Shown here: positions 1-64,000 of the stretch, piece after piece | Layout: the number at the start of each line of letters is the position of its first letter | Position numbering within the stretch: the first letter of the stretch is position 1 | Assembly (NCBI GenBank): GCA_937974195.1 | Contig: CALJIC010000280.1 | Location: forward strand, 70,112-134,111 | DNA: 64,000 nt | Direction: 5' to 3' | Source: an uncultured Roseiflexaceae bacterium | GTDB taxonomy: Bacteria; Chloroflexota; Chloroflexia; Chloroflexales; Roseiflexaceae | Made by a program: the position numbers and the translations under genes | The notes under the pieces: model-generated | The model's input: the letters and a program-made list of their open reading frames with translations, nothing else | Databases searched by the model: none | Told to the model about the DNA's origin: nothing

Positions 1-1
1 G

Positions 2-190
2 AAGCTGGACGACGGCCGCCGCATCGATGCGGACCTGTACCGGGCGCTGCGCGACGAGGAGCTGCAGGGGCTGGTCCAGGGCCGCGAGCAGCACCGCTTC
101 ACGCAGGCCGCCGAGCTGCTGGACGAGCTGGTGCTGGCGCCTGAGTTCGTCGAGTTTCTCACCATCCCCGGCTACGAGCGGCTCGACTAG
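2..190 (+). CDS. C-terminal fragment of a malate synthase-like protein (5' partial, gene starts before the window)
   Basis: Frame 2 reads ...FTQAAELLDELVLAPEFVEFLTIPGYERLD and stops at TAG 188-190. The tail resembles the conserved C-terminus of malate synthases, recognised from memory and not searched. Confidence 0.4.
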   Translation, partial: KLDDGRRIDADLYRALRDEELQGLVQGREQHRFTQAAELLDELVLAPEFVEFLTIPGYERLD

Positions 191-366
191 GGCGCTCGGC
201 GGGGTTGCACCAGGATGGACGGCCGGCCACCTGCCTGTCGGTGGCCGGCCGCCAAATAGGGCAGCGGCGCGTTGCTTGCCACAGCCCGTGCGCGTATCAC
301 AGCCTACTGGCCGACCCGGCGCCATTCTGCAAGCCAGCGCAGCGGCGACGTGTGTTGGAGTAGCGT

Positions 367-3300
367 ATGACGGAACCTCCCTCTTCCTCATCACCTGACC
401 GCAGCGAGATCCACGAGCTCCGCGCCCAGATTACGCAGCTCCAGCAGGCGATTGCCGAGCGCGACCGCCGGATCGACCAGCTCGAGCGCGATCTCGCAGC
501 GGCCCGACGAGCCGCGACCGAATCCCAGGTAGTGCTCGACACGCTGCTCGACCGGGCGCCGATCGGCTTTGCGATGTACGACCACGAGCTGCGCTGCGTC
601 CGCGCCAACGCGGCGCTGGTGCAGATGATCGGCCTCCGCGTCGAGGAGCTGCTGGGCCGGACGTTGTCCGAGGTGTTCTCCGAGCCCGCCCGCGCGATCG
701 AGGATCATATGCGCAGCGTGCTCGTGACGGGCAACCCGATCGTCAACGTGGAGCTGTCGGGGATGGTCCCCGGCTCGCCCAATCTGCGCCACTGGCTGGT
801 CAGCTACTACCCGGTGTCGGATGTGGACGGCTCGATCCTCGGGGTGGGCGCGATCATGATGGATGACACCACCCGTGTGGAGATGGAGGCTGCGCTGCGC
901 GAGTCAGAGGCGCGGTTCCGCGGGCTGGTCGAACATCTGCCGATCGTCGTTTACAAGGCTGAGATCGCCGACCTGAACCGCACGAGCTACATCAATCCGC
1001 AGATCGAAGCGCTGCTGGGCTACACGGCGGAGGAGTGGCTCGCCGACCCGACGTTCTGGCTGAGCCGCGTCCACCCGGACGACATCGAGCGCCTCCTCAG
1101 GGAGCAGGAGCTGGTGTACGACGGCGCGCCGCTCCCGTCCGACCATCGCATGATCGCGCGCGACGGGCGGGTGGTCTGGGTCCACGACGAGTCGGTGATC
1201 ATCCGTGACGAGCAGGGCCAGCCGCTGTACCTGCTGGGCTTCACGCAGGACATCACCGCGCGGAAGCGGGCGGAGGACGCGCAGCGCTTTCTGGCTGAGG
1301 CGAGCGGGATCCTGGCCTCCTCGCTGGACTACGACGCGACCCTGGCCAGGATCGCGCAGCTAGCTGTGCCGCGGCTGGCCGACGGCTGCGCCGTGTATCT
1401 CGACCAGGGCGACGGCACGATGCGCATCGTGGCGGTCGCGCACGTCGACCCCGAGCAGGAGGCGCTCGTGCGCGAGCTGGACCGCCGCTACCCGATCGGC
1501 CGGCGGTCTTTGGCGCAGATCGCCGCCGTGCTGCGCAACGGCAAATCGCTCCTCGCCCCGGCGGCCGCGCTGTCCACGATCCTCGGCGAGCCCCAGGACG
1601 AGCAGCACCGGGAGCTGATACAGCGGCTGCGGGTAAGCTCCATGATGTGCGCCCCGCTGATGGTCGGCGGCCGGGCGCTCGGCGCCCTCGCCTTTGCGCT
1701 CGCCGGAACCCACCACACCTACGGCCCGGAAGATCTCGCGCTGGCGGAAGAGCTGGCGCGGCGCGCGGCCGTCGCCATCGACAACGCCCGCCTCTACCGC
1801 GACACACAGGCCGCCCTGCGCCAGCGCGACGAGTCGCTGCTGCTGCTCGACGCCCTCCTGGCCCACGCCCCGATCGGCATGGGGTTCCTCGACCGGTCGG
1901 CGCGCTACCGGCGGGTGAACCCGGCGCTCGCGGCGATGAACGGCCTGGCCATCGCCGATCACCTCGGCCGGACCGTGCACGAGGTGACGCCGGCGCTGGC
2001 GCAGATCGTCGAGCCGCTCCTGGGGCCGGAGCCGGCGTCTGGCCGCGCCGTGGTCAGCCGCGAGATCAGCAGCGGGGCGGCGGGCTCCTCGGGGGAGCCG
2101 GGGACCTGGCTTGTGACCTCCTTTGCGGTGCAGCTCCCGAGCGGCGAGCCGTGGGGCGTCGGCATCGCGGCGACGGACATCACGCAGCGCAAGGAGCTGG
2201 AGCGTGAGCTGCGCGAGGCCCAGCTGCAGAGCGAGCTCGAGCGGCGCCGGCTGCGCACGGTGCTCGACCTGCTCCCGGTGGGCGTGGTCATCGCCGATGT
2301 GAACGGCAAGCTCGTGCAGGTGAACGCAGCGATGCGCGAGCTGTGGGGCGGGGAGCCGTCGTTCGAGATGGACGAGGAGAGCGCCGGCCTGCGCGGGTGG
2401 TGGGCGGCCAGCGGTGAGCCGCTCGCCACGCAGCAGTGGGCGCTGATGCGGGCGCTTGAGCACGGCGAGACCTCGCTCAACGAGGAGATCGTCATACAGA
2501 CGCGCGACGGCCGGCGGCGGCGCATTCTCAGCTCCGCGGTCCCGATGCGCGACGAGGCCGGCCAGATCGCCAGCGCGGTCATGGTGAACATCGACATCAC
2601 CGAGCGGACGGCTCTGGAGCAGAAGCTGCAGCAGGCGCAGCGGCTCGAGAGCCTCGGCGTGCTCGCCGGTGGGATCGCCCACGACTTCAACAATCTCCTG
2701 GCGGTGATCATCGGCAACGCCGAGCTGGTGCTGGCGGACCTCTCGGCGGACGACCCGGCCCGCGAATCGCTCATCCCGCTGCTCACCGCGGCCCGGCGCG
2801 CCGCGGAGCTGACGCGCCAGATGCTGGCCTACTCCGGCCGCGGCCGCTATGTCATCGAGCGGCTCAACCTCAACGCCCTGATCGGCGAGCTCGCCACGCT
2901 GCTGCGCTCGTCGGTCTCGCGGGCGGTGACGATGCGCACCGAGCTGGACCTGGAGCTGCCGCCGGTCGAGGCCGACGCCACGCAGCTTCGCCAGGTTGTG
3001 ATGAACCTGGTGATCAACGCCGGGGAGGCGATCGGCGAGGGCCCCGGCACGATCGTCATCTCGACCTCGTCGCGCTGGATGACGGCCGAGGCGCTCGCCG
3101 ACTACCGCTTCGGCAGCGAGCGACCGCCGGGCCACTACGCGGTGCTCACGGTGACCGACACCGGGTGCGGGATGGACGCCCAGACGAGCGAGCGGATCTT
3201 CGACCCGTTCTACACGACGAAGTTTACCGGCCGGGGCCTCGGGCTGGCGGCGGTGCTAGGGATCGTGCGGGCGCACCGCGGGGCGCTGCGGGTGGACAGC

Positions 3301-3774
3301 GCGGTTGGCCGCGGCACGACCTTCACGATCCTGCTGCCCGCCAGCGACGACGCGCCGGGGCCGGACCACGGCGCCCGGAAGGAGCCGCTGGCTGTTCCCG
3401 CGCGGCGGCGGGGCACGGTGCTCGTCGTGGATGATGAGCACGATGTGTGCGTGCTGGCGCAGCGGCAGCTCGAGCGCCTTGGCTACACAGTTCTGGTCGC
3501 GCCGGACGGCGCGGCGGCTGTCCAGCTGTTTCGGGCGCACGCCGGTGAGCTGCGCGCGGTGCTGCTCGACCTGACCATGCCGGGGCTGAGCGGCGCCAGC
3601 GCGCTCCAGCAGATGCGCGCGATCGCGCCGCACGTGCCGGTGGTCGTCATGAGCGGCCACAGCGCCGACGATGTCGTGCGCCAGATCCCCGGGCTGGGCG
3701 CGGAGCACGTGCTCCAGAAGCCGTTTTCGTCGCAGGATCTGGACCGCGTGCTGCGGGCTGTGACCGCCGAGTAG
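367..3774 (+). CDS. Hybrid sensor histidine kinase/response regulator (multi-PAS, GAF, HisKA, HATPase_c, C-terminal receiver)
   Basis: 1135-aa ORF with a GGAG RBS before the ATG. It has N-terminal coiled-coil and repeated PAS-like segments. The H-box is IAHDFNNLL, HATPase motifs are DTGCGMD and GRGLGL, and the C-terminal REC domain reads VLVVDDEHDV...LLDLTMPG...VVVMSGH. Confidence 0.85.
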   Translation: MTEPPSSSSPDRSEIHELRAQITQLQQAIAERDRRIDQLERDLAAARRAATESQVVLDTLLDRAPIGFAMYDHELRCVRANAALVQMIGLRVEELLGRTLSEVFSEPARAIEDHMRSVLVTGNPIVNVELSGMVPGSPNLRHWLVSYYPVSDVDGSILGVGAIMMDDTTRVEMEAALRESEARFRGLVEHLPIVVYKAEIADLNRTSYINPQIEALLGYTAEEWLADPTFWLSRVHPDDIERLLREQELVYDGAPLPSDHRMIARDGRVVWVHDESVIIRDEQGQPLYLLGFTQDITARKRAEDAQRFLAEASGILASSLDYDATLARIAQLAVPRLADGCAVYLDQGDGTMRIVAVAHVDPEQEALVRELDRRYPIGRRSLAQIAAVLRNGKSLLAPAAALSTILGEPQDEQHRELIQRLRVSSMMCAPLMVGGRALGALAFALAGTHHTYGPEDLALAEELARRAAVAIDNARLYRDTQAALRQRDESLLLLDALLAHAPIGMGFLDRSARYRRVNPALAAMNGLAIADHLGRTVHEVTPALAQIVEPLLGPEPASGRAVVSREISSGAAGSSGEPGTWLVTSFAVQLPSGEPWGVGIAATDITQRKELERELREAQLQSELERRRLRTVLDLLPVGVVIADVNGKLVQVNAAMRELWGGEPSFEMDEESAGLRGWWAASGEPLATQQWALMRALEHGETSLNEEIVIQTRDGRRRRILSSAVPMRDEAGQIASAVMVNIDITERTALEQKLQQAQRLESLGVLAGGIAHDFNNLLAVIIGNAELVLADLSADDPARESLIPLLTAARRAAELTRQMLAYSGRGRYVIERLNLNALIGELATLLRSSVSRAVTMRTELDLELPPVEADATQLRQVVMNLVINAGEAIGEGPGTIVISTSSRWMTAEALADYRFGSERPPGHYAVLTVTDTGCGMDAQTSERIFDPFYTTKFTGRGLGLAAVLGIVRAHRGALRVDSAVGRGTTFTILLPASDDAPGPDHGARKEPLAVPARRRGTVLVVDDEHDVCVLAQRQLERLGYTVLVAPDGAAAVQLFRAHAGELRAVLLDLTMPGLSGASALQQMRAIAPHVPVVVMSGHSADDVVRQIPGLGAEHVLQKPFSSQDLDRVLRAVTAE

Positions 3775-3791
3775 GAGGCGCCGCCTCTCGA

Positions 3792-5366
3792 TCAGCGGCC
3801 CCCGCGGCGCCCGATGACCCAGATGTGAACCACCAGGCCGCCGGAGGACGTTCGCAGCTGGTCGAGGATCTGGAGCAGGGCGCGGTGCTGGTGCAGCGCC
3901 TGCTCCATCAGGCGCCGCTGGGCGGTGTACAGAACGGCGCGCCCGCCCGGCCGAAGGTGCTGCCCGATGCGCGCCAGGATCCCCTCGTACAGGCGCTGGA
4001 GGCCGGCCGCGTCACTCCTGGTGCGCACGCCGAACGGCAGGTTCGCCAGCACCTCGTCGCACGAAAGCCACCCGCCGCGGCCCAGCGCATCGGCCTCGAC
4101 GACCCGGATGCGCCCTTGCAGCCCGGCCGCCGCGATATTAGCCTGCGCGGCCGCCACAGCGTTGAGGCTGCGGTCGAAGCCTAGCAGGGCCGCCGCCTCG
4201 CCGGCCAGGGCGCGCTCGATCAGCAGCGTCGCGCTGCCGCACGTCGGGTCGAGGACCGTGGCGCCGGGCCCGGTGCGCGCGAGCCGGGCGAGACATGCGG
4301 CGATCACCGGGTTGATCGCCGCCGGCACGTCGCGCAGCCGGTAGGCGAAGCGCGTGTCGGGGATGCCGGTGGGCCGGATGATCAGCTGCGACGAGGCCGG
4401 GCTCGTCTCGACCAGCAGCTCGACGGCGTAGCTCGACGGGCTGTCCTGCAGCATCAGCGGCTGGCAGGCGGCGCGCGCGGCCGCCACGACTGCGCGGTGC
4501 GTCTGGCGCGGCGCCTGCTGCGCGAGCGTGATGCGGAAGCGCAGGACATCGCCGTCGACCTGCAGCCACTCGCGCCAGCGGCGGAGCGGCGGGCTGGCGC
4601 TCAGCAGCGCGGCAACGGCGGAGGCGCACTCATCGGGCCGGTCGAGCGGCAGCGGCGGCCCCACTCCGCCGGGGATCAGCATGCCTCTGGTGCAGCGCAG
4701 CTGCGCAGCCGCCTGCGCCGGGTCGATCTGGTCAGGGCAGGCGAGCCTCCCTTCGCCGACCTGCTCCCAGCGCCCAAAGCCGCGCTCGTGCGCCTCCGCC
4801 GCCGCGACATGCTCGAGCCCGGCTGGGACGTCGAACAGCACCTGAGGGCGCCAGGGCCCCGAACGCCACGCGGCGGGCTGCGGGAGGGCGCTCACGTGGG
4901 CGCTCGCGCGCAGCAGCGCCTCGCGCTCCGGCTCCGTCTGCGGCTCGATCTCCTGGAGACGCTCGGCCGCCTGCGGGCCGCCGATGGCGCCCAGCGCCAG
5001 GATGAGCGAGGGGCGCACCCACCTGACGCTCTCCTGCTCGAGCGCCGCCGTGAGCGCGTCGATGCTGGTCGGCGAGCCGTGGGCGCCCAGCGCCACCGCG
5101 GCATTCTTGCGCACCTTCGCGTCGGGATCGGTCACGACCGCGCGCTCCAGCGCCTCCGTCCCGGCCGGCGTCGGCTTCAGCCTGCCGAGCAGGAAGGCGG
5201 CAGACTGGCGAATGCGCGGGGCAGGGCTCCGGAGCGCCTCGACCAGGTGCGGCGTTGCGGCGCGGCCCGCGGCCAGGAGCGCTGCGCCGGCCCGCTTCCG
5301 CCGCTGCTGATCGTCGGTATCTAGCTGCGCGATGAGCCGCGCGAGATCGGCGTCTGGTGGAGGCAT
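3792..5366 (-). CDS. HEAT-repeat protein fused to a class I SAM-dependent RNA methyltransferase-like domain (RlmL/UPF0020-like)
   Basis: HEAT/PBS-like repeats near the N-terminus (IRQSAAFLLGRL, DAKVRKNAAVALGA). Methyltransferase motif I reads VLDPTCGSATLLIERA and motif IV reads NLPFG. Start moved to the second Met (5366) because it has a GGTGAG SD-like sequence upstream; the ORF-track start is 5417. Confidence 0.55.
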   Translation of the reverse strand: MPPPDADLARLIAQLDTDDQQRRKRAGAALLAAGRAATPHLVEALRSPAPRIRQSAAFLLGRLKPTPAGTEALERAVVTDPDAKVRKNAAVALGAHGSPTSIDALTAALEQESVRWVRPSLILALGAIGGPQAAERLQEIEPQTEPEREALLRASAHVSALPQPAAWRSGPWRPQVLFDVPAGLEHVAAAEAHERGFGRWEQVGEGRLACPDQIDPAQAAAQLRCTRGMLIPGGVGPPLPLDRPDECASAVAALLSASPPLRRWREWLQVDGDVLRFRITLAQQAPRQTHRAVVAAARAACQPLMLQDSPSSYAVELLVETSPASSQLIIRPTGIPDTRFAYRLRDVPAAINPVIAACLARLARTGPGATVLDPTCGSATLLIERALAGEAAALLGFDRSLNAVAAAQANIAAAGLQGRIRVVEADALGRGGWLSCDEVLANLPFGVRTRSDAAGLQRLYEGILARIGQHLRPGGRAVLYTAQRRLMEQALHQHRALLQILDQLRTSSGGLVVHIWVIGRRGGR

Positions 5367-5537
5367 ATGCTCACCACGGCGTCGGGCTATCGTCGGGAAG
5401 CTCTCGGTCACGCGCATTGCGGTGGAGTGGTGCGGGGAGACTCTGGGAGGCGAAGCCTCTCCGAACCTCTCCGGGGGTGCGGGGCGAGGGCGGCGCGTGC
5501 GTCGCGTGAATCATAGCATACTGCCGGGGAACGCACC

Positions 5538-8468
5538 TTAGCTGCGGCGCGCCCGCGCGTACTCGGCTGCGGCGAGCAGGCGCGGGCGGGCGGCGAGGAG
5601 CCGCGAGAGCCAGCGCTGCCGCTCGAAGCGGTCCGGGACGCACCCCGGGTGGTCGAGGATGTACTGGCGCTGGCAGCCGCGGATGGCGTTCCAGCGCGCG
5701 AGCACATGCTCCCACTCCGCCTGGTCGAGCGCCGCCAGCGCGGCCACGGTCTCACCCTCGGCGGCCGGGCCGTAGGCCAGCCGGGTCAGGAGCGGGTCGA
5801 TCGGATCGGGCCGCTCCGGCAGCACAGTTCGCCAATCCGGGCCTGTGTACGGCGGGACTTCGGGCTCCTGCGGCGGCGGCCAGGGCAGCGGGCGCATCGA
5901 GAACGGGCCTGCCGGCGCGCCCTCGCAGCGCAGGACGGCGTACTGGTGCTGCGTAGGGTTCTGCTGGCTGATGTCAGCGGCGGTGATGCCGCTCGCCGCG
6001 TAGGCCCTCGCGTAGACCGAGGCGTCCGGCTCGCTGGTCTGCAGAATGATGCGGTTGGCTGCGTTGATAAGCATGATGTCTCGCAGGTCGCCGAGCTGGG
6101 CGAGGGCCTGGTGGGCGTAGATAGCGGGGATGCCGAGCGAGCGCAGCCGGGTCATCGCCACCTCGAGATCGGCCGCCGCGCCGCCTGCCAGCACCTGCAG
6201 CTCGTCCACGACCAGCGGGTAGCTCGCGCGGGTGGTGTCGGAGCCGCCGCGGGCAAACGCCGCGCGCACGAACGCCTGGAAGACCAGCATCCCGACTGCG
6301 CCCGCCAGGCCGCCGAGGGTCATGTCCGGCAGCGGCACCAGCACGATCAGCCCGCGCTCGATCGCATCCGTGAGGTTGAATGTCGGCTCGGCCTGGGTCG
6401 CCAGGTAGCGTGTCGTCTCGGAGGTGAGCAGGGCGTCGAGGCGCCGCAGCAGGGCGTCGCGGCTGCTGCGCTGGCCCTCGCCCAGCTGCCCGAATGTCGT
6501 CCGCCAGAAGGAGACGACCTCGACGTTCGACGCGCCCTCGAGCAGCCGCGTGCGGTAGGCGTGGTCCAGCAGCGCCTGCCTGACGTGCGCGAGCGTTGGC
6601 TGCGGCTCGCTCTCCAGCACGAGCAGCGTCGCCATCGTTGCGAACTGCTGCATGCCCGGCGCCTTGCTCCACGTCTCCGGGTCGAGCCGCGCGAAGATCG
6701 CGAGCACCTGCCCGAGCGCCAGGTCCGCGCCGCCGGGCTGGGCCAGGTCGGCGCCCGCCAGCGGGTTCAGCCCGATCGGCCAGGCCGCGTCGAGCACGTC
6801 GAGCAGCACCAGGCGCCCCTCGTCCGCCAGCGGAGTGAGCCGGCGAACTGTCGTGACCAGGCTCCCTTCGCGGTCATCGCCCTTACCGTCGATCAGCGTG
6901 AAGCCGTGCGGCGCGAACTGGACGCAGATATTGGCGAGCAGGCGGCTCTTGCCCGCGCCCATCCCGGCGGTGAGATGCAGGATCTGCCGCAGGTCGCGAA
7001 GCGAGGGGCCGACGGGCGCGTCGGTCCCGTCCGCGTGGCGCGCGTAGCCGACCGCGACCCGGTCGCTGCCGGTGGCCGGGCCGATGAATGCGTGTGGCGG
7101 CGCCTGGATCCTGCGGCAGTCGAGGAGCCGCACCAGCCCGCTGATCGAGGGCGCCGGCAGATGCCAGAGGCCGGCGAGCTCCGCGGGCGTCAGGATATCC
7201 GGGTCGCGCCAGGGGCGGAGCGGCAGCAGCAGAGTGGCCGGAGGCGTGAAGCGCGGGACTCGCCCGAGGACTGCTGACTGCGCGCCGCGCCCGTGCCCGA
7301 TCGGGACGAGGCGCTGGAGCCGGCTGGCGGTGCGAGCCTGGTATGCCGCCAGCGCATTCCCGACTGCGTCCAGGGCCGCGCGTCCTGTGTCCAGGTTATC
7401 GGCGACTGCGACGGCGCGGATGGTCACTTCGAACGGCGCCCCGGCGAGCTTCGTCTCGAGCGCCGCCGCGTCCTGCGCAAGAGCGTAGTCCTCCTTCTGC
7501 TCCAGCCGGAGCTTGAGCGCGGTGCCGCGCCCGCGCCACCCGCGGTTCAGCACCCAGCCGAGCGCGCCCGCGCAGGGGCGCACGACGATCTGCAGCTCGA
7601 CGTAGCTGGCCGCGTGCGGGCGCACCGCTGCCAGCAGCGGCCCCAGCGTGTCGGCCGGGGTCTCGGCGCTGAGCCGCAGCGGGTACTCGGGCGGGAGCGC
7701 GAGGCCGAACTCGCGCCACATGACAACCGGGGCCTCCGCGGCCCTGGCGCGGAGCGGGTCTTCAGCCGGCTCGACGACTGCGCCGGGCGCGAGGCCGGCG
7801 ATGGCGTGAGAAACGAGCGCGAGGGCGCGCCCGCGCTGTCGCTCGCTTCCAGCCACGAACGCGCCTAGCTCAGCCGGCTGATCCGGCTCGGCGCCGATCA
7901 CCAGCGCGCACCAGGGGGCGCGCCCGGACAGGCGGCCCCGCGTCGGGAGGCCGGCGGCGAGCACGGAGAACAGCTCCATATCCGGCCCGACACGAGCGGC
8001 TCCACTGCCCGGGCCGGCCTCGCGGGGAAGCAGGACGCGGGCGTAGACGCCGCGCCGGCCATGGTGGGCGGTCGCCCGTGCCTGCAGCGCCATCGCGCAC
8101 CCCGCGACCAGCAGCTCGGCGGCGATGCCGAGCAGGCCCACGAGCGCGGCCGCGCGCACCAGCGGCTGCCAGGCGTCATCGAGAGCTGCGCTCAGCAGCG
8201 CGGCTGCGAGGAGCTCCGGCCCGGGCGGCGCGGGCAGCGCCAGAGGCGCGAAGCTGGATGGCTCGACACCGGTGGCTTGGGCGGCGGGACGCGTGCTGCC
8301 GAAGGTGCGCTCGAGCTGCTGCAGCGGCTCCCGCAGCAGCGCAAGCCCGATGACGACGAGCAGCGCGGAGCGAACGATCGCCGGCAGCAGCCCAGGGCGC
8401 GGCGGTCTGGTGCCACGAGGCGGCTGGGCGCCCGCTCGCCCCGCCGATGGGTGTGATCTGGCAGACAT
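5538..8468 (-). CDS. Type IV coupling protein-like ATPase (VirD4/TraG/TraD family) with a large N-terminal membrane/unknown region
   Basis: 976 aa with N-terminal hydrophobic segments. Walker A is TAGMGAGKS, followed by FTLIDGKGD (T4CP-like DpKGE box). Walker B is PLVVDELQVLAG, followed by AHQALAQL (Q-rich motif). A strong RBS (GAGGAGGAG) precedes the ATG at 8468. Confidence 0.6.
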   Translation of the reverse strand: MSARSHPSAGRAGAQPPRGTRPPRPGLLPAIVRSALLVVIGLALLREPLQQLERTFGSTRPAAQATGVEPSSFAPLALPAPPGPELLAAALLSAALDDAWQPLVRAAALVGLLGIAAELLVAGCAMALQARATAHHGRRGVYARVLLPREAGPGSGAARVGPDMELFSVLAAGLPTRGRLSGRAPWCALVIGAEPDQPAELGAFVAGSERQRGRALALVSHAIAGLAPGAVVEPAEDPLRARAAEAPVVMWREFGLALPPEYPLRLSAETPADTLGPLLAAVRPHAASYVELQIVVRPCAGALGWVLNRGWRGRGTALKLRLEQKEDYALAQDAAALETKLAGAPFEVTIRAVAVADNLDTGRAALDAVGNALAAYQARTASRLQRLVPIGHGRGAQSAVLGRVPRFTPPATLLLPLRPWRDPDILTPAELAGLWHLPAPSISGLVRLLDCRRIQAPPHAFIGPATGSDRVAVGYARHADGTDAPVGPSLRDLRQILHLTAGMGAGKSRLLANICVQFAPHGFTLIDGKGDDREGSLVTTVRRLTPLADEGRLVLLDVLDAAWPIGLNPLAGADLAQPGGADLALGQVLAIFARLDPETWSKAPGMQQFATMATLLVLESEPQPTLAHVRQALLDHAYRTRLLEGASNVEVVSFWRTTFGQLGEGQRSSRDALLRRLDALLTSETTRYLATQAEPTFNLTDAIERGLIVLVPLPDMTLGGLAGAVGMLVFQAFVRAAFARGGSDTTRASYPLVVDELQVLAGGAAADLEVAMTRLRSLGIPAIYAHQALAQLGDLRDIMLINAANRIILQTSEPDASVYARAYAASGITAADISQQNPTQHQYAVLRCEGAPAGPFSMRPLPWPPPQEPEVPPYTGPDWRTVLPERPDPIDPLLTRLAYGPAAEGETVAALAALDQAEWEHVLARWNAIRGCQRQYILDHPGCVPDRFERQRWLSRLLAARPRLLAAAEYARARRS

Positions 8469-8480
8469 GGTCGCTCCTCC

Positions 8481-10517
8481 TCAGCGCCCCTCGATCGGGA
8501 GCGGGGTCTCGGTCAGCCTGGCTGCGATCCAGCGCAGGTCGTCGCTGCGCAGCGGGCGTGGCTCGCGCCAGCGCAGCCCTTCGCTGGCAGGTTCTGCCAG
8601 TACGCCGGCGGCGTCCAGCCAGGCCATGAGCGCGGGCGCGGCGCCGCGCCACCCCGGCGGAAGCAGGGCTGCTATCCGCCCGCGCGTCACCCCCGGCGGC
8701 GTCGCCTGCACGATCGTCTCTTCCGCGAGCATGCGCCGGACGACGTGTTCGACATCGGCGGGCGCCAGGCCGGCAGGCCCCGCTGGCCAGTGATCCTCGG
8801 TCGGGACCGATGAGGTATCCGCGTTGTCGGCGAGCGGCGCGAGCCCGTCGATCGCCCGCCCGAGCCGCGCCGCGAGGCTGCTGGCGTCGGAGCTGGCTGT
8901 TGGCACAGGCGATGTGTCATGTCCCGCCATGCCCCCTTGGAGATCAGGCACATCCCACAGCACCGGCGGCAGGTCGGTCGCCAGCCCCAGCGCCTCTACG
9001 GCCGCGCGCACCTCGCCCTCGTGCATCACGAGCGGCCGGCCCGCGAGCTGCGCCCCGTGCGCGATGAGCAGCGCCTCCCCCCGGCGCGGCCAGCCGGCGC
9101 GCCCATGCACCAGCCGCGCGTCGCCCTGGCCGCCCGATGTGAGCAGCGCGGGGAGGAGCGCGTACAGCTCGCGGCCCTCGGCGCTCACGTGCCGCTGCAG
9201 CACCACAAGGTGGAGCGGCACGACCGGGCGCTGGCGCAGCCGCCTGACGAGCGAGGCGAGCTCAGGCAGCAGGGCCTCGTTCGGCTCGACAGCTACGAGG
9301 AGCAGCGGGCGCACCCGCTCGCGCTGCCAGCCGTGCCGCAGCGCGCGACCGATGGACGCCAGCGCCTCGCGCGGCCCGCCCGGCGCGTGGACCAGATGGG
9401 GCGCACCGGCGTACAGCGGCGATATCTGGCCGCTATCGAGCACCGCCAGCGCGAGCGCGCGCGGCGAATGTGTGTACAGCAGGCGCACGAGCAGGGCGTG
9501 CAGCGCGCCGGCTGCGCCGCCGCCATAGATCCCGAGGTGCTGAGCTGGCCCGGTGTGATCCCATCCGAGCGGCAGATAGCGCGTGGTGCGCCCGCCGCGG
9601 CCGTGGCGCAGCAGCGGTGCGACCAGCGGCCCATCGGCGGCGATGTCGGCGCAGCCGGTCACGGCCACCGCGAGGATTCCCCTGCGCCACGATGCGCTCC
9701 AGCCAGGGCGCAGGCGTGTCAGGCGGCTGGGGAGCGAAAGAAGATCGCTTTCTTCGGCCGGGTTGGGGTCCACAAGCGCGCTCACGCGGCCGGCGCCCTC
9801 CTCGACGTCCAGGCCCAGCACGTGGCTGCGCAGGCCGAGCCGTCCCCACTCGGCAGACAGGGCCGCCGCTACTGTCTGGGCCACGTCCTGCGGTACGGCG
9901 TCGTCGACGCGGGGTGTCTCTGCGCTCTCCTGATGCGCGCACTGGGTGTCATCGGCCCGGTCGTGCATCTCGTCGCTGAGCAGATCCGCTGTGACAGGCT
10001 CGGGGTCCGGCACCGGCGGCAGGTCCAGCAGAAACGGCGCGTCGGGCGCGAGGTCGAGCTGGAGCGCCACCTGGCGCCGCTGTATGCGCAGCTGCGTGAG
10101 CCGCAGCCAGATCGGGCGCAGCCACGCGGACAACCGCGACAACCAGCCCTTCGAACCAGCGAACGGAGGCCGGCGAAGCGCGCGCCACAGGCGGCGATGG
10201 CGCCAGGGGCGTACAGCGGCAACGGCGAGCAGGGCCAGGAGCGCGATATACGCCGGAGCAGGAAGCGACGCGGCGTACCGGTAGCCGTCGGCGAGCGCGG
10301 GGCCCGCTGCGTGCAACAGGTGGCGCAGGTCCGCCGGCTGGGGTGCCTGGGCTGCCAGCCAGGATGCGAGTGCGGCAGCCGCCTCCGCCGGAGCTTCCAC
10401 GCGCATCGGCAGCACGTCAGCCTGCGGAAGGAGCGGGGCGAGCAGCACCAGCGCGCCCGCCAGCAGCATAATGGCGCCCAGAAGGAGAATTTCGATGCGG
10501 TGAGACGAGCCACCCAT
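8481..10517 (-). CDS. FtsK/SpoIIIE-like domain protein with a degenerate P-loop (putative pseudo-ATPase); N-terminal TM segments
   Basis: 678 aa with an AGGAGG RBS. The central segment ...HLGIYGGGAAGALHALLVRLLYT...LALAVLDSGQISPLYAGAPHLVHAPG follows the FtsK-domain pattern (P-loop, then liDpK..el..y..lPHL), but GGGAAGA replaces GxxGxGKS/T. The Walker-B-like segment LLLVAVEPNEAL lacks DE. Confidence 0.4.
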   Translation of the reverse strand: MGGSSHRIEILLLGAIMLLAGALVLLAPLLPQADVLPMRVEAPAEAAAALASWLAAQAPQPADLRHLLHAAGPALADGYRYAASLPAPAYIALLALLAVAAVRPWRHRRLWRALRRPPFAGSKGWLSRLSAWLRPIWLRLTQLRIQRRQVALQLDLAPDAPFLLDLPPVPDPEPVTADLLSDEMHDRADDTQCAHQESAETPRVDDAVPQDVAQTVAAALSAEWGRLGLRSHVLGLDVEEGAGRVSALVDPNPAEESDLLSLPSRLTRLRPGWSASWRRGILAVAVTGCADIAADGPLVAPLLRHGRGGRTTRYLPLGWDHTGPAQHLGIYGGGAAGALHALLVRLLYTHSPRALALAVLDSGQISPLYAGAPHLVHAPGGPREALASIGRALRHGWQRERVRPLLLVAVEPNEALLPELASLVRRLRQRPVVPLHLVVLQRHVSAEGRELYALLPALLTSGGQGDARLVHGRAGWPRRGEALLIAHGAQLAGRPLVMHEGEVRAAVEALGLATDLPPVLWDVPDLQGGMAGHDTSPVPTASSDASSLAARLGRAIDGLAPLADNADTSSVPTEDHWPAGPAGLAPADVEHVVRRMLAEETIVQATPPGVTRGRIAALLPPGWRGAAPALMAWLDAAGVLAEPASEGLRWREPRPLRSDDLRWIAARLTETPLPIEGR

Positions 10518-10528
10518 GGCGGAGCCTC

Positions 10529-11845
10529 CTACTCGTCGAGTGTTACCAGCCAGACCCCGCCCGCCCCGTGCAGCAGCAGCTCGCCGTCGTGCCAGATGCC
10601 GTGCAGGTCGGGCGTGAGCGCCACCGCCGGCACGCTGGCCTCGCCGATCAGCAGCCCGCGCTGGTAGCGCCCGATGACGAGCTCATCCTCGTGAGCGACG
10701 GCAACGCGCAGCCAGCCGCCCGGCCGGTAGTCGAGCGCGCGCGCGTCCAGCGGCCCGGCGTCCTCGGGGATCAGCGTGGCGAGCGACGCGGACCAGAGGC
10801 GCGAGACGTCGGCGGTGTCCGGCGCAACCCACAGCAGGCGCTCGGGCGCCCAGGTGAGCGGGACGAGCGCGCCGCGGTAGGCCGCTGCGTCCAGCTCGGC
10901 GACCGTCACCGCCGCAATGCTCGGTCGCAGACGCGCGAGGGTCAGCGCCAGCCGATCATCCGCCTGGCTGTGGATGACGACCGCGCTGCCGTCGGGGTGC
11001 CAGGCCAGCCGCCGGATAGCTCCGGGGACAGCGACGATCGGCGCGCGCTGCTGATTGGCGCCGACGAGGCTGATCTCTTCGCCGCCGGCGGGCGTTCGCT
11101 CGCCGACCAGCAGCGCCGAGCCGTCCGGCGCGAACTGCACGAGGGTGACGGTGCCGGAGATGGGGATCGTCACGTGCTCGTCCCCCCAGCCGCGCACCTC
11201 GAGGCTCCCGGCGGCGCGCTCGCGGCTGTCCTGGGCGGGCCGGTAGACCGCCTCGAGCAGGCGCCCTTCGAGGTGAAGCTGGTCGGCGAGCCCGCCGTAG
11301 GCGTCGATCGTCGTGAGGCGCTCGGCGCCTCGGAGTCCGAAGGCGACCGTCTGAACGGGCTGCGGCGTTGCCTGCGCATCCGCGGGCGTCGGTGTCACAG
11401 CCAGGTCGTCTAGCCTCGGGGAATTGAGCACCCGCCACGCGCCATCGCTGCGCCAGACCTGGGCGACCTCCATGTTCGGCGCGGAGGCTGGGAGCTGGCG
11501 CACCTGCGGCGTGGGCAGGCCGGACGGGAGGTCGAGCTGGAGCGTCTCGCCGCTGCGGAGCTCGACCTGCGCCCAGGCGCGCCGCCCGTCCGGAAGCTGC
11601 GCGCTGACGGTGTGCCGGCCGGCGTAGAGCTGGCGCGGCCACGGGCGCCCGTCCACCAGGATCGACGCCTCCGGCGCGGCGCGCACGACGAGCGTCGCTT
11701 CACCGCGCCACACGGGCGGGACGACTCCGGCGGCGAGCGCGGCGAGGCCCGCGAGCAGCAGCGTCGCGATCGCGATTCGCCAGCGCCAGCGGTAGACGAT
11801 GCGCGCCAGCAGCGCATCGAGGTTGATTCGGTAGTTCGCGACCAC
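10529..11845 (-). CDS. Membrane-anchored hypothetical protein with a beta-propeller/TolB-like C-terminal region
   Basis: 438 aa. GTG start with an AGGAGG RBS. N-terminal TM segment (RWRIAIATLLLAGLAALAAGVV), then repeated beta-strand-like segments with WHPDGS/APDGS motifs typical of WD40/TolB-like propellers. Confidence 0.4.
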   Translation of the reverse strand: MVANYRINLDALLARIVYRWRWRIAIATLLLAGLAALAAGVVPPVWRGEATLVVRAAPEASILVDGRPWPRQLYAGRHTVSAQLPDGRRAWAQVELRSGETLQLDLPSGLPTPQVRQLPASAPNMEVAQVWRSDGAWRVLNSPRLDDLAVTPTPADAQATPQPVQTVAFGLRGAERLTTIDAYGGLADQLHLEGRLLEAVYRPAQDSRERAAGSLEVRGWGDEHVTIPISGTVTLVQFAPDGSALLVGERTPAGGEEISLVGANQQRAPIVAVPGAIRRLAWHPDGSAVVIHSQADDRLALTLARLRPSIAAVTVAELDAAAYRGALVPLTWAPERLLWVAPDTADVSRLWSASLATLIPEDAGPLDARALDYRPGGWLRVAVAHEDELVIGRYQRGLLIGEASVPAVALTPDLHGIWHDGELLLHGAGGVWLVTLDE

Positions 11846-11858
11846 GGGACAGCACCTC

Positions 11859-13724
11859 CTACCGGTCGTGTCCGGTGATGATGCGGTGGATCGTCTCGGG
11901 CCACATCGGGATCAGCACCGGCGTGCGCTCGCCGTCGGCCAGAAGCAGCGCGCTCGCCCCGATACCCTTCACCAGCCGGCAGCCGGCGAGGTAGCGGGCC
12001 TCCTCGTCGTTCAGGCCGAGAAGGGCGGCGGCGCGCGCCACGGCTCTGGAGTCGCGGTTGAGCCCGAGCACCAGCTTCGTCCGCGCGTTCTCCAGCAGCA
12101 CGCGCGTCTGCTCGCTCTCGTCCAGGTCGTCGAGGCTCTGGGTGATCACCGTGGCCTTGAACTGCAGCGAGCGCCCGATGCGGAAGATGGTCTGGAGCGT
12201 CCGCGCGCCGGCCTCGGACTGAAGCAGGGCGTGCGCCTCGTCCAGCACCAGGTGGCTGCGGGGTGCGGCGCGGCGGTTGAGCGCCGTCGTCACGAAGAAG
12301 TCCATCACGATCACCGGGAGCAGCCGCTCGAGCACGTCGTCGCGCGCGCGCAGCAGCGACGAGAGGTCGATCGCGAGCAGCGGCGAGTCGGTTGGGATGT
12401 TCGAGGGGCGGCTGAACAGGTCCCCGACTGTGCCGCGCGTGAACAGGTCCAGCGCCTGGGCCAGCGCTCGCTCCTGCGCGCTTTCGGCGAGCGACGTGAG
12501 GCGCGCCTGGACGTCGCCGAAGGTCGGCATCGGCCGATCGAAGCTCTGCGGGTCGGGCGTGATCCCGTGCGCCTCGTAGGACTCGAACAGCGCGCGCTCG
12601 ATCAGCGCCATCCCGCTCGCGTCCACCGCGGTGCCCATCGCCCGCAGCTCGCGGGTGATCAGCGCCTTGACGAAGCCGACCCGCTGGCCCAGGAGGTCCT
12701 CCTCCAGCTCCGCGACCAGCTGCGCGCGCTCGGGCGTGAGGCGCGGCAGCTCAAGTGGGTTGATGTGGAACCCGGCGCGCCGCGACAGCGTGATGTACGT
12801 GCCGCCCAGCGCCGTCACCAGGTGGCGGTACTCCTGGTACTTCGGGTCCAGGATGAGCAGCGCCTCATCGCCGAGGGCGAGCTCCTGCGCCAGCAGCCCG
12901 CTCACCGCGTAGGTCTTGCCGCTGCCGGACTCGGCGACGACCAGCGCGTGGGGGTTGGTGGCCCGCCAGCGGTCCCAGAAGATCGGCCGGCCGTTCTGCG
13001 GGTGCTCGCCCCACACGATCGGCAGACCGTCTCGCCGGCTCAGCCCGGCCGGGGCGACCGGCATGCCCATCGCCGCGGCGCGCCCGCTGGTGTCGTGCGC
13101 CAGCCCGAGCTCTTCGCGGCCGAGCGGCAGCGCCCAGATGTAGCCCTCCCACTGGCGGAACGGCGGCACGCCCAGCTCGACCCCCTGGCGCGCCGCGGCG
13201 AGCCGGATCGCCTCCACGCGGGCGCGCAGCTCCTCGTGGGTCGGCGCCACCACGGTGATGGCGATGCTGTACTGGAAGAGGCGATCCGCGCCGCTCGCCA
13301 GGTCGCGGCGCAGAGCTGCGGCCGCCTCCATGCCCTGCTGCGCGTCCACGTCCAGGCTCACGCCGGCCTGAACGTCGCCCGCCAGCGTCCCGAGCCCGGC
13401 CTCCTCGCTGCTCGTCAGCAGCCGCCGCGCGAGAGCGTCGGGGATGGGCACGATGCGCTGGTGGACCGTGATGCCCGGCGTGTCGAGCCCGAGGTTGGCG
13501 TCGCTCAGCCAGGCGAGCGCGAGCGTCGGCGGGAAGCTGCGCACGTGCAGCGTCGTCATCCAGGACGCGCCGGCCTGCATCACGCCCGACCTGCGCCGGT
13601 CCACGCCGTCGGGCGCGATCAGATCGGCGACCCCGCTTGCGCCGGAGCGGAGCCGCTGTCCCGCCCCGTGCAGCACGCCGCGCCGCTCGATGACCGGTTT
13701 CTGGAGTGCATCTCGAAGGGTCAT
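11859..13724 (-). CDS. VirB4/TrbE/CagE-like conjugal-transfer-type ATPase (C-terminal ATPase region)
   Basis: 621 aa with a GAGGAGG RBS. Walker A is NPHALVVAESGSGKTYAVSGLL, followed by LILDPKYQEY. Walker B is HLVLDEAHALLQ, followed by KATVITQSLDDLDES. This is the VirB4-family motif order. Confidence 0.7.
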   Translation of the reverse strand: MTLRDALQKPVIERRGVLHGAGQRLRSGASGVADLIAPDGVDRRRSGVMQAGASWMTTLHVRSFPPTLALAWLSDANLGLDTPGITVHQRIVPIPDALARRLLTSSEEAGLGTLAGDVQAGVSLDVDAQQGMEAAAALRRDLASGADRLFQYSIAITVVAPTHEELRARVEAIRLAAARQGVELGVPPFRQWEGYIWALPLGREELGLAHDTSGRAAAMGMPVAPAGLSRRDGLPIVWGEHPQNGRPIFWDRWRATNPHALVVAESGSGKTYAVSGLLAQELALGDEALLILDPKYQEYRHLVTALGGTYITLSRRAGFHINPLELPRLTPERAQLVAELEEDLLGQRVGFVKALITRELRAMGTAVDASGMALIERALFESYEAHGITPDPQSFDRPMPTFGDVQARLTSLAESAQERALAQALDLFTRGTVGDLFSRPSNIPTDSPLLAIDLSSLLRARDDVLERLLPVIVMDFFVTTALNRRAAPRSHLVLDEAHALLQSEAGARTLQTIFRIGRSLQFKATVITQSLDDLDESEQTRVLLENARTKLVLGLNRDSRAVARAAALLGLNDEEARYLAGCRLVKGIGASALLLADGERTPVLIPMWPETIHRIITGHDR

Positions 13725-13753
13725 TTGGCCTCCTCACGTGCGGCTACAGCGCG

Positions 13754-14428
13754 CTACGCCCCCACGATCCGCCGCACCCGGTCGAGCAGCGCGCCGGCCA
13801 GCGGGTAGCGCTCACTGCGCACCGGGTCCGCCTGGCGGTACAGCAGCATCACGATCTCCTCGCGCTCCATGAGGCGCGGCGAGGGCGTGCCGCCGAGGAT
13901 CGACAGCGCCTCGACGAGGCGCCGGGCGCGCTCGATCGCCGCTGTTAGCGCCGGGCGCCCGGGAGTCTCAGCGCCGGCGCCCTTTCGACGCAGGTCACCG
14001 CGCAGCAGCGACGCGAGCGAGGGCGGCCCGGCGAGGCCGGCGGCGCCGCCCTCGGACGTGACCGCCCAGACCACCTGCTTCGAGCGGCTGCTCGTGTGCT
14101 GCTCGAGCGCGTGCAGGTAGTCGCAGATCTCGCCCAGCACCGCGGCGTGCAGCCGCCGGCCCTCCGCGAGCGCTCGCTCCTGGCGGACGAGCAGCTCCGC
14201 GACCTCGTCAGCCACGTCGTGCGGCTGGTCGAAGACGTAGATGTCGAGCGGCGCGTCGAGCGCCAGCAGCAGGCGGTGGTAGTCGGCGGCGGCGTGTGCG
14301 CGAGCCTGTCGCGGCGCCAGCTCCCACTGCGGCGCGCCGCCCACCACAAGCCCAACCCCGACGCCGTCGGAACGGAGCAGCCCGCCGCGCACGACCTGGA
14401 TGGCGAACAGCGCGCGTAGCTCGTTCAT
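13754..14428 (-). CDS. Hypothetical protein; possible detached N-terminal partner of the VirB4-like ATPase
   Basis: 224 aa with a GGAGG RBS. It lies immediately upstream of the VirB4-like gene, and its stop overlaps the next upstream gene's start region. The combined length (224 + 621 aa) approaches a canonical VirB4. No motif recognised. Confidence 0.35.
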   Translation of the reverse strand: MNELRALFAIQVVRGGLLRSDGVGVGLVVGGAPQWELAPRQARAHAAADYHRLLLALDAPLDIYVFDQPHDVADEVAELLVRQERALAEGRRLHAAVLGEICDYLHALEQHTSSRSKQVVWAVTSEGGAAGLAGPPSLASLLRGDLRRKGAGAETPGRPALTAAIERARRLVEALSILGGTPSPRLMEREEIVMLLYRQADPVRSERYPLAGALLDRVRRIVGA

Positions 14429-14817
14429 GGCGTGCCTCCGGGCTCATGCTGCCAGCGCGGGCGGCGCGGCAGCGCGTGGGTGGCGGTCTCCGGCGGAAGC
14501 GTGATCTCGGGCCGCTCGAGCTCGAGCTGCCCTGGCCGCGACAGGTGCGCCGCGACCAGCCGGACGAACGCCCAGGTGGAGTAGCCCCACCAGCTTCCCT
14601 CGAGCAGCACTATGCCGACGCCGGCGACCAGGCTGAGCCACTGGGCGACGGCGATCAGGTCCGCCCCGCGCGCCACCGCGATTCCGCCGACCAGCACGCA
14701 GCCCATGACGAGGACGAACGAGCGCGCTGGGAGGCGGGTGTTGGCCATCTGCAGCGAGGCGCGGACGCGCAGGCGACGCGGGGCGCGGACGGCGAGATAC
14801 TCGTCGTACATGGTCAC
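14425..14817 (-). CDS. Small two-TM membrane protein (VirB3/TcpE-like candidate)
   Basis: 130 aa with two hydrophobic helices (FVLVMGCVLVGGIAV and LSLVAGVGIVLL). The GTG start overlaps the upstream stop (GTGA). Its position directly upstream of the VirB4-like gene matches VirB3-VirB4 synteny. The assignment rests on context only. Confidence 0.35.
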   Translation of the reverse strand: MTMYDEYLAVRAPRRLRVRASLQMANTRLPARSFVLVMGCVLVGGIAVARGADLIAVAQWLSLVAGVGIVLLEGSWWGYSTWAFVRLVAAHLSRPGQLELERPEITLPPETATHALPRRPRWQHEPGGTP

Positions 14818-15086
14818 TTGATCAGCTCGGCCGCTTTGCTGGCGATGGTCGGCGCCTGCCCGGCGAGCGCCAGCAGAATGACGAACACCGCCAGGTCGAT
14901 CCCCGCCGAGCGCAGGTCGCGCGGGCTTGAGAAGAGGTGCTTCGCCATATCGATCAGCAGGAAGAAGCCGCCGCCGACCGTGATGACGCGCAGGAGCCAG
15001 GTGGTGAGCTCGGCGAAGAAGCCGTCCATCGAGGGGAGCGCGCCTGCCAGCGAGGAGAGCTCGGCAAGTGTGTGGATCGCGAACAT
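14814..15086 (-). CDS. Small hydrophobic protein, pilin-like (VirB2/TrbC-like candidate)
   Basis: 90 aa from the internal Met (MFAIHTLAELSS...), which has an excellent RBS (AGGAGG, 8 nt from the ATG). Two hydrophobic segments flank a charged loop. No Flp GxxxxEY motif. Confidence 0.35.
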   Translation of the reverse strand: MFAIHTLAELSSLAGALPSMDGFFAELTTWLLRVITVGGGFFLLIDMAKHLFSSPRDLRSAGIDLAVFVILLALAGQAPTIASKAAELIK

Positions 15087-15153
15087 GGTTGGTGCCTCCT
15101 GTGTTGTGCGATGTACTGCGAGAACGAGCCGAAGGCCAGTGTCTGAATGAGCG

Positions 15154-17904
15154 CTAGTTACACCATCCCCACCCCCTCCAGACCGCGCAGCTCGCGCTGC
15201 GCAGCCACTCAAGCACCGATCCGCCGCCGTACCGCCCGCCGTCGGCGTAGGGTGACCAATACTGACCGGCGGGCGTGGCGCCGGGGACCGGGGTGACGAC
15301 CAGCGAGTCCGGGTGTCCGGGCGGCGGAAGCTGGTAGGGCGCGCCCTCGGGGATCACGGTTCCCCCGGCGAGGCGCTCGCCCCCGAGCGCCCTCGGCAGG
15401 AAGTCGAGCGGGTCGGCCATCTCGGTCCAGCAGCTCGCGTCCGGCGGCGGAGACAGGCCGCGCAGCCACTCCGCGGTACACACGTTGGTCGCCCGGAAGC
15501 TCCCGTCGTAGCTTCGTACGCGCAGGCCGAGATGGAGGTGTGGACCGGTTGTTGCGCCGCTGAGGCCGACAAACCCGACGATGCTGTCGAGCTGGTGCAC
15601 CTTGTCTCCGGGGCGCACCGGCGGGCCGCAGCCCGCGATGGTCTCGACAGCGCCTGAGAAGGAAGGCTGGCCCGGCGCGCAGAGACCGGCCTGGTCCCCC
15701 TGCGGCGCACCGTCGAGCGGCGGCGCTACCGGCGTGCCGGGGTCCAGCGTCATCTCTTCGCACCCGCTGACGATGCGCCGGGCCTGCAGAAAATGCGCCC
15801 GGTAGAAGGGGTCCTGGGAAACATCGTGCAGCACGCAGCCGACGCGGTGGTTGAAGCAGTCCATGAACAGCCCCTGCCCGGCGTAGATCGCGACGTGCTG
15901 GCCGCCGGAGTAGCGCAGGAACACCAGGTCTCCCAGCGCCCAGCAGCGGGTCTCCGCGCCGCGCAGGTCGTCGAGCGTGCAGGGGAGCGCCACCCCGTCG
16001 TCGAGCTGCTGGTAGGTGTTGCTGCCGATCGCGACCCCGGCCTGAGCGTAGGCCCACCAGACCAGCCCCGAGCAGTCGAAGGAGTTCGGGCCGGTGCGCG
16101 GGAGCGGGAGGCCGTCCGGGCCGCGCGGATCGCCGGGCAGCGCGCCCCCCTGGCTGTAGCGCGCCCCCTGGCGGCTGAGGGCGGCAACGACGGCCTGGAA
16201 GCAGGGCGCAGGCGCCGGGAATACCTGTGGCACGGTGGTTGGCTGGACGGGGTGGGGGTAGGCGACGGGCGCTGTCGGGCTTCTGGTCGCCGTCGGCGGA
16301 TAAGTGGGCGGCGGCCAGGCCTCCGGTGTGATGACCAGGTTCGACAGCTTGACCACGACCTGCTGCGCGACAGATACGCCCTCAGCGGATGCGACCATGC
16401 GCACGGAGACTCGCGCGAGCGGGCGGGCGTCGCTGGCGCGCACGATGAGGCGAACAGTCGCCGGCGCGCCGTTCCACGCCCTGACCAGGCAGTGGGCCTC
16501 GGCGCCGGAGCAGCTGCCGGCGGTGGTTGAAACATCGAGCAGCTCGAGCTGGGGGTCGAGCTCGAGCTGGACGGCGATGCTCTGCGGCGCGCCTTGCCAG
16601 CTGAAGATCGAGCCGGTGAGACTGAACACCTGGCCGACCGCCGGGCTCGGGTGGGACGCCGCGAGGCTCAGCGACAGCGGCTCCCTGGTGGGCTCCGAGG
16701 TAGCTGAAGTTGCAACTGGGGACGGCGGGAGCGTGGCCGTCTCCGCAGGCATCGCCTGATATGCCGCGGCGTACGACATCGCCGAGCCCGAGCCGTGGGC
16801 GGTAAACGTTCCCGATGATGCATTTGTGAGCGGTAGAGCGCCGAGTCTCCACGTACACCGGCTGCCGCCTGCGACACGCTCGCAGCGGGCCGCTGTCGCC
16901 GGGCGCGCGCTCGATGTCTCCGCAGAGCTCTTGGGCGGCATCAGCCCCTGCCCGAGCTCCAGCGAGCCGCTGATCGCCGGCGTGGCCGTCGGTGGGGGCG
17001 GGGGCGGCACGAGATGTGCCCGGAAGCGCAGGGCCACGTCGCCGGCCGCGCGCCCGGCGTCCACCGGCGTCTGCCAGGTCAGCGAGACCTCCTCGCCCGG
17101 ACGGCCCGCCGGCTCGTCGGGGATCCATCCCTCCCAGCCGCCGCCGCGCTGGCCCCAGCTCACCGTCGTGCGGCAGTTGGCCGGCCGGTCATAGGTGAAC
17201 ATAACGGTTCCCGGGCCCACGCGCTCCGGCACGAAGCGCGGCATATCGCCCGCGCACCACACGCTGATCTCGCCGTCGGCCATATCCGGCTGGAGCTCGC
17301 CGTGGCCGACCGGCTGGTAGCCGTCGTATGCCTCGTAGCGCCCGTAGCGATCGGCGATCCGGCCCTGCAGCTGCACGTACAGCCGGTAGGGCTCGAGGTG
17401 CGCGTAGAGCGCCTCGAAACCCTCCTGGGCGCTCGTGATCCGCACCGTCTGGCCGCCAGCAGCCGCGTGCGGCTGCTCGGCCCCGGGGTTGTCCCAGCCG
17501 ACATATGTCACGGTGGCGTCGAAGAGCGCGGCCGCCGGGCAGCGGCGGCAGAACGCCTGTCCGGCCAGGTCCACCCCCTCGTGGAACTCGACCTGCTGCG
17601 GATTCAGCGGGTCGGCCCGCCACCCGAAGCCGCTCGTGACCGACCAGCCTGCAGCGCGGTAGCCGCCGGCTGTGTCAGTCGCGACCGGCACCGGCCAGAC
17701 GACGGTGGAGCTCTGGAACACAGCTCCTGCCATCGCACACGCCAGCACGATCGCAAGGACTCCCAGCGTCAGGGCGGCGACAAGCGCGAGCGCGGGCCCG
17801 GCCTTGAGCGCCAGCCCACTTCGGGCTGCCCAGGCCACTGGCACTGCAGGGGATCGCTCGTCGCCCTCCTGCCCCGCGTACGTCTCTTGTTGGTTGTCGC
17901 TCAT
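15154..17904 (-). CDS. Large membrane-anchored cell-wall hydrolase with M23 peptidase and NlpC/P60 domains
   Basis: 916 aa with an N-terminal TM segment. The M23-like start reads GFGWRADPLNP...HEGVDLAG. A Pro/Thr/Ala-rich linker region follows. The NlpC/P60 signature reads FDCSGLVWWAYAQAGV...GDLVFL...GQHVAIYAG. A C-terminal M23-type motif reads GATTGPHLHLGLRV. Confidence 0.7.
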   Translation of the reverse strand: MSDNQQETYAGQEGDERSPAVPVAWAARSGLALKAGPALALVAALTLGVLAIVLACAMAGAVFQSSTVVWPVPVATDTAGGYRAAGWSVTSGFGWRADPLNPQQVEFHEGVDLAGQAFCRRCPAAALFDATVTYVGWDNPGAEQPHAAAGGQTVRITSAQEGFEALYAHLEPYRLYVQLQGRIADRYGRYEAYDGYQPVGHGELQPDMADGEISVWCAGDMPRFVPERVGPGTVMFTYDRPANCRTTVSWGQRGGGWEGWIPDEPAGRPGEEVSLTWQTPVDAGRAAGDVALRFRAHLVPPPPPPTATPAISGSLELGQGLMPPKSSAETSSARPATAARCERVAGGSRCTWRLGALPLTNASSGTFTAHGSGSAMSYAAAYQAMPAETATLPPSPVATSATSEPTREPLSLSLAASHPSPAVGQVFSLTGSIFSWQGAPQSIAVQLELDPQLELLDVSTTAGSCSGAEAHCLVRAWNGAPATVRLIVRASDARPLARVSVRMVASAEGVSVAQQVVVKLSNLVITPEAWPPPTYPPTATRSPTAPVAYPHPVQPTTVPQVFPAPAPCFQAVVAALSRQGARYSQGGALPGDPRGPDGLPLPRTGPNSFDCSGLVWWAYAQAGVAIGSNTYQQLDDGVALPCTLDDLRGAETRCWALGDLVFLRYSGGQHVAIYAGQGLFMDCFNHRVGCVLHDVSQDPFYRAHFLQARRIVSGCEEMTLDPGTPVAPPLDGAPQGDQAGLCAPGQPSFSGAVETIAGCGPPVRPGDKVHQLDSIVGFVGLSGATTGPHLHLGLRVRSYDGSFRATNVCTAEWLRGLSPPPDASCWTEMADPLDFLPRALGGERLAGGTVIPEGAPYQLPPPGHPDSLVVTPVPGATPAGQYWSPYADGGRYGGGSVLEWLRSASCAVWRGWGWCN

Positions 17905-17954
17905 AGCGCCTCGGGCTACAGTGCAAGGGTGAGATGGAGGCTCGATAGTGCGCC

Positions 17955-19295
17955 CTATCGACGGTCGCGGAGATTCAGGCTCTGGCTCGTACCTGCGCGG
18001 CGTGCGGCCGCGCTACGCGCCGGGTCTGCGGCGGCCGCCGGGCCGGATGGCGCCGCCGGCTCCCGTCCCCGCTCCTGGGCGGCCGCAGCCGGAGCGCTCT
18101 CACGCCGGCCAACTGCCCGGCTGAGCCAGCGGGTGGTTCGGGCGAGCATGCGCCCGCGCGCCAGCGCGGCGACTGAGGTACCCACCAGCCCGGACGGCGG
18201 CGCACCGGCGCCTGCGATCCCGGCGAGCGCCGACTCCCCGCCGATCGCCATGCCGAACACCACCGTCGCCAGAATGCGCCCGATCACTATCTCCTCGACC
18301 TGCGTCTGGCCGGTGAGCAGCGCCTGGCCGAAGAACAGCGAGCCGATCCAGAGAAAGAAGACCCACGTGGTCTGCTGGAGCAGGGTGTCGAGCAGCTTGG
18401 CGAGCCACTGCCCGAAGCGCGGGCTGGTCGAGCGGTCCATCAGCAGCGCTCCCATCAGCGGCGCGATGCTGATCAGGATGGTGAGCTGGACCATCCGCAT
18501 CAGCGCCTTCACGGCCAGGGCGAACACCGTCACGAGCATGACCAGTGTCGTGATCTGCAGGCCGAAGTTCAGGTGCACGCTCGGCTGGAGCATCTGCTCG
18601 AGCAGACCCTGCGTCGTCTGGCGGAGCAGCAGGCCGTGAAACTCGTTCAGCGCGCTCATCATGACCCGCAGCACGCGGTCCGACCCCTTGACGAACAGGA
18701 GCGCGAGCACGAAGCTGATGACCAGCGGCTTGCCCTCGGCCGCCAGGCTGCGCGGCCCCTCCGCGATCAGCCGCCCGATGCGCAGGGTGAACAGCAGCCC
18801 GATCAGCGAGATTGCGATCGGCGTGAGCGCGCCCCAGATCGTGTGGACGACGCTCCCGATGCTGCGGTGGCTGTCCAGGAAGAGCTCCGGCGGCGTGCAG
18901 GTGATGATGTTGACCCCGCCGGCGCAGCTCGACTCGGCGGTGGCGACGGCGATCAGCTGCTGCAGCCCGAGCGTCAGCGCCTGGTTCATCGTCCCGATCG
19001 CGCCGCTGGCGATCCCGAGCCCCGCGTCCATCACCCAGTTCCCTGTCGCGAGCTCGCGGCCCAGCCAGTCGAGCGGCCAGTCGTTCGACTTCGGCATGGC
19101 GGCGGGGGCGACAGCCGGCACGTCCGGCGGCGGGAGCGCGCGCACGGCGCTCCAATCGCCCGCGCCGCCGGAGCTGCCCTGTGGAGCGACGTCGTCGCCG
19201 CGCGTGCCCGGCGCATCGGCGTGCGCTGGACGAGGGGCCAGCAGCGCCACGGCGCAGCAGAGCAGAAGCGGCCACTTGAGCATCTTCAGGTTCAT
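17955..19295 (-). CDS. Polytopic membrane protein with signal peptide (VirB6/TrbL-like candidate)
   Basis: Start taken at MNLKMLKWPLLLCCAVALLAPRPAHA, which has a signal-peptide shape. At least six hydrophobic helices follow, with a C-terminal Arg/Ala-rich tail. Its position in the T4SS-like cluster supports the call. Confidence 0.45.
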   Translation of the reverse strand: MNLKMLKWPLLLCCAVALLAPRPAHADAPGTRGDDVAPQGSSGGAGDWSAVRALPPPDVPAVAPAAMPKSNDWPLDWLGRELATGNWVMDAGLGIASGAIGTMNQALTLGLQQLIAVATAESSCAGGVNIITCTPPELFLDSHRSIGSVVHTIWGALTPIAISLIGLLFTLRIGRLIAEGPRSLAAEGKPLVISFVLALLFVKGSDRVLRVMMSALNEFHGLLLRQTTQGLLEQMLQPSVHLNFGLQITTLVMLVTVFALAVKALMRMVQLTILISIAPLMGALLMDRSTSPRFGQWLAKLLDTLLQQTTWVFFLWIGSLFFGQALLTGQTQVEEIVIGRILATVVFGMAIGGESALAGIAGAGAPPSGLVGTSVAALARGRMLARTTRWLSRAVGRRESAPAAAAQERGREPAAPSGPAAAADPARSAAARRAGTSQSLNLRDRR

Positions 19296-19305
19296 CGCCG
19301 TACCT

Positions 19306-20091
19306 CTACTGCACCACAATCTCGGTCGTCACGTCGGCGATAAGCCAGGCGCCGGCGCGCTGGAGCCGGTAGATGTTGCGCGTCAGCACGCCGCGCCGGC
19401 TGCTCACGATCTTCCCTTCGGACCACACGACTACGTCCCACAGCTCCTGCGTCTCGACTGTCACCCAGGCGCCGCTCGCCTCGGCGCTCAGCACCCCCCA
19501 GCGCCGCAGCCTCGCATCGTGAGTCTCGCCGAGTGCCGCGCGGCGGTCGTACTCGGCGCGCGCCTGCGCGATCGCGGCTCCCGACGGGTGCAGGTGCGGC
19601 AGAAGATGCTCCACACGCCCTTCGCGCGCAGCGATGATGCTGGCGCGGTTGTAGGCGGCGACCGTTGCGATCGCCTGCTCCACTGGCTCGTCGCGCTCTT
19701 TCGGGGAAGCCTGCGCTGGCGCATCCGCGACCTCCGGCGCCCGCTCGCCGGCCGCGTGGGGGCTGACATCCGCCGCGCCGCCGGTGACCGAGAGCGCGAT
19801 CAGGGCTGCGCACAGCGTGGCCGCGCCCCCCTGCACGGCCCGCGGCCGCAGCAGCATCCAGCCCAGCAGCCGGTCGATCGGTCGCAGCTCGGTGAGACGC
19901 GCAAGCAGTGGTTCAAGCGCGCTGTGGCGGTGTTCGCTCACGCAAAACCTCTGGTCGTTGGCGGCGAGTACGGCATCTCGGGGCTGAGCACCGGGCTCCG
20001 GCGGGCGGCTGACTAGCGGCGCCTCTTCGCGCCCGGCGGGACGGCTGGGCGGCGGCGCAGCCCTGCGTACAGCTCCTCGCGCGAGAGCCAC
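19306..20091 (-). CDS. Hypothetical membrane-anchored protein (single TM; NTF2-like/TcpC-like role is speculative)
   Basis: 261 aa. The GTG start overlaps the upstream HTH gene, so the start is uncertain. One TM segment (AATLCAALIALSV) is followed by a soluble domain. Confidence 0.3.
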   Translation of the reverse strand: MALARGAVRRAAPPPSRPAGREEAPLVSRPPEPGAQPRDAVLAANDQRFCVSEHRHSALEPLLARLTELRPIDRLLGWMLLRPRAVQGGAATLCAALIALSVTGGAADVSPHAAGERAPEVADAPAQASPKERDEPVEQAIATVAAYNRASIIAAREGRVEHLLPHLHPSGAAIAQARAEYDRRAALGETHDARLRRWGVLSAEASGAWVTVETQELWDVVVWSEGKIVSSRRGVLTRNIYRLQRAGAWLIADVTTEIVVQ

Positions 20092-20261
20092 AGCTCCCCG
20101 CCGACCCGCCGTGTTGTGAACTTGCCCGCCTCGATCCAGAACAGCATGGTGTCAGTCGTCACGCGGTACAGATCGGCCGCCTCGCGCAGCGGCATCCACT
20201 CCTCGCGCAGCGCCATGTGCTGAACCATCGCCGCCAGTGAAGGCCATCGTCCCTGTCGCAT
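20013..20261 (-). CDS. Excisionase-family helix-turn-helix DNA-binding protein (HTH_17-like)
   Basis: The segment LREAADLYRVTTDTMLFWIEAGKFTTRRVGGELWLSREEL matches the excisionase/AlpA-type HTH pattern. Basic C-tail. The true start may be an internal Met. Confidence 0.5.
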   Translation of the reverse strand: MRQGRWPSLAAMVQHMALREEWMPLREAADLYRVTTDTMLFWIEAGKFTTRRVGGELWLSREELYAGLRRRPAVPPGAKRRR

Positions 20262-20505
20262 TGCTCACCTCATGTAGCCACTCGACGAACGTATCCCGAC
20301 AACATCGCCAGACCCCACACGTCACGATCTGGACGCCCGGCAGCTCGCCGCGCCGCAGCGACTCGTGGAACCAGGTCCGCCCCATGAGCGGCTTCACCTC
20401 GTACGATGTCAGCACGCTCGGCAGCGACTCGGGGCCGCCGCGCTCTGCCAGCCGCTTCAGCGCATCGTTCGCGCGCTCCGCGGCCGATCGGCCGATTGGT
20501 GGCAT
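20152..20505 (-). CDS. Second excisionase-family HTH DNA-binding protein
   Basis: The segment SYEVKPLMGRTWFHESLRRGELPGVQIVTCGVWRCCRDTFVEWL fits the same HTH_17-like pattern. It overlaps the downstream HTH gene by about 110 nt in another frame. Confidence 0.45.
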   Translation of the reverse strand: MPPIGRSAAERANDALKRLAERGGPESLPSVLTSYEVKPLMGRTWFHESLRRGELPGVQIVTCGVWRCCRDTFVEWLHEVSNATGTMAFTGGDGSAHGAARGVDAAARGGRSVPRDD

Positions 20506-20506
20506 C

Positions 20507-21304
20507 TCACAGACCTCCGCTCATCAGCAGGCTTCCGCCGACCATGACGTAGAGCAGGTTTCCGAGAATCCCGACGACGAGGCTTGCGGCGACCACCAGC
20601 AGTAGCCAGAGCGTCCGCCGCTTCATCATGCGTGTGAACTCGTCGCGCATGATTGCCTCGAGGGTCGCCTCGTGCGCGGCGAGCGCCGTCTGCACGTCGG
20701 TGCCTTCGGCCTCCGCCTGCGCCAGCGCCTCGGCCACATCGACGAGCTCCTGGCAGCCGCGCGCCCGCGCGACGGTGCGCAGAGCGTCGAAGGGCCGGAG
20801 CCTGCGCTCGCGGACCAGGGCGAGCGACTCTGCGACGACCGCCTGCATCGGCAGCAGGTGGCGCTGCGGCCGCGCGATGTAGCGGCCCAGCAGCGATGCG
20901 GGCGCCTCGTAGCCCGCCAGGGCGACGCGCACGTAGCTCACCAGGCCCGGCGTGAGGCGCCGGAGATCGTGTCGCTCGCGCTTCGCCTGGACGAGGGGCC
21001 GGCGCGGCAGGACCAGGCCGATGTACAGGTAGAGGCCGAGCGCGGTGCTTATCAGCAGCGTGCGGGCCGTCCCCGCCACGCCGCCCGCGTATCCGGCGAG
21101 CAGCAGCAGGCCGACGAGCGTCGCGGCGGCCAACTGGCCGAGCGCCATGCGCGCGGCGATCGTGCCGCCGGCCGGAGAGCTGCGGAAACCGGCGAGCAGC
21201 AGCCGCGCCCGCTCGATCCGGGCGAGTCCGAGGGCGGCCAGCGTCGCTCCAGCGGCGCTGAGGGCGAAGAACGGCGCGCCTGGGGTGAGAAGGAGATCGA
21301 TCAC
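20507..21304 (-). CDS. Tad/Flp pilus inner-membrane platform protein (TadC-like, T2SS-F domain)
   Basis: 265 aa. GTG start. Polytopic, with a T2SS-F-like helix pattern. Adjacent to the TadB-like gene and downstream of the CpaF genes. Confidence 0.55.
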   Translation of the reverse strand: MIDLLLTPGAPFFALSAAGATLAALGLARIERARLLLAGFRSSPAGGTIAARMALGQLAAATLVGLLLLAGYAGGVAGTARTLLISTALGLYLYIGLVLPRRPLVQAKRERHDLRRLTPGLVSYVRVALAGYEAPASLLGRYIARPQRHLLPMQAVVAESLALVRERRLRPFDALRTVARARGCQELVDVAEALAQAEAEGTDVQTALAAHEATLEAIMRDEFTRMMKRRTLWLLLVVAASLVVGILGNLLYVMVGGSLLMSGGL

Positions 21305-21319
21305 GAGCGTTCCTCCGCG

Positions 21320-22255
21320 TCAGTAGTCGATATCGTCGATCCGCGCGAGCAGCAGGCCGGCGACGATCGGCGCAAGGAGCGCCGCGGCCACCAGCACCCC
21401 CGCGGCGAGGCCGAGCGGGCCCTGGTAGGCTCGCGCCACCCGGTCCTGCTGCGTCACCAGCAGGTACGCCGCCATCAGCAGGCCCGCAAGCCCGATCGCC
21501 ACGCCGCTGTAGCGCATCTGGGCCAGCTCGGTCGCTGCGGCGCTGCGGCGGCGCTCGGCGGCGAAGAGCGCGAGCGAGGCGGCGCCGAGCCGCTGGGTTA
21601 GCACATCGTGGGTCTGCCCGAGCGCGACCTCGAGGTGGCCGAGAAACGTCGCGTGGCGCCGCGATGGGGTCTGCTGCGCGAGAGCGGCGACGACCTGCTC
21701 CGGCGTCGCGAGGCCGCGGCGCGTCACAGGGGCGGCCATGCGCTCGGCCAGAAACGTCCACTCGGAGCGCAGCGGCCCGGCGGGCAGATCCGCGACGACG
21801 CGCTCGAGCGCGCCCTGGAAGCTTCCGCCCGCGCGCAGGTAGCCGCAGAGCCGCCCGACGACCGCCGGGAGCGCGCGGTCGAGCGCGTCCACATAGCGCG
21901 CCTCCTGCGCTCGGAGAAACGCCCAGATCACCAGGCAGGCGGCCGGCGCGGCGAGGACCAGGGCGATGAACGGCGTCGCGACGAGGCTGAGGGCGGCGGT
22001 CACCAGCAGCACGGCGGCCAGGCTCGCGCCGAACAGCTGACCTGGTGTCGTCACCGGCGGCGACCAGAGCAGCGCCGGGTCTTCGTCTCCGGCGGTGGCG
22101 CGCCGGCGCTCGATCAGCCGGCGGCAGGCGCTCAGACCCCAGCCGCGCAGTGTCAGTGAGACCCCGAGGATGCCGCCCAGGAGGAGCCAGAGCGGCACCG
22201 ACACGGCGATCCAGGCCGTCTCGGGGTGCGTCAGGGGCGTGCTACTCACGTCCAT
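21320..22255 (-). CDS. Tad/Flp pilus inner-membrane platform protein (TadB-like, T2SS-F domain)
   Basis: 311 aa membrane protein with the same architecture as its neighbour. This is the classic TadB-TadC pair downstream of the secretion ATPase. Confidence 0.55.
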   Translation of the reverse strand: MDVSSTPLTHPETAWIAVSVPLWLLLGGILGVSLTLRGWGLSACRRLIERRRATAGDEDPALLWSPPVTTPGQLFGASLAAVLLVTAALSLVATPFIALVLAAPAACLVIWAFLRAQEARYVDALDRALPAVVGRLCGYLRAGGSFQGALERVVADLPAGPLRSEWTFLAERMAAPVTRRGLATPEQVVAALAQQTPSRRHATFLGHLEVALGQTHDVLTQRLGAASLALFAAERRRSAAATELAQMRYSGVAIGLAGLLMAAYLLVTQQDRVARAYQGPLGLAAGVLVAAALLAPIVAGLLLARIDDIDY

Positions 22256-22272
22256 GTGCGTTCTCCGTATGC

Positions 22273-24339
22273 TCAGCCGTGTGCGGCGCCGTCGCTCACG
22301 CCGCTCGTATGCGCGAGCGCAATGCGGCGCTCACGAACCGCGCGAATCGTCTCGGCCGTGCCTTCGCCGTATGCCAGCAGCGCCTCGAGCGCCTGCTCCC
22401 GTAGCCGCAGCAGCGTCAGCGCCGTCGTGGGCGAGAGCCAGGACTCGTTGGGCACTGCGCCGTTCACCAGGTCCAGCGCGGCGCGCGGGTCATTGCGGCG
22501 CAGCGCCGCATTGGCGTCCTCGCACGCCTGGAGCGCAGCCCGCTCGTGCGCGAGCCCGGCCTCGATGCGCTCCTCGACCGCGGCCCAGTCGGTGGGTGGC
22601 GCCGCGGCCGCCACCGTCGCCAGGTCCTGCATGAGCTCGTTGAGCCGGCTGCGCGCCTCAGCCCAGCGGTTGTCCGCCAGCAGCGCCTCGAGCGCAGCCC
22701 ACTGCGCCTGCGCCTCAGCCTTCAGCGCGCTGAAGCGGTCGGGCGTCCGCTCGACGGCTCTGCGCGCCAGCTCGAGCAGCCGTCCATCCCGGCGCTCGCG
22801 CCAGGGGAGGCGCAGCACGCTCAGCGCGCGCTCGGTCTCGCCCGATGCGACCAGCCGCTCGCCGCGCTCCAGCGCGCCCTGCACGGTTGCCAGCGTCGAG
22901 ACCGTGCGCACCTGCTCCTGTGCCCGCGCCTGGGCCAGCCGCTCGCGAAGCTGCGCCGGGGTGCGTGCGACGCCGTCGTGCCACACCAGATCCCCCTGCT
23001 CGACGGACGCGTACGTCTGCCAAGCCACCTGCCCGTCGCCGCCGACCGTCGCGGTGGCGAGCGGGAGCAGGACCGGCACCAGCTCGCCCGCGTTGGCCGC
23101 GGCGCCGTCCAGCAGCGCCAGCTCGGCCACCAGGCGCCGCCCGATCGCCTCGAGCACATCCAGGCGCAGCACCACATCGAACGCGGCGCACGTATCGCGC
23201 AGCGCATCGTCGCGGCGCCCCTCGTACATATAGGCCCCTGGCTGCGCCGCGTAGCCCGCGAAGCGCGCGACCGTCTCGGCGGCGGTGCGCGCGTGGAGCG
23301 TCGTGATCACGGCGTGGCCCGAGAGGGCGAGCGCGAGGATGGCGCCCGCCTCGCTCCCGCGCGTCTCGCCCGGCAGCAGCAGCCCGGGCGTCTGGCGCAG
23401 CGCCTCGCGCGCGGCGCGCCCGAACGCTTGCGGGTCGCGCTGGGTGTCCACGAGCTCGCGCGTCCACGCCGCGCGGGCCCGGATGCCGATCTCCAGCGTG
23501 TGGTCCTCGATCGTGATGATGTGCGGCGTGTCGGGCCAGGAGTTCGCCAGCGCCTCGAGCATCGCCGTCTTGCCGGTGCCGGTGCGCCCGGCGATCAGGA
23601 ACGAGCAGCGCGCGTGGCACAGCAGCCGCAGGATATTCGCGACCGGCTGATCGACGGTGCCGCGCGCCAGCAGGTCCTCGACCCCCCACGCCTCGCGCCG
23701 GCCGCGGCGGATGCAGACCAGCACGCCGTCCGGCTCGGCGATGCGCGGGTGGATGCTGACGTGAACGCGGGTGCCGTGCGCCACCGGCAGCGTCTCCTGC
23801 GGGTGCGCGGCGTCCAGCTGCACCCCCAGGGCCGAGGCGAGCTGCACGGCGCGGCTGCGTACCTCCGCGCTGCTGGCGAAGCGCTCCGGGACGGCGACGA
23901 ACGGCCGGCCGGCCTCCTGCACCAGGATCGTGCAGTTGTTGATCTTGACCTCGTTGACCAGCGGGTCGTCGAGGTAGCGCTGGGCCGGCCCCCAGCCGAG
24001 CGTCGCCGCGAACAGCTCCAGGAGCGTCTCGGCGTCGTCTGGCACGGCCGCGAGCGGCCCGCCCGTGCGCCGGTCGGCCGCCACTGCGGCGCGCAGCGCG
24101 TCGATCACGCGGCTGTTGCGCTCGACCGGCGGCGCGAATGGGTCGAGGTGTGTGCGCCGGCCATCTCGGTCGAAGGCGGCCAGCAGCGCATCGCGGACCG
24201 CCTGCAGCACCTGCGGGTCGCTCACCGCCTCGCGGCGCGGCTGATGCGCCCCCGGCGCGGCCGAGAGATCCCCGCCGATCTCGTCCGGCAGGTCGAGGAT
24301 CGACCGGTACGGCGGAGTGTTCGCAGCTGTCGCGGTCAT
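22273..24339 (-). CDS. CpaF/TadA/VirB11-family secretion ATPase with a C-terminal TPR/coiled-coil extension of about 270 aa
   Basis: Start set at MTATAANTPPYR (residue 377 of track ORF 22273..25467). Its ATG overlaps the upstream cpaE-like stop as ATGA. Walker A reads IAGRTGTGKTAMLEALANSW, with a T2SS-E-like core. A long Ala/Arg/Glu-rich helical C-terminus follows. Confidence 0.7.
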   Translation of the reverse strand: MTATAANTPPYRSILDLPDEIGGDLSAAPGAHQPRREAVSDPQVLQAVRDALLAAFDRDGRRTHLDPFAPPVERNSRVIDALRAAVAADRRTGGPLAAVPDDAETLLELFAATLGWGPAQRYLDDPLVNEVKINNCTILVQEAGRPFVAVPERFASSAEVRSRAVQLASALGVQLDAAHPQETLPVAHGTRVHVSIHPRIAEPDGVLVCIRRGRREAWGVEDLLARGTVDQPVANILRLLCHARCSFLIAGRTGTGKTAMLEALANSWPDTPHIITIEDHTLEIGIRARAAWTRELVDTQRDPQAFGRAAREALRQTPGLLLPGETRGSEAGAILALALSGHAVITTLHARTAAETVARFAGYAAQPGAYMYEGRRDDALRDTCAAFDVVLRLDVLEAIGRRLVAELALLDGAAANAGELVPVLLPLATATVGGDGQVAWQTYASVEQGDLVWHDGVARTPAQLRERLAQARAQEQVRTVSTLATVQGALERGERLVASGETERALSVLRLPWRERRDGRLLELARRAVERTPDRFSALKAEAQAQWAALEALLADNRWAEARSRLNELMQDLATVAAAAPPTDWAAVEERIEAGLAHERAALQACEDANAALRRNDPRAALDLVNGAVPNESWLSPTTALTLLRLREQALEALLAYGEGTAETIRAVRERRIALAHTSGVSDGAAHG

Positions 24340-25628
24340 ACGCGCACCTCGCCTGCTTCGATCTGCCGCAGCGGCGCGCCGGCGCCGGAGTCGACCGCGA
24401 TGCGCTCGCCGCGCAGGCGCTGCCACAGCGAGGAGCGCGGCATCGGGCGCGGCGGGCGGAGGCCCACCTGGGCGCACAGCCGGTCGACAAGCTGGTGGGC
24501 GCCGCGTGACAGGCGGCTGTGCGGCGCGACGTCCAGCGGGGACAGGTAGCGGTCCCCCTCCTCGTCGGCGATGCTCACCTGGCGCGGGGCGCGCGGCAGC
24601 CGACCGAGCGTGAGCGCGCGCGGGAAGTGGCGCGCGAACAGCGGCGCGACCTGGTCGACCGTCGCGGTCACGCCGCGCTCGGGGTCCATGAACAGCAGGA
24701 AGCAGCGGTCTGTCAGGTCGCGGTCGGCCACGGCGCTCTGCAGCGCGCGCAGCATGTTCCCCGCGCCCGCGCGCTCCTTCCGGCCGGGCGGGGTCGGCAG
24801 CACGACCCAGCCGCCGTCGCGGGCGCACAGGATCGCGTACGGCCGCTTCTTGATCTCCGGCCCCGTGTCGAGCAGCACGACGTCGTACTCGCTCAGCCCG
24901 CGCACCCCCTGCATCAGCGCGAGCCACTCCGAGCGCTGCAGGTCGCGCGCGTCGGTGGTCTCCTCCGACCCGAGCAGAAAGTCGATGCCGCTCGCCTCGT
25001 GGTGGTAGATGTAGCGGCGAATGTTGTGCGGCGCCCATGCGGCCTGGTCCGCTGCGCCGCGCGCCGCATCGCCGGCGATGTGCAGGTAGGACGGGAAGCC
25101 GGACGGGATGCGGAAGGTCGGCACCAGGCCCGAGTTGGAGAGATCGCCGTCGACGACCAGCACTCGCAGCCCGCGCCGCCGCATGCCTTCCGCGAGCAGC
25201 GCCACCACCAGCGACTTGCCGATGCCGCCCTTGGCGCCGGCCACCGCGATCGTGACCTGCTCGCGCGATGGCCGGGCTCTCCTGCCGAGCTGCTGCGCGA
25301 TCCACGCGGCGAGCGGCTCGGCTTCGTGCTGGTGGGTGAAGGAGAGGCCCGCGTCCGTGAAGTCGTCGCTCTGCGCCACCGCCGCGCCCCGCACCCCCGC
25401 CAGGGCCGGGATGCCGAGCGCCTGCGCGCGCCGGACGACCTCCCACAGCTCCTGCGGCGAGCCGCACACATCCTCGACGTAGACCGCCTGCGGCGGGCGG
25501 GTGCTGCCCAGGATGTGCAGCGCCCGCGCCAGCGAGGGCGCGCTGAGCACCTCGAGCCCGTCGTATCCGCAGAGGGCCGCGCCCAGCCCAGGGACCGCGC
25601 TCACGATCAGTAGCTCCGTAGTCGTCAT
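24336..25628 (-). CDS. CpaE/TadZ-like protein: degenerate receiver-like N-domain plus ParA/MinD-type ATPase
   Basis: Start at MTTTELLIVSAV, which has a GGAGG RBS (residue 49 of the track ORF). Deviant Walker A reads VAGAKGGIGKSLVVALLAEG, followed by VLVVDGD. Confidence 0.7.
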   Translation of the reverse strand: MTTTELLIVSAVPGLGAALCGYDGLEVLSAPSLARALHILGSTRPPQAVYVEDVCGSPQELWEVVRRAQALGIPALAGVRGAAVAQSDDFTDAGLSFTHQHEAEPLAAWIAQQLGRRARPSREQVTIAVAGAKGGIGKSLVVALLAEGMRRRGLRVLVVDGDLSNSGLVPTFRIPSGFPSYLHIAGDAARGAADQAAWAPHNIRRYIYHHEASGIDFLLGSEETTDARDLQRSEWLALMQGVRGLSEYDVVLLDTGPEIKKRPYAILCARDGGWVVLPTPPGRKERAGAGNMLRALQSAVADRDLTDRCFLLFMDPERGVTATVDQVAPLFARHFPRALTLGRLPRAPRQVSIADEEGDRYLSPLDVAPHSRLSRGAHQLVDRLCAQVGLRPPRPMPRSSLWQRLRGERIAVDSGAGAPLRQIEAGEVRV

Positions 25629-25701
25629 GCAGCCTCCTTGTGCTTCTCTCACGTATTGCTTCGGCGAGTGACTCGGTCGCGCCGCGCGCCCCCGAGATCC
25701 G

Positions 25702-26871
25702 TTACAGGCTGCCGCGCCCCCAGTCGCCCTGCACCCAGCCGGCGCGGCGCGTCTCGTCGCTGTCGGGGTCATAGGCGAGCAGAACGTGGGTCGGGTAGCG
25801 GTCGCCGCTGTGGCCGCCTGCCCCCAGCGGCAGCACCTCCTCGATGCGCCCGACGCGCCGGCGCCCGCCGTACCGGCCGATATGCGCCACGAGCAGCGGC
25901 ACCGCGCCGGAGGCGATCAGCCCGCGCACGACGGCCGGCGGGGCCTCGCCGGCCTCGCAGGCCATGCGCTCGAGGTTCTTGAGCGCCACCTGCGGCTCGG
26001 GCGCGTGGATCGTGCCCACGCCAGGGTGCCCCGTCGCCGCCCCCTGCAGGAGCGCCAGCGCCTCCGCGCCGCGGACCTCGCCGACGGCGATCAGGTCCGG
26101 GCGCTGGCGGAGCGCGAAGCGCACGCACTCGACGAAGGAGAGGCCGCTGCGCAGAACCTCCATCGCGACGCCGTCCGGCAGCGCCGGCAGCTCCGATGCC
26201 TCCTCGATCACCACGACACGCTTCTCCTCGCCGATGGCTGCCAGCAGCGCCGCGGCCAGCGTCGTCTTGCCGCTGCCGGTGCCCCCGGCGATCAGGATCG
26301 AGACGCCCGCGCGGACCGCCTCGAGGAGCAGGTCGGCCGCCTCGCGCGCCAGCACGCCCTCCAGCACCAGGTCGTCGAGCGTGCGCCAGCGCCGCGGCAG
26401 GATGCGCAGGGCGATGGTGCGCCCGTCCGGCGAGGCTGGCGGGCGCGTGACGGCGAAGCGCAGCCGCCGGTCCGCTGTGCCCAGCACCGCGTGGCCTGGC
26501 CAGCCGCCGTACTCCTCATCGATTGCGCCGCCGCGCACCAGCAGCTGGCGCTGGGCGAAGCTGATCCATCCCTCGTGGACCTGGACGCCGGTCGGCAGAC
26601 GCGTGCCGCGCTCGACGGTCACGACCGGCCGGAGCGGGCCGTTGATGAAGATGTCCGTGACTGCCGGCTCGTCCAGCCAGGGCTCGAGCGGCCCGTACCA
26701 GGCGGCGCCGTCGAGATGCAGCAGCGCCAGTTCGTCCAGGCCGAGCGCGGCCAGAGTCTGCTCGGGCGGAAGCGACCAGTCGATCGCGCGCTCGCGTACG
26801 GCGGTGCGGAGGCGTTCGAGCAGCGCATCGTCGAAGTGGGTGGGCAGGTCCAACATAGCAAGCTCCTTCAC
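25702..26871 (-). CDS. CpaF/TadA-type pilus assembly ATPase
   Basis: 389 aa. Motifs are ILIAGGTGSGKTTLAAALL and VVVIEEASEL, plus the T2SS-E His/Asp boxes. Compact canonical CpaF size. Confidence 0.8.
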   Translation of the reverse strand: MKELAMLDLPTHFDDALLERLRTAVRERAIDWSLPPEQTLAALGLDELALLHLDGAAWYGPLEPWLDEPAVTDIFINGPLRPVVTVERGTRLPTGVQVHEGWISFAQRQLLVRGGAIDEEYGGWPGHAVLGTADRRLRFAVTRPPASPDGRTIALRILPRRWRTLDDLVLEGVLAREAADLLLEAVRAGVSILIAGGTGSGKTTLAAALLAAIGEEKRVVVIEEASELPALPDGVAMEVLRSGLSFVECVRFALRQRPDLIAVGEVRGAEALALLQGAATGHPGVGTIHAPEPQVALKNLERMACEAGEAPPAVVRGLIASGAVPLLVAHIGRYGGRRRVGRIEEVLPLGAGGHSGDRYPTHVLLAYDPDSDETRRAGWVQGDWGRGSL

Positions 26872-27761
26872 CGGGCGTCCGGCTCCTGCTCAGCCTCTGT
26901 CGCGACGGCCGGCCGCGGCGCGCCAGGGATGGCGCCCGCGCCCAGCGTCGTCTCCGCTGACGGCGCGCTCTCGGCGGCCGAGGGATCGTGCGGCTCCGGC
27001 TGTGCGCTCTCGGCGGGGACCGGGGCGGCCAGCCGCGTGAGGTCGATGTGCGCGGCGTCGAGCGGCTGCAGCTGCGGCAGCGGTTCCGACCCCGCGCCGT
27101 AGCGCTCGCCCCACAGCTGGACGCCGGCAGCTTGGAGCGCCCAGACCGCGTGGGCCTGGTAGGGCGTCACCTCCAGGTAAGCGACGCCGGACTCGATGTA
27201 CAGCACCGGGACGCCGGTCAGGAAGCGGCACGCGAAGGCCTGCTCGCCGCGCGCCGGCGGCAGCTCGCCGTCGGGCGGGTTGCAGAGCGCCGGATCGTCG
27301 GCGATGAAGCCGATGTTCACCCGGTCGCGGTCGTTCAGCGGGCCGATCGACGCGACGGAGAAGGGCAGCGGCACGGCGTTACGCGCGAGCCGGCGGCCGT
27401 TCGGATACACCGGCTGGTCGGGCGGGCTGTCGAGCAGCATCCCCGGCTGCAGCAGGTCGTTCGGGCCGATCTCGCGCGCCGCCCAGCGGCCCACGGCGCC
27501 GGCCATGTCGCTCATGCCGGCCAGCTGCGCCGGGCGGTGCAGGGGCAGCTCGACGAAGCCGACGTCCTCCGCCGTGATCTGCCGGCCGTAGGGCACCGGC
27601 CGCAGGGCGATGAGCACCCGCTCGGTGCGCCGGCTCTCGAGGAAGCCGTAGGCCGCTGCGCTGAGCGCCACGATCAGCCCAAGGGTGAGCAGCAGCGCGG
27701 GTGCGACGTTCGGCCGGCGCGGGTTGAGCGCCTGGCTGAGTGGTTGTGATCTGAGTGTCAT
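26868..27761 (-). CDS. Flp pilus assembly protein CpaB-like (N-terminal TM + SAF domain)
   Basis: 297 aa. N-terminal TM segment (VAPALLLTLGLIVALSAAAYGF), then a SAF-like segment (GRQITAEDVGFVELP). Its stop overlaps the cpaF start. Confidence 0.6.
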   Translation of the reverse strand: MTLRSQPLSQALNPRRPNVAPALLLTLGLIVALSAAAYGFLESRRTERVLIALRPVPYGRQITAEDVGFVELPLHRPAQLAGMSDMAGAVGRWAAREIGPNDLLQPGMLLDSPPDQPVYPNGRRLARNAVPLPFSVASIGPLNDRDRVNIGFIADDPALCNPPDGELPPARGEQAFACRFLTGVPVLYIESGVAYLEVTPYQAHAVWALQAAGVQLWGERYGAGSEPLPQLQPLDAAHIDLTRLAAPVPAESAQPEPHDPSAAESAPSAETTLGAGAIPGAPRPAVATEAEQEPDAR

Positions 27762-27801
27762 GCTGTTTCTCCTCGGCTCTAGGCGCCCACGGCGCCGGCT
27801 G

Positions 27802-28440
27802 TTACGGAGCGACGGTGTCGAGCGTTTCCGCGGCGTCGATCTGCGGCGTCCACACGCCCCAGCCGAGCAGGCCGAGCATCTTGGGGCGAACGGTCGCGCA
27901 GACCAGCGGTGTCGGCGAACTCACCGGCGGCTGGTTGGGGAAGGTGCAGCTTCCGCCCGCCGGGTGGATGGTCCAGGTGATGCGCGCCACGAGCTCTTCG
28001 GGCGTCTCGGCCAGGCCGCGCACCCCAGCGAGGTTGCGCCGGGCCACAGCGCAGCCGACGGCGCGTGCGCTGCGGGGCGGGGCATCGGCGCAGCCGACGC
28101 GCGTCGGCTGGGGCTCACCCGCCAGCCGGTGCGTGTTCGCTGCGAACCCGGCGTAGTCGAAGCTCTGGACGGCTGAGCGGGTTGCCTGCTGCAGCGCGTC
28201 TTCGAGCATCGCGCGCTCCAGGAAGCGCTCGCCGATCTCGATCGAGGTCATGAGCAGCGCGCCGAGAAATGGGAGCAGCACGGCGACGAGCGCGAGCGAC
28301 TGGCCCGGGTGCGCCCGGATGACCTGGGCTCGTTCGCTCACGCTGCTCGGGGCCAGCCGCCCCAGCCACGCCTGCGACGGTCGTGCGCGGCCGTGTGCCC
28401 GCTTCAGCGTTGTGCGCGGAGTTGTTGCTCGATAGTTCAT
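27802..28440 (-). CDS. TadE/TadG-like pseudopilin/pilus assembly protein
   Basis: 212 aa. Hydrophobic TadE-like N-terminal segment (SLALVAVLLPFLGALLMTSIEIGERF) after a basic leader. Confidence 0.5.
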   Translation of the reverse strand: MNYRATTPRTTLKRAHGRARPSQAWLGRLAPSSVSERAQVIRAHPGQSLALVAVLLPFLGALLMTSIEIGERFLERAMLEDALQQATRSAVQSFDYAGFAANTHRLAGEPQPTRVGCADAPPRSARAVGCAVARRNLAGVRGLAETPEELVARITWTIHPAGGSCTFPNQPPVSSPTPLVCATVRPKMLGLLGWGVWTPQIDAAETLDTVAP

Positions 28441-28473
28441 GAGTCACCTGCAGTCCTGTTCGTTGTCGCTGCG

Positions 28474-28893
28474 CTACTGCTGGTCCCGTTCGGCGGCGCG
28501 TGTGGCGCTGATGTCGGCCCGGATGCGGTCGAAGGGGCCGATCGGCGCCCAGGGCGTATCGTCGTACTGGATGCGCACGGTGATCGCGTCGTACCGGCGG
28601 CAGCGCGAGACGGCTTGGCCCTCCGCGTTGCGGCAGGTCACCGTCATCGTCGCCCGCGCCGCGCTCGTGCCCATCCCGCCGTCGAGGATCAGGCGCGCGC
28701 TCTCTGCCACCTGCCCCGGCGCGGTGGCGAGACCACCGTCCGGCCCATCCGGCCCGCCGAGCAGCGCGGCCTGGTGCGCGGCGGCGCGGACCGCCTGCGC
28801 CACCGTGTACTGCGTCATCAGGATCTGCATGACGGTGATGGCCCCGAACACGAGCAGCAGCAGGATCAGCATCACGATCGTCATCTCGACCAT
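28474..28893 (-). CDS. TadE-like protein
   Basis: 139 aa from the internal Met (residue 259 of track ORF 28474..29667): MVEMTIVMLILLLLVFGAITVMQILMTQYTVAQAVRAAAHQAAL. This is a TadE-type N-terminus. The upstream part of the track ORF is antisense to the CAP-domain gene. Confidence 0.5.
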   Translation of the reverse strand: MVEMTIVMLILLLLVFGAITVMQILMTQYTVAQAVRAAAHQAALLGGPDGPDGGLATAPGQVAESARLILDGGMGTSAARATMTVTCRNAEGQAVSRCRRYDAITVRIQYDDTPWAPIGPFDRIRADISATRAAERDQQ

Positions 28894-29001
28894 CGCCTGG
28901 CCGTGTGTGCTGGCCGCGCGGATCTCTTTAAAACTGGTTATGAGGCGCGTGTATCCTGGCTGCAATCTGCCCGTTTCACGGCGCTGCCAGGAGGCCCCCG
29001 T

Positions 29002-29658
29002 ATGATGATCCGCCACACTCTGATCCGCTCGCTCGCTGCGCTGCTGCTCTGCTCCAACCTGGCGCTGCTCGGCGGGGTACTTGCCGCCGACGGCGAGCTG
29101 CTGCCGGCGGCCTACCTCCCGCTTGTGAGTAACGGCAAGGAGCCCACGGCGCGCCAGCCGACTCCCACCACCAGGCCGACCACTGTGCCGACCGTTCAGC
29201 CCACGCAGCCGCCGCTGGGCGGGGTGTGCTTCGATGGTGTCACGGTGAACGCCGCAGCCTGTGAGGACGAGATCATTCGGCTCGTGAACCTCGAGCGGCA
29301 GCGGGCCGGGTGCCCGCCCGCCGTGCGCGACGAGCGGCTCATGATCGGTGCGCGCAACTGGAGCCGCTACATGCTGGAGCACGGCATCTACGAGCACAGT
29401 CCGCTCGGCTGGTACGAGCGACCGGAGAACGGCGGCTACCCGAACGGAGCGGGCGAGAACATCGCTGGCTCTGGTTTGCCTGAAGACATCGTGGTTGGCT
29501 GGATGAGTAGCTCTGCCCACCGCAACCTCATCCTGTCCTGTTACCGCTCCGATCCCAGCGACCCGATCAACTACAATCCGCATGCGACGTATGAAATCGG
29601 TGTGGGCTATGTCCCGAACGGGTTCGTAACCCTCGCCCTTGATCCACTGGGAAGCTGA
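29002..29658 (+). CDS. Secreted CAP/SCP (PR-1-like) domain protein
   Basis: Start at MMIRHTLIRSLAALLLCSNLALLGGVLAA (signal peptide) with a GGAGG RBS. It is residue 232 of track ORF 28309..29658. CAP motifs include GHYTQ-like and HYEHSPL/GENIAG segments. It is the only plus-strand gene inside the minus-strand array. Confidence 0.6.
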   Translation: MMIRHTLIRSLAALLLCSNLALLGGVLAADGELLPAAYLPLVSNGKEPTARQPTPTTRPTTVPTVQPTQPPLGGVCFDGVTVNAAACEDEIIRLVNLERQRAGCPPAVRDERLMIGARNWSRYMLEHGIYEHSPLGWYERPENGGYPNGAGENIAGSGLPEDIVVGWMSSSAHRNLILSCYRSDPSDPINYNPHATYEIGVGYVPNGFVTLALDPLGS

Positions 29659-29724
29659 GTTGTTCATCCTTCGATCTCCTTGACGGGAGGGTGAACTCCG
29701 AAGCGCTTCTGCCGTCGTCCCGTA

Positions 29725-32700
29725 CTACTTCGCGCTGCGCGGGGCGACGAGCCGGACCGTGTAGGCCTGCTCCCGGCGCTGTGTCTCGACGCCAAGAACC
29801 AGGCCGGTCTCGCGGCTCACGACCTCGACTTCCACCAGCACCTGCACGGTGAGATGCATCGTCGACAGCCCGCGCACGCGGAAGGTGTAGACGTCCGGGC
29901 GCATCGAGAGCGGCCGTGTCGCCGACCAGTAGACGTGCGCTTGGCCGGCCATCTGCGCCTCAGTCGGCTCGGTCTCGTCGCCGGCGGATCGACCGCCGAT
30001 GTACGGGTAGGCGCACCCGTCCAATCCCGGCTGAGTGGTCGAACCCTGGCGGCAGCCGCTCCGGCCCAGCGCGTCACGGTCCTGCTCGCCGACGCCATCA
30101 GCTGCGTAGGTCTTGCCGTCCACCTCGTAGGACACGATGCTCCAGCCGGTGATCCGTGCCCGCACGCTGTAGAACAGGGCCTCCTCGGCGCTCAGTTCCG
30201 GCAGCGTGATCGTCGCCCGGGGGGTGAAGTCCAGCACTTCGTCGGAGGGCCACGTAATCGTGCTCCCTGTCGAGCGGTACACCGCGTTCGTCTCGCTCGT
30301 GTCCTGGCTGCGCGGGTCGAGTTCCGAGTGGATCGCCAGCTGCATACCCAGGCTGTCGCTGAGCTGCGGCGGTGGGGGCGGTGGCACGATGTTGGTTGTG
30401 GCGCTGTCGGCGTTGTCTGACAGATCTAGCTCCGGCGTCGCGCTGCCGATCGTTGCCTGGGCGACGAGCGGGGACAACTGGGCCGCACCACTGTCGACTA
30501 TCGTCGGGATGCTGATCGCCGGCACGTTCGCGCCAGGAGGCAGCGTGCCCAGGTTCCAGTTCAGCGTGCGCCCGCCGTCGCTCAGGGTGTAGCCGCCGAG
30601 CGACACATCGCCCGGCTGCAGCGTCACGCCGTCCGGTAGCCGCACCGAGAGCTGTGCGTCCAGCGCCTGCTCGGTGCCGTGGTTGCCCGCGCTGACGGTG
30701 TAGATGAGCGTGCTGCCCTCGCCGCGCGTCGCGGGCGCCGAGATGTCGACTGCCAGGTCCGGGTAGCGCACGCTGGTCGTCGCCGTCGTCGTGTTATCTC
30801 CGGTCGCGTCGGCCGATGTCGTCGGTGTGCTGCTGACAGTTGCGGTGTTCGTCAGGCTGACCGGAAGCGGCTCGGTGGTGCGCACGCGCACCTGTACGTC
30901 GATCGTTTGCGACCCGCTGGCGGGAAGGGTGCCGAGGCTCCAGGTCAGCACGCGCCGGCCGCTGCCGTCCACACTGTTGCCAGTAAGGCTGGCGGCGCTG
31001 GCGCTGAATCCGAGATAGTCCACGCCGGCCGGCAGCGTGTCGACGACCCTGACGTTCTGGGCCGGTGCGAGCGCGCTGGCAGGGACCGTTCCGCCCGGCT
31101 GGGTACTCCGGTTGGTGATGGTCAGGCGGTATGTGAAGGTCTCGCCCGGCGCAGCGCTGGCCGGCGCGCTCTGGGTGATGGCGATGTTCGGGCTTACGAC
31201 GAGCGTGGTGGCATCGTCGCTGTTGTTCGTCGGGTTGGTGTCGGCCGGGTTGCTGGCGACGCTCGCAACCGGACGCTGCTGGCCGAGCGCGCCGTAGACG
31301 ATTGTGAACGAGTAGCTCTGGTTGGCTCCGGCGGGAAGAGTGCCGAGGCTCCAGGTCAGCGTGTTTCCGCTGCGCGACGCCCCCGGCGCGTTTACCGTCT
31401 GCGCCGCGGCCGGCAGTGTGACCGAGAGCGTGACGTTCTGGGCCGGCGCGGTGCCGCCGCTGACACGGGCCGTGTACGTGGCCGCCTGGCCGAGCAGCAC
31501 CTGCGGGTCGCCGTCCAGCACGACCGTGATATCGCCTACGGCCGGCACCAGGCCCAGATCATTGGAGCGGTCGACTGTCTGCGAGTAGACTGGCCGGGGC
31601 GGGATGAAGTTCGTACCGGCCGCTACGTCGCTGTCCAGCGCGTCGTCGACGCCGCGGTTGGCGGGCGCGAGCGTATAGCCGGGCGGCAGCGATGGGAAAA
31701 CGATGCGATAGTAGTTCGGTGGGAGCTGAATGAAGAGGTATTCGCCCGCTGTGTTGGTGGTGTGGGTGCTGAGGAAGGTATAAGGATCGCCAGAACCGCA
31801 TCTCAGGCGCGCCGGGTCGCTGCACGCCCAGAGTTGGACGGTCACGCCCCCGATCCCGGGCTCACCAGCGTCCTGCAGACCGTCGCCGTCGGTGTCCTGC
31901 CACACCCGGTCGCCGATCTGCCCGGTCCTCTGCCCTGCATACAGGCCAATGTCGTAGGTCACGGTCTGCTGCTCATTGGACTGAGGTGCGATCGCGATGG
32001 TGCGCAGGATCTGGTCGGCGTCGCTGTCGCGTCCGTCATCACTACCGCGGTCTCGGGGCGAGACGTAGTAGTTTTGGAACTTTCCCCCGGCCTGGAACTG
32101 TGCCGGGTCGAGGCGCACGACGTAGCTCTTCCAAGGCTGCACGTAGAAGCGGTACTCGCCGCCCTGCCCATCGCCGTCGAGGTCGCCGGTCGTCACCGTC
32201 GCCAGCGGCGTCGTGAAGTTCGTGTCGCTCGCAGCGAACAGCTGCAGGCGCACGCCGCTCACCCCGCCCTCCCCGGCGTCCTGTATGCCGTTCGCATTCG
32301 CGTCGTTCCACACCCGGTCGCCGACCGCGCTCCAGTTGCAGAGCAACTCTAGGTCGCCCAGCCCTGCGGCCTTGCCGAAGTAGCGCAGCTCGGTGCCTCC
32401 GGCGTAGAGCACCTGCAGCGCCGTCGGGCTGCCGCCGCTGCGGGCGTTGAACCAGGCCACCCCGAAGCTCGTGCCGTTGTAGGGGTCCAGCCAGGTCGTC
32501 AGCACCTGCCCGCCGTACCCGCCGTTCTGATCGCCCGGCACATAGGCCAGCGCCCCGCTCGCGACCTCAGCCTTGTCGCTCTCCACGAACATCGTCCGGT
32601 AGTCGTTGAAGAACTCCGCACTGGCGACGGACGTCGGGTTCGACCAGCCGCTGCCGTTCCACACCGCGCGCACGATATCGCCGGCCGGGATGCTCCTGGC

Positions 32701-34017
32701 GATCGGGTCGTTCCCGGTCACGTCGGCGAAGCGGTCGCGGAAGCCGAGGATCATCGTGTTCTGCTCGTCGAAGACGATGTCGGTGAGCATGGGCTGGGGG
32801 CAGATGTAGAAGCCCGACGCGGCGTAGTTGAAGCCGCAGCGGTCGTTGTTGCTCCACGGCTGCCACACCAGGTTGCGCGTGGTGCCGTAGGTGCGCTGGG
32901 CGTCGAAGTCGGGCAGGTGCATGCCGATCACCTGCTCCCAGGGCCCGGCGGCGCTGCCGTTGCTGATGCGGATGCGGTCCACCCGCGCCCCCAGGTGCGC
33001 CCGGTTCTGCGTCGTCTCGGCGCTGCACACGCCGCCCAGGTACAGGTAGTCCCGCGTGACGGCCAGGCCGAACGGGCGGTAGTTCGCCACGCCGCCGCGG
33101 GTGCTGCACGGCGCCTGCGCGCTCACGATGCTCGGCAGCGCCGCAAGCGTGCTCTGCGGGTTGGCCGCCCAGGTGTCGACGCGGTACACGAGCTTGTTGT
33201 TGAGGTTGACGACGTACAGGTAGCGCTCGTCCGGGTCGATCTCCAGGTCGCCGAGGCTCGTCCGCCCCACCTGGGACACCGCGACCGCATCCTCGTAGAG
33301 TTGGTGCACCCCGCCCATCCAGATCGTCACATTCGCCGCCGTGCCGCCGTTCGGGAAGGTCGCGCCGCGGGCGCCGTTCGCATCCGGACCGCCGAAGTCG
33401 AACGGCGCGCCGTCCGGCCCTGGCACGACATCCGGCACGAAGACGTAGGGCTGGATCGTCGGCGGCGTGGTGCTGTTGCGCACGTAGATCGCCCCCGGCC
33501 CCCAGTCGCCGAAGCGCGTGACGCGCTTGGTGTAGGCCGAGGCGTACACGCGGCGGATGCGGCCGCCGTTCTGTGCGGCCGGGTTGTCGCCGCTGCTGAA
33601 CGCCAGCCCGTAGACGGCCCCGACGTCGCCGACGGTGGCGATCGGGTCGCCCTTGTACTCGTTCGGCCCGTCCGTGCCGTCGCTCTGCTTAGTGTCGCCA
33701 AAGGCGACCAGCGCCGTCTCGGTGGGCGGCGTGTTGCCCATGCCCGTCCCCCGGTTCGCCGGGTCGTCGTAGTCGCGGAACTCCCACAGCGACGCGAAGC
33801 AGGTGGAGACGAAGCGCGGCGACTGGCCGGCCGGCAAGCCGCGGTCTGCGGCGGCGCGGATGCACTCGACCACGCTCGCCGCCGGCCGGCTGCCCGGCGC
33901 TCCGTTGATGATCTGGGCCTCGGCGACCGGCGGCCGTGAGCCGGGGAGCGCGCCGAAGAGCATGGGCAGCACGCCGAGCGCTGCAATCAAACGCCAGAAG
34001 ACGAACGATCGACGCAT
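29725..34017 (-). CDS. Giant secreted surface protein/adhesin (SdrD-B/CnaB-type and DUF11-type repeat domains)
   Basis: 1430 aa. Signal peptide MRRSFVFWRLIAALGVLPMLFGALPGS. Two DRVWxDxxxNGxQDxGExGxxGVxxQL modules (SdrD B-like). Multiple repeats of LTxTNxS... (DUF11-like). Thr/Ser-rich stretches. Confidence 0.65.
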   Translation of the reverse strand: MRRSFVFWRLIAALGVLPMLFGALPGSRPPVAEAQIINGAPGSRPAASVVECIRAAADRGLPAGQSPRFVSTCFASLWEFRDYDDPANRGTGMGNTPPTETALVAFGDTKQSDGTDGPNEYKGDPIATVGDVGAVYGLAFSSGDNPAAQNGGRIRRVYASAYTKRVTRFGDWGPGAIYVRNSTTPPTIQPYVFVPDVVPGPDGAPFDFGGPDANGARGATFPNGGTAANVTIWMGGVHQLYEDAVAVSQVGRTSLGDLEIDPDERYLYVVNLNNKLVYRVDTWAANPQSTLAALPSIVSAQAPCSTRGGVANYRPFGLAVTRDYLYLGGVCSAETTQNRAHLGARVDRIRISNGSAAGPWEQVIGMHLPDFDAQRTYGTTRNLVWQPWSNNDRCGFNYAASGFYICPQPMLTDIVFDEQNTMILGFRDRFADVTGNDPIARSIPAGDIVRAVWNGSGWSNPTSVASAEFFNDYRTMFVESDKAEVASGALAYVPGDQNGGYGGQVLTTWLDPYNGTSFGVAWFNARSGGSPTALQVLYAGGTELRYFGKAAGLGDLELLCNWSAVGDRVWNDANANGIQDAGEGGVSGVRLQLFAASDTNFTTPLATVTTGDLDGDGQGGEYRFYVQPWKSYVVRLDPAQFQAGGKFQNYYVSPRDRGSDDGRDSDADQILRTIAIAPQSNEQQTVTYDIGLYAGQRTGQIGDRVWQDTDGDGLQDAGEPGIGGVTVQLWACSDPARLRCGSGDPYTFLSTHTTNTAGEYLFIQLPPNYYRIVFPSLPPGYTLAPANRGVDDALDSDVAAGTNFIPPRPVYSQTVDRSNDLGLVPAVGDITVVLDGDPQVLLGQAATYTARVSGGTAPAQNVTLSVTLPAAAQTVNAPGASRSGNTLTWSLGTLPAGANQSYSFTIVYGALGQQRPVASVASNPADTNPTNNSDDATTLVVSPNIAITQSAPASAAPGETFTYRLTITNRSTQPGGTVPASALAPAQNVRVVDTLPAGVDYLGFSASAASLTGNSVDGSGRRVLTWSLGTLPASGSQTIDVQVRVRTTEPLPVSLTNTATVSSTPTTSADATGDNTTTATTSVRYPDLAVDISAPATRGEGSTLIYTVSAGNHGTEQALDAQLSVRLPDGVTLQPGDVSLGGYTLSDGGRTLNWNLGTLPPGANVPAISIPTIVDSGAAQLSPLVAQATIGSATPELDLSDNADSATTNIVPPPPPPQLSDSLGMQLAIHSELDPRSQDTSETNAVYRSTGSTITWPSDEVLDFTPRATITLPELSAEEALFYSVRARITGWSIVSYEVDGKTYAADGVGEQDRDALGRSGCRQGSTTQPGLDGCAYPYIGGRSAGDETEPTEAQMAGQAHVYWSATRPLSMRPDVYTFRVRGLSTMHLTVQVLVEVEVVSRETGLVLGVETQRREQAYTVRLVAPRSAK

Positions 34018-34074
34018 CTGTCTTACCTCGTGGCTACTGTCCCGAACGTCAAGGGTGGGCCGGCTGCGCTTCGC

Positions 34075-35403
34075 TCAGTGCTCTTCGGCCAGCGCGGCGA
34101 GGACTATCTCGGCCACCTGCCGGCCCTGCACGAGGCCGGCCTCGGTGTCGAGCGGCCAGTGGATCCCGCCCAGCACCCGCGACTGCGACGCCTCGTGCGC
34201 CAGCTGGTCCAGCTCGTCGGCGTGGTGCGGGAAGTAGAACGCGAGCACTGTGGCGGCCGCGGCGCTGATCGACGAGTGCCCGGAGGGGTAGGACGGGTGG
34301 TTCGGCGTGTCGACCAGCGGCGGGAGCCAGTGGGCGTCCACGGTCTCCCGCATCCACTGGATGGGCCGCGCGACCCGGTAGACGTACTTTGACTCCCAGC
34401 AGGCGATGACGCTGTCGTGGATGGCCGCGCCGAGCACCGCGAACAGGCGCGCGCTGGCGCGCAGCCCCATCTGCTCGCGCAGCACCAGGTCGCGGGCGAT
34501 CAGGTGCCAGGCGCCCACCGGCGTCTCCGTGCCCTGGCGGTGGTCCCACTTCCAGGCGATGGCGCGCTCGGCCTCGGTGAGCTGCTGCTGCGTCGCGTGG
34601 AACGACTCGCGCACCCGCTCGAACTCGGCGCTGTCCCACGCGGGCGGCGGCGGGACGCGGGCGGCGGCCCCCGACGGGAGGACGATCGGCCTGATCTCCC
34701 CCCAGTGCGGGTCGGAGCCCGGCTGGAGCATGCGCGGCGTCGGGACCCAGACGCCCGGTTCCGCGGGGATCGGCACGCCGTGCGCGTCGCGCGGGTTCAT
34801 CTCGGCGCGCGGCGCCTGCGCCGCTCCGTCGCTCGCGGCGTACTTCAGCACGGCTGCGGCCGCCGCCCGCCCGATCGCCTGGCCGCGGGCGACGCCGGCG
34901 GGCGTGTCGTGGCCCTGCCAGTACCCCGCCCACGCGGCCTCCTCCGCGTCGCGCTGCAGCATCGACTCCGAGAGCAGCGTCGGCTGCAGCGCGGCGAGGA
35001 TGCCCGAGGCTGCGCCCGCCAGCGCCGCGTGGTCCGAGACCTCGGCCCCGGAGCTGCGCGCGTGCTCCGCCGCCGCGAGCGCCAGGTCCATGCCGAGCCC
35101 CACGAGCGCGAGCAGGCGCGCCGCCCGCGTCGGAGCCAGCGCCCCCAGCTCGACGGCTCCGACTCCTGTGGTGACCCAGCCGGCCACCGGGTGCGCCCAG
35201 CGTGGGTCGGCCTCCGCCGTGGCCGGCGGCGCAGCGGAGGCCTCCGCCGGCTGCGCGCCGGCGATCTGCGCCGGGTCGGCGATGATGGAGGGCGCCGGCG
35301 CAGCGGGGCGCTCCGCGCGCTGGATACAGCCGGGCAGCAGGAGCGCAGCGCAGATCAGCCAGCAGATCGCGGCCGATCGCGATTGTCGGGAAATGCTGTG
35401 CAT
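34075..35403 (-). CDS. PAP2-superfamily lipoprotein (acid phosphatase / vanadium-haloperoxidase-like)
   Basis: Lipobox LLPGC after a signal peptide. PAP2 motifs are KYVYRVARP (KX6RP), PSYPSGHSS (PSGH) and SRVLGGIHWPLD (SRX5HX3D). Confidence 0.65.
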   Translation of the reverse strand: MHSISRQSRSAAICWLICAALLLPGCIQRAERPAAPAPSIIADPAQIAGAQPAEASAAPPATAEADPRWAHPVAGWVTTGVGAVELGALAPTRAARLLALVGLGMDLALAAAEHARSSGAEVSDHAALAGAASGILAALQPTLLSESMLQRDAEEAAWAGYWQGHDTPAGVARGQAIGRAAAAAVLKYAASDGAAQAPRAEMNPRDAHGVPIPAEPGVWVPTPRMLQPGSDPHWGEIRPIVLPSGAAARVPPPPAWDSAEFERVRESFHATQQQLTEAERAIAWKWDHRQGTETPVGAWHLIARDLVLREQMGLRASARLFAVLGAAIHDSVIACWESKYVYRVARPIQWMRETVDAHWLPPLVDTPNHPSYPSGHSSISAAAATVLAFYFPHHADELDQLAHEASQSRVLGGIHWPLDTEAGLVQGRQVAEIVLAALAEEH

Positions 35404-35520
35404 ACGTAGCTCCGCACGACGAACGGGAGCCGGGTGGGCGGCGCGTTCAGGCGCGCAGCGCAGAGATCCGGCCGCAGATCGTGGGTACCCGTCTGCTGGG
35501 TGTTCAGTTCGAAGTTTGGG

Positions 35521-35751
35521 TCAGGAGTCAGCGTTCAGGAGATGCTGCAGGATGCGGATGATCTGCAGCAGGTGGCGGGTCGGGAAGCGACGGTAGGCGG
35601 CGTTGCTGTGCGCCAGGAGGCGCTCGAGGATGCAGCGGGGTACGCGGACGTAGTCCTGCTGCTGCGGGGCCGGTGCTGCCGACGCGTACGGGGCATCGGG
35701 CGCGGGGTGGACTGCCAGCGGCTGGTAGCTGGCGCCTGTCGTTCCGTTCAT
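35521..35751 (-). CDS. Small hypothetical protein (76 aa)
   Basis: The internal Met of track ORF 35521..36033 (residue 95) has a GGAGG RBS 8 nt upstream. No recognisable domain. Confidence 0.3.
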   Translation of the reverse strand: MNGTTGASYQPLAVHPAPDAPYASAAPAPQQQDYVRVPRCILERLLAHSNAAYRRFPTRHLLQIIRILQHLLNADS

Positions 35752-36134
35752 GGGAACAACCTCCTCTGCTATGCGCTCAGTCGGAGAGCGCCGCGCACCA
35801 CGTGGTGCGGGCAACGTCGCTCGGGTCGTGGAGCCGTGTTGCTGGTGCGCAGATCGTAGGGTGTCTGCCGAGGAGAGCAATCGGCTAGCTCTATTGGCCG
35901 TAGTATATTGTCGGCCGCCCAGCTCGCCAATCGGTCCATATTCCCGTTCCTGCCGGACTGTGCTGCCCAGACAGAAGTAGGACCAAATGCAGCTCAGCCC
36001 GCCGAATCTCTCCCGGCTGTCCGTGCGGTACAATCGGAATCGTCGCTGTGGTCCGCGGGACGCGTTGACATCGACCGCACACCTCCGCTATACTCCCGCG
36101 CGTCTTGCTCCGGAGATCAGCTGCCTGTAAGCCT

Positions 36135-37919
36135 GTGAGACGAACGCTCGCCGCCACGCTGCTGGCCGCCCTGCTGCTCGGCGCCTGCCAGCCCGCCGCG
36201 CCGGACCAGCCGGAGGTGCAGGCGCCCACCGCGGATATCCGGGCACCTGCCCAGCCGACGGCCAGCCCCGTCACGCCGCGCCCGGGGACGGCGGCGCCCG
36301 CGCCGACTGCGACGGCGGCGCCTGCGCCCGGCACGCCGACGCCCACGCCCGCGGCGTTCTTCGACGACCTCCGGCTGAGCTACGAGCCCGGCTTCTACGC
36401 GCTCGAGATCCAGGCCTACCTGGACGAGCAGCCGGGCCGCCTCAAGACAGTGACCTTCGCCGTTGGCGACCGGCGCCACTCGTTCGCCGAGGCGCTGGCG
36501 AGCCAGACGGCCTACTACAGCGTCAACCCGAAGATCGTGCTGGCGCTGCTCGAGCTGCACGGCGACCTGCTGAGCGACCCGGACCCGAGCGCGGACCAGC
36601 TCGGGTGGGCCGCCGGCTACCGCGGCGAGAACGGCAACCGCCGCGGCCTCCAGGCCCAGGTGCGCTGGGCCGTCAAGCAGATCCTCTACGCCCGCCGCGA
36701 CTACCCGGCCTACGCCCCGCTGACCTACGCCGACCAGACCGAGTCGCCGCCGCCGCCCGGCATGACGCTGGCCGAGTACGCCCTGGCGCGGGTCCTCGCC
36801 CCGACCACCACCCCCGGCAGGCTGCCCCGCCTGATGCAGGCGTTCCTGGAGACCTACACGCGCCTGTTCGGCGACCCGCGCCTGCCGCCGCAGGACTGGC
36901 CCGCCCCAGCGGAGCCGTTCCTGTACCGGCCGACCGAGAAAGTCGTCCCGGTCACGTCGTTCTTCGACCACGGCGGCCCCTTCCTCACCCGCAGCGCCGC
37001 GAACGGGATCACCACCTACTGGGGCCGCACCGAGACCGACCGGGCCTTCGCCTACAACGGCCACGATGGCTGGGACTACGCCGCCGCGCCGCCGGACCGG
37101 GCGCTGGCCGCGGCGGACGGCGCGGTGGTCTTCGCCGGCAACGCCGACGACGGCTGTAACACCCGCGCCGTGGTGCTGGACCACGGCAACGGCTACCGCA
37201 CCCTCTACTGGCACCTGCACCGGGTCGATGTCGCGATCGGCGAGCGGGTGGAGCGCGGCCAGCCGATCGGCATGATCGGCAACACCGGCTGCTCGACCGG
37301 CCCGCACCTCCACTTCGGCGTCCAGTACCTCGGCCGCAACACCGACCCCTACGGCTGGTGCGGGCCGGCCGAGGACCCGTGGCGCGCGCACCCGGCTGGA
37401 ACGTCGAGCCGCTGGCTGTGGGCCGACCGCCCCTCGCCGTGCGAGCCGGCGCCGCCCGGGGCCGTGGTGGTGGACGCCGGATCGCCCGGGTTCATCAAAG
37501 ACGGCGAGGGGTGGCAGGAGGTGCCGTCCGGCTACGGCGGGGCAGCGCTCTTCATCCCTTCGATCCCAGGGGCGGACAGCCGCGGCGCCTGGGAGCTGCG
37601 GCCGCTCGCGCCGCCCGCCGTGGTGGTCTGGCGGCCGGAGCTGCCGGCGGCCGGGCGCTACCGGGTGATCGCATACCTGCCCTACGCGCTGAGCGGCCTC
37701 GAGGACCCGCGCCACCTGCGCTATCAGGTGCGCCACAGCGGCGGCGTGGCGGAGGTGGAGGTGGACGCGCAGCTCCACGCCAACGAGTGGGCCGACCTCG
37801 GCACGTACGACTTCTCCCCCGGCCAGGCGGCGGTCGTGCTCAGCAACGCCGCCGAGGGCGCGCGCCTCAGCGTCTGGGCCGACGCGATCATCTGGCTGCC
37901 CGCCCAGGGCGGCGGGTAG
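36135..37919 (+). CDS. M23-family metallopeptidase lipoprotein with a large C-terminal extension
   Basis: GTG start giving MRRTLAATLLAALLLGACQ (lipoprotein signal). The track ORF starts with TTG at 36105. M23 motifs are HDGWDYAA, VLDHGNGYRTLYWHL and GCSTGPHLHFGV. Confidence 0.7.
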   Translation: MRRTLAATLLAALLLGACQPAAPDQPEVQAPTADIRAPAQPTASPVTPRPGTAAPAPTATAAPAPGTPTPTPAAFFDDLRLSYEPGFYALEIQAYLDEQPGRLKTVTFAVGDRRHSFAEALASQTAYYSVNPKIVLALLELHGDLLSDPDPSADQLGWAAGYRGENGNRRGLQAQVRWAVKQILYARRDYPAYAPLTYADQTESPPPPGMTLAEYALARVLAPTTTPGRLPRLMQAFLETYTRLFGDPRLPPQDWPAPAEPFLYRPTEKVVPVTSFFDHGGPFLTRSAANGITTYWGRTETDRAFAYNGHDGWDYAAAPPDRALAAADGAVVFAGNADDGCNTRAVVLDHGNGYRTLYWHLHRVDVAIGERVERGQPIGMIGNTGCSTGPHLHFGVQYLGRNTDPYGWCGPAEDPWRAHPAGTSSRWLWADRPSPCEPAPPGAVVVDAGSPGFIKDGEGWQEVPSGYGGAALFIPSIPGADSRGAWELRPLAPPAVVVWRPELPAAGRYRVIAYLPYALSGLEDPRHLRYQVRHSGGVAEVEVDAQLHANEWADLGTYDFSPGQAAVVLSNAAEGARLSVWADAIIWLPAQGGG

Positions 37920-37956
37920 CGCAGCCCAATGGCCGGTAAGGGTAATGCAAACCTGC

Positions 37957-37962
37957 TATAAT
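37957..37962 (+). promoter_or_regulatory. Candidate -10 element (TATAAT) for the GAF histidine kinase gene
   Basis: ctgcTATAATaccc lies about 45 nt upstream of ATG 38007. A GGAG RBS follows at the expected spacing. Coordinates approximate. Confidence 0.3.
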
Positions 37963-38006
37963 ACCCTCCCAACGCTATCGGCTCTACGCGGGTGGAGAAG
38001 TAACCC

Positions 38007-39983
38007 ATGTTCCGAGCTCAGTCCTCCATCCTCCCCATGCTGGTCGAAGAGCTGCGGGCCTCTATGCCCACGGTCGCCGACGTGCTGGACCAGCTCGCCG
38101 CCGATGAGTCGCTCGAGCACCGCCGCCAGTGGCTGCGGCGGCTCGGCAACCACTGGTACCACCAGGCCGGCGAGCCAGAGGTGCTGGCCGAGCTCGGGCT
38201 CGCCCTCGCAGACCAGTTCAACATCGAGCCGGGCGTCGCGCTCTCGGAGCTGCTGCTCGCCTACGGCTCGGCGCGCGAGGAGCAGCGCACCCGCGAGTGG
38301 GAGAACCACCTCGTGCGGCGCATGGCCGAGCTCAAGGGCCTCCACCGCATCATCTCGGCCGCCAACTCCACGCTGGACCTGGACACCTCGATGCAGCTGG
38401 TGGTCGAGACCGTGGCGGAGGTGATCGGCGTCGAGGCCTGCTCGGTCTACCTGTACGACAAGCACAGCGATGACCTGACGCTGCGCGCCACGCGCGGCCT
38501 CAACGCCGCGGCGATCGGCCAGGTGCGCGTCGCCATGGGCGAGGGCATCACCGGCTGGGCCGCGCGCGAGGGCCGCCCGGTCGCCATCCGCGACGTCCGG
38601 CGCGACGCGCGCTTCCACGTCGAGCCGGCGCTCGGCGAGGAGCAGTTCCGCGCCATACTGGCGGTGCCGATCGTGCTCTTCAGCGCCGAGCGCTTCCACC
38701 TCGGCGCCGCGAAGCTCCAGGGCGTGATCACCATCCAGACCACCGGCCCGCGCGACTTCACGCCCGAGGAGATCAACTTCGTCGAGACCGTCGCCGGCGA
38801 GCTGGCGTTCTTCGTGGTTAACGCCCAGCTCTACCAGCAGACCGACGAGCAGCTGCACCAGAAGGTCCGCGAGCTGACGACGCTGCAGCAGGTGTCCAAG
38901 CGCATCGCCGAGCAGCTCAAGTCCGAGGAGGTGCTGAAGCTGATCGTCTCCAAGTCGGTCGAGCTGGCCCACGCCGACCGGGCCGATATCTTCCGCTGCG
39001 ACGAGGACGGCCGGCTGGAGCTGGCTGCCACCCACGGCGGCAACCCGCAGGGCGTCGTGCCGGACTTCATCGCGCAGGCGGTGCGCGAGGCCCGCCCGCT
39101 GGCGGTGCTCAACGCCTACAACGACTCGCGCTACCCCGAGCTGGCGCGCGTCGCCGCCCAGGAGGGCTTCCAGTCGCTGTTCTGCATGCCGCTGCGCGTC
39201 CAGAACAGCCGCACGATCGGCGCGATCTGCCTCTACACCCGCGAGTCGCGCCACTTCGACTACGAGCAGGTGCGGCTGCTCTCCACCTTCGCCGATGAGG
39301 CGGCGATCGCGATCGAGAACGCCCGGCTCTACGAGGAGAGCCAGCGCGCGCTGGCGGTCAAGTCCGCCATGCTCCAGGAGATGCACCACCGCGTGCGCAA
39401 CAACCTCCAGACGATCTCCGCGCTGCTGACGATGCAGCAGCGCCGCCTGGAGCCCGCCAGCCGCGGCGCCATCGCCCTGCGCGACAGCGTGGCGCGCATC
39501 CAGGCCATCGCCGGGGTCCACAACCTGCTCTGCCGCGAGGACATCGGCGTCACCACCGTCGACGCCGTCGCGCGGCAGATCGTCGAGAGCGCGCAGGTCA
39601 GCCTCGTCACCCCCGACCGGCCGATCAGCTTCGACATCCGCGGCGACGCGGCGCGCGTGGGGAGCCGCGAGGCCACGGTGCTGGCGATCATCCTCAACGA
39701 GCTGGTGGTCAACGCCATGTCGCACGGCCTGGCGGTGGCCGGCGGGCAGGTGGTGATCGAGACCACGCAGGAGGGCGAGGACATCACCGTCGAGGTGCGC
39801 GACGACGGCCCGACGCACGTGCCCGACGAGCCGGCCTCCAACAGCTCCGGCAGCGGTCTCGGGCTGCAGATCATCCGCACGCTGGTCACCGAGGACCTGC
39901 AGGGGGAGTTCGATCTCTCCCAGTGCGACGGCTGGACCGTGGCGCGCCTGCGCTTCCCGCAGCGCGAGACCGACCTCGTGTGA
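38007..39983 (+). CDS. GAF-domain sensor histidine kinase (two GAF domains, HisKA_2-type H-box, HATPase_c)
   Basis: 658 aa. Contains GAF-like segments. The H-box is MLQEMHHRVRNNLQTISALL (HisKA_2/HWE-like). The ATPase motif is SGSGLGLQII. Confidence 0.8.
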   Translation: MFRAQSSILPMLVEELRASMPTVADVLDQLAADESLEHRRQWLRRLGNHWYHQAGEPEVLAELGLALADQFNIEPGVALSELLLAYGSAREEQRTREWENHLVRRMAELKGLHRIISAANSTLDLDTSMQLVVETVAEVIGVEACSVYLYDKHSDDLTLRATRGLNAAAIGQVRVAMGEGITGWAAREGRPVAIRDVRRDARFHVEPALGEEQFRAILAVPIVLFSAERFHLGAAKLQGVITIQTTGPRDFTPEEINFVETVAGELAFFVVNAQLYQQTDEQLHQKVRELTTLQQVSKRIAEQLKSEEVLKLIVSKSVELAHADRADIFRCDEDGRLELAATHGGNPQGVVPDFIAQAVREARPLAVLNAYNDSRYPELARVAAQEGFQSLFCMPLRVQNSRTIGAICLYTRESRHFDYEQVRLLSTFADEAAIAIENARLYEESQRALAVKSAMLQEMHHRVRNNLQTISALLTMQQRRLEPASRGAIALRDSVARIQAIAGVHNLLCREDIGVTTVDAVARQIVESAQVSLVTPDRPISFDIRGDAARVGSREATVLAIILNELVVNAMSHGLAVAGGQVVIETTQEGEDITVEVRDDGPTHVPDEPASNSSGSGLGLQIIRTLVTEDLQGEFDLSQCDGWTVARLRFPQRETDLV

Positions 39984-40231
39984 GCGCCTGCTTTCGCTAT
40001 GCGAAAACAGCGCCGCCGGCATCCGGAGCGCGTTCCCGGAGCCAAGCTCTGCCCGTTCAGCGGGTCGAGGCGGGAGCCTGGCGCTGCGGCCCGCCCGCCC
40101 TTCGCCGCCCGACCCGCAGCCGAGGGACCTGCCGCCACCCGATCCCCTTCGCCGCCCGGGGCGCCGCCGCTGGCGCCGGTGCGGCAGCGGTGTGGCTCGC
40201 TTCCATCTGACTGAGCAGCGAGGACCTTCCG

Positions 40232-41329
40232 ATGACTGACCGAATCGCTCGTCTGCAGGAGGCCATGCGCGCGGCGGGCCTCGACGCCCTGGCGATCGCC
40301 TGCGGCGCGAACATGTTCTACCTCACCGGGCTGGACTTCCACACCAAGCTGCGCCTGACGCTGGCGCTGATCCCGGCGTCGGGCCAGCCGGCGCTGGTGC
40401 TGCCGCAGATGGAGGCCGGCCGCGCCACCGAGCTGGCCCGCGCCCCGCTGCGGCTCTACCCCTGGGGGGACGCCGAGGGGCCCGGGGAGGCGCTTCGGCA
40501 GGCCGCCGCCGACCTCGGCCTGGCCGGGAGGCGCGTCGGCGTCGAGCACACCGTGATGCGCGTGTTCGAGCTGCGCGCCCTGGAGGCCGCCGCGCCGGGG
40601 GTCGCGGTCGAGGACGCGACGCCGCTGCTGGCCGGCCTGCGCATGGCCAAGGACGCCGAGGAGCTGGCGGCGATGCGCCAGGCGGTGCGGGTGATCGAGG
40701 AGGCGCTGCGGGCCGCGCTGCAGCAGGCCGCGCCCGGCATGACCGAGCGCGAGCTGGCGGATCTCTGGGAGCGGGGCATCCGCGCCGCCGGCTGCCTGCC
40801 CTCGTTCGAGACCACCGTCGCCGCGGGCCCGAACGGCGCCAACCCGCACCACAGCAGTGGCGACCGGCGCCTGCAGCCGGGCGACCTGGTGGTGCTGGAC
40901 GGCGGCGCGGTGTACAACGGCTACGCCTCGGACATCACCCGGACGGTCGCCGTCGGCCAGATCTCCGACGAGGACCGGCGGATCTACGAGCTGGTGCTCG
41001 CCGCGAACGCGGCCGGGCGCGCGGCGGCGGCACGCCCGGGGGCCACCGGCGAGTCGATCGACGCCGCCGCGCGCCGCGTGATCGAGGAGGGCGGCTACGG
41101 CCCGCAGTTCATCCACCGCACCGGCCACGGCCTGGGGATCGACGTCCACGAGCCGCCGTTCATCGTCGCCGGCAGCCGCGACCCGCTCCCCGTCGGCGCG
41201 ACGTTCACCGTCGAGCCGGGCATCTACATCGCCGGGCGCCTCGGCGTGCGCATCGAGGACGACATGGTCATCACCCCCGATGGGGCCGAGAGCCTGACCA
41301 CATTCCCGCGGGAGCTCATTGTTATCTGA
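40232..41329 (+). CDS. M24-family Xaa-Pro aminopeptidase/dipeptidase
   Basis: Creatinase-like N-domain, then metal-binding motifs DGGAVYNGYASDITRT, HRTGHGLGIDVHE and VEPGIY...IEDD. Confidence 0.8.
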   Translation: MTDRIARLQEAMRAAGLDALAIACGANMFYLTGLDFHTKLRLTLALIPASGQPALVLPQMEAGRATELARAPLRLYPWGDAEGPGEALRQAAADLGLAGRRVGVEHTVMRVFELRALEAAAPGVAVEDATPLLAGLRMAKDAEELAAMRQAVRVIEEALRAALQQAAPGMTERELADLWERGIRAAGCLPSFETTVAAGPNGANPHHSSGDRRLQPGDLVVLDGGAVYNGYASDITRTVAVGQISDEDRRIYELVLAANAAGRAAAARPGATGESIDAAARRVIEEGGYGPQFIHRTGHGLGIDVHEPPFIVAGSRDPLPVGATFTVEPGIYIAGRLGVRIEDDMVITPDGAESLTTFPRELIVI

Positions 41330-41399
41330 GGACCTACACGGCGCTGCGGCGCCTGCCACAGGCGGTCTGGTGGGCCTAGGCCCGCGGGGCCGCTTTCCA

Positions 41400-41438
41400 C
41401 GTCAGGGAGCGCTCTGCCAGCTCGCGCGCTCCCTGACG
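41400..41438. terminator. Perfect 13-bp inverted repeat hairpin between the peptidase gene and scpB (possible terminator, no U-tract)
   Basis: cgtcagggagcgc, a 13-nt loop, then gcgctccctgacg. Seen directly in sequence. Confidence 0.3.
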
Positions 41439-41490
41439 CAGTCAGGCTGAAGCAGCGCAGCGTTCATCGTCACCCGGTTAGCTTCATCAT

Positions 41491-42084
41491 ATGGATCAAC
41501 CACCACTCCTCGATATCCCACCCGTCCCGACCCCAACCACGGTCCAGCTGGTCGAGAGCCTGCTCTTCATCGCCGGCGAGCCGGTGGCTATCGCGGACCT
41601 GGCGCGGGCGCTGGAGATCCCGGCCGACGCCGTGGAGGCCGCGCTCGAGGACCTGGCGCGCGCCTGCGAGGGGCGCGGGGTGCGGGTGCAGCGCCACGGC
41701 GGCCGGGCCCAGCTCGTCTCGGCGCCCGAGGCCGCCGCGGCGGTGGAGCGCTTCCTGGGCGTGCAGGGCCAGCCCCGCATCTCGGCGGCGGCGCTCGAGG
41801 TGCTGGCGATCATCGCCTACCGGCAGCCGGTCACCCGCGCGCAGGTCGAGGCCATCCGCGGCGTGGACAGCGGCGGGGTCATCCGCGCGCTGCTGGCCCG
41901 CGAGCTGATCGCCGAGGTCGGGCGGCTCGAGACGGTGGGCCGGCCGATCCTGTACGGGACCACCCCCGAGTTCCTGCGCCAGTTCGGCCTCAGCAGCCTG
42001 GCTGAGCTGCCGCCGCTCGAGCTCTTCGGCCCGCAGGGCGGCGAGGCGGCAAACGACCGTGAGTCGTCGGGAGAGGCCGCCTGA
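41491..42084 (+). CDS. scpB: Segregation and condensation protein B
   Basis: 197 aa. ScpB signature reads SLLFIAGEPV...QLVSAPE...LEVLAIIAYRQPVTRAQVEAIRGV...RPILYGTT.EFL. Confidence 0.8.
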   Translation: MDQPPLLDIPPVPTPTTVQLVESLLFIAGEPVAIADLARALEIPADAVEAALEDLARACEGRGVRVQRHGGRAQLVSAPEAAAAVERFLGVQGQPRISAAALEVLAIIAYRQPVTRAQVEAIRGVDSGGVIRALLARELIAEVGRLETVGRPILYGTTPEFLRQFGLSSLAELPPLELFGPQGGEAANDRESSGEAA

Positions 42085-42113
42085 CCGCCCAGTTTTTCCA
42101 CACTTCACCCAAG

Positions 42114-42135
42114 TTATCCACAAGATTGTGGATAG
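42114..42135. promoter_or_regulatory. Convergent pair of DnaA boxes (TTATCCACA + agat + TGTGGATAG)
   Basis: Perfect consensus box and a near-consensus inverted box separated by 4 nt. Confidence 0.6.
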
Positions 42136-42214
42136 CGCTTGACAGCTTGGGCCGTGTTGCCACACATCACTGCGATGCGGGATGTCACCCAGCGCCACCG
42201 TGGGCATGGCGAAG

Positions 42215-42223
42215 TTATCCACA
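42215..42223 (+). promoter_or_regulatory. DnaA box (TTATCCACA)
   Basis: Perfect 9-mer consensus. Confidence 0.6.
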
Positions 42224-42498
42224 TGGCGGCGTCTGACAAGTCGACATATGCTTGTGTCACATGCCCAGAATCCGCAAGAGAGACGGGTATACGACCGCCG
42301 GACTATATAAGGAAGCGTTATAGATATCGCCCCCCCGTCGGCTTGAAAAGCGGGGAGGCATGCGGTATCATCCCCACCACACGCAAGTACGCGTCCCCAT
42401 TCTCTCTGGTTCCGAGGTAGCTGCCAGAGTGTCGGACGCTCCACGCCACAGACCGCGCGGAGCGGGGTATACGAGTCTGCCCGAAATGGAGGCCCTGT

Positions 42499-44031
42499 GT
42501 GAATCTGACCAAGATTTGGAACGCAACACTGGGCACGCTGCAAGTCCAGACCTCGCGCCAGGAGTTTAATACCTGGCTGCGGCGAGCATCGCTGATCTCC
42601 GTCGAGAACGGCGTAGCCACGATCGGCACGCCGAGCGCCTTCTACAAGGAGGGGCTTGAGAGTCGGTACAGCGGGGCGCTGCGCGAGCTGTTGAGCAGCC
42701 TGGTGGGCTTCCCGGTCACGATCCGGGTGGTCATCGCAGGGTCACAGCCGCGCGCGGATGCGGGGTTCTTCGGTCGGGAGCACGGGGCAGAGCTGCACAG
42801 CATGGCTGGAGTCGAGCGGTCTGCCGGCTACGACCTCGGTGGCCAGGGCGGGGCGCCGGCGGCACTTCAGCCCGGCTACGCGAACGGGCACGCCAACGGC
42901 CATGAGCCGCGCGCCGCACACACCCCGCAGGCGAGCCACACCGGCGTGTACGACCGGCTGCCGATGCAGCAGCTGGAGTTCACCAGCGCAGTGCGCAGCG
43001 GGATGCTCAACGCCCGCTACACCTTCGACCGCTTCATCGTCGGGCCGAGCAACCGCCTGGCGAACGCCGCCTGCATGGCGGTGGCCGAGCACCCCGCGGC
43101 GGCCTACAACCCGCTGTTCCTGTACGGCGGCGTGGGCCTGGGCAAGACTCACCTGCTGCACGCGATCGGCAACTACGCGCTCGACCGCGACCCCGAGATC
43201 AACGTCCTCTACGTCTCCTCGGAGAAGTTCACCAACGATCTGATCAACGCCATCAGGCGCCAGCAGACCGAGGAGTTCCGGGTCCGCTACCGCAACATCG
43301 ACATCCTGCTGATCGACGATATCCAGTTCATCGCCGGCAAGGAGAGCACGCAGGAGGAGTTCTTCCACACCTTCAACACCCTGCACTCCTCCGGCAAGCA
43401 GATCGTGATCTCGTCCGATAAGCCGCCGAAGGCCATCCTGACGCTCGAGGAGCGGCTGCGCTCGCGCTTCGAGTGGGGGCTGATCGTGGACGTGCAGATG
43501 CCGGACCTGGAGACGCGCACGGCCATCCTGCGCGCCAAGGCCGAGCAGATGCTGACCGACATCCCGGCCGAGGTGATCGACTTCCTCGCCCACCGCATCC
43601 AGAGCAACATCCGCGAGCTCGAGGGCTGCCTCAACCGCGTCGTGGCCTACGCCCAGATGACCGGCGCGCCGGTGAGCGTCGAGGTGGCCACCGCCGCGCT
43701 CTCCGAGCTGCTCGACACCAGCCGCCGGCGGCGGATCTCCCCCGAGACCATCCTGCGCGAGGTGGCCGACTTCTACGGCGTGGACCTGCGCGCCATGCAG
43801 GGCCGCGGCCGCAGCCGCAACATCGTCATCCCGCGCCAGGTGGCTATGTATCTGCTCCGCGAGGAGACCGAGTCGAGCCTGGTGGACATCGGCCGGATGC
43901 TCGGGGACCGCGACCACACCACGGTGATGTACGGCTGCGAGAAGATCGCCGAGGAGCTCAACACCGACTCGCGGCTGCGCCAGGAGGTCAACACCATCCG
44001 CGAAAAGCTGCTGCAGGGGAATACCGGCTAG
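42499..44031 (+). CDS. dnaA: Chromosomal replication initiator protein DnaA
   Basis: GTG start with a GGAGG RBS. AAA+ Walker A reads [20 protein letters not shown]. Walker B reads ILLIDDIQF. Sensor and box VII are present. The C-terminal DNA-binding domain reads VAMYLLRE...[16 protein letters not shown]. Confidence 0.9.
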
Positions 44032-44209
44032 TGCGATGTGCGGAGCGCTGAGACGCCCTCAGCATTCCGCGCTCAGCACTGATCTGGCTGCCCCGTCCGC
44101 AGCCGCTCTTGTGCGGGTCTGGTACGGCGCACGCCCCTCCTCGGGCGCCGCCGCACCGACCCGCACCACGTGTTGTGTGAGCAATACTTTCCGTGTTGTG
44201 TTAGCGTTA

Positions 44210-44238
44210 CTTGACAACAGCGGTGCCACCGCTTATTC
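44210..44238 (+). promoter_or_regulatory. Candidate sigma70-type promoter (TTGACA, 17-nt spacer, TATTCT)
   Basis: cTTGACAacagcggtgccaccgctTATTCTg lies about 35 nt upstream of the aldolase-family gene start. Confidence 0.4.
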
Positions 44239-44280
44239 TGTGCCCGCTTGAGTTAAACCTTCGTTAGAGGAATGCATACG

Positions 44281-45453
44281 ATGCATCAGGATACCTGGAC
44301 GCCGCTGATGGGGCCCACGCTCGGCCCCGATGAAGAGTTGAACTTTACAACCGCAGGTGAGACGCGCAGCGCACTCGTGAACTGGTTTGCGCGCGGGCTG
44401 ACCGCCGCCCTCGAGCGCCACGGGCACGAGTTTCAGGAGCCAGCGCCCCCCGACGCGGCGCCAGACCAGCACCCGCCGGTGCGGCTGGTGCTGAACCTGT
44501 GCGACATCGAGCGCCCGCGCCCGATCCACCGCCGCGGCCAGGGCACCTTCGTCGCGACGATCGTCGAGGGCGTGGACGACCAGCGCGATGTGATGAAGGC
44601 CGCCTACCCGCTGATCGTCCGCTCGCTGGCGAACATGGTGATCTACCTCACGCGCGTGGACGGCGTGCTGGAGAGCCACTTCATCACCATCGAGCAGGGC
44701 CACTACACCGTGCGCCTCACCGACTCCGAGGAGGCGTTCTTCGACCAGATCTACGGCCGCATCCAGCCGCTGGCCTGCAGCCACCTGGTGATCAACAACG
44801 ACTTCGTCCCGGACCTGCCCGATAACCTGTGGCAGGGCGACGAGACGACGCGCCAGATCGGCTGGGCCGGCAAGAAGCTCGACGCGATGGGGCTGCTGCC
44901 GGCGGCCATCCCCATCCACGAGTACCTCTCCGAGCGCGAGCTGCGCCACGTCAAGCGGCTGTACGGCATCGGCGGGCTGAGCTACGGCAACCTGAGCGCC
45001 CGCGCCCTGCACAACCCCGCCCACTTCTGGATGTCCGCCTCGGGCGTCGACAAGAGCAAGCTCGAGACGGTCGGGCGCGATATCCTGCTCGTCACCGACT
45101 ACATCCCCGAGAAGCTCATGATCCGCCTGAGCGTCCCGGCCAACGTCGAGCCGCGGCGGGTCTCGGTGGACGCCATCGAGCACTACATGATCTACCGCGA
45201 GCACCCGTCGGTCGGGGCGATCGTGCACATCCACGCCTGGTGGCGCGACCCGATCCCGTCCACCGAGGTGAACTACCCGTGCGGCACCTACGAGCTGGCC
45301 CGCGAGGTCGCCGAGCTGGTGCGCCAGGAGCCGGACCCCTCGCGCGCCGTCGTCGGCCTGAAGAACCACGGCCTGACGATCACCGGCCACTCGCTCCCCG
45401 AGATCTTCGAGCGCATCGAGGGCAAGATCGTGCCGCAGGTGCCCATGTCGTAG
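44281..45453 (+). CDS. Class II aldolase/adducin-family protein with an N-terminal extension
   Basis: C-terminal half contains GNLSAR (phosphate-binding-like) and AIVHIHAWW (His metal ligands). Start placed at the second ATG, which has better AGGA spacing. The track start is 44272. Confidence 0.55.
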   Translation: MHQDTWTPLMGPTLGPDEELNFTTAGETRSALVNWFARGLTAALERHGHEFQEPAPPDAAPDQHPPVRLVLNLCDIERPRPIHRRGQGTFVATIVEGVDDQRDVMKAAYPLIVRSLANMVIYLTRVDGVLESHFITIEQGHYTVRLTDSEEAFFDQIYGRIQPLACSHLVINNDFVPDLPDNLWQGDETTRQIGWAGKKLDAMGLLPAAIPIHEYLSERELRHVKRLYGIGGLSYGNLSARALHNPAHFWMSASGVDKSKLETVGRDILLVTDYIPEKLMIRLSVPANVEPRRVSVDAIEHYMIYREHPSVGAIVHIHAWWRDPIPSTEVNYPCGTYELAREVAELVRQEPDPSRAVVGLKNHGLTITGHSLPEIFERIEGKIVPQVPMS

Positions 45454-45574
45454 TCGGCAGACAAGTCGTCAGTGGCCGGTAGACAGTAGTCAGCGATCAG
45501 TGCCATAGTGCGCTCGATGACGCGCAGCGGGTGCTGAGCCCTGGCTACTGCTCGTTTATGCACTGGAGGCAGCG

Positions 45575-46294
45575 ATGGGCGTGCTGGACGGCAAAGTGGC
45601 AATTGTCACCGGCGCTACCGGCGGCCTCGGCCCGGCGGTGATCGCGGCGCTGCTCGGCGCGGGGGCGGCGGTGTTCGCGCCCCACCGCCGGGAAGGCGAT
45701 CTCGACCGCCTGCGAGCCGAGCTGGCCCTGCCCGCCGACGCGCGGCTCTCGGGGGCGGTGCTGGACCTGACCGACGAGCAGGCCGTCGAGCGCGCCTACG
45801 GGCAGGCGGCGAGCGACCTGGGCGGGATCGACATTCTGGTGAACATCGCCGGGGGGTTCGGCGGCGGCAAGCCGGTGGCCGAGACCGGCTGGGACACCTG
45901 GCAGCACATGCTCGATCTCAACCTGAAGACAGCGGTGCTCTCGTGCAGGGCGGCCGTGCCCCACCTGCAGGCGCGCGGCGGCGGCGCGATCGTCAACTTC
46001 GGCACGCGCACCGCGACGCAGCCGGGCAAGAACCTGGCCGCCTACGCCGCTTCCAAGCGCGCGGTGATCCAGCTGACCGAGGCGCTGGCCGCCGAGCTGC
46101 GCGACTCCAACATCACCGCCAACGTGGTGCTGCCGAGCACGATCGATACGCCAGATAACCGCAAGAGCAGCCCGAAGGCCGACTTCAGCCGCTGGGTGAA
46201 GCCCGAGGAGATCGCCAAGGTCGTCCTGTTCCTCGTCGGGCCCGATGCGCGGATCATCTCCGGCGCGACGATCCCGGTGTACGGCCGGGCGTAG
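45575..46294 (+). CDS. Short-chain dehydrogenase/reductase (SDR) family oxidoreductase
   Basis: GGAGG RBS. Cofactor motif VAIVTGATGGLG. NIAGG. Catalytic YAASKRAV (YxxxK). Confidence 0.8.
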   Translation: MGVLDGKVAIVTGATGGLGPAVIAALLGAGAAVFAPHRREGDLDRLRAELALPADARLSGAVLDLTDEQAVERAYGQAASDLGGIDILVNIAGGFGGGKPVAETGWDTWQHMLDLNLKTAVLSCRAAVPHLQARGGGAIVNFGTRTATQPGKNLAAYAASKRAVIQLTEALAAELRDSNITANVVLPSTIDTPDNRKSSPKADFSRWVKPEEIAKVVLFLVGPDARIISGATIPVYGRA

Positions 46295-46319
46295 CGGCGC
46301 GCCGGCCGGGCGCCGCTAC
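46291..46319. terminator. GC-rich 10-bp-stem hairpin embedding the stop codons of two convergent genes
   Basis: gTAGcggcgc, a gccggccgg loop, then gcgccgCTAc. The TAG of the SDR gene and the CTA (TAG on minus) of the membrane protein gene sit inside the two arms. Confidence 0.3.
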
Positions 46320-47188
46320 CTCAGCCGCGTCACGGCCGTGATGATCACCAGGACCACGAACATCAGCAGGAACAGGTTCAGGCTCACCAGCAGCCAGGGG
46401 AGCGCGCCGAGGGCGAAGCCGACGCCGACCGCCACCTGTATCGGCCGGCCGCGCTTGGTCTTCGTCAGCCGGTCCGCGATGCGGATCACCAGCTCGGCGA
46501 CCGCCGGGGCCAGGAAGATGATGATCAGGAAGACGAAGAACCCGCGCGCGAAGAGCAGGAACGGGAGGCAGATCAGCGCTGCCGCCACCAGCGCGACGAC
46601 CCCCGCGACGATCGCGTTGGCCGTCGAGACCTGGTAGTTGGCCGGGCGGCGCGCCCTGCGGCACTCCGGGCAGAGCTGGCCCACCGGCGTGATCTGGGCG
46701 CAGGCGCCGCAGATCGGCCGCTCGCACTGCACGCAGCGCAGCCCGGTCTCGCGGTCCGGGTGGCGGTAGCAGTAGAGCGTCTGAGTCGCCGGCGCTGCCT
46801 CGGGCGGCTCCGGCGCCGAGAGCAGCGGCGAGGCATCTCCGCTCGCGATGCGCTCCTCGCGGCGGCGCGAGGGCGCGATCTGCAGCCCCTCGGCCTGGAG
46901 CTTCTCCACATACGCGAGGCTGGCGCGCGCCTCGGCGTGGTTCGGATCGAGGGTCAGCACGCGCTGCAGGTGCTCGCGCTTCTCGGACAGGATCGGCACC
47001 ACGCTGCTGAGCCCGAGCCACGCCTCCACACTCTCCGGGTCGAGCTCGGTGGCGCGGCGGAAGCTGTTGCGAGCTGCGAACGTGTCGCCGGCTAGGGCGG
47101 CGGCGCGGCCCTCCTGAATCAGCTGCTGCACCTCGGCGGCCGTCGACTCAGCCATCATCCCCTCAAAATCACTCTTCATCTCTAACAT
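46316..47188 (-). CDS. TPR-repeat / zinc-ribbon membrane protein (hypothetical)
   Basis: N-terminal TPR-like helices. Cys4 zinc ribbon reads CYRHPDRETGLRCVQCERPICGACAQ...CPECRR. Three C-terminal TM helices. Confidence 0.5.
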   Translation of the reverse strand: MLEMKSDFEGMMAESTAAEVQQLIQEGRAAALAGDTFAARNSFRRATELDPESVEAWLGLSSVVPILSEKREHLQRVLTLDPNHAEARASLAYVEKLQAEGLQIAPSRRREERIASGDASPLLSAPEPPEAAPATQTLYCYRHPDRETGLRCVQCERPICGACAQITPVGQLCPECRRARRPANYQVSTANAIVAGVVALVAAALICLPFLLFARGFFVFLIIIFLAPAVAELVIRIADRLTKTKRGRPIQVAVGVGFALGALPWLLVSLNLFLLMFVVLVIITAVTRLR

Positions 47189-47261
47189 ACTCCATTATAA
47201 CGCCACGCCGGGCGTATCAGTGAGGAGACCTCGCACGCAGCCGTGGCGGCCGCCTGTCTTC

Positions 47262-47461
47262 CGAGGAAGTGTGGAGAGCCGCGGGCCTCCTACCACGGGC
47301 CTTTTGCCGGGAGGTGTGGAGGGCCGCAGGCCTTCCACGGACGTTTCGCGAACGTTCGCGCCACGTCGCCCCAGCCGGCCGGGAGGTGTGGAGGGCCGCA
47401 GGCCCTCCACGGACGATTATTTCCGTTGCTCTGGGGCGACTTCGTCGCCGCAGAGCAACGG
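47262..47461. repeat. Cluster of palindromic (hairpin-forming) direct repeats, REP-like, in a divergent intergenic region
   Basis: Three copies of about 34 nt: (g/a)aGTGTGGAG(a/g)GCCGC(g/a)GGCC(t/c)(c/t)C(t/c)(a/-)CCACGG(g/a)C at about 47267, 47309 and 47381. Copy 3 is a perfect 9-bp stem (gtggagggc-cgcag-gccctccac). Further palindromes are cgcgaacgttcgcg and an 11-bp stem ccgttgctctg...cagagcaacgg at 47423-47461. Confidence 0.55.
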
Positions 47462-47547
47462 CAGACTCTAAAAAAGACGAAGCCTCTCCCACCCCCCGAA
47501 GGGGTGCGGGGGCGAAGCCACCGATGTTGCCCGTAAGCGCCGCATGA

Positions 47548-47553
47548 TATAAT
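47548..47553 (+). promoter_or_regulatory. Candidate -10 element (TATAAT) for the LmbE-family gene
   Basis: catgaTATAATacgcg just upstream of the ORF. Confidence 0.3.
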
Positions 47554-47603
47554 ACGCGCTGCCCCACCGGAGGATGCGCCCGCCAGATGAGAGAACGCCC
47601 GGC

Positions 47604-48509
47604 ATGACAGACGCGCCGCTGACACTGATGATGGTCCACGCCCACCCCGATGACGAGGTGGTCGGCACCGGGGGCACCCTGGCGCGCTACGCCGAGCACG
47701 GCGCCCGTACGGTGCTCGTCACCGCGACGCTCGGCGAGGAGGGCCAGATCGTCGACCCCGCGCTGAACACGCCGGAGGTCAGGGAGCGCCTGGGCGAGGT
47801 GCGCCGCGCGGAGCTGGCCCGCTCGGCCGAGATCCTGAAGATCAGCCGGGTGGAGCTGCTCGGCTACCGCGACTCCGGCATGGCCGGGCTGGAGTCCAAC
47901 AGCCACCCCGCGTGCTTCAACATGGCCGACCCGGACGAGGCGACGGGACGCCTGGTGCGGCTCATCCGCGCCCACCGGCCGCACGTGCTGGTGACCTACA
48001 ACGAGCGGGGCGGCTACGGCCACCCGGACCACATCGCCTGCCACCGGACGACGCTGGCCGCCTGGGATGCCGTCGGCGACCCGGCGCGCTACCCCGAGGC
48101 CGGCGCGCCCTGGACGCCGCTGAAGCTCTACGCGGTCGCCTCGCCCCGCAGCCGCTGGCAGCGGCTGTTCGAGGCGCTGCGCGAGCGCGGGGTGCCGGGC
48201 CCGCACGAGAGCCCGGACTTCGACATCGAGCTCTTCACCGTGCCAGACGAAGAGGTGACGACCGCCATTCAGGTGGCGGGTTACCAGGATCGCCTGCGCG
48301 AGGCGATGCTTGCCCACCGCACCCAGTTCGGCGCCGATGGGCCGTTCGCGGGGCTCCCGGAGGAGCTCATGCGCGAGTTCGGCGGCTATGAGTTCTTCAC
48401 CCTGCTCGCATCGCGTGTGCCGCTGCCGCAATCCCCGCACCGCACGACGAGCGCGGGCCTGGGATACGAGGACGACCTCTTCGCCGGAGTGCGGGAGAGC
48501 GGCGCGTAG
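47604..48509 (+). CDS. PIG-L/LmbE-family N-acetylglucosaminyl deacetylase (MshB/BshB-like)
   Basis: Signature LMMVHAHPDDEVVGTGGTL near the N-terminus, with later HPDH and zinc ligands. Start chosen at MTDAPL. The track start at 47574 has a GGAGG abutting the ATG. Confidence 0.65.
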   Translation: MTDAPLTLMMVHAHPDDEVVGTGGTLARYAEHGARTVLVTATLGEEGQIVDPALNTPEVRERLGEVRRAELARSAEILKISRVELLGYRDSGMAGLESNSHPACFNMADPDEATGRLVRLIRAHRPHVLVTYNERGGYGHPDHIACHRTTLAAWDAVGDPARYPEAGAPWTPLKLYAVASPRSRWQRLFEALRERGVPGPHESPDFDIELFTVPDEEVTTAIQVAGYQDRLREAMLAHRTQFGADGPFAGLPEELMREFGGYEFFTLLASRVPLPQSPHRTTSAGLGYEDDLFAGVRESGA

Positions 48510-48622
48510 CCAGCATCCTCGCCGACTCGCCAGGAGGGCCGGGGCGGGTTCCGCGCTCGCTGCTAACCCTCCGGCAGCGAGCGCCGACGTAGCCGCCCGA
48601 TGAACAACAGAGGAGGGACGTC

Positions 48623-49027
48623 ATGGCCGACACACCGACCTGCCAGGTGGTCAGGAGTGAGACGACCTACGCGGGGAAGCAGGGCCTCACCTACTTCTCC
48701 GGGGTCTCCGCCGAGAGCGTCGGGGCGCGTGGGATCTGCATGCACATGCTGCGCATGCCGCCCGGGGCGCGCGCCAACCCCCACTACCACGAGAGCCACG
48801 AGACGGCGATCTACGTTCTGAGCGGCGAGGCCGGGATGTGGTACGGCCCGAACCTCGAGAACCACCTCGTCGTCCGCGCCGGGGAGTTCCTGTACATCCC
48901 GGCCGGCGTGCCGCACCAGCCCTACAACGACGGCGACGAGGAGTGCGTGGCCGTCCTGGCGCGCACCGACCCGAACGAGCAGGAGAGCGTGGTGCTCTGT
49001 CCGGAGCTTGACCGCCTGCGCTGCTAA
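48623..49027 (+). CDS. Cupin-domain protein
   Basis: 134 aa with a GAGGAGGG RBS. Cupin motif reads PHYHESHETAIYVLSGEAGMWYG...FLYIPAGVPHQ. Confidence 0.7.
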   Translation: MADTPTCQVVRSETTYAGKQGLTYFSGVSAESVGARGICMHMLRMPPGARANPHYHESHETAIYVLSGEAGMWYGPNLENHLVVRAGEFLYIPAGVPHQPYNDGDEECVAVLARTDPNEQESVVLCPELDRLRC

Positions 49028-49038
49028 CGGAAGCGAGG

Positions 49039-50475
49039 TTGCTTATGAGCAGCGACGTAGCGGAGTATCGTTTCTTTCTGGCCGGCGAGTGGCGCGCCGG
49101 CACGCCCTACACGGTGAGCTGCCCCTACGACGGCGCCCCGGTGGCGACGGTCCACCGGGCCGGGCCGCAGGACCTGGAGCAGGCCATCCAGGCCGCCGTC
49201 CGCGCCTTCGAGGAGACCAGGCGCACGCCGCTCCACCGCCGGGCCGCGGCGCTGCGCAAGATCAGCGAGACGATCGCCGCCCGCGCCGAGGACCTGGCCC
49301 GCACGATCGCGCTGGAGGCCGGCAAGCCGATCCGCCAGGCGCGCGCCGAGGTCGCCCGCAGCGTGACGACCTTCGGCGCCGCCGCCGAGGAGGCCGCGCG
49401 CTCGCACGACGAGGCGCTGCGGCTGGACGCGGCGCCGGGCGGCGAGGGGCGCCAGGCGATCGTGCGCCGCTTCCCGATCGGGCCGGTGGCCGCGATCACC
49501 CCCTTCAACTTCCCGGTGAACCTGGTGGCCCACAAGCTGGCGCCGGCGATCGCCGCCGGCTGCCCGGTGGTGCTGAAGCCGGCCTCGCAGACTCCGATCT
49601 CGGCGCTCAAGCTGGCCGAGATCATCGCCGAGTCCGGCTGGCCGCCGCAGGCGCTCAGCGTGCTGCCGCTCAGCAGCGATGATGCCGCCCCGCTGGTGGA
49701 GGACGAGCGCTTCAAGCTGCTGACCTTCACCGGCTCGCCCGCGGTGGGGTGGGACATGAAGCGCCGCGCCGGCCACAAGCGGGTCACGCTGGAGCTCGGC
49801 GGCAACGCCGGCTGCATCGTCCACTCCGACGCCGACCTGCGCGTCGCGGCCGAGCGCTGTGTGACGGGCGGCTTCTCCTACGCCGGCCAGAGCTGCATCA
49901 GCGTCCAGCGCATCTTCGTCCACGCGCCGGCCTACGAGGAGTTCATGGACCTGTTCGTGCCGAAGGTGCGCTCGCTGAAGGTCGGACACCCGCTCGACGA
50001 GGACACCGACCTGGGCTCGCTGATCGGCGCCCGGGACGGCGAGCGGGTGGCCGAGTGGCTGGCCGAGGCGCGCGCCAGCGGCGCCGAGTGCCTCGTCGGC
50101 GGCGATGTGAGGGGCAGCGTGGTGCAGCCGACGGTGGTGGTGAAGGCCGGGCCGCAGCTGCGCGTCAACAGCCAGGAGATCTTCGCGCCGGTCGTGACCG
50201 TGCAGACCTACGAGCGCTTCGAGGAGGCGCTGGCGGCGGTGAACGACAGCGACTACGGGCTGCAGGCCGGGGTGTTCACGCGCGACGTGGGGCGGATCTT
50301 CCAGGCCTACGAGGCGCTCGAGGTCGGCGGCGTGATTGTGGGCGACGTCCCGACCTGGCGGATCGACCCGATGCCCTACGGTGGGGTCAAGCAGTCCGGC
50401 TTCGGCCGCGAGGGGCTGAAGTACGCGATCGAGGAGATGACCGAGCCGAAGCTTCTGGTCATCAACCTCTCGTGA
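49039..50475 (+). CDS. NAD(P)-dependent aldehyde dehydrogenase family protein
   Basis: 478 aa. ALDH motifs: Glu in VTLELGGNAG, catalytic Cys in FSYAGQSCISVQRIFV, EGLKYAIEEMTEPK near the C-terminus. Confidence 0.85.
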   Translation: MLMSSDVAEYRFFLAGEWRAGTPYTVSCPYDGAPVATVHRAGPQDLEQAIQAAVRAFEETRRTPLHRRAAALRKISETIAARAEDLARTIALEAGKPIRQARAEVARSVTTFGAAAEEAARSHDEALRLDAAPGGEGRQAIVRRFPIGPVAAITPFNFPVNLVAHKLAPAIAAGCPVVLKPASQTPISALKLAEIIAESGWPPQALSVLPLSSDDAAPLVEDERFKLLTFTGSPAVGWDMKRRAGHKRVTLELGGNAGCIVHSDADLRVAAERCVTGGFSYAGQSCISVQRIFVHAPAYEEFMDLFVPKVRSLKVGHPLDEDTDLGSLIGARDGERVAEWLAEARASGAECLVGGDVRGSVVQPTVVVKAGPQLRVNSQEIFAPVVTVQTYERFEEALAAVNDSDYGLQAGVFTRDVGRIFQAYEALEVGGVIVGDVPTWRIDPMPYGGVKQSGFGREGLKYAIEEMTEPKLLVINLS

Positions 50476-50496
50476 GCGGCGGCTCGCGCGGCGCCC

Positions 50497-51618
50497 CTAC
50501 CCCCGCACCCAGGCCCGCCACTCGTCCGCGAGCTCCTCGAGCGGCTTGCCCAGCACCCCCTGGTAGTCCGCCGAGCCCGGCTCGCGGCTGGCGCTGCTGC
50601 GGTACAGCTCGTCCAGCTTCTCCATGCCGTAGCGTTCGACGAGGAAGTCGAAGAACGAGGCCCACAGCTCGTAGGCGTTGTTCGTGCCGTAGCCGGTGAT
50701 CTGCAGCAGGCGCAGCGGGCACCCGTTCGCCTCGATCTGGCGCGCGCGCTCCCTCCAGCTCGCGGCCCTGTAGCGCGCGAGCCAGAGCCGGCCGGTGATC
50801 CAGGTGGCCTGGCCCTCGAGCAGCAGCAGGTCGGCGCGCTTCTGGACGACGGGCCCGTAGCGGCGCGCCTGCAGGTGGTGGGCCAGCTCGTGCGCCGCCA
50901 CCATCACCGCGCGGTCGATGCTCCCGTGTGGCTGGTAGAACACCTCGGCCCGGCCCTCCTCTGTGTAGGCGATCCCGCGCGTGTCGGAGTCGGGGGCGCG
51001 CGCCGTCCGGTAGAACGCCAGCGAGATGCGCCGGTCGAGGGTGGTGCCGAAGCGCTCTTCGTTAAGGCGCAGCAGCTCCTCCAGCAGCGGCGCCACCTCG
51101 GCCACCTGCTCCGGGCTGAAGGTATGGATGCCGACGTAGATGTCCAGCCGCTCGGTCTGGGCGACGAGCGTCCCGGGCATCGGCGGGCCGTTGCCGCTGA
51201 TGCGCGGCGGGGCGGGGAGTGTGAGGCTGCCGCGCGGGCCGGCGAGGTTGACGATCGGCGGCGAGGGCGCTGCGGCGAGCTGCGGGGCGAGGTCCACCCC
51301 CCTGATGCTCGGGCCGATCGGAAGGGCGACGGTGAACGAACCGGCCGCCGGGCGCTGCTGGGGCAGCGTGGTGAAGGCTCGGTCGACCCTCCCTGGCGCG
51401 CGTGGGCTAGCGCCGATCGTATCGGGCGGGAGCGGCCCGGTGGCGGTGAGGTTGAGCGCGAAGGCAACGGAGACGATCAGCGCCAGGCACTGGGAGGCGA
51501 TGCGTGGCATGGCATCCAGCTCAAGGTCTGCGCAAACCGGTGCCCGGCGACGAGCCTGGTCGCCCGGACTCCCGAAAAACAGCGTTGAGGCATCGAACGT
51601 GCGCTGCCCTTGTACCAC
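50497..51618 (-). CDS. Secreted putative zinc metallopeptidase (HEXXH...E, MA-clan-like)
   Basis: Signal peptide region. Motifs are VMVAAHELAHHL (HEXXH) and a downstream LLEGQATW (candidate third ligand Glu). Confidence 0.45.
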   Translation of the reverse strand: MVQGQRTFDASTLFFGSPGDQARRRAPVCADLELDAMPRIASQCLALIVSVAFALNLTATGPLPPDTIGASPRAPGRVDRAFTTLPQQRPAAGSFTVALPIGPSIRGVDLAPQLAAAPSPPIVNLAGPRGSLTLPAPPRISGNGPPMPGTLVAQTERLDIYVGIHTFSPEQVAEVAPLLEELLRLNEERFGTTLDRRISLAFYRTARAPDSDTRGIAYTEEGRAEVFYQPHGSIDRAVMVAAHELAHHLQARRYGPVVQKRADLLLLEGQATWITGRLWLARYRAASWRERARQIEANGCPLRLLQITGYGTNNAYELWASFFDFLVERYGMEKLDELYRSSASREPGSADYQGVLGKPLEELADEWRAWVRG

Positions 51619-51851
51619 AGCACCTCGGAGCTGTCAAATCTCAATAGTACTTCCCGCGCACCCCGCGATGGGACTTCTGTAGCGCCGAAGTCAGCCGGAT
51701 CGGGTTACTCTGCGGCCTAGCCAGGACACGCCGCGCCTGCTACACTAGCCATCGTAGTCGGGATAGCGAAGCCGCGTCATCGCAACCCCAATCTCTCCTT
51801 CATCGCACCCACATCGCAGCCCACGCGGCCCATCTGTCCCGCAAAGCGTAA

Positions 51852-51909
51852 CTGCTCCCGCCGCTCTGTACCAGCGAACCTGGCGCAGAGCGGCGGGAGC
51901 AGTTCTTTT
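51852..51909. terminator. Strong intrinsic terminator-like hairpin (17-bp stem) with flanking A- and T-tracts, bidirectional
   Basis: aaaagaa-like stretch on one side. The stem is ctgctcccgccgctctg, an 18-nt loop, then cagagcggcgggagcag, followed by TTCTTTT. It lies 50 nt downstream of the stop of the minus-strand gene 51959..53005 and is also oriented for a plus-strand transcript. Confidence 0.5.
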
Positions 51910-51958
51910 CAGGCTGCAGAGCTAGCTCGCGCTCTGCCGCTTGCCGAGGAGGGTGCGC

Positions 51959-53005
51959 TCAGCGACTCGCGAGCAGCCCGCCGTGGCCCAGCTCCACGAT
52001 GTCGCGGCGGGTGACGCGCTCGCCGGCCAGCAGCCGCGGGAGCAGCAGGTCCACGATGTTGATGTCGCGCGAGCGGACGCACCCCGGCGCCCCGAGTACC
52101 GGCAGAGGGTCGCCCGGGCCATCGAGGTAGGCCAGGAGCAGCAGGTTGCCCGGCTCCACCGGCGCCCCGTAGTGCTCGATGTGCCCGCCGGCGGCGCGGA
52201 TCCCCTGCGGCGTCACGTCGTCGCGGTCCATGATCGAGGTCTCGCCGGCCACGATCAGCAGCCGCGCGCCAACGCTGCGCAGATCCTCGATGGCGGCCGC
52301 CACCGCGCGCTCATCCGGCGGGACGAAGCGCGTCGCGACGATTGTGGACCCGAGCGCGGTCACGCGGGCCTCGATCGCCGGGTAGACGCCCCGCTCGACG
52401 CGCCCGCGCGCCGCGGGGCTGCTGACCAGCAGCACCCCTACCGGCGTCGGCCGGAGCGGGCGCAGCCCGACCACGGAGCCGCGGGCGCGGGCGGTCTGCT
52501 CGGCGCGCGCCAGCTCCTCCTCGCGCACGGCGAAGGGGATGATCTTGATCGTCGCCACGCGCTGGCGCGCCCGCACGAGGGTGTGGTTCGCAAGTGTGGC
52601 GATCGTCAGGCCGTCGACGTCGTTGATCGCCAGCAGCGCCTCGGCGTCCACCTCCACGACCCCATCGGCCTCCGCCAGCAGATTGACGCGGCTGTGGACG
52701 GCCGGTGTGGCGATCACGCCCGGCCCGCACACCGCTTCGGCCAGCCGGCGCGCGGCCTCATCCTCGTGGACATCGCCGGGCTCGAGCACCGCCACGCGCA
52801 CCGTCTCGATCCCCAGCGCGCGCAGCTGCGCCACATTATCGGCGGTCAGCCGGCGCCCCTTGGACAGCAGCTTGTGCCCGGCGTGGTCGGCGAGATTATG
52901 GCGCAGGATATGGCCGATCGCCGCATCGATTGGAAGTGTCGCGAGGTACATGTTGCTCGGAATCCTCTGGGCGCACGCCCGCGCAGCCCGCTCAGCGCGG
53001 CGCAT
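51959..53005 (-). CDS. Molybdopterin-binding domain protein (MoeA/CinA-fold, partner of the MocA-like cytidylyltransferase)
   Basis: 348 aa. The C-terminal MoCF-biosynthesis-like segment reads LIVAGETS...GAPGCVRS..NIVDLLLPRLLAG. Its start overlaps the stop of the upstream MobA-like gene. Confidence 0.4.
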   Translation of the reverse strand: MRRAERAARACAQRIPSNMYLATLPIDAAIGHILRHNLADHAGHKLLSKGRRLTADNVAQLRALGIETVRVAVLEPGDVHEDEAARRLAEAVCGPGVIATPAVHSRVNLLAEADGVVEVDAEALLAINDVDGLTIATLANHTLVRARQRVATIKIIPFAVREEELARAEQTARARGSVVGLRPLRPTPVGVLLVSSPAARGRVERGVYPAIEARVTALGSTIVATRFVPPDERAVAAAIEDLRSVGARLLIVAGETSIMDRDDVTPQGIRAAGGHIEHYGAPVEPGNLLLLAYLDGPGDPLPVLGAPGCVRSRDINIVDLLLPRLLAGERVTRRDIVELGHGGLLASR

Positions 53006-53597
53006 CGGGCCGCAGGCGGGCGTACTCCTCGGGCGTGTCGATATCCGCCAGCGGGCGATCGTCGTCGAAGTGAACGGTCGCCACGCGGGCCGGATCGGCG
53101 GCGATCACCGCGCGGGCGCCCTGGTCCCCGCTGATGCCGAGCAGCTCGGGGAACAGCGCGCGCGCGAACAGCACCGGGTTGCCGCGCACCCCGCGGTAGA
53201 CCGGCGCGACGATCGCGGCGCCCGTGGCGCGCCACTCCTCGGCGATCCGGCGCACGATCGCAGCGGTGACGAACGGCTGGTCGGCGAGCAGCACGATCGC
53301 CGCATCCACCCGCTGGCCGAGGGCCGCGATCCCGGCCCGCAGCGACGCGCTCTGGCCGGCCGCGTAGTCGGGGCAGGGGACGATCGTCACCGGCAGCCCC
53401 GCCAGCGCCGCCGTGACCTCATCGGCGGCCGCGCCGACCACCACGAGCAGCGGGTCGAGCTGCGCCGCGAGCGCCTCCTCGGCGGCGGCTCGCACCAGCG
53501 GGCGGCCCCCCCAGTCCAGCAGCTGCTTCGGGCGGCCCATCCGCGAGGCGCTGCCCGCCGCGAGCATCACGCCAGCGACGATCTCCGTGCCTGCCAT
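52992..53597 (-). CDS. MobA-like NTP transferase (molybdenum cofactor cytidylyltransferase MocA-like)
   Basis: Start at MAGTEIVAGVMLAAGSASRMGRPKQLL (residue 13 of the track ORF); this is the nucleotidyltransferase G-rich loop. Followed by LLADQPFV. A candidate -10 (TATAAT on minus, about 53633-53638) lies upstream. Confidence 0.6.
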   Translation of the reverse strand: MAGTEIVAGVMLAAGSASRMGRPKQLLDWGGRPLVRAAAEEALAAQLDPLLVVVGAAADEVTAALAGLPVTIVPCPDYAAGQSASLRAGIAALGQRVDAAIVLLADQPFVTAAIVRRIAEEWRATGAAIVAPVYRGVRGNPVLFARALFPELLGISGDQGARAVIAADPARVATVHFDDDRPLADIDTPEEYARLRPDAPR

Positions 53598-53770
53598 ACG
53601 CGTGTCTCTCTCAAGCGCGGTGGGTAAGTGCATATTATACCGGCTCCGCGCTTTTCTGGCATCCCGCAGCGGTTTCTTCGCAAGAAAGAGGCCCGGAGAG
53701 ACTCCGTCCTCCAGGCCCCCTCTATTCCTCCGGCGGCGCGCCTCCTGTCAGAAGGCGCCCGCTCGCGCCG

Positions 53771-56023
53771 CTACCCCAGGAGCGCCACCGCGCTCGCCAG
53801 CGGCTGCTCGGCGACGCCCGGCAGCAGCGCCAGCACGCCCTGGGCCCGCAGCAGCACCGCCCGCTGCTGCTCGTCGGCGGCGGCGAGCCCGCGGTCCACC
53901 GCCTGCGCCACTGTGAGCGTGGCGCGCTCCTCCTCCGAGAGCAGCGCGGCCAGAACCGCGGCGCCCTCGGCCAGCAGCTCGCGCGCCGGGCCGAGCTCCA
54001 GCCCGGCTGCCGGCGCGGCCCCGCCCGCGCCGCCGTTCGTGTGGCCGTTCACTGGCGGCGCGATGCGATCCAGCAGGCGGCCGCCGATCTCGCGCATGGG
54101 CGCCGGGGCGTTCTGGATCACCCCGCCGATCCCGTCCGCCAGGCCCATGAGCCGCAGGATCTGCTGGGCGGTCTCGGGCGTGCCGTACAGCTTGAAGTCC
54201 ATCGCGGCCATCGCCTCGCCCATCGCGCGGGCCTGGGCCACGCCGATCTCGATCTGGGCCTGGAGGCGCAGCCGCTCCAGCTCCAGGCGCTGCGCCACGC
54301 CGTCGTTCGCCGCCAGCGCGTCGGCCATGGCGCGCTGCCCCTCGGCCTCTGCCAGGCCGCGGGCCTTGATCGCCTCGGCCTCTGCCAGGCCGCGGGCCTT
54401 GATCGCCTCGGCCTCCTCGCGGGCCGCGTCGGCCTTGGCCTTGATCACCTCGGCCTCGGCCAGGCCAGCGGCGGCGGTGGTGGCCCGCGCCGCCTCGGCG
54501 CGCAGCTTCTCGGCGTCGGCGGCGGCCTGGGCCTCGGTGCGGCGGGCCTCGGCGAGGCGGATCGAGGCGGTGGCCTCAGCCTCGGCCTTCTTGTTGAGCG
54601 CGGCCGCCTCGGCCTCGGCCTCCTGGATGCGGCGGAACGCCTCCAGCTCGATCTCGTTCTTCTTATTGATCATCTCGCGCTGCGCGTCGCGCTCGGCCTG
54701 GATGATCTGGATGCGGGCCTCGCGCTCGGCGGCGGCGGTCTCCTGCACCGTGAACACCTGCTGCTCGGCGGCCTCGCGCTCGGCGGCGATCGCCAGGCGC
54801 TGCTTCTCGGCCTCCTCGAGCTTCGCCTGCTGCAGCGCCAGCTGCACCTTGCGCTCCTGGTCGGCCACCTCGATCGCCTGCTGCTTGAGCACCTCGCTGC
54901 GCCGCACCTCGCGCTCGCGCTCCTGCTCGGCGAGCTGGATGGCCTGCTGCTTGCGCTGCTGCGCCAGCAGCACCGCCTGCTCCTTCTCCTGCTCGGCCTC
55001 GGCGATCGCGCGCTCCTTCATGACCCGCGCCAGCTCGGCGTTGCGCTGCTGCTCGAAGGTCGCCTGGTCGGCGGCGCTCTTCTCCTCGGCCTCGCGGATC
55101 AGGATCTCGCGCTGCTGAGTGGCCCTGGCCTGCGCCAGGTTCCGCTCCAGCGCCAGCTTCTCCTGCTCGACCTCGGCGTTACGGCGGGCGATCTCCAGCT
55201 CGGCGCTGCGCTCGATGGCGTTCTGCTCCTGCTGGGTAGCGGCGTTGCGGCGGGCGATCTCGAGCTGCTTCTGGCGCTCGATCTCGTTGCGCTCCTGCTC
55301 GGCGGCGGCGTTGCGGCGGGCGATCTCGTTCTGGGTCGTCTGGTCGATCTCGTTGCGCTCCTTGAGCGCGTTCTGGATCACCTGCGCGTTCGCCCGCGCC
55401 ACCTGGGCGCCGAACACGTCGTCTACGCCGAAGCTGCCCTGGCGCGCGGACTTGAGCGTCGTGAGCGAGACCGACTCGAGCACCAGGCCGTTCTCCGCCA
55501 GGTCGGAGCGCACCAGGTTCTGGACCCGCTCGACGAACTTCTCGCGCTCCTGGTGCAGGCTCATCAGCGTGAAGGTGGCCGCCACGTCGCGCAGCGCGCC
55601 CTCCAGCTTGCTCTCCACCAGCCGCTTGACGGTGTCGGCGTTGACCTGGCCGCCGCCGATCGTGCGCGCGGCGCGTTCGATGTCCTCCGCGACCGGGTTG
55701 ACCTTGATGTAGAAGATGGCCTTGATGTCCGCGTACTGCGGGTCGATCGTCAGCAGAGCGTTGGCCTCGGTGCGCTCGATGTCGATGTCCATCGTCCGCA
55801 GATCGACCCAGGTGATCTCGTGGAAGGCCGGGATGACCCAGTCGCCGCCGTTCACGATCACCTTCGGCTTGCCGCCGCCCGTCTTGACGAACGCCCGGTC
55901 GGCGGGCGCCTTGACGTAGAAGCGCGACACCATCGCGAAGAAGGCGACGAGGATGGCGACGAGCGAGCACAGGATGACGCCGATCACGACGCCGAGCTGT
56001 GGGACCCCGCCGATGTCGGGCAT
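53771..56023 (-). CDS. Flotillin/SPFH (band-7) family membrane scaffold protein with a long coiled-coil repeat region
   Basis: 750 aa. N-terminal TM segment, then SPFH core (FVKTGGGKPKVIVNGGDWVIPAFHEITWVDLRTMDIDIERT). Extensive EIARRNA...E/Q-rich heptad repeats. The C-terminal flotillin tail reads GLELGPARELLAEGAAVLAAL. Confidence 0.8.
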   Translation of the reverse strand: MPDIGGVPQLGVVIGVILCSLVAILVAFFAMVSRFYVKAPADRAFVKTGGGKPKVIVNGGDWVIPAFHEITWVDLRTMDIDIERTEANALLTIDPQYADIKAIFYIKVNPVAEDIERAARTIGGGQVNADTVKRLVESKLEGALRDVAATFTLMSLHQEREKFVERVQNLVRSDLAENGLVLESVSLTTLKSARQGSFGVDDVFGAQVARANAQVIQNALKERNEIDQTTQNEIARRNAAAEQERNEIERQKQLEIARRNAATQQEQNAIERSAELEIARRNAEVEQEKLALERNLAQARATQQREILIREAEEKSAADQATFEQQRNAELARVMKERAIAEAEQEKEQAVLLAQQRKQQAIQLAEQEREREVRRSEVLKQQAIEVADQERKVQLALQQAKLEEAEKQRLAIAAEREAAEQQVFTVQETAAAEREARIQIIQAERDAQREMINKKNEIELEAFRRIQEAEAEAAALNKKAEAEATASIRLAEARRTEAQAAADAEKLRAEAARATTAAAGLAEAEVIKAKADAAREEAEAIKARGLAEAEAIKARGLAEAEGQRAMADALAANDGVAQRLELERLRLQAQIEIGVAQARAMGEAMAAMDFKLYGTPETAQQILRLMGLADGIGGVIQNAPAPMREIGGRLLDRIAPPVNGHTNGGAGGAAPAAGLELGPARELLAEGAAVLAALLSEEERATLTVAQAVDRGLAAADEQQRAVLLRAQGVLALLPGVAEQPLASAVALLG
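54341..54406. repeat. Perfect 33-bp tandem duplication inside the flotillin gene (encodes AEAEAIKARGL x2)
   Basis: ctcggcctctgccaggccgcgggccttgatcgc occurs twice back-to-back, plus a partial third copy. Confidence 0.6.
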
Positions 56024-56136
56024 GGCTGCGATCCTTTCGTTTGGCTGGTTACAGAGCAGACGGCTGTGTGGGCATGGGGCTGTGCGGCGAAGCCGCGCGG
56101 CAGCTCCACACCGACAGTTATGCTGAGTTTATCGCC

Positions 56137-56802
56137 CTACTCGAGCGCGCGGACCAGGAAGCGCCGCTGCGCCTCGTCGTAGTCCAGCAGGGCGACCTCG
56201 GTGCGCTCGGGCAGCGGCTCGCCGGCCTGTATGACGGCGAACACCGTGTGCACGGTGCCGTGGGCGTCGCGCACCGCGACGCGGCCGTAGGTCGCGCTGA
56301 TGCTGTGGCTCACCACGGTGCCGACGCGCCCGACGAGCTGGCGGTGGCTGATGGCGGTGGTGCTGCGGGAGGCGACGCGCGCCAGCACCCGGCTGATCCG
56401 GCCGGTGAGCGGGACGGCGGCGACTGCGCTCAGCGCCAGCACGACCAGCAGGAGCGAGCCTGCGTTCCAGCCGAGGGAGTCGATCAGCGCGTTCAGCAGC
56501 AGCCCGAGCGCGCCGAAGCTGAGCAGAAACGCCATGAGCACCAGCATCAGCGGCAGCCGCCCGACGCCCAGCAGCGCTAGCGCGCCCTCAGTGAGCCCGG
56601 AGTGGCCCTCTGCGTCGGCGTCCGCGTCGGTGTCCGCGTCCACGTCGGCGTCGGCATCGGCATCGATATCGGCGTCCGCGTCGTGGTCGCCGAAGCCGGA
56701 CGCGATCTGGAGCACGGCGAGCGCCACGGCGCAGCCGAGCGAGACCAGGAACGGGATGTTGTGGCCGGCTAAGAGAAAGGCGAAGATGTTCATAGGAGTC
56801 AC
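56137..56802 (-). CDS. NfeD-family membrane protein (flotillin/stomatin-associated) with a D/A-rich low-complexity linker
   Basis: 221 aa. N-terminal TM helices, then DADADIDADADADVDADTDADADAEG, then a C-terminal OB-fold-like domain (GRVGTVVSHSI...GRVAVRDAHGTVHTV). Directly downstream of the flotillin gene. Confidence 0.65.
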   Translation of the reverse strand: MTPMNIFAFLLAGHNIPFLVSLGCAVALAVLQIASGFGDHDADADIDADADADVDADTDADADAEGHSGLTEGALALLGVGRLPLMLVLMAFLLSFGALGLLLNALIDSLGWNAGSLLLVVLALSAVAAVPLTGRISRVLARVASRSTTAISHRQLVGRVGTVVSHSISATYGRVAVRDAHGTVHTVFAVIQAGEPLPERTEVALLDYDEAQRRFLVRALE

Positions 56803-56958
56803 CTCGCACTGGATCTACGCTGCCAGCCGCTCCGGGTTGCGCCCACTATCGTAACGCTTGGCGGCGGCGCGAGGGAACGCGGAACGATGGCGGTTCGATC
56901 GCAAATTCCGAGCGCAGCCACCCCCGGCGGTGCGGGATCTTCGGGCGGGCCGGAGGGC

Positions 56959-56992
56959 GCAGAAAGCCGCCAGCCGAATTCCGGCTGGCGGC
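56959..56992 (-). terminator. Intrinsic terminator for the xdhC-like genes (11-bp stem, aattc loop, U-tract on the minus strand)
   Basis: gccgccagccg-aattc-cggctggcggc, preceded on the plus strand by gcagaaa (UUUCUGC on the minus transcript). Confidence 0.45.
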
Positions 56993-57040
56993 AGGTAGCT
57001 TCGCGGGCGCCCTCCACGCTGTGTTCGGGCAGGGATGGCG

Positions 57041-57772
57041 CTACTTCGTCAGCCCGTGGCGGCAGGCGACGACCTCGGCGATGATGCTGACCGCGATCTC
57101 CTCGGGGGTGCGGCCGCCGATCTTGAGGCCGATCGGCGCGTGCAGGCGGGCAAGCTGCTCCTCGGGCACGCCCGCGGCCCGCAGCCGCTCCAGGCGCGCG
57201 GCGTGCGTCTTCGGGCTGCCGAGCGCCCCGACGTAGCGCGCCGGGCTCGGCAGCGCGACCATGAGTGCCGGGTCGTCCAGCTTCGGGTCGTGTGTCAGCA
57301 GCACCACCATACTGTTGGAGTTGAGCCGCCCCGGCAGCACCTCGTCCGGCCAGGCGTGGATCAGCTCGTCGGCGTGGCTGAAGCGCTCGGGGGTGGCGAA
57401 CGCGCCGCGCGCATCTATCACCACCGTGCGGAAGCCGAGCGTCTTGGCGAAGGTGACGAGCGGGATGGCGATATGGACCGCGCCGACGATGAACATGGTC
57501 GGCGGGGGCGGGTAGGTCTCGACGAACACCTGCACCTCGCCGGCCGGCGTGGGGTAGACGCGCGTCTCGCTCTCGGCGCGCGCGAGCATCGCGAGCGCGT
57601 CGCGGGACACGTCGGCGTCGAGGGCCGCGTCGCCGAGCCCGCCGATCGCCGGAGCGTCGGGCCGCACCAGCAGCTTCGCGCCGACCTTCCCCGCGCCGCC
57701 CACCACCGTCGCCAGCGCCACCGGCTGCTCCGCCGCCAGCGCCTCTTTGAGCGTCTCGTAGATCGTAGTCAT
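57041..57772 (-). CDS. XdhC/CoxI-family protein, Rossmann-like C-terminal domain (molybdoenzyme maturation)
   Basis: 243 aa. Reads PVALATVVGGAGKVGAKLLV...MFIVGAVHIAIPLVTFAKTLGFRTVVIDARGAF. Confidence 0.7.
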   Translation of the reverse strand: MTTIYETLKEALAAEQPVALATVVGGAGKVGAKLLVRPDAPAIGGLGDAALDADVSRDALAMLARAESETRVYPTPAGEVQVFVETYPPPPTMFIVGAVHIAIPLVTFAKTLGFRTVVIDARGAFATPERFSHADELIHAWPDEVLPGRLNSNSMVVLLTHDPKLDDPALMVALPSPARYVGALGSPKTHAARLERLRAAGVPEEQLARLHAPIGLKIGGRTPEEIAVSIIAEVVACRHGLTK

Positions 57773-58020
57773 GGCGTTCCTCTCAGGGGCGGCCCCAGTG
57801 CAGCGTCCCCAGGCTGCCGCCCGTCAGCTCGACCGGGTCGCCGCCGCATGGGTGCCGCGTGCTCCGCTGCCGGCCGTCGGGGCCTGACGCAGCGATGGCC
57901 ACGCCGCTCGCATCTTCCGCGCACAGCGCGTGTTGACCCCTGCCGGCACTTCCTGAAAGAGCGCGCTGCTGTTCGTGGACGACAGCAGCGCGGGCGGGAT
58001 CGGGATGCGCGTGAAAGCCC

Positions 58021-58335
58021 CTACCAGTCGAGGGGCTCGACGAACACATCGATGATCCCGCCGCAGGCCAGCCCCACGTCCCAGGCGTCGTCGTCCGCGA
58101 CGCCGAAGTGGAGCAGGCGCGCCTCGCCGGTCGCGATCGCCTGCTGGCAGGCGTCGAACACAGCGCCCTCGATGCAGCCGCCGCTCACCGAGCCGGCCAT
58201 GCTGCCGCCGGAGGACACGGCCATCTTCGCGCCGACTCCGCGCGGCGCCGAGCCGAGCGTCTTCACCACCGTCGCGATCGCCACGCGCTCGCCGCGGGCG
58301 CGCCACTGCTCGATCGCAGGAATGACATCGTTCAT
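58021..58335 (-). CDS. XdhC N-terminal-domain protein (standalone)
   Basis: Start at MNDVIPAIEQW, which has an AGGAGC RBS. Reads RVAIATVVKTLGSAPRGVGAKMAV...SVSGGCIEGAV...GVADDDAWDVGLACGG. Confidence 0.65.
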   Translation of the reverse strand: MNDVIPAIEQWRARGERVAIATVVKTLGSAPRGVGAKMAVSSGGSMAGSVSGGCIEGAVFDACQQAIATGEARLLHFGVADDDAWDVGLACGGIIDVFVEPLDW

Positions 58336-59028
58336 CGGACTGCTCCTGTTCTCGGATCTGCCGGTGTGGCGGGGAGGCGGTGAGCCCCTCGCCGCGGCAA
58401 GTGGCATGGTAACACAAACGGGTGCCGTCTGAGGTGTGTGCGGGCGCCGCAGGCCGGCGGATGAACAACAGGCCATCTCCCCTTCCGCTGACCCCGGCGC
58501 GGGGCCGGCCGATCCAAACTTATGTTAGTTCGGCGGGCGTGGGCGCTGTGAAGAACGCATTCGGAAGAGCAGCGCGCCGCTCTTCCCGCGCCGCAGCCGC
58601 GCCCTTGTAAACAGACGTTTATGTGGGTCGTATGGGCGATTCATCCTATTTTCATTCGCAGGCCGCACAATAGCAATCGCCGTTAAGCCTACGTCAAGCA
58701 GTCTTTATGACTGTGTTAAGGGCGATGGACGGAGCACGCTGCCTGTGGGGCACGCGAGCAATCGCGCTCTTCTGTTTACGGAAGTGGAAAACGTGCAGCC
58801 CGATGCGCTAGATAGCGCGGCCCACGGCGGTCCAGCTGCTGCAGCGCTCGCGGAGGACGATCGACGGGAGCACTCTTCACCTGGCACTGCGCGGGCTTAT
58901 TGTGAACGCCGACCAGATCCAGGGCCGTAAGAACTGGGAGGTGAAACGGGCCGTGGGGCCGTGACGCATTGATTGACAGAAGATGAGGCCTGTTCGTCCG
59001 ACGACGATTTCCATGTGAGGAGGATACT

Positions 59029-59634
59029 GTGTCCGTCTCGATCACCCCAACACTGCTGACCAGCTTCTTCGTGCACCTCGCCGCCGACGTGGTCTCGATC
59101 GCGATCGTCGCGTACCTGATCTACTTCCGGCGCCACTCGCGGCGTGACCTGCTGATGGTCTATACCACGCTGAACATCGGGCTGTTCCTGGCGATGACCG
59201 TCATCGATCTGCAGGAGACGGCGATGGGCGTGGGCTTCGGTCTGTTCGCCATCCTGTCGATCGTCCGCCTCCGCAGCGAGGAGTTCAGCAACTCAGAGCT
59301 CGGCTACATCTTCGTCTCGCTGATCATCGCGCTGATCAACGCCCTGGGTATTACGGATGCTACCCCCGGACCGCTGGACGGGCTCTTCATCCTGGTGCTG
59401 AACCTGACGGCCATCCTGGCGGTGTACATCATGGACCACCCGCGGCTGCTGCGGCAGGTTGGGCGGCAGCAGATCATCCTGGACACCATCCACCCGAACG
59501 AGCAGAGCCTGCGCGCTGATCTCGAGAAGAGGCTGGGCGTGCGCGTGCTCGACTACGCCATCGCTCACATCGACTACGTGCGTGAGATAACGGTGCTCAA
59601 CGTGCGCTACGCTACCCAGCCCCAGCAGAGCTGA
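59029..59634 (+). CDS. Membrane protein, DUF4956-like (typically paired with VTC-domain proteins)
   Basis: GTG start with an AGGAGGA RBS. Four hydrophobic helices. Family assignment is from memory of the DUF4956 + VTC + CotH gene neighbourhood, not searched. Confidence 0.45.
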   Translation: MSVSITPTLLTSFFVHLAADVVSIAIVAYLIYFRRHSRRDLLMVYTTLNIGLFLAMTVIDLQETAMGVGFGLFAILSIVRLRSEEFSNSELGYIFVSLIIALINALGITDATPGPLDGLFILVLNLTAILAVYIMDHPRLLRQVGRQQIILDTIHPNEQSLRADLEKRLGVRVLDYAIAHIDYVREITVLNVRYATQPQQS

Positions 59635-59672
59635 ACCGGCGGCTACCACCGCAGTATCAGGAGGAAAGCATA

Positions 59673-60575
59673 GTGTCTGATCGTTTTGCACTGCTCACCG
59701 CGCAGTTCGATCCCATCTCGCTCGAGGAAATCAATCGACGCGCGGCGCTCCAGACACGCGCAGACAACAAGTACTTCCTGCCGTGGTCGGTGTTCAGCAC
59801 CTTTATGGAGACACTGCAGCGCACGCATGTCATGCTCGACATCGATGGGCAGCGCATCTTCACCTACGACACGCAGTACTTCGATACTGCGGGCCTCCAC
59901 AACTACTGGTGTCACGTGCAGAAGCGCCGCAAGCGCTTCAAGGTGCGGAGCAGGCGGTACGTCGATAACGGCCAGTACTTCTTCGAGATCAAGCTGAAGA
60001 GCGGCCGTGGAGAGACGGTCAAGTACAAGATCAAGTACCGCGAGGAGGACTGGGGCGCAGTCACGCCAGCGGCGGCGGCCTTTCTGAAGGAGTGCCTCCA
60101 CAAGTCTTACGGCATCGAGTTTGCCGAGCCGCTGATGCCGACGGTTCGAACGGTGTACCAGCGCATCACCGTGATGGCGCTGGACAACAGCGAGCGGATC
60201 ACCTGCGACTTCAACCTTGCCTTCGGGGCCAGCAACCGCTGGCAGGGCCGCATGGCCGACGACTACGTGCTGGTGGAGACGAAGTCGGCGCGCGGGCGCG
60301 GGAAAGCGGACCAGCTCTTGTGGCGCCTAGGGGCACGGCCGACCTCGGGCAGCAAGTACTGCCTGGGTGTCTCCCTGATCTGGCCGAATGTCCGCTGCAA
60401 CCCCTTTTACAAGGTCCGCAAGAGCTACTTCGTTCGCGAGGCGGACGGCGAGGCAGGCGAGCGCTTCTACGAGCCGCCAGCGGCGGCGGTTGTTGCACGC
60501 GCACTCGGCGAGACGCAGGCGGCTGTGCCTAGCTCTATGCCGGTGCCGAGCACTGCCTCGATGCTGTTCGAATAA
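59673..60575 (+). CDS. VTC-domain (polyphosphate polymerase-type triphosphate-tunnel) protein
   Basis: 300 aa. AGGAGG RBS. Basic-residue-rich beta-strand pattern (NKYFLPW, KRRKRFKVRSRRYVDNGQYFFEIKLKSGRGETVKYKIKY, VLVETKSARGRGKAD) typical of CYTH/VTC tunnel folds. Confidence 0.55.
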   Translation: MSDRFALLTAQFDPISLEEINRRAALQTRADNKYFLPWSVFSTFMETLQRTHVMLDIDGQRIFTYDTQYFDTAGLHNYWCHVQKRRKRFKVRSRRYVDNGQYFFEIKLKSGRGETVKYKIKYREEDWGAVTPAAAAFLKECLHKSYGIEFAEPLMPTVRTVYQRITVMALDNSERITCDFNLAFGASNRWQGRMADDYVLVETKSARGRGKADQLLWRLGARPTSGSKYCLGVSLIWPNVRCNPFYKVRKSYFVREADGEAGERFYEPPAAAVVARALGETQAAVPSSMPVPSTASMLFE

Positions 60576-60752
60576 GACCATCCTAGCGACAGAGGAAGGC
60601 AGGCTTGAGCTGCTGCCTGGGGATCTGGCAGTGGCTTGGCTCACTCATGCCTGGAAGCGGCTCCCTGCCGGCGCAGCGCCGCGCCGGTGACCCCAAAGAC
60701 GGTTACACGGTCAGAAGCTAGCCATTGCCGGCTATCCGCACAGGAGTGGCGT

Positions 60753-63700
60753 ATGCGTTCACAACCTGCCAGACTTGCAACTTTATTCATCTTCCTGCTG
60801 GCATTGATCTGCACAGCCGCTGCGCCCTTCCCAGCCAGTGCGCAGACCGTCGCCGCCCCGCCCGCCTTCAGCGTGCCGCGAGGGTTTTATGACACTGCGT
60901 TTAACTTGAGCCTGAGCAGCCCAGGGGCGACTATTCGCTACACCTTGGACGGCAGCACCCCCAGCCCGACCCACGGCACGGTGTACGCCGGCCCGATCCG
61001 GATCGACACCACGACGGTAGTGCGCGCGATCGCCTACATCACGCCGGCGAACCGCTCGCCGGTGGTGACGCACACCTACATCTTCCTTGACGCGGTGCGC
61101 GGCCAGCCTGACTCGCCGCCCCCCGGGTGGCCTTCGATATTTGCGCTTCGAGACCTGGACGGCGAGTACCCGGCCGACTACGGGATGGACCCGGAGGTGA
61201 CCGAGTACCCTGACAACGCCTCCAAGTTCGACGCGGTCATGAAGTCGCTGCCGACGCTGTCGCTCGTCACCGACCTGCCGTACCTGTGGAGCCCGGCCTA
61301 CGGCATCTACTTCAACCCTGAGGCGAAGGAGACCCCCCAGCGGCCCGACCCGCTCGGCACGCGCTGGGAGCGCCCGGTCTCGCTTGAGTGGATCAACCCG
61401 GACGGCACCACCGGCTTTGCGCAGATGGCCGGCGCGAGCATCGACGGCGAGACCAGCCGCCGGCCGCACCGCCAGCCCAAGAAGAACTTCCGCATCTCCT
61501 TCGGCGCGCCCCACGGCACCGCCGCGCTGGACTTCGAGCTGTTCGACACCAGCACCAGCCTTCCGGCCGGGGCGTTCGAGCAGATCGTGCTGCGCAACGG
61601 CGGCAACCGCTCGTGGTCGTACTTCGACCGCGACCAGCGCCGCGAGGCCGACTACATCAACGACGAGTGGGCCCGCCGGGCGTGGCTCGCGATGGGCAAC
61701 CTGGCGCCGCGCGGCACCTACGTCCACCTGTACATCAACGGGCTGTACTGGGGCCTCTACAACGTCACCGAGCGGCTCGACGGCAGCTTCCTGCAGTCGT
61801 ACCTCGGGGGCACCGCCGCCGACTACGACGTCCTGCAGGCCAGCGACGACGCCAGCAACAGCCCCACCGCCATCGCTGGCACCGTGGACGCCTGGAACGA
61901 GCTGCTCGCGCTCGTCTCCGGCACCGACCCGATCGACAACACGCTGTACCAGCAGATCAAGACCCGGGTGGACGTGGTCAACCTGGCGGACTACTTCGTC
62001 CACGCGCACTACATCGGCAAGACCGACTGGCCGTTCCACAACTGGAACGCCTATCGCGCGCGCACCGGCACGGACACCCGCTTCAAGTTCGCGCCGATGG
62101 ACAACGACACCGGGCTGAACAAGGTGACCGAGAACACCACCAACCTGACCGACGACGTCGGTGCGCCGGATGCGCCAGAGTATGTGTTCCGGCGGCTGAC
62201 CACCAACCCTGAGTTCCGCCAGGTGCTGGCCGACCGGCTCTACAAGCACGTGGTCGCCCCCGGTGGCGCGCTGACGCCAGCGGCGTGCTCGGCGCTCTAC
62301 AGCGAGCTGGCCGACATCGTCGACCAGGCGGTGATCGGCGAGTCGGCCCGCTGGGGCGATTACATGCGGGACAAGTACCCGCTGACCAACAACGCGCCGA
62401 AGGGGTGGCCGGCCTACCTGCACAGCCGCGACCTGCCGAACAGCTACACCGACCCGGCCAATCAGGTGAACGATGTCGACCAGAAGACCTGGGTGCAGGT
62501 GCGCAATGAGAAGCTCAACAACTACTGCCCCCAGCGCAGCACCAACGTGGTGAACCAGTACGTCACTAACGGCTGGTACCAGACGGCGCCGCAGCCCCCG
62601 GCGATCTCGCAGCCCGGCGGGATGATTAACTCCGGCGGCACGGTCACGCTGAGCAACTCGCCCAACGGCAACGCGGGCACGATCTACTACACCACCAACG
62701 GCGTCGACCCGCGCGCCGAGGGTGGCGCGCTCGCGCCCGGCGCGCAGAACGGCGGCAGCAACTCGGTCAACATCACGATCTCGGCCACCACCACGATCAA
62801 GGCGCGCGTGCAGAACGGCGGCAACTGGAGCCCGCTGCTGGAGTACACCTTCTACATCTCGCAGCCGTTCCAGAACCTGGTAATCAACGAGATCCACTAC
62901 AACCCGGTCGTGTCGTCCGACCAGGCGGGGCAGAACCCGGATGACTTCGAGTTCATCGAGCTTCACAACCGCGGCGGGTCCTCGATCCGGCTGGACTACG
63001 TGTCGTTCTCGGACGGCATCTACTTCAAGTTCCCGGCCAACACCACGCTGGGCGCGAATCAGTACCTGGTGCTCGCCAGCAACGCGGCCAGCTTCCAGTC
63101 GCGCTACGGGTTCGCGCCGTTCGGCGAGTTCACCGGCAGCCTCTCGGACGCCGGCGAGACCATCACGCTGGTCGACCCGGTCGGCGGGGTGATCGATACA
63201 GTCTCGTACCTGCCCGTCTCGCCCTGGCCGGCCGGCGCGAACGGCAGCGGCGGCTCGCTGAGCCTGAACGCGCCGGCGCTGGACAACAGCGTGGCGGCCA
63301 ACTGGTCCACCTCGACGATCACCGGCGGCACGCCCGGCGCCGCGAACAACAGCTCGATGGGCAAGACGGTGCCGCAGGTCAGCTGGGCCAACCCGGCGCC
63401 GATCACCTACGGTCAGCCGCTGACTCCTGTGCAGCTGAGCGCGGTCGCGACTGACAATGGGGATGAGGTGCAGGGCACCTGGACCTACAGCCCGCCGCTG
63501 GGCACGGTGCTGAAGGCCGGCAACGGCCAGGTGCTGCGGGCCATCTTCCTGCCGGAAAACACGGCCCAGTACGCCAGTGTGAACGCGACCGTGTTCATCG
63601 ACGTGGCCAAGGCGCCGCTGACGATCGCCGCGGATAACAAGGTGAAGCAGGCCGGCGCGCCGAACCCGCCGCTGACGGCCACCTACACCGGGCTCGTCAA

Positions 63701-64000
63701 CGGCGACACGCCCGACAGCCTGGACGTGCCGCCGACGCTGAGCACGACGGCGACGACCAGCAGCCCGGCGGGCCAGTACCCGATCATCGTCTCGGGCGCG
63801 TCGGACCCGAACTACGACATCACCTTCGTTGACGGGACGCTCACCGTCACGCAGAAGAGCGTTCCGGCGATCAGCTGGAGCTCTCCGGCGCCGATCACCT
63901 ACGGGACGGCGCTCAGCAGCGCGCAGCTCAACGCGACGGCCACCCACAACGGGCAGCCGGTGGCCGGGAGCTTCAGCTACGACCCGCCGGCGGGGACGGT
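60753..64000 (+). CDS. CotH-kinase-family secreted protein with lamin-tail (LTD) and MBG-type repeat domains (3' partial, runs off window)
   Basis: Not in the ORF track because no stop falls within the window. It is the frame-3 reading from the ATG with an AGGAG RBS. Signal peptide MRSQPARLATLFIFLLALICTAAAPFPASAQ. CotH core (WxxxxxxNG.YxG.Y.V.ERLD, DYINDEWARRAW). LTD (NLVINEIHYNP...DFEFIELHN...GETITLVDP). Repeated YTGLVNGDTPD/YDITF MBG-like segments. Confidence 0.75.
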   Translation, partial: MRSQPARLATLFIFLLALICTAAAPFPASAQTVAAPPAFSVPRGFYDTAFNLSLSSPGATIRYTLDGSTPSPTHGTVYAGPIRIDTTTVVRAIAYITPANRSPVVTHTYIFLDAVRGQPDSPPPGWPSIFALRDLDGEYPADYGMDPEVTEYPDNASKFDAVMKSLPTLSLVTDLPYLWSPAYGIYFNPEAKETPQRPDPLGTRWERPVSLEWINPDGTTGFAQMAGASIDGETSRRPHRQPKKNFRISFGAPHGTAALDFELFDTSTSLPAGAFEQIVLRNGGNRSWSYFDRDQRREADYINDEWARRAWLAMGNLAPRGTYVHLYINGLYWGLYNVTERLDGSFLQSYLGGTAADYDVLQASDDASNSPTAIAGTVDAWNELLALVSGTDPIDNTLYQQIKTRVDVVNLADYFVHAHYIGKTDWPFHNWNAYRARTGTDTRFKFAPMDNDTGLNKVTENTTNLTDDVGAPDAPEYVFRRLTTNPEFRQVLADRLYKHVVAPGGALTPAACSALYSELADIVDQAVIGESARWGDYMRDKYPLTNNAPKGWPAYLHSRDLPNSYTDPANQVNDVDQKTWVQVRNEKLNNYCPQRSTNVVNQYVTNGWYQTAPQPPAISQPGGMINSGGTVTLSNSPNGNAGTIYYTTNGVDPRAEGGALAPGAQNGGSNSVNITISATTTIKARVQNGGNWSPLLEYTFYISQPFQNLVINEIHYNPVVSSDQAGQNPDDFEFIELHNRGGSSIRLDYVSFSDGIYFKFPANTTLGANQYLVLASNAASFQSRYGFAPFGEFTGSLSDAGETITLVDPVGGVIDTVSYLPVSPWPAGANGSGGSLSLNAPALDNSVAANWSTSTITGGTPGAANNSSMGKTVPQVSWANPAPITYGQPLTPVQLSAVATDNGDEVQGTWTYSPPLGTVLKAGNGQVLRAIFLPENTAQYASVNATVFIDVAKAPLTIAADNKVKQAGAPNPPLTATYTGLVNGDTPDSLDVPPTLSTTATTSSPAGQYPIIVSGASDPNYDITFVDGTLTVTQKSVPAISWSSPAPITYGTALSSAQLNATATHNGQPVAGSFSYDPPAGT

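Follow-up and report, generated by a model that had tools for sequence, protein, structure and literature searches.

The window, that is, the whole 64-kb stretch of DNA analysed here, is of Chloroflexota origin (~72% G+C) and carries on its minus strand an uninterrupted run of 20 genes that starts with a TadE-like gene (28914) and ends with a coupling-protein-like one (5538) (Table 1). Spacers between its genes measure -110 to +73 nt, apart from one of 224 nt, and this short or overlapping spacing amounts to operon-like packing. A Tad-type module precedes the part related to type IV secretion systems (T4SS) with junctions of 1-17 nt, the TadB-like gene and g12 being 1 nt apart. The original prediction of T4SS-like and Tad-like modules in one tight same-strand array was thus borne out, but its count of 22 consecutive genes was not, as a CAP gene on the plus strand breaks the run. 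Indeed, a 397-aa minus-strand ORF (28474-29667) was rejected as one gene: GC3 by segment indicates coding only in its final ~146 codons (28474-28914), and 28990-29658 codes on the plus strand. This split and the CAP gene together leave 20 uninterrupted genes. The adhesin and PAP2 genes also lie on the minus strand, but beyond the CAP gene. A 434-aa ORF (20457-21761) proved to be a wrong-frame artefact, the true genes there being 20507-21304 and 21320-22255. A simple consensus scan found neither an internal promoter nor a convincing minus-strand terminator in the array, and a promoter-like site at 35930-35902 on the minus strand. The array is near dnaA, which lies at 42499-44031 in the same window.

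Table 1. Genes of the array and of its upstream neighbourhood, with positions in the window.
Gene	Position	Strand	Description
g01	5538..8468	minus	membrane-anchored coupling-protein-like (VirD4/TrwB-type) ATPase, 976 aa
g02	8481..10517	minus	membrane protein, FtsK-like pseudo-ATPase domain and C-terminal ~110-aa domain
g03	10529..11845	minus	conserved bitopic membrane protein, 438 aa; single N-terminal TM helix
g04	11859..13724	minus	VirB4-type ATPase, C-terminal ATPase part
g05	13754..14428	minus	224-aa soluble protein, candidate detached N-terminal domain of VirB4
g06	14425..14817	minus	VirB3-like two-TM hairpin protein; two adjacent TM helices predicted
g07	14814..15212	minus	small two-TM protein, VirB2/PrgF-like by topology only; probable start near 15085
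g08	15154..17904	minus	membrane-anchored cell-wall hydrolase, M23 and NlpC/P60; N-terminal TM helix
g09	17955..19319	minus	VirB6/TrbL-like polytopic membrane protein; about 5-6 TM helices
g10	19306..20091	minus	bitopic, one TM helix and conserved C-terminal ~120-aa domain
g11	20013..20261	minus	excisionase/HTH_17-type small DNA-binding protein (predicted)
g12	20152..20505	minus	small conserved protein; no Pfam match
g13	20507..21304	minus	TadB-like (divergent T2SSF) membrane protein; 3-4 TM helices
g14	21320..22255	minus	TadC-like (divergent T2SSF) membrane protein
g15	22273..24111	minus	CpaF/TadA-like ATPase 2, ~270-aa helical C-terminal extension
g16	24336..25628	minus	CpaE/TadZ-like ParA/MinD-family ATPase
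g17	25702..26871	minus	CpaF/TadA-like ATPase 1; Pfam T2SSE 1.5e-30
g18	26868..27761	minus	CpaB/RcpC-like SAF-domain protein; N-terminal TM helix
g19	27802..28440	minus	TadG/pseudopilin-like; N-terminal hydrophobic helix after 'GQS'
g20	28474..28914	minus	TadE-like pseudopilin, ~146 aa, start uncertain; 'GQAMVEM' N-terminus
CAP	28990..29658	plus	CAP/SCP-domain secreted protein; signal peptide; Pfam CAP 1.8e-9
adhesin	29725..34017	minus	giant secreted adhesin; SdrD_B and DUF11 repeats, 1430 aa
PAP2	34075..35403	minus	PAP2-family membrane phosphatase; Pfam PAP2 1.7e-15

By its profile matches, g04 belongs to the CD1110/FATA type of VirB4 ATPases: it aligns with NCBIfam conju_CD1110 at positions 187-721 of 752 (E 4.8e-60) and also matches the TraC-F, VirB4_CagE and CedB models, as well as Pfam P-loop_TraG and AAA_10. 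The first ~186 positions of the VirB4 model are absent from g04, and g05 lies directly upstream of VirB4 in every relative locus compared; with hhalign it is colinear, at a non-significant score, with the N-termini of full-length VirB4s. VirB4 is apparently split into g05 and g04, and in two relatives an IS200 and a PIN toxin-antitoxin pair sit between them. Ahead of VirB4, a position kept in relatives, g06 has no match in Pfam or NCBIfam; similarly, g07 homologues (95-116 aa, 57-65% identical) match no family. The hydrolase g08 combines Pfam Peptidase_M23 (4.7e-8, residues 107-174) and NLPC_P60 (2e-13, residues 606-709) with NCBIfam M23-type matches at residues 763-816. The polytopic g09 matches Pfam TrbL (E 2.6e-5, 24.5 bits for a cut-off of 25.9) and TrbL_4 (E 4.7e-5), and its homologue in one relative gives a weak TrbL match as well. 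The topology of g10, which has no sequence match in the PDB, may be that of a VirB8-like protein. Homologues of g03 always follow VirB4 in relatives (33-58% identity); no match was found in PDB or Pfam.

At both ends of this block are genes of a putative substrate-receptor module. The designation of g01 as coupling-protein-like comes, more indirectly, from its fold and its homology to actinobacterial coupling proteins (T4CPs), the fold alone not separating it from VirB4. Three weak signals suggest that g02 is FtsK-like, namely Pfam FtsK_SpoIIIE (E 0.023), the FtsK motor 2ius as sole PDB match of the family profile (E 0.0045, colinear across the Walker A and B regions), and FtsK motors as the top five Foldseek matches of a poor predicted model. 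Its Walker A motif is degenerate in all 14 aligned homologues. The C-terminal domain of g02 always travels with the T4CP, and forms in Roseiflexus castenholzii a separate 139-aa gene beside it (44% identity, E 3e-22). The small protein g11 matches Pfam HTH_17 (E 1.4e-3) and TIGR01764 (E 1.3e-3), and its R. castenholzii homologue, annotated PF12728, adjoins the T4CP. Its neighbour g12, 56-66% identical in relatives, moves with g11 and the T4CP in Roseiflexus and is, from its sequence pattern, possibly a second HTH_17-like protein.

In the Tad-like module, the two ATPases are closer to CpaF than to VirB11. The best profile of g17 is TIGR03819 (4e-45), followed by TrbB_P (3e-41) and VirB11 (2e-28), all below cut-off, and against the PDB it matches CpaF at 3e-32 and VirB11 at 4e-16. 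For g15 (Pfam T2SSE 3e-24; TIGR03819 1.4e-32), the closest PDB entry is CpaF (7e-18, versus 2e-9 for VirB11). TIGR03819 is titled 'TadA family conjugal transfer-associated ATPase' by NCBI curators. Pfam AAA_31, CbiA and ParA, together with TIGR03815 CpaE_hom_Actino (1.7e-7), are matched by g16, and Pfam SAF (2.6e-7) and TIGR03177 pilus_cpaB (6.8e-6) by g18. The membrane proteins g13 (37-68% identical in relatives) and g14 are more divergent: T2SSF is the commonest Pfam family among their homologues (7 of 20, best E 2e-4), and g14 itself aligns with model positions 5-124 of 125 at E 0.019. Delimited by GC3, the coding part of g20 matches Pfam TadE (2.6e-8), and no other Flp/TadE-type N-terminus occurs in the six frames of the window; g19 (TM helix at residues 49-67, no Pfam match) adjoins the TadE-like gene in relatives too, with 49-52% identity. 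Neither a Flp pilin nor a prepilin peptidase was found in the 64-kb window. The description as a textbook Tad locus was therefore overstated, since all parts score below curated cut-offs and TadB and TadC are barely recognisable. Among the other family assignments made beforehand, those of VirB4, M23 plus NlpC/P60, the two T2SSE ATPases, the ParA-like ATPase, SAF and TadE were confirmed; those of the T4CP, FtsK-like, VirB6 and T2SSF proteins have weaker or indirect evidence, and the VirB2-like and VirB3-like labels reflect topology.

The CAP gene, whose plus-frame GC3 is 0.80-0.88, interrupts the array here and is not part of the system in relatives: in L030-L036, no CAP gene separates the adhesin gene from the TadE-like one. 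In six relatives (L030, L031, L033-L036), the gene that immediately precedes the TadE-like gene, in the same orientation, is a homologue of the adhesin (Pfam SdrD_B 4e-43, DUF11 1e-33), and it is therefore biologically reasonable to count the adhesin with the system. The PAP2 gene, kept upstream of the adhesin in L035, may head the unit.

Integrase, relaxase and Rep domains were detected in none of the sizeable ORFs of the 64-kb window, which also showed no tRNA, Rfam family, long direct or att repeat flanking the array, or GC step; the absences noted beforehand were confirmed. Mobility genes were not found in the flanks of relatives either, and no Replic_Relax homologue of the actinobacterial type came to light; another part of the genome could still encode a relaxase.

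The junction between the Tad-like and T4SS-like modules is present in at least 12 species-level Roseiflexaceae genomes, with VirB4 diverging down to 60% (adjacency at L001, L012-L016, L018-L020, L022, L023 and L028). On the other hand, L003-5 and L021 have the T4SS block with no Tad genes upstream of it, and L033-35 have only the Tad-like and adhesin block, which in L033 stops at a convergent gene. The two halves are thus co-located in relatives but separable, and their physical coupling is not obligatory. In seven Roseiflexus-type genomes (six labelled Roseiflexus) the array occupies one site, with Rex, a solute-binding protein and an ABC transporter as neighbours, and VirB4 identity (86-95%) tracks that of Rex (88-96%). 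In the Roseiflexus comparison, the dS of array genes (0.45-0.83) matches that of the flanks (0.44-0.66), and each array gene has a dN/dS within 0.05-0.36. The array is under purifying selection in these relatives, and the proposal of a chromosomally fixed system, not a recent integrative conjugative element (ICE), holds. The T4CP module of Roseiflexus is a separate fixed locus away from the array, in the order enolase / HTH_17 - 139 aa - T4CP in R. castenholzii and one metagenome contig. Some metagenome-assembled genomes (MAGs) contain two divergent copies (L008/L011, L022/L025), which could result from paralogy, strain mixture or past mobility.

The pairing of such modules is not unheard of, contrary to what had been supposed. 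Both lie on the same strand in the linear plasmid unnamed2 of Embleya sp. NBC_00896 (NZ_CP108778.1, 274-297 kb), where a VirB4-T4CP-NlpC/P60 block is a few kb from a complete Tad-like module (SAF - ATPase - T2SSF - T2SSF - TadE - TadE/G - TadG). The second of the two Streptomycetaceae plasmids inspected, p1 of Streptomyces sp. BHT-5-2, has the same T4SS block and a TadG homologue on the opposite strand ~14 kb away. No paper describing these two clusters was found in the literature. Their VirB4 and long T4CP are homologous to g04 and g01 (27.5% and 28% identity), and they share with the window a PrgI/VirB3-like protein, an NlpC/P60 hydrolase, a monoderm host and the lack of a secretin. However, they are plasmid-borne, with a Replic_Relax (relaxase-like) gene beside the T4CP, Tad parts recognised by standard annotation and modules that are not abutted, whereas the system of the window is chromosomal and relaxase-less, with two CpaF-like ATPases, an FtsK-like pseudo-ATPase and an adhesin.

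Conjugation systems assisted by type IV pili (T4P) or chimeric with them, and relaxase-less chromosomal T4SSs, have also been published (PMC12857230, PMC12102498). In Patescibacteria, a phylum sister to Chloroflexota, a chromosomal relaxase-less T4SS often close to dnaA was already described (Quinonero-Coronel et al. 2025, PMC12102498; reviewed in PMC12857230). It resembles ours in its monoderm FATA-derived VirB4, likened here by description, and resembles Roseiflexus in that the T4CP gene often lies away from virB4. Functionally, this system needs a type IV pilus for contact with the host, but instead of an abutted Tad-like module there are arrays of VirB2-like pilins, with ordinary T4P encoded at other loci. 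In the IncI R64 thin pilus and the PAPI-1 island, a type IV-filament pilus encoded with VirB4 and VirD4 is needed for mating-pair formation or transfer (PMC12857230, PMC4027160), although these are mobile elements with relaxases, in diderm hosts, and their pili are T4b, not Tad. A similar logic, already proposed beforehand as an analogy, is seen in Sulfolobales, which gather cells with Ups pili, of type IV-like kind, and move chromosomal DNA without relaxase through the VirB4/HerA-family ATPase system Ced (cited in PMC12102498); these are separate loci, no CedA homologue was found, and g04 is far closer to the bacterial CD1110-type VirB4 (5e-60) than to the CedB model (weak, 1e-10). The cmdABCDEF operon of Streptomyces, again likened by description, is a conserved chromosomal set of membrane proteins and a VirB4-like ATPase in a filamentous monoderm, not mobile and affecting development and chromosome segregation (PMC2782261), but without T4CP, hydrolase or pilus module. 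Finally, natural transformation of Micrococcus luteus depends on a Tad/Flp pilus, a secretin-less system of a monoderm used in DNA traffic (PMC4322843); its Flp pilin and tad genes are canonical, and it lacks a T4SS partner.

The two modules might be independent machines that are mere neighbours, the Tad-like pilus and adhesin serving adhesion or surface motility of the filaments and the T4SS being unrelated or dispensable. Their separate occurrence in some lineages would fit, as would the proposal of Tad pili as the motility appendage of Chloroflexales (PMC7332563). We nevertheless regard this as rather unlikely, given the 1-nt TadB-like/g12 junction kept across the 12 or more species-level genomes, the plasmid arrangements of Embleya and Streptomyces, the conjugal-transfer title of the closest ATPase family, and Tad parts far more divergent than expected of a housekeeping Tad locus. 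Export of proteins (effectors, toxins, matrix or adhesin components) in place of DNA by a domesticated T4SS, comparable to interbacterial-killing or Patescibacteria-type systems, appears improbable. Relaxase-less T4SSs are commonly given non-conjugative roles (PMC12102498, PMC3548315), and a chromosomal array under purifying selection with no relaxase found would suit such a role; against it, though not decisively, no effector/immunity pair or toxin domain lies in or beside the array, and the genetic tie of the T4CP to HTH_17 proteins and an FtsK-like partner suggests nucleic acid, again not decisively.

Quite improbable, in our opinion, is that the array serves for transfer in an ICE or integrated plasmid that is still mobile and whose relaxase, integrase and att sites would be outside the window or among the unannotated g03, g10 and g02. 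All parts are of conjugation type, including the T4CP and the excisionase-like HTH proteins, profiles are known to miss relaxases of Actinobacteria and Archaea (PMC3548315, PMC4027160), and the duplicated copies in some MAGs and the IS and toxin-antitoxin insertions of relatives could also speak for mobility. This is opposed by the single chromosomal site with dS equal to that of flanking core genes across Roseiflexus-type genomes, the separate fixed T4CP locus of Roseiflexus, the lack of integrase, tRNA, repeat or GC step in 64 kb, and the failure to find the Replic_Relax homologue.

We somewhat favour, as the best explanation, a cell-envelope machine that the Roseiflexaceae, which are filamentous Chloroflexota, inherit vertically and keep fixed in the chromosome. 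It would derive from a conjugation system of monoderms (FATA/actinobacterial-type) whose relaxase and mobility functions were lost. The Embleya plasmid, with its homologous VirB4 and T4CP, Replic_Relax, NlpC/P60 and Tad-like module, would count in favour of this conjugative ancestry, and the relaxase-less T4SS of Patescibacteria offers a precedent. Points that weigh against this view are the lineages with only one of the modules, the plus-strand gene between adhesin and pilus genes, the lack of a Flp pilin and prepilin peptidase in the window, and the double copies of some MAGs. In such a machine, the adhesin and the Tad-like fibre would establish or stabilise contact between cells or with a surface, the M23 and NlpC/P60 hydrolase would open the wall, and the VirB4/VirB6 channel, fed by the T4CP, would move a macromolecule across the envelope. 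The T4CP, its FtsK-like partner and the HTH proteins make DNA or nucleoprotein the more likely cargo, which may be exported, exchanged or taken up. With no relaxase or integrase found and purifying selection in relatives, the array resembles a domesticated apparatus for transfer between cells more than it does a mobile element.

Frame-specific GC3 and ORF analysis of this Chloroflexota MAG DNA (window G+C ~72%) resolved an array of 20 closely packed minus-strand genes (28914 to 5538), with junctions of -110 to +73 nt and a single exception of 224 nt. The 22 genes counted in the original prediction could not be retained, since 20 lie in the tight run and a plus-strand CAP gene stands between this run and the adhesin gene. 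The CAP gene is missing at the corresponding position in all six relatives examined and therefore seems to have been inserted into the unit in this lineage; relatives have the adhesin gene immediately ahead of the TadE-like gene in the same orientation, with no CAP gene. Within an ORF of 397 aa (28474-29667), only the last ~146 codons, which hold the TadE domain, are coding, and a 434-aa ORF (20457-21761) was rejected as a wrong-frame artefact. The PAP2 and M23-peptidase genes are separated by an intergenic region with a divergent pair of matches to sigma-70-like promoters (11/12 on the plus strand, 9/12 on the minus strand), the only ones of their kind between 19 and 37 kb of the window. This second M23 peptidase, divergent from the PAP2-adhesin side, may or may not be related to the apparatus. 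At the other end of the array, the T4CP-like gene is followed after 120 nt by a methyltransferase gene in the same orientation, whose position is not kept in relatives; other DNA methyltransferases occur near T4CP or T4SS genes in Roseiflexus and on an Embleya plasmid.

Features of the window and their coordinates
Feature	Position	Strand	Remark
HEAT-repeat + RMKL/UPF0020-type methyltransferase gene	3792-5417	-	
g08, NlpC/P60 + M23 protein	15154-17904	-	
g12 and g11, small HTH_17/excisionase-like genes	20013-20505	-	tandem
CAP/SCP (PR-1-like) domain secreted protein	28990-29658	+	between adhesin and TadE-like gene
Adhesin, SdrD_B + DUF11 repeats	29725-34017	-	beyond CAP gene
PAP2 gene	34075-35403	-	beyond CAP gene
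Pair of sigma-70-like promoter matches	35902-36094		divergent
Second M23 peptidase, with Golvesin_C domain	36105-37919	+	
dnaA	42499-44031		scpB just upstream
SPFH/Band7 protein	53771-56023	-	750 aa
CotH-kinase/LTD/MBG/CHB_HEX_C surface protein	60609-63998	+	very large, running off window end; lies in a stretch of lower G+C (~63-67%)

The T4SS half (g01 to g10) includes the VirB4-family ATPase and the wall hydrolase of a monoderm conjugative-type T4SS (MPF-FATA/FA). Indeed, g04 matches Pfam P-loop_TraG and AAA_10 above cut-off, and NCBIfam conju_CD1110 at 4.8e-60, which falls short of the 325-bit equivalog cut-off; the match to this CD1110-family VirB4 model begins at model position 187 of 752. 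The 224-aa protein g05, encoded invariably just upstream of VirB4, may be the detached N-terminal domain of VirB4, and its hhalign alignment with the N-termini of full-length VirB4s was colinear and not significant. The wall hydrolase, a VirB1 analogue (NlpC/P60 and/or M23), is g08, with Pfam NLPC_P60 and Peptidase_M23 both above cut-off. The M23 motifs of g08 seem to fall into two parts, residues 107-174 matching the Pfam M23 model in its N-terminal half and residues 763-816 giving M23-type NCBIfam matches. Between the two lie the NlpC/P60 domain (606-709) and a long variable stretch rich in Pro, Ala and Ser, and homologues align as two blocks flanking a variable middle. The protein g09, with 5-6 TM helices, is a VirB6-like candidate by TrbL scores slightly under threshold (TrbL, 24.5 bits for a cut-off of 25.9; TrbL_4, 23.3 for 27). 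Two-TM hairpins are formed by g06 and g07 each, and g03 and g10 are bitopic; the VirB3-like and VirB8-like candidates fit from topology and gene position alone, with no family or PDB sequence match. No significant Pfam or NCBIfam match was obtained for g01, g02, g03, g05, g06, g07, g10 and g12.

The coupling protein of a monoderm T4SS (VirD4 or TcpA type) is represented by the T4CP-like g01. Direct sequence searches of PDB chains returned no match for g01 or g02, and the g01 profile retrieved only DotL, at E 1.1. Describing g02 (678 aa) as FtsK-like with a dead P-loop, as had been done, is reasonable. Three weak signals point to FtsK, namely a Pfam FtsK match (E 0.023), the FtsK motor as sole match of the family profile in PDB (E 0.0045) and the FtsK motor as top Foldseek match of an AF2 model; this model is poor (pLDDT 42, 4-sequence alignment) because the protein search gave only 3 homologues. 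The Walker A motif is degenerate, without GK[ST], in all homologues, and the motor homology with functional Walker A/B expected of an FtsK/SpoIIIE translocase was not found. The protein g02 is FtsK-like, with weakly supported motor homology, and not an active FtsK. Its C-terminal domain was also considered as an FtsK-gamma-like winged helix, which received no support from the profile-versus-PDB search.

The T4CP-like gene is adjacent to the array in the window and in six of the related loci compared with it (L007, L010, L018, L022, L027, L039). Roseiflexus-type genomes carry the T4CP at another fixed locus, which reads enolase, then g12 - HTH_17 - 139 aa - T4CP, as observed in R. castenholzii and one metagenome contig. 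The 139-aa protein is homologous to the C-terminal domain of the window's g02 (44% identity, E 3e-22), a domain missing from the Roseiflexus g02 proteins, and the HTH genes move with it and the T4CP to the separate locus (L006 9112-10004). The HTH proteins, the g02 C-terminal domain and the T4CP therefore form a sub-module that stays together. Next to this locus lies an Eco29kI-type restriction-modification system, joined in L038 by an HU gene. In the window, the two HTH genes overlap by ~60-110 nt.

The other half, announced as a textbook Tad locus, proved to be a divergent Tad-like module. It has two copies of a CpaF/TadA ATPase, with CpaF as best PDB match of both ATPase 1 (g17; 3e-32, VirB11 4e-16) and ATPase 2 (g15; 7e-18, VirB11 2e-9). 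These T2SSE ATPases were also considered as VirB11 analogues, and the CpaF-like assignment was preferred for its better PDB matches. Their closest NCBIfam is TIGR03819 ("TadA family conjugal transfer-associated ATPase"), with scores below cut-off, and ATPase 1 scores almost as high with TrbB_P as with the TadA model. CpaE/TadZ is represented by a ParA-family ATPase that matches CpaE_hom_Actino weakly, CpaB/RcpC by a SAF domain weakly matching pilus_cpaB, and TadE/F/G by a TadE domain above cut-off. Thus the CpaF-, ParA/CpaE-, SAF/CpaB- and TadE-like assignments of the original prediction stand, and those of TadB and TadC come down to marginal T2SSF similarity: g14 matches T2SSF at E 0.019, g13 has no match, and T2SSF is the top family in 7/20 TadB/TadC family members, at best 2e-4. 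No Flp-type N-terminus of a major pilin was found in the six frames of the window, nor any Peptidase_A24 match indicating a TadV/CpaA prepilin peptidase; the genes for both could lie in another part of the genome. Domain searches of the window also returned no RcpA secretin, in line with the earlier observation, an absence that is expected because the host is monoderm.

VirB4 homologues above 45% identity are restricted to Chloroflexota (Roseiflexaceae, Roseiflexus and one Herpetosiphonaceae MAG). By tblastn synteny, ATPase 2, TadC-like and TadB-like genes lie directly upstream of g10 in twelve loci (L001, L012-L016, L018-L020, L022, L023, L028), followed by the conserved order g10 - VirB6 - hydrolase - g07 - g06 - g05 - VirB4 - g03 - g02. 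The pairing of Tad-like and T4SS genes noticed in the window is therefore a recurrent one, with the junction kept in these relatives. The two modules are nevertheless separable: the T4SS block stands alone in one clade with 57% VirB4 identity (L003-5, L021), and the adhesin - TadE ... TadB part stands alone, with a convergent gene at its end, in L029-L036. No dnaA was found within the examined flanks of relatives.

Could the array be a still-mobile ICE whose mobility genes were not seen? Excisionase-like HTH proteins are present in the window without an integrase, and older mobility is plausible because the array location differs between genera, two MAGs carry two divergent VirB4 copies each (L008/L011; L022/L025) and foreign genes have entered some arrays. 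In one example of a two-copy MAG the VirB4s are 81% and 70% identical to that of the window; such double copies may stem from paralogy, from a mixture of strains or from mobility in the past. The insertions lie in the g05-VirB4 gap, a hot spot in relatives (L007 2897-3346; L039 4122-4699), with an IS200-type Y1 transposase in one relative and a PIN toxin with small antitoxin, on the opposite strand, in another. Against present mobility, domain, tRNA, repeat and GC scans bore out what had been noted from the sequence, as the 64 kb hold no relaxase, integrase/recombinase or Rep domain, no tRNA gene, no long flanking direct repeat and no GC step. No Rfam family was found in them either. Neither the MOB relaxase of a conjugative T4SS nor the integrase/recombinase with att repeats (often at a tRNA target) of an ICE is thus found in the window, and among Roseiflexus-type genomes there is no sign of the patchy distribution, variable site or divergence decoupled from host core that marks such elements. 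On the contrary, the downstream neighbours Rex, solute-binding protein and ABC transporter are shared by seven Roseiflexus-type genomes (six labelled Roseiflexus), in which VirB4 identity (86-95%) tracks that of Rex (88-96%). Between L001 and L016, dS is equal in array genes (0.45-0.83) and flanks (0.44-0.66), and dN/dS is 0.05-0.36 in every array gene, from which it follows that these genes are functional and that their divergence has kept pace with that of the chromosome. Pseudogene decay is ruled out by these dN/dS values. The best-supported reading is that of a domesticated conjugation-derived T4SS, vertically inherited in Roseiflexaceae without relaxase and integrase, and joined as an operon to an adhesin and a Tad-like pilus of divergent type. 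In this domesticated system, contact would be supplied by adhesin and pilus, the wall opened by the hydrolase, the channel formed by VirB4 and VirB6, and the cargo chosen by the T4CP, its FtsK-like partner and the HTH proteins. A second rival, that the Tad-like and T4SS parts are independent neighbouring machines, draws on the loci where each stands alone, and has to be set against the junction kept in twelve others. A third would make it a protein-secreting T4SS, to which the missing relaxase lends some weight; as putative cargo, DNA is more likely than protein.

Plasmid VirB4s in PLSDB share at most 29% identity with that of the window and come from Firmicutes, Actinobacteria and haloarchaea, which is the FATA host range. 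The Embleya linear plasmid NZ_CP108778.1 (L040/L041, 274-297 kb) carries PrgI - VirB4 - T4CP - Replic_Relax - NlpC/P60 and, a few kb further on the same strand, a complete Tad-like module, SAF - ATPase - T2SSF - T2SSF - TadE - TadE/G - TadG. Streptomyces sp. BHT-5-2 p1 (L043) has the same T4SS block, and of the Tad-like genes only a TadG homologue was seen, on the opposite strand ~14 kb away. Both plasmids were typed as non-mobilizable by MOB-suite. A pairing of T4SS and Tad genes thus exists on actinobacterial plasmids with a relaxase-like gene; in contrast, the window and 43 related loci yielded no homologue of this Replic_Relax gene. On the Rubrobacter plasmid, the T4SS is not accompanied by Tad genes, and proteobacterial CpaF proteins were the only matches of ATPase 1 among plasmids.

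Among described systems, the T4SS of Patescibacteria, the sister group of Chloroflexota, are FATA-derived, chromosomal, mostly without relaxase and often near dnaA, with a T4CP usually far from virB4 (Quinonero-Coronel et al., PMC12102498); the window array is likewise chromosomal, relaxase-less and near dnaA. VirB4/VirD4 cooperate with type IV pili in R64 and PAPI-1 according to a 2025 review of T4SS diversity, which covers the relaxase-less Patescibacteria T4SS and mentions neither Tad nor Chloroflexota (PMC12857230). In Streptomyces, the conserved chromosomal operon cmdABCDEF, which includes a VirB4 gene, plays a part in development (PMC2782261). Transformation of Micrococcus depends on Tad pili (PMC4322843), and such pili were proposed as motility appendage of Chloroflexales (Gaisin et al., PMC7332563). 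In the open-access literature, no paper treating VirB4 in Roseiflexus came up, nor one on VirB4 with Tad pilus and CpaF. The array belongs with known kinds, the MOBless monoderm T4SS and the T4P-assisted T4SS, and is not a categorically new system.

We tentatively propose, as a rather unlikely possibility, that conjugation-derived T4SS channel, Tad-type pilus and adhesin form an integrated, dedicated and vertically inherited organelle of the filamentous Roseiflexaceae, in which cells exchange DNA without a relaxase or traffic material between one another; if true, it would be to bacteria what Ups/Ced is to archaea, and would connect in evolution to the essential T4SS of Patescibacteria. Relaxase-less, chromosomally fixed monoderm T4SSs were recognised only recently, in Patescibacteria, and a comparable domesticated system in a sister phylum with cultivable hosts, such as Roseiflexus castenholzii, makes experiments possible. 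The abutted Tad-like module and adhesin hint at how a pilus-less Gram-positive-type T4SS may gain a contact device, and the Streptomycetaceae plasmid relatives suggest that the pairing began on conjugative elements. The array also bears on the role of the "Tad pili" of Chloroflexales filaments and on gene exchange in hot-spring mats.
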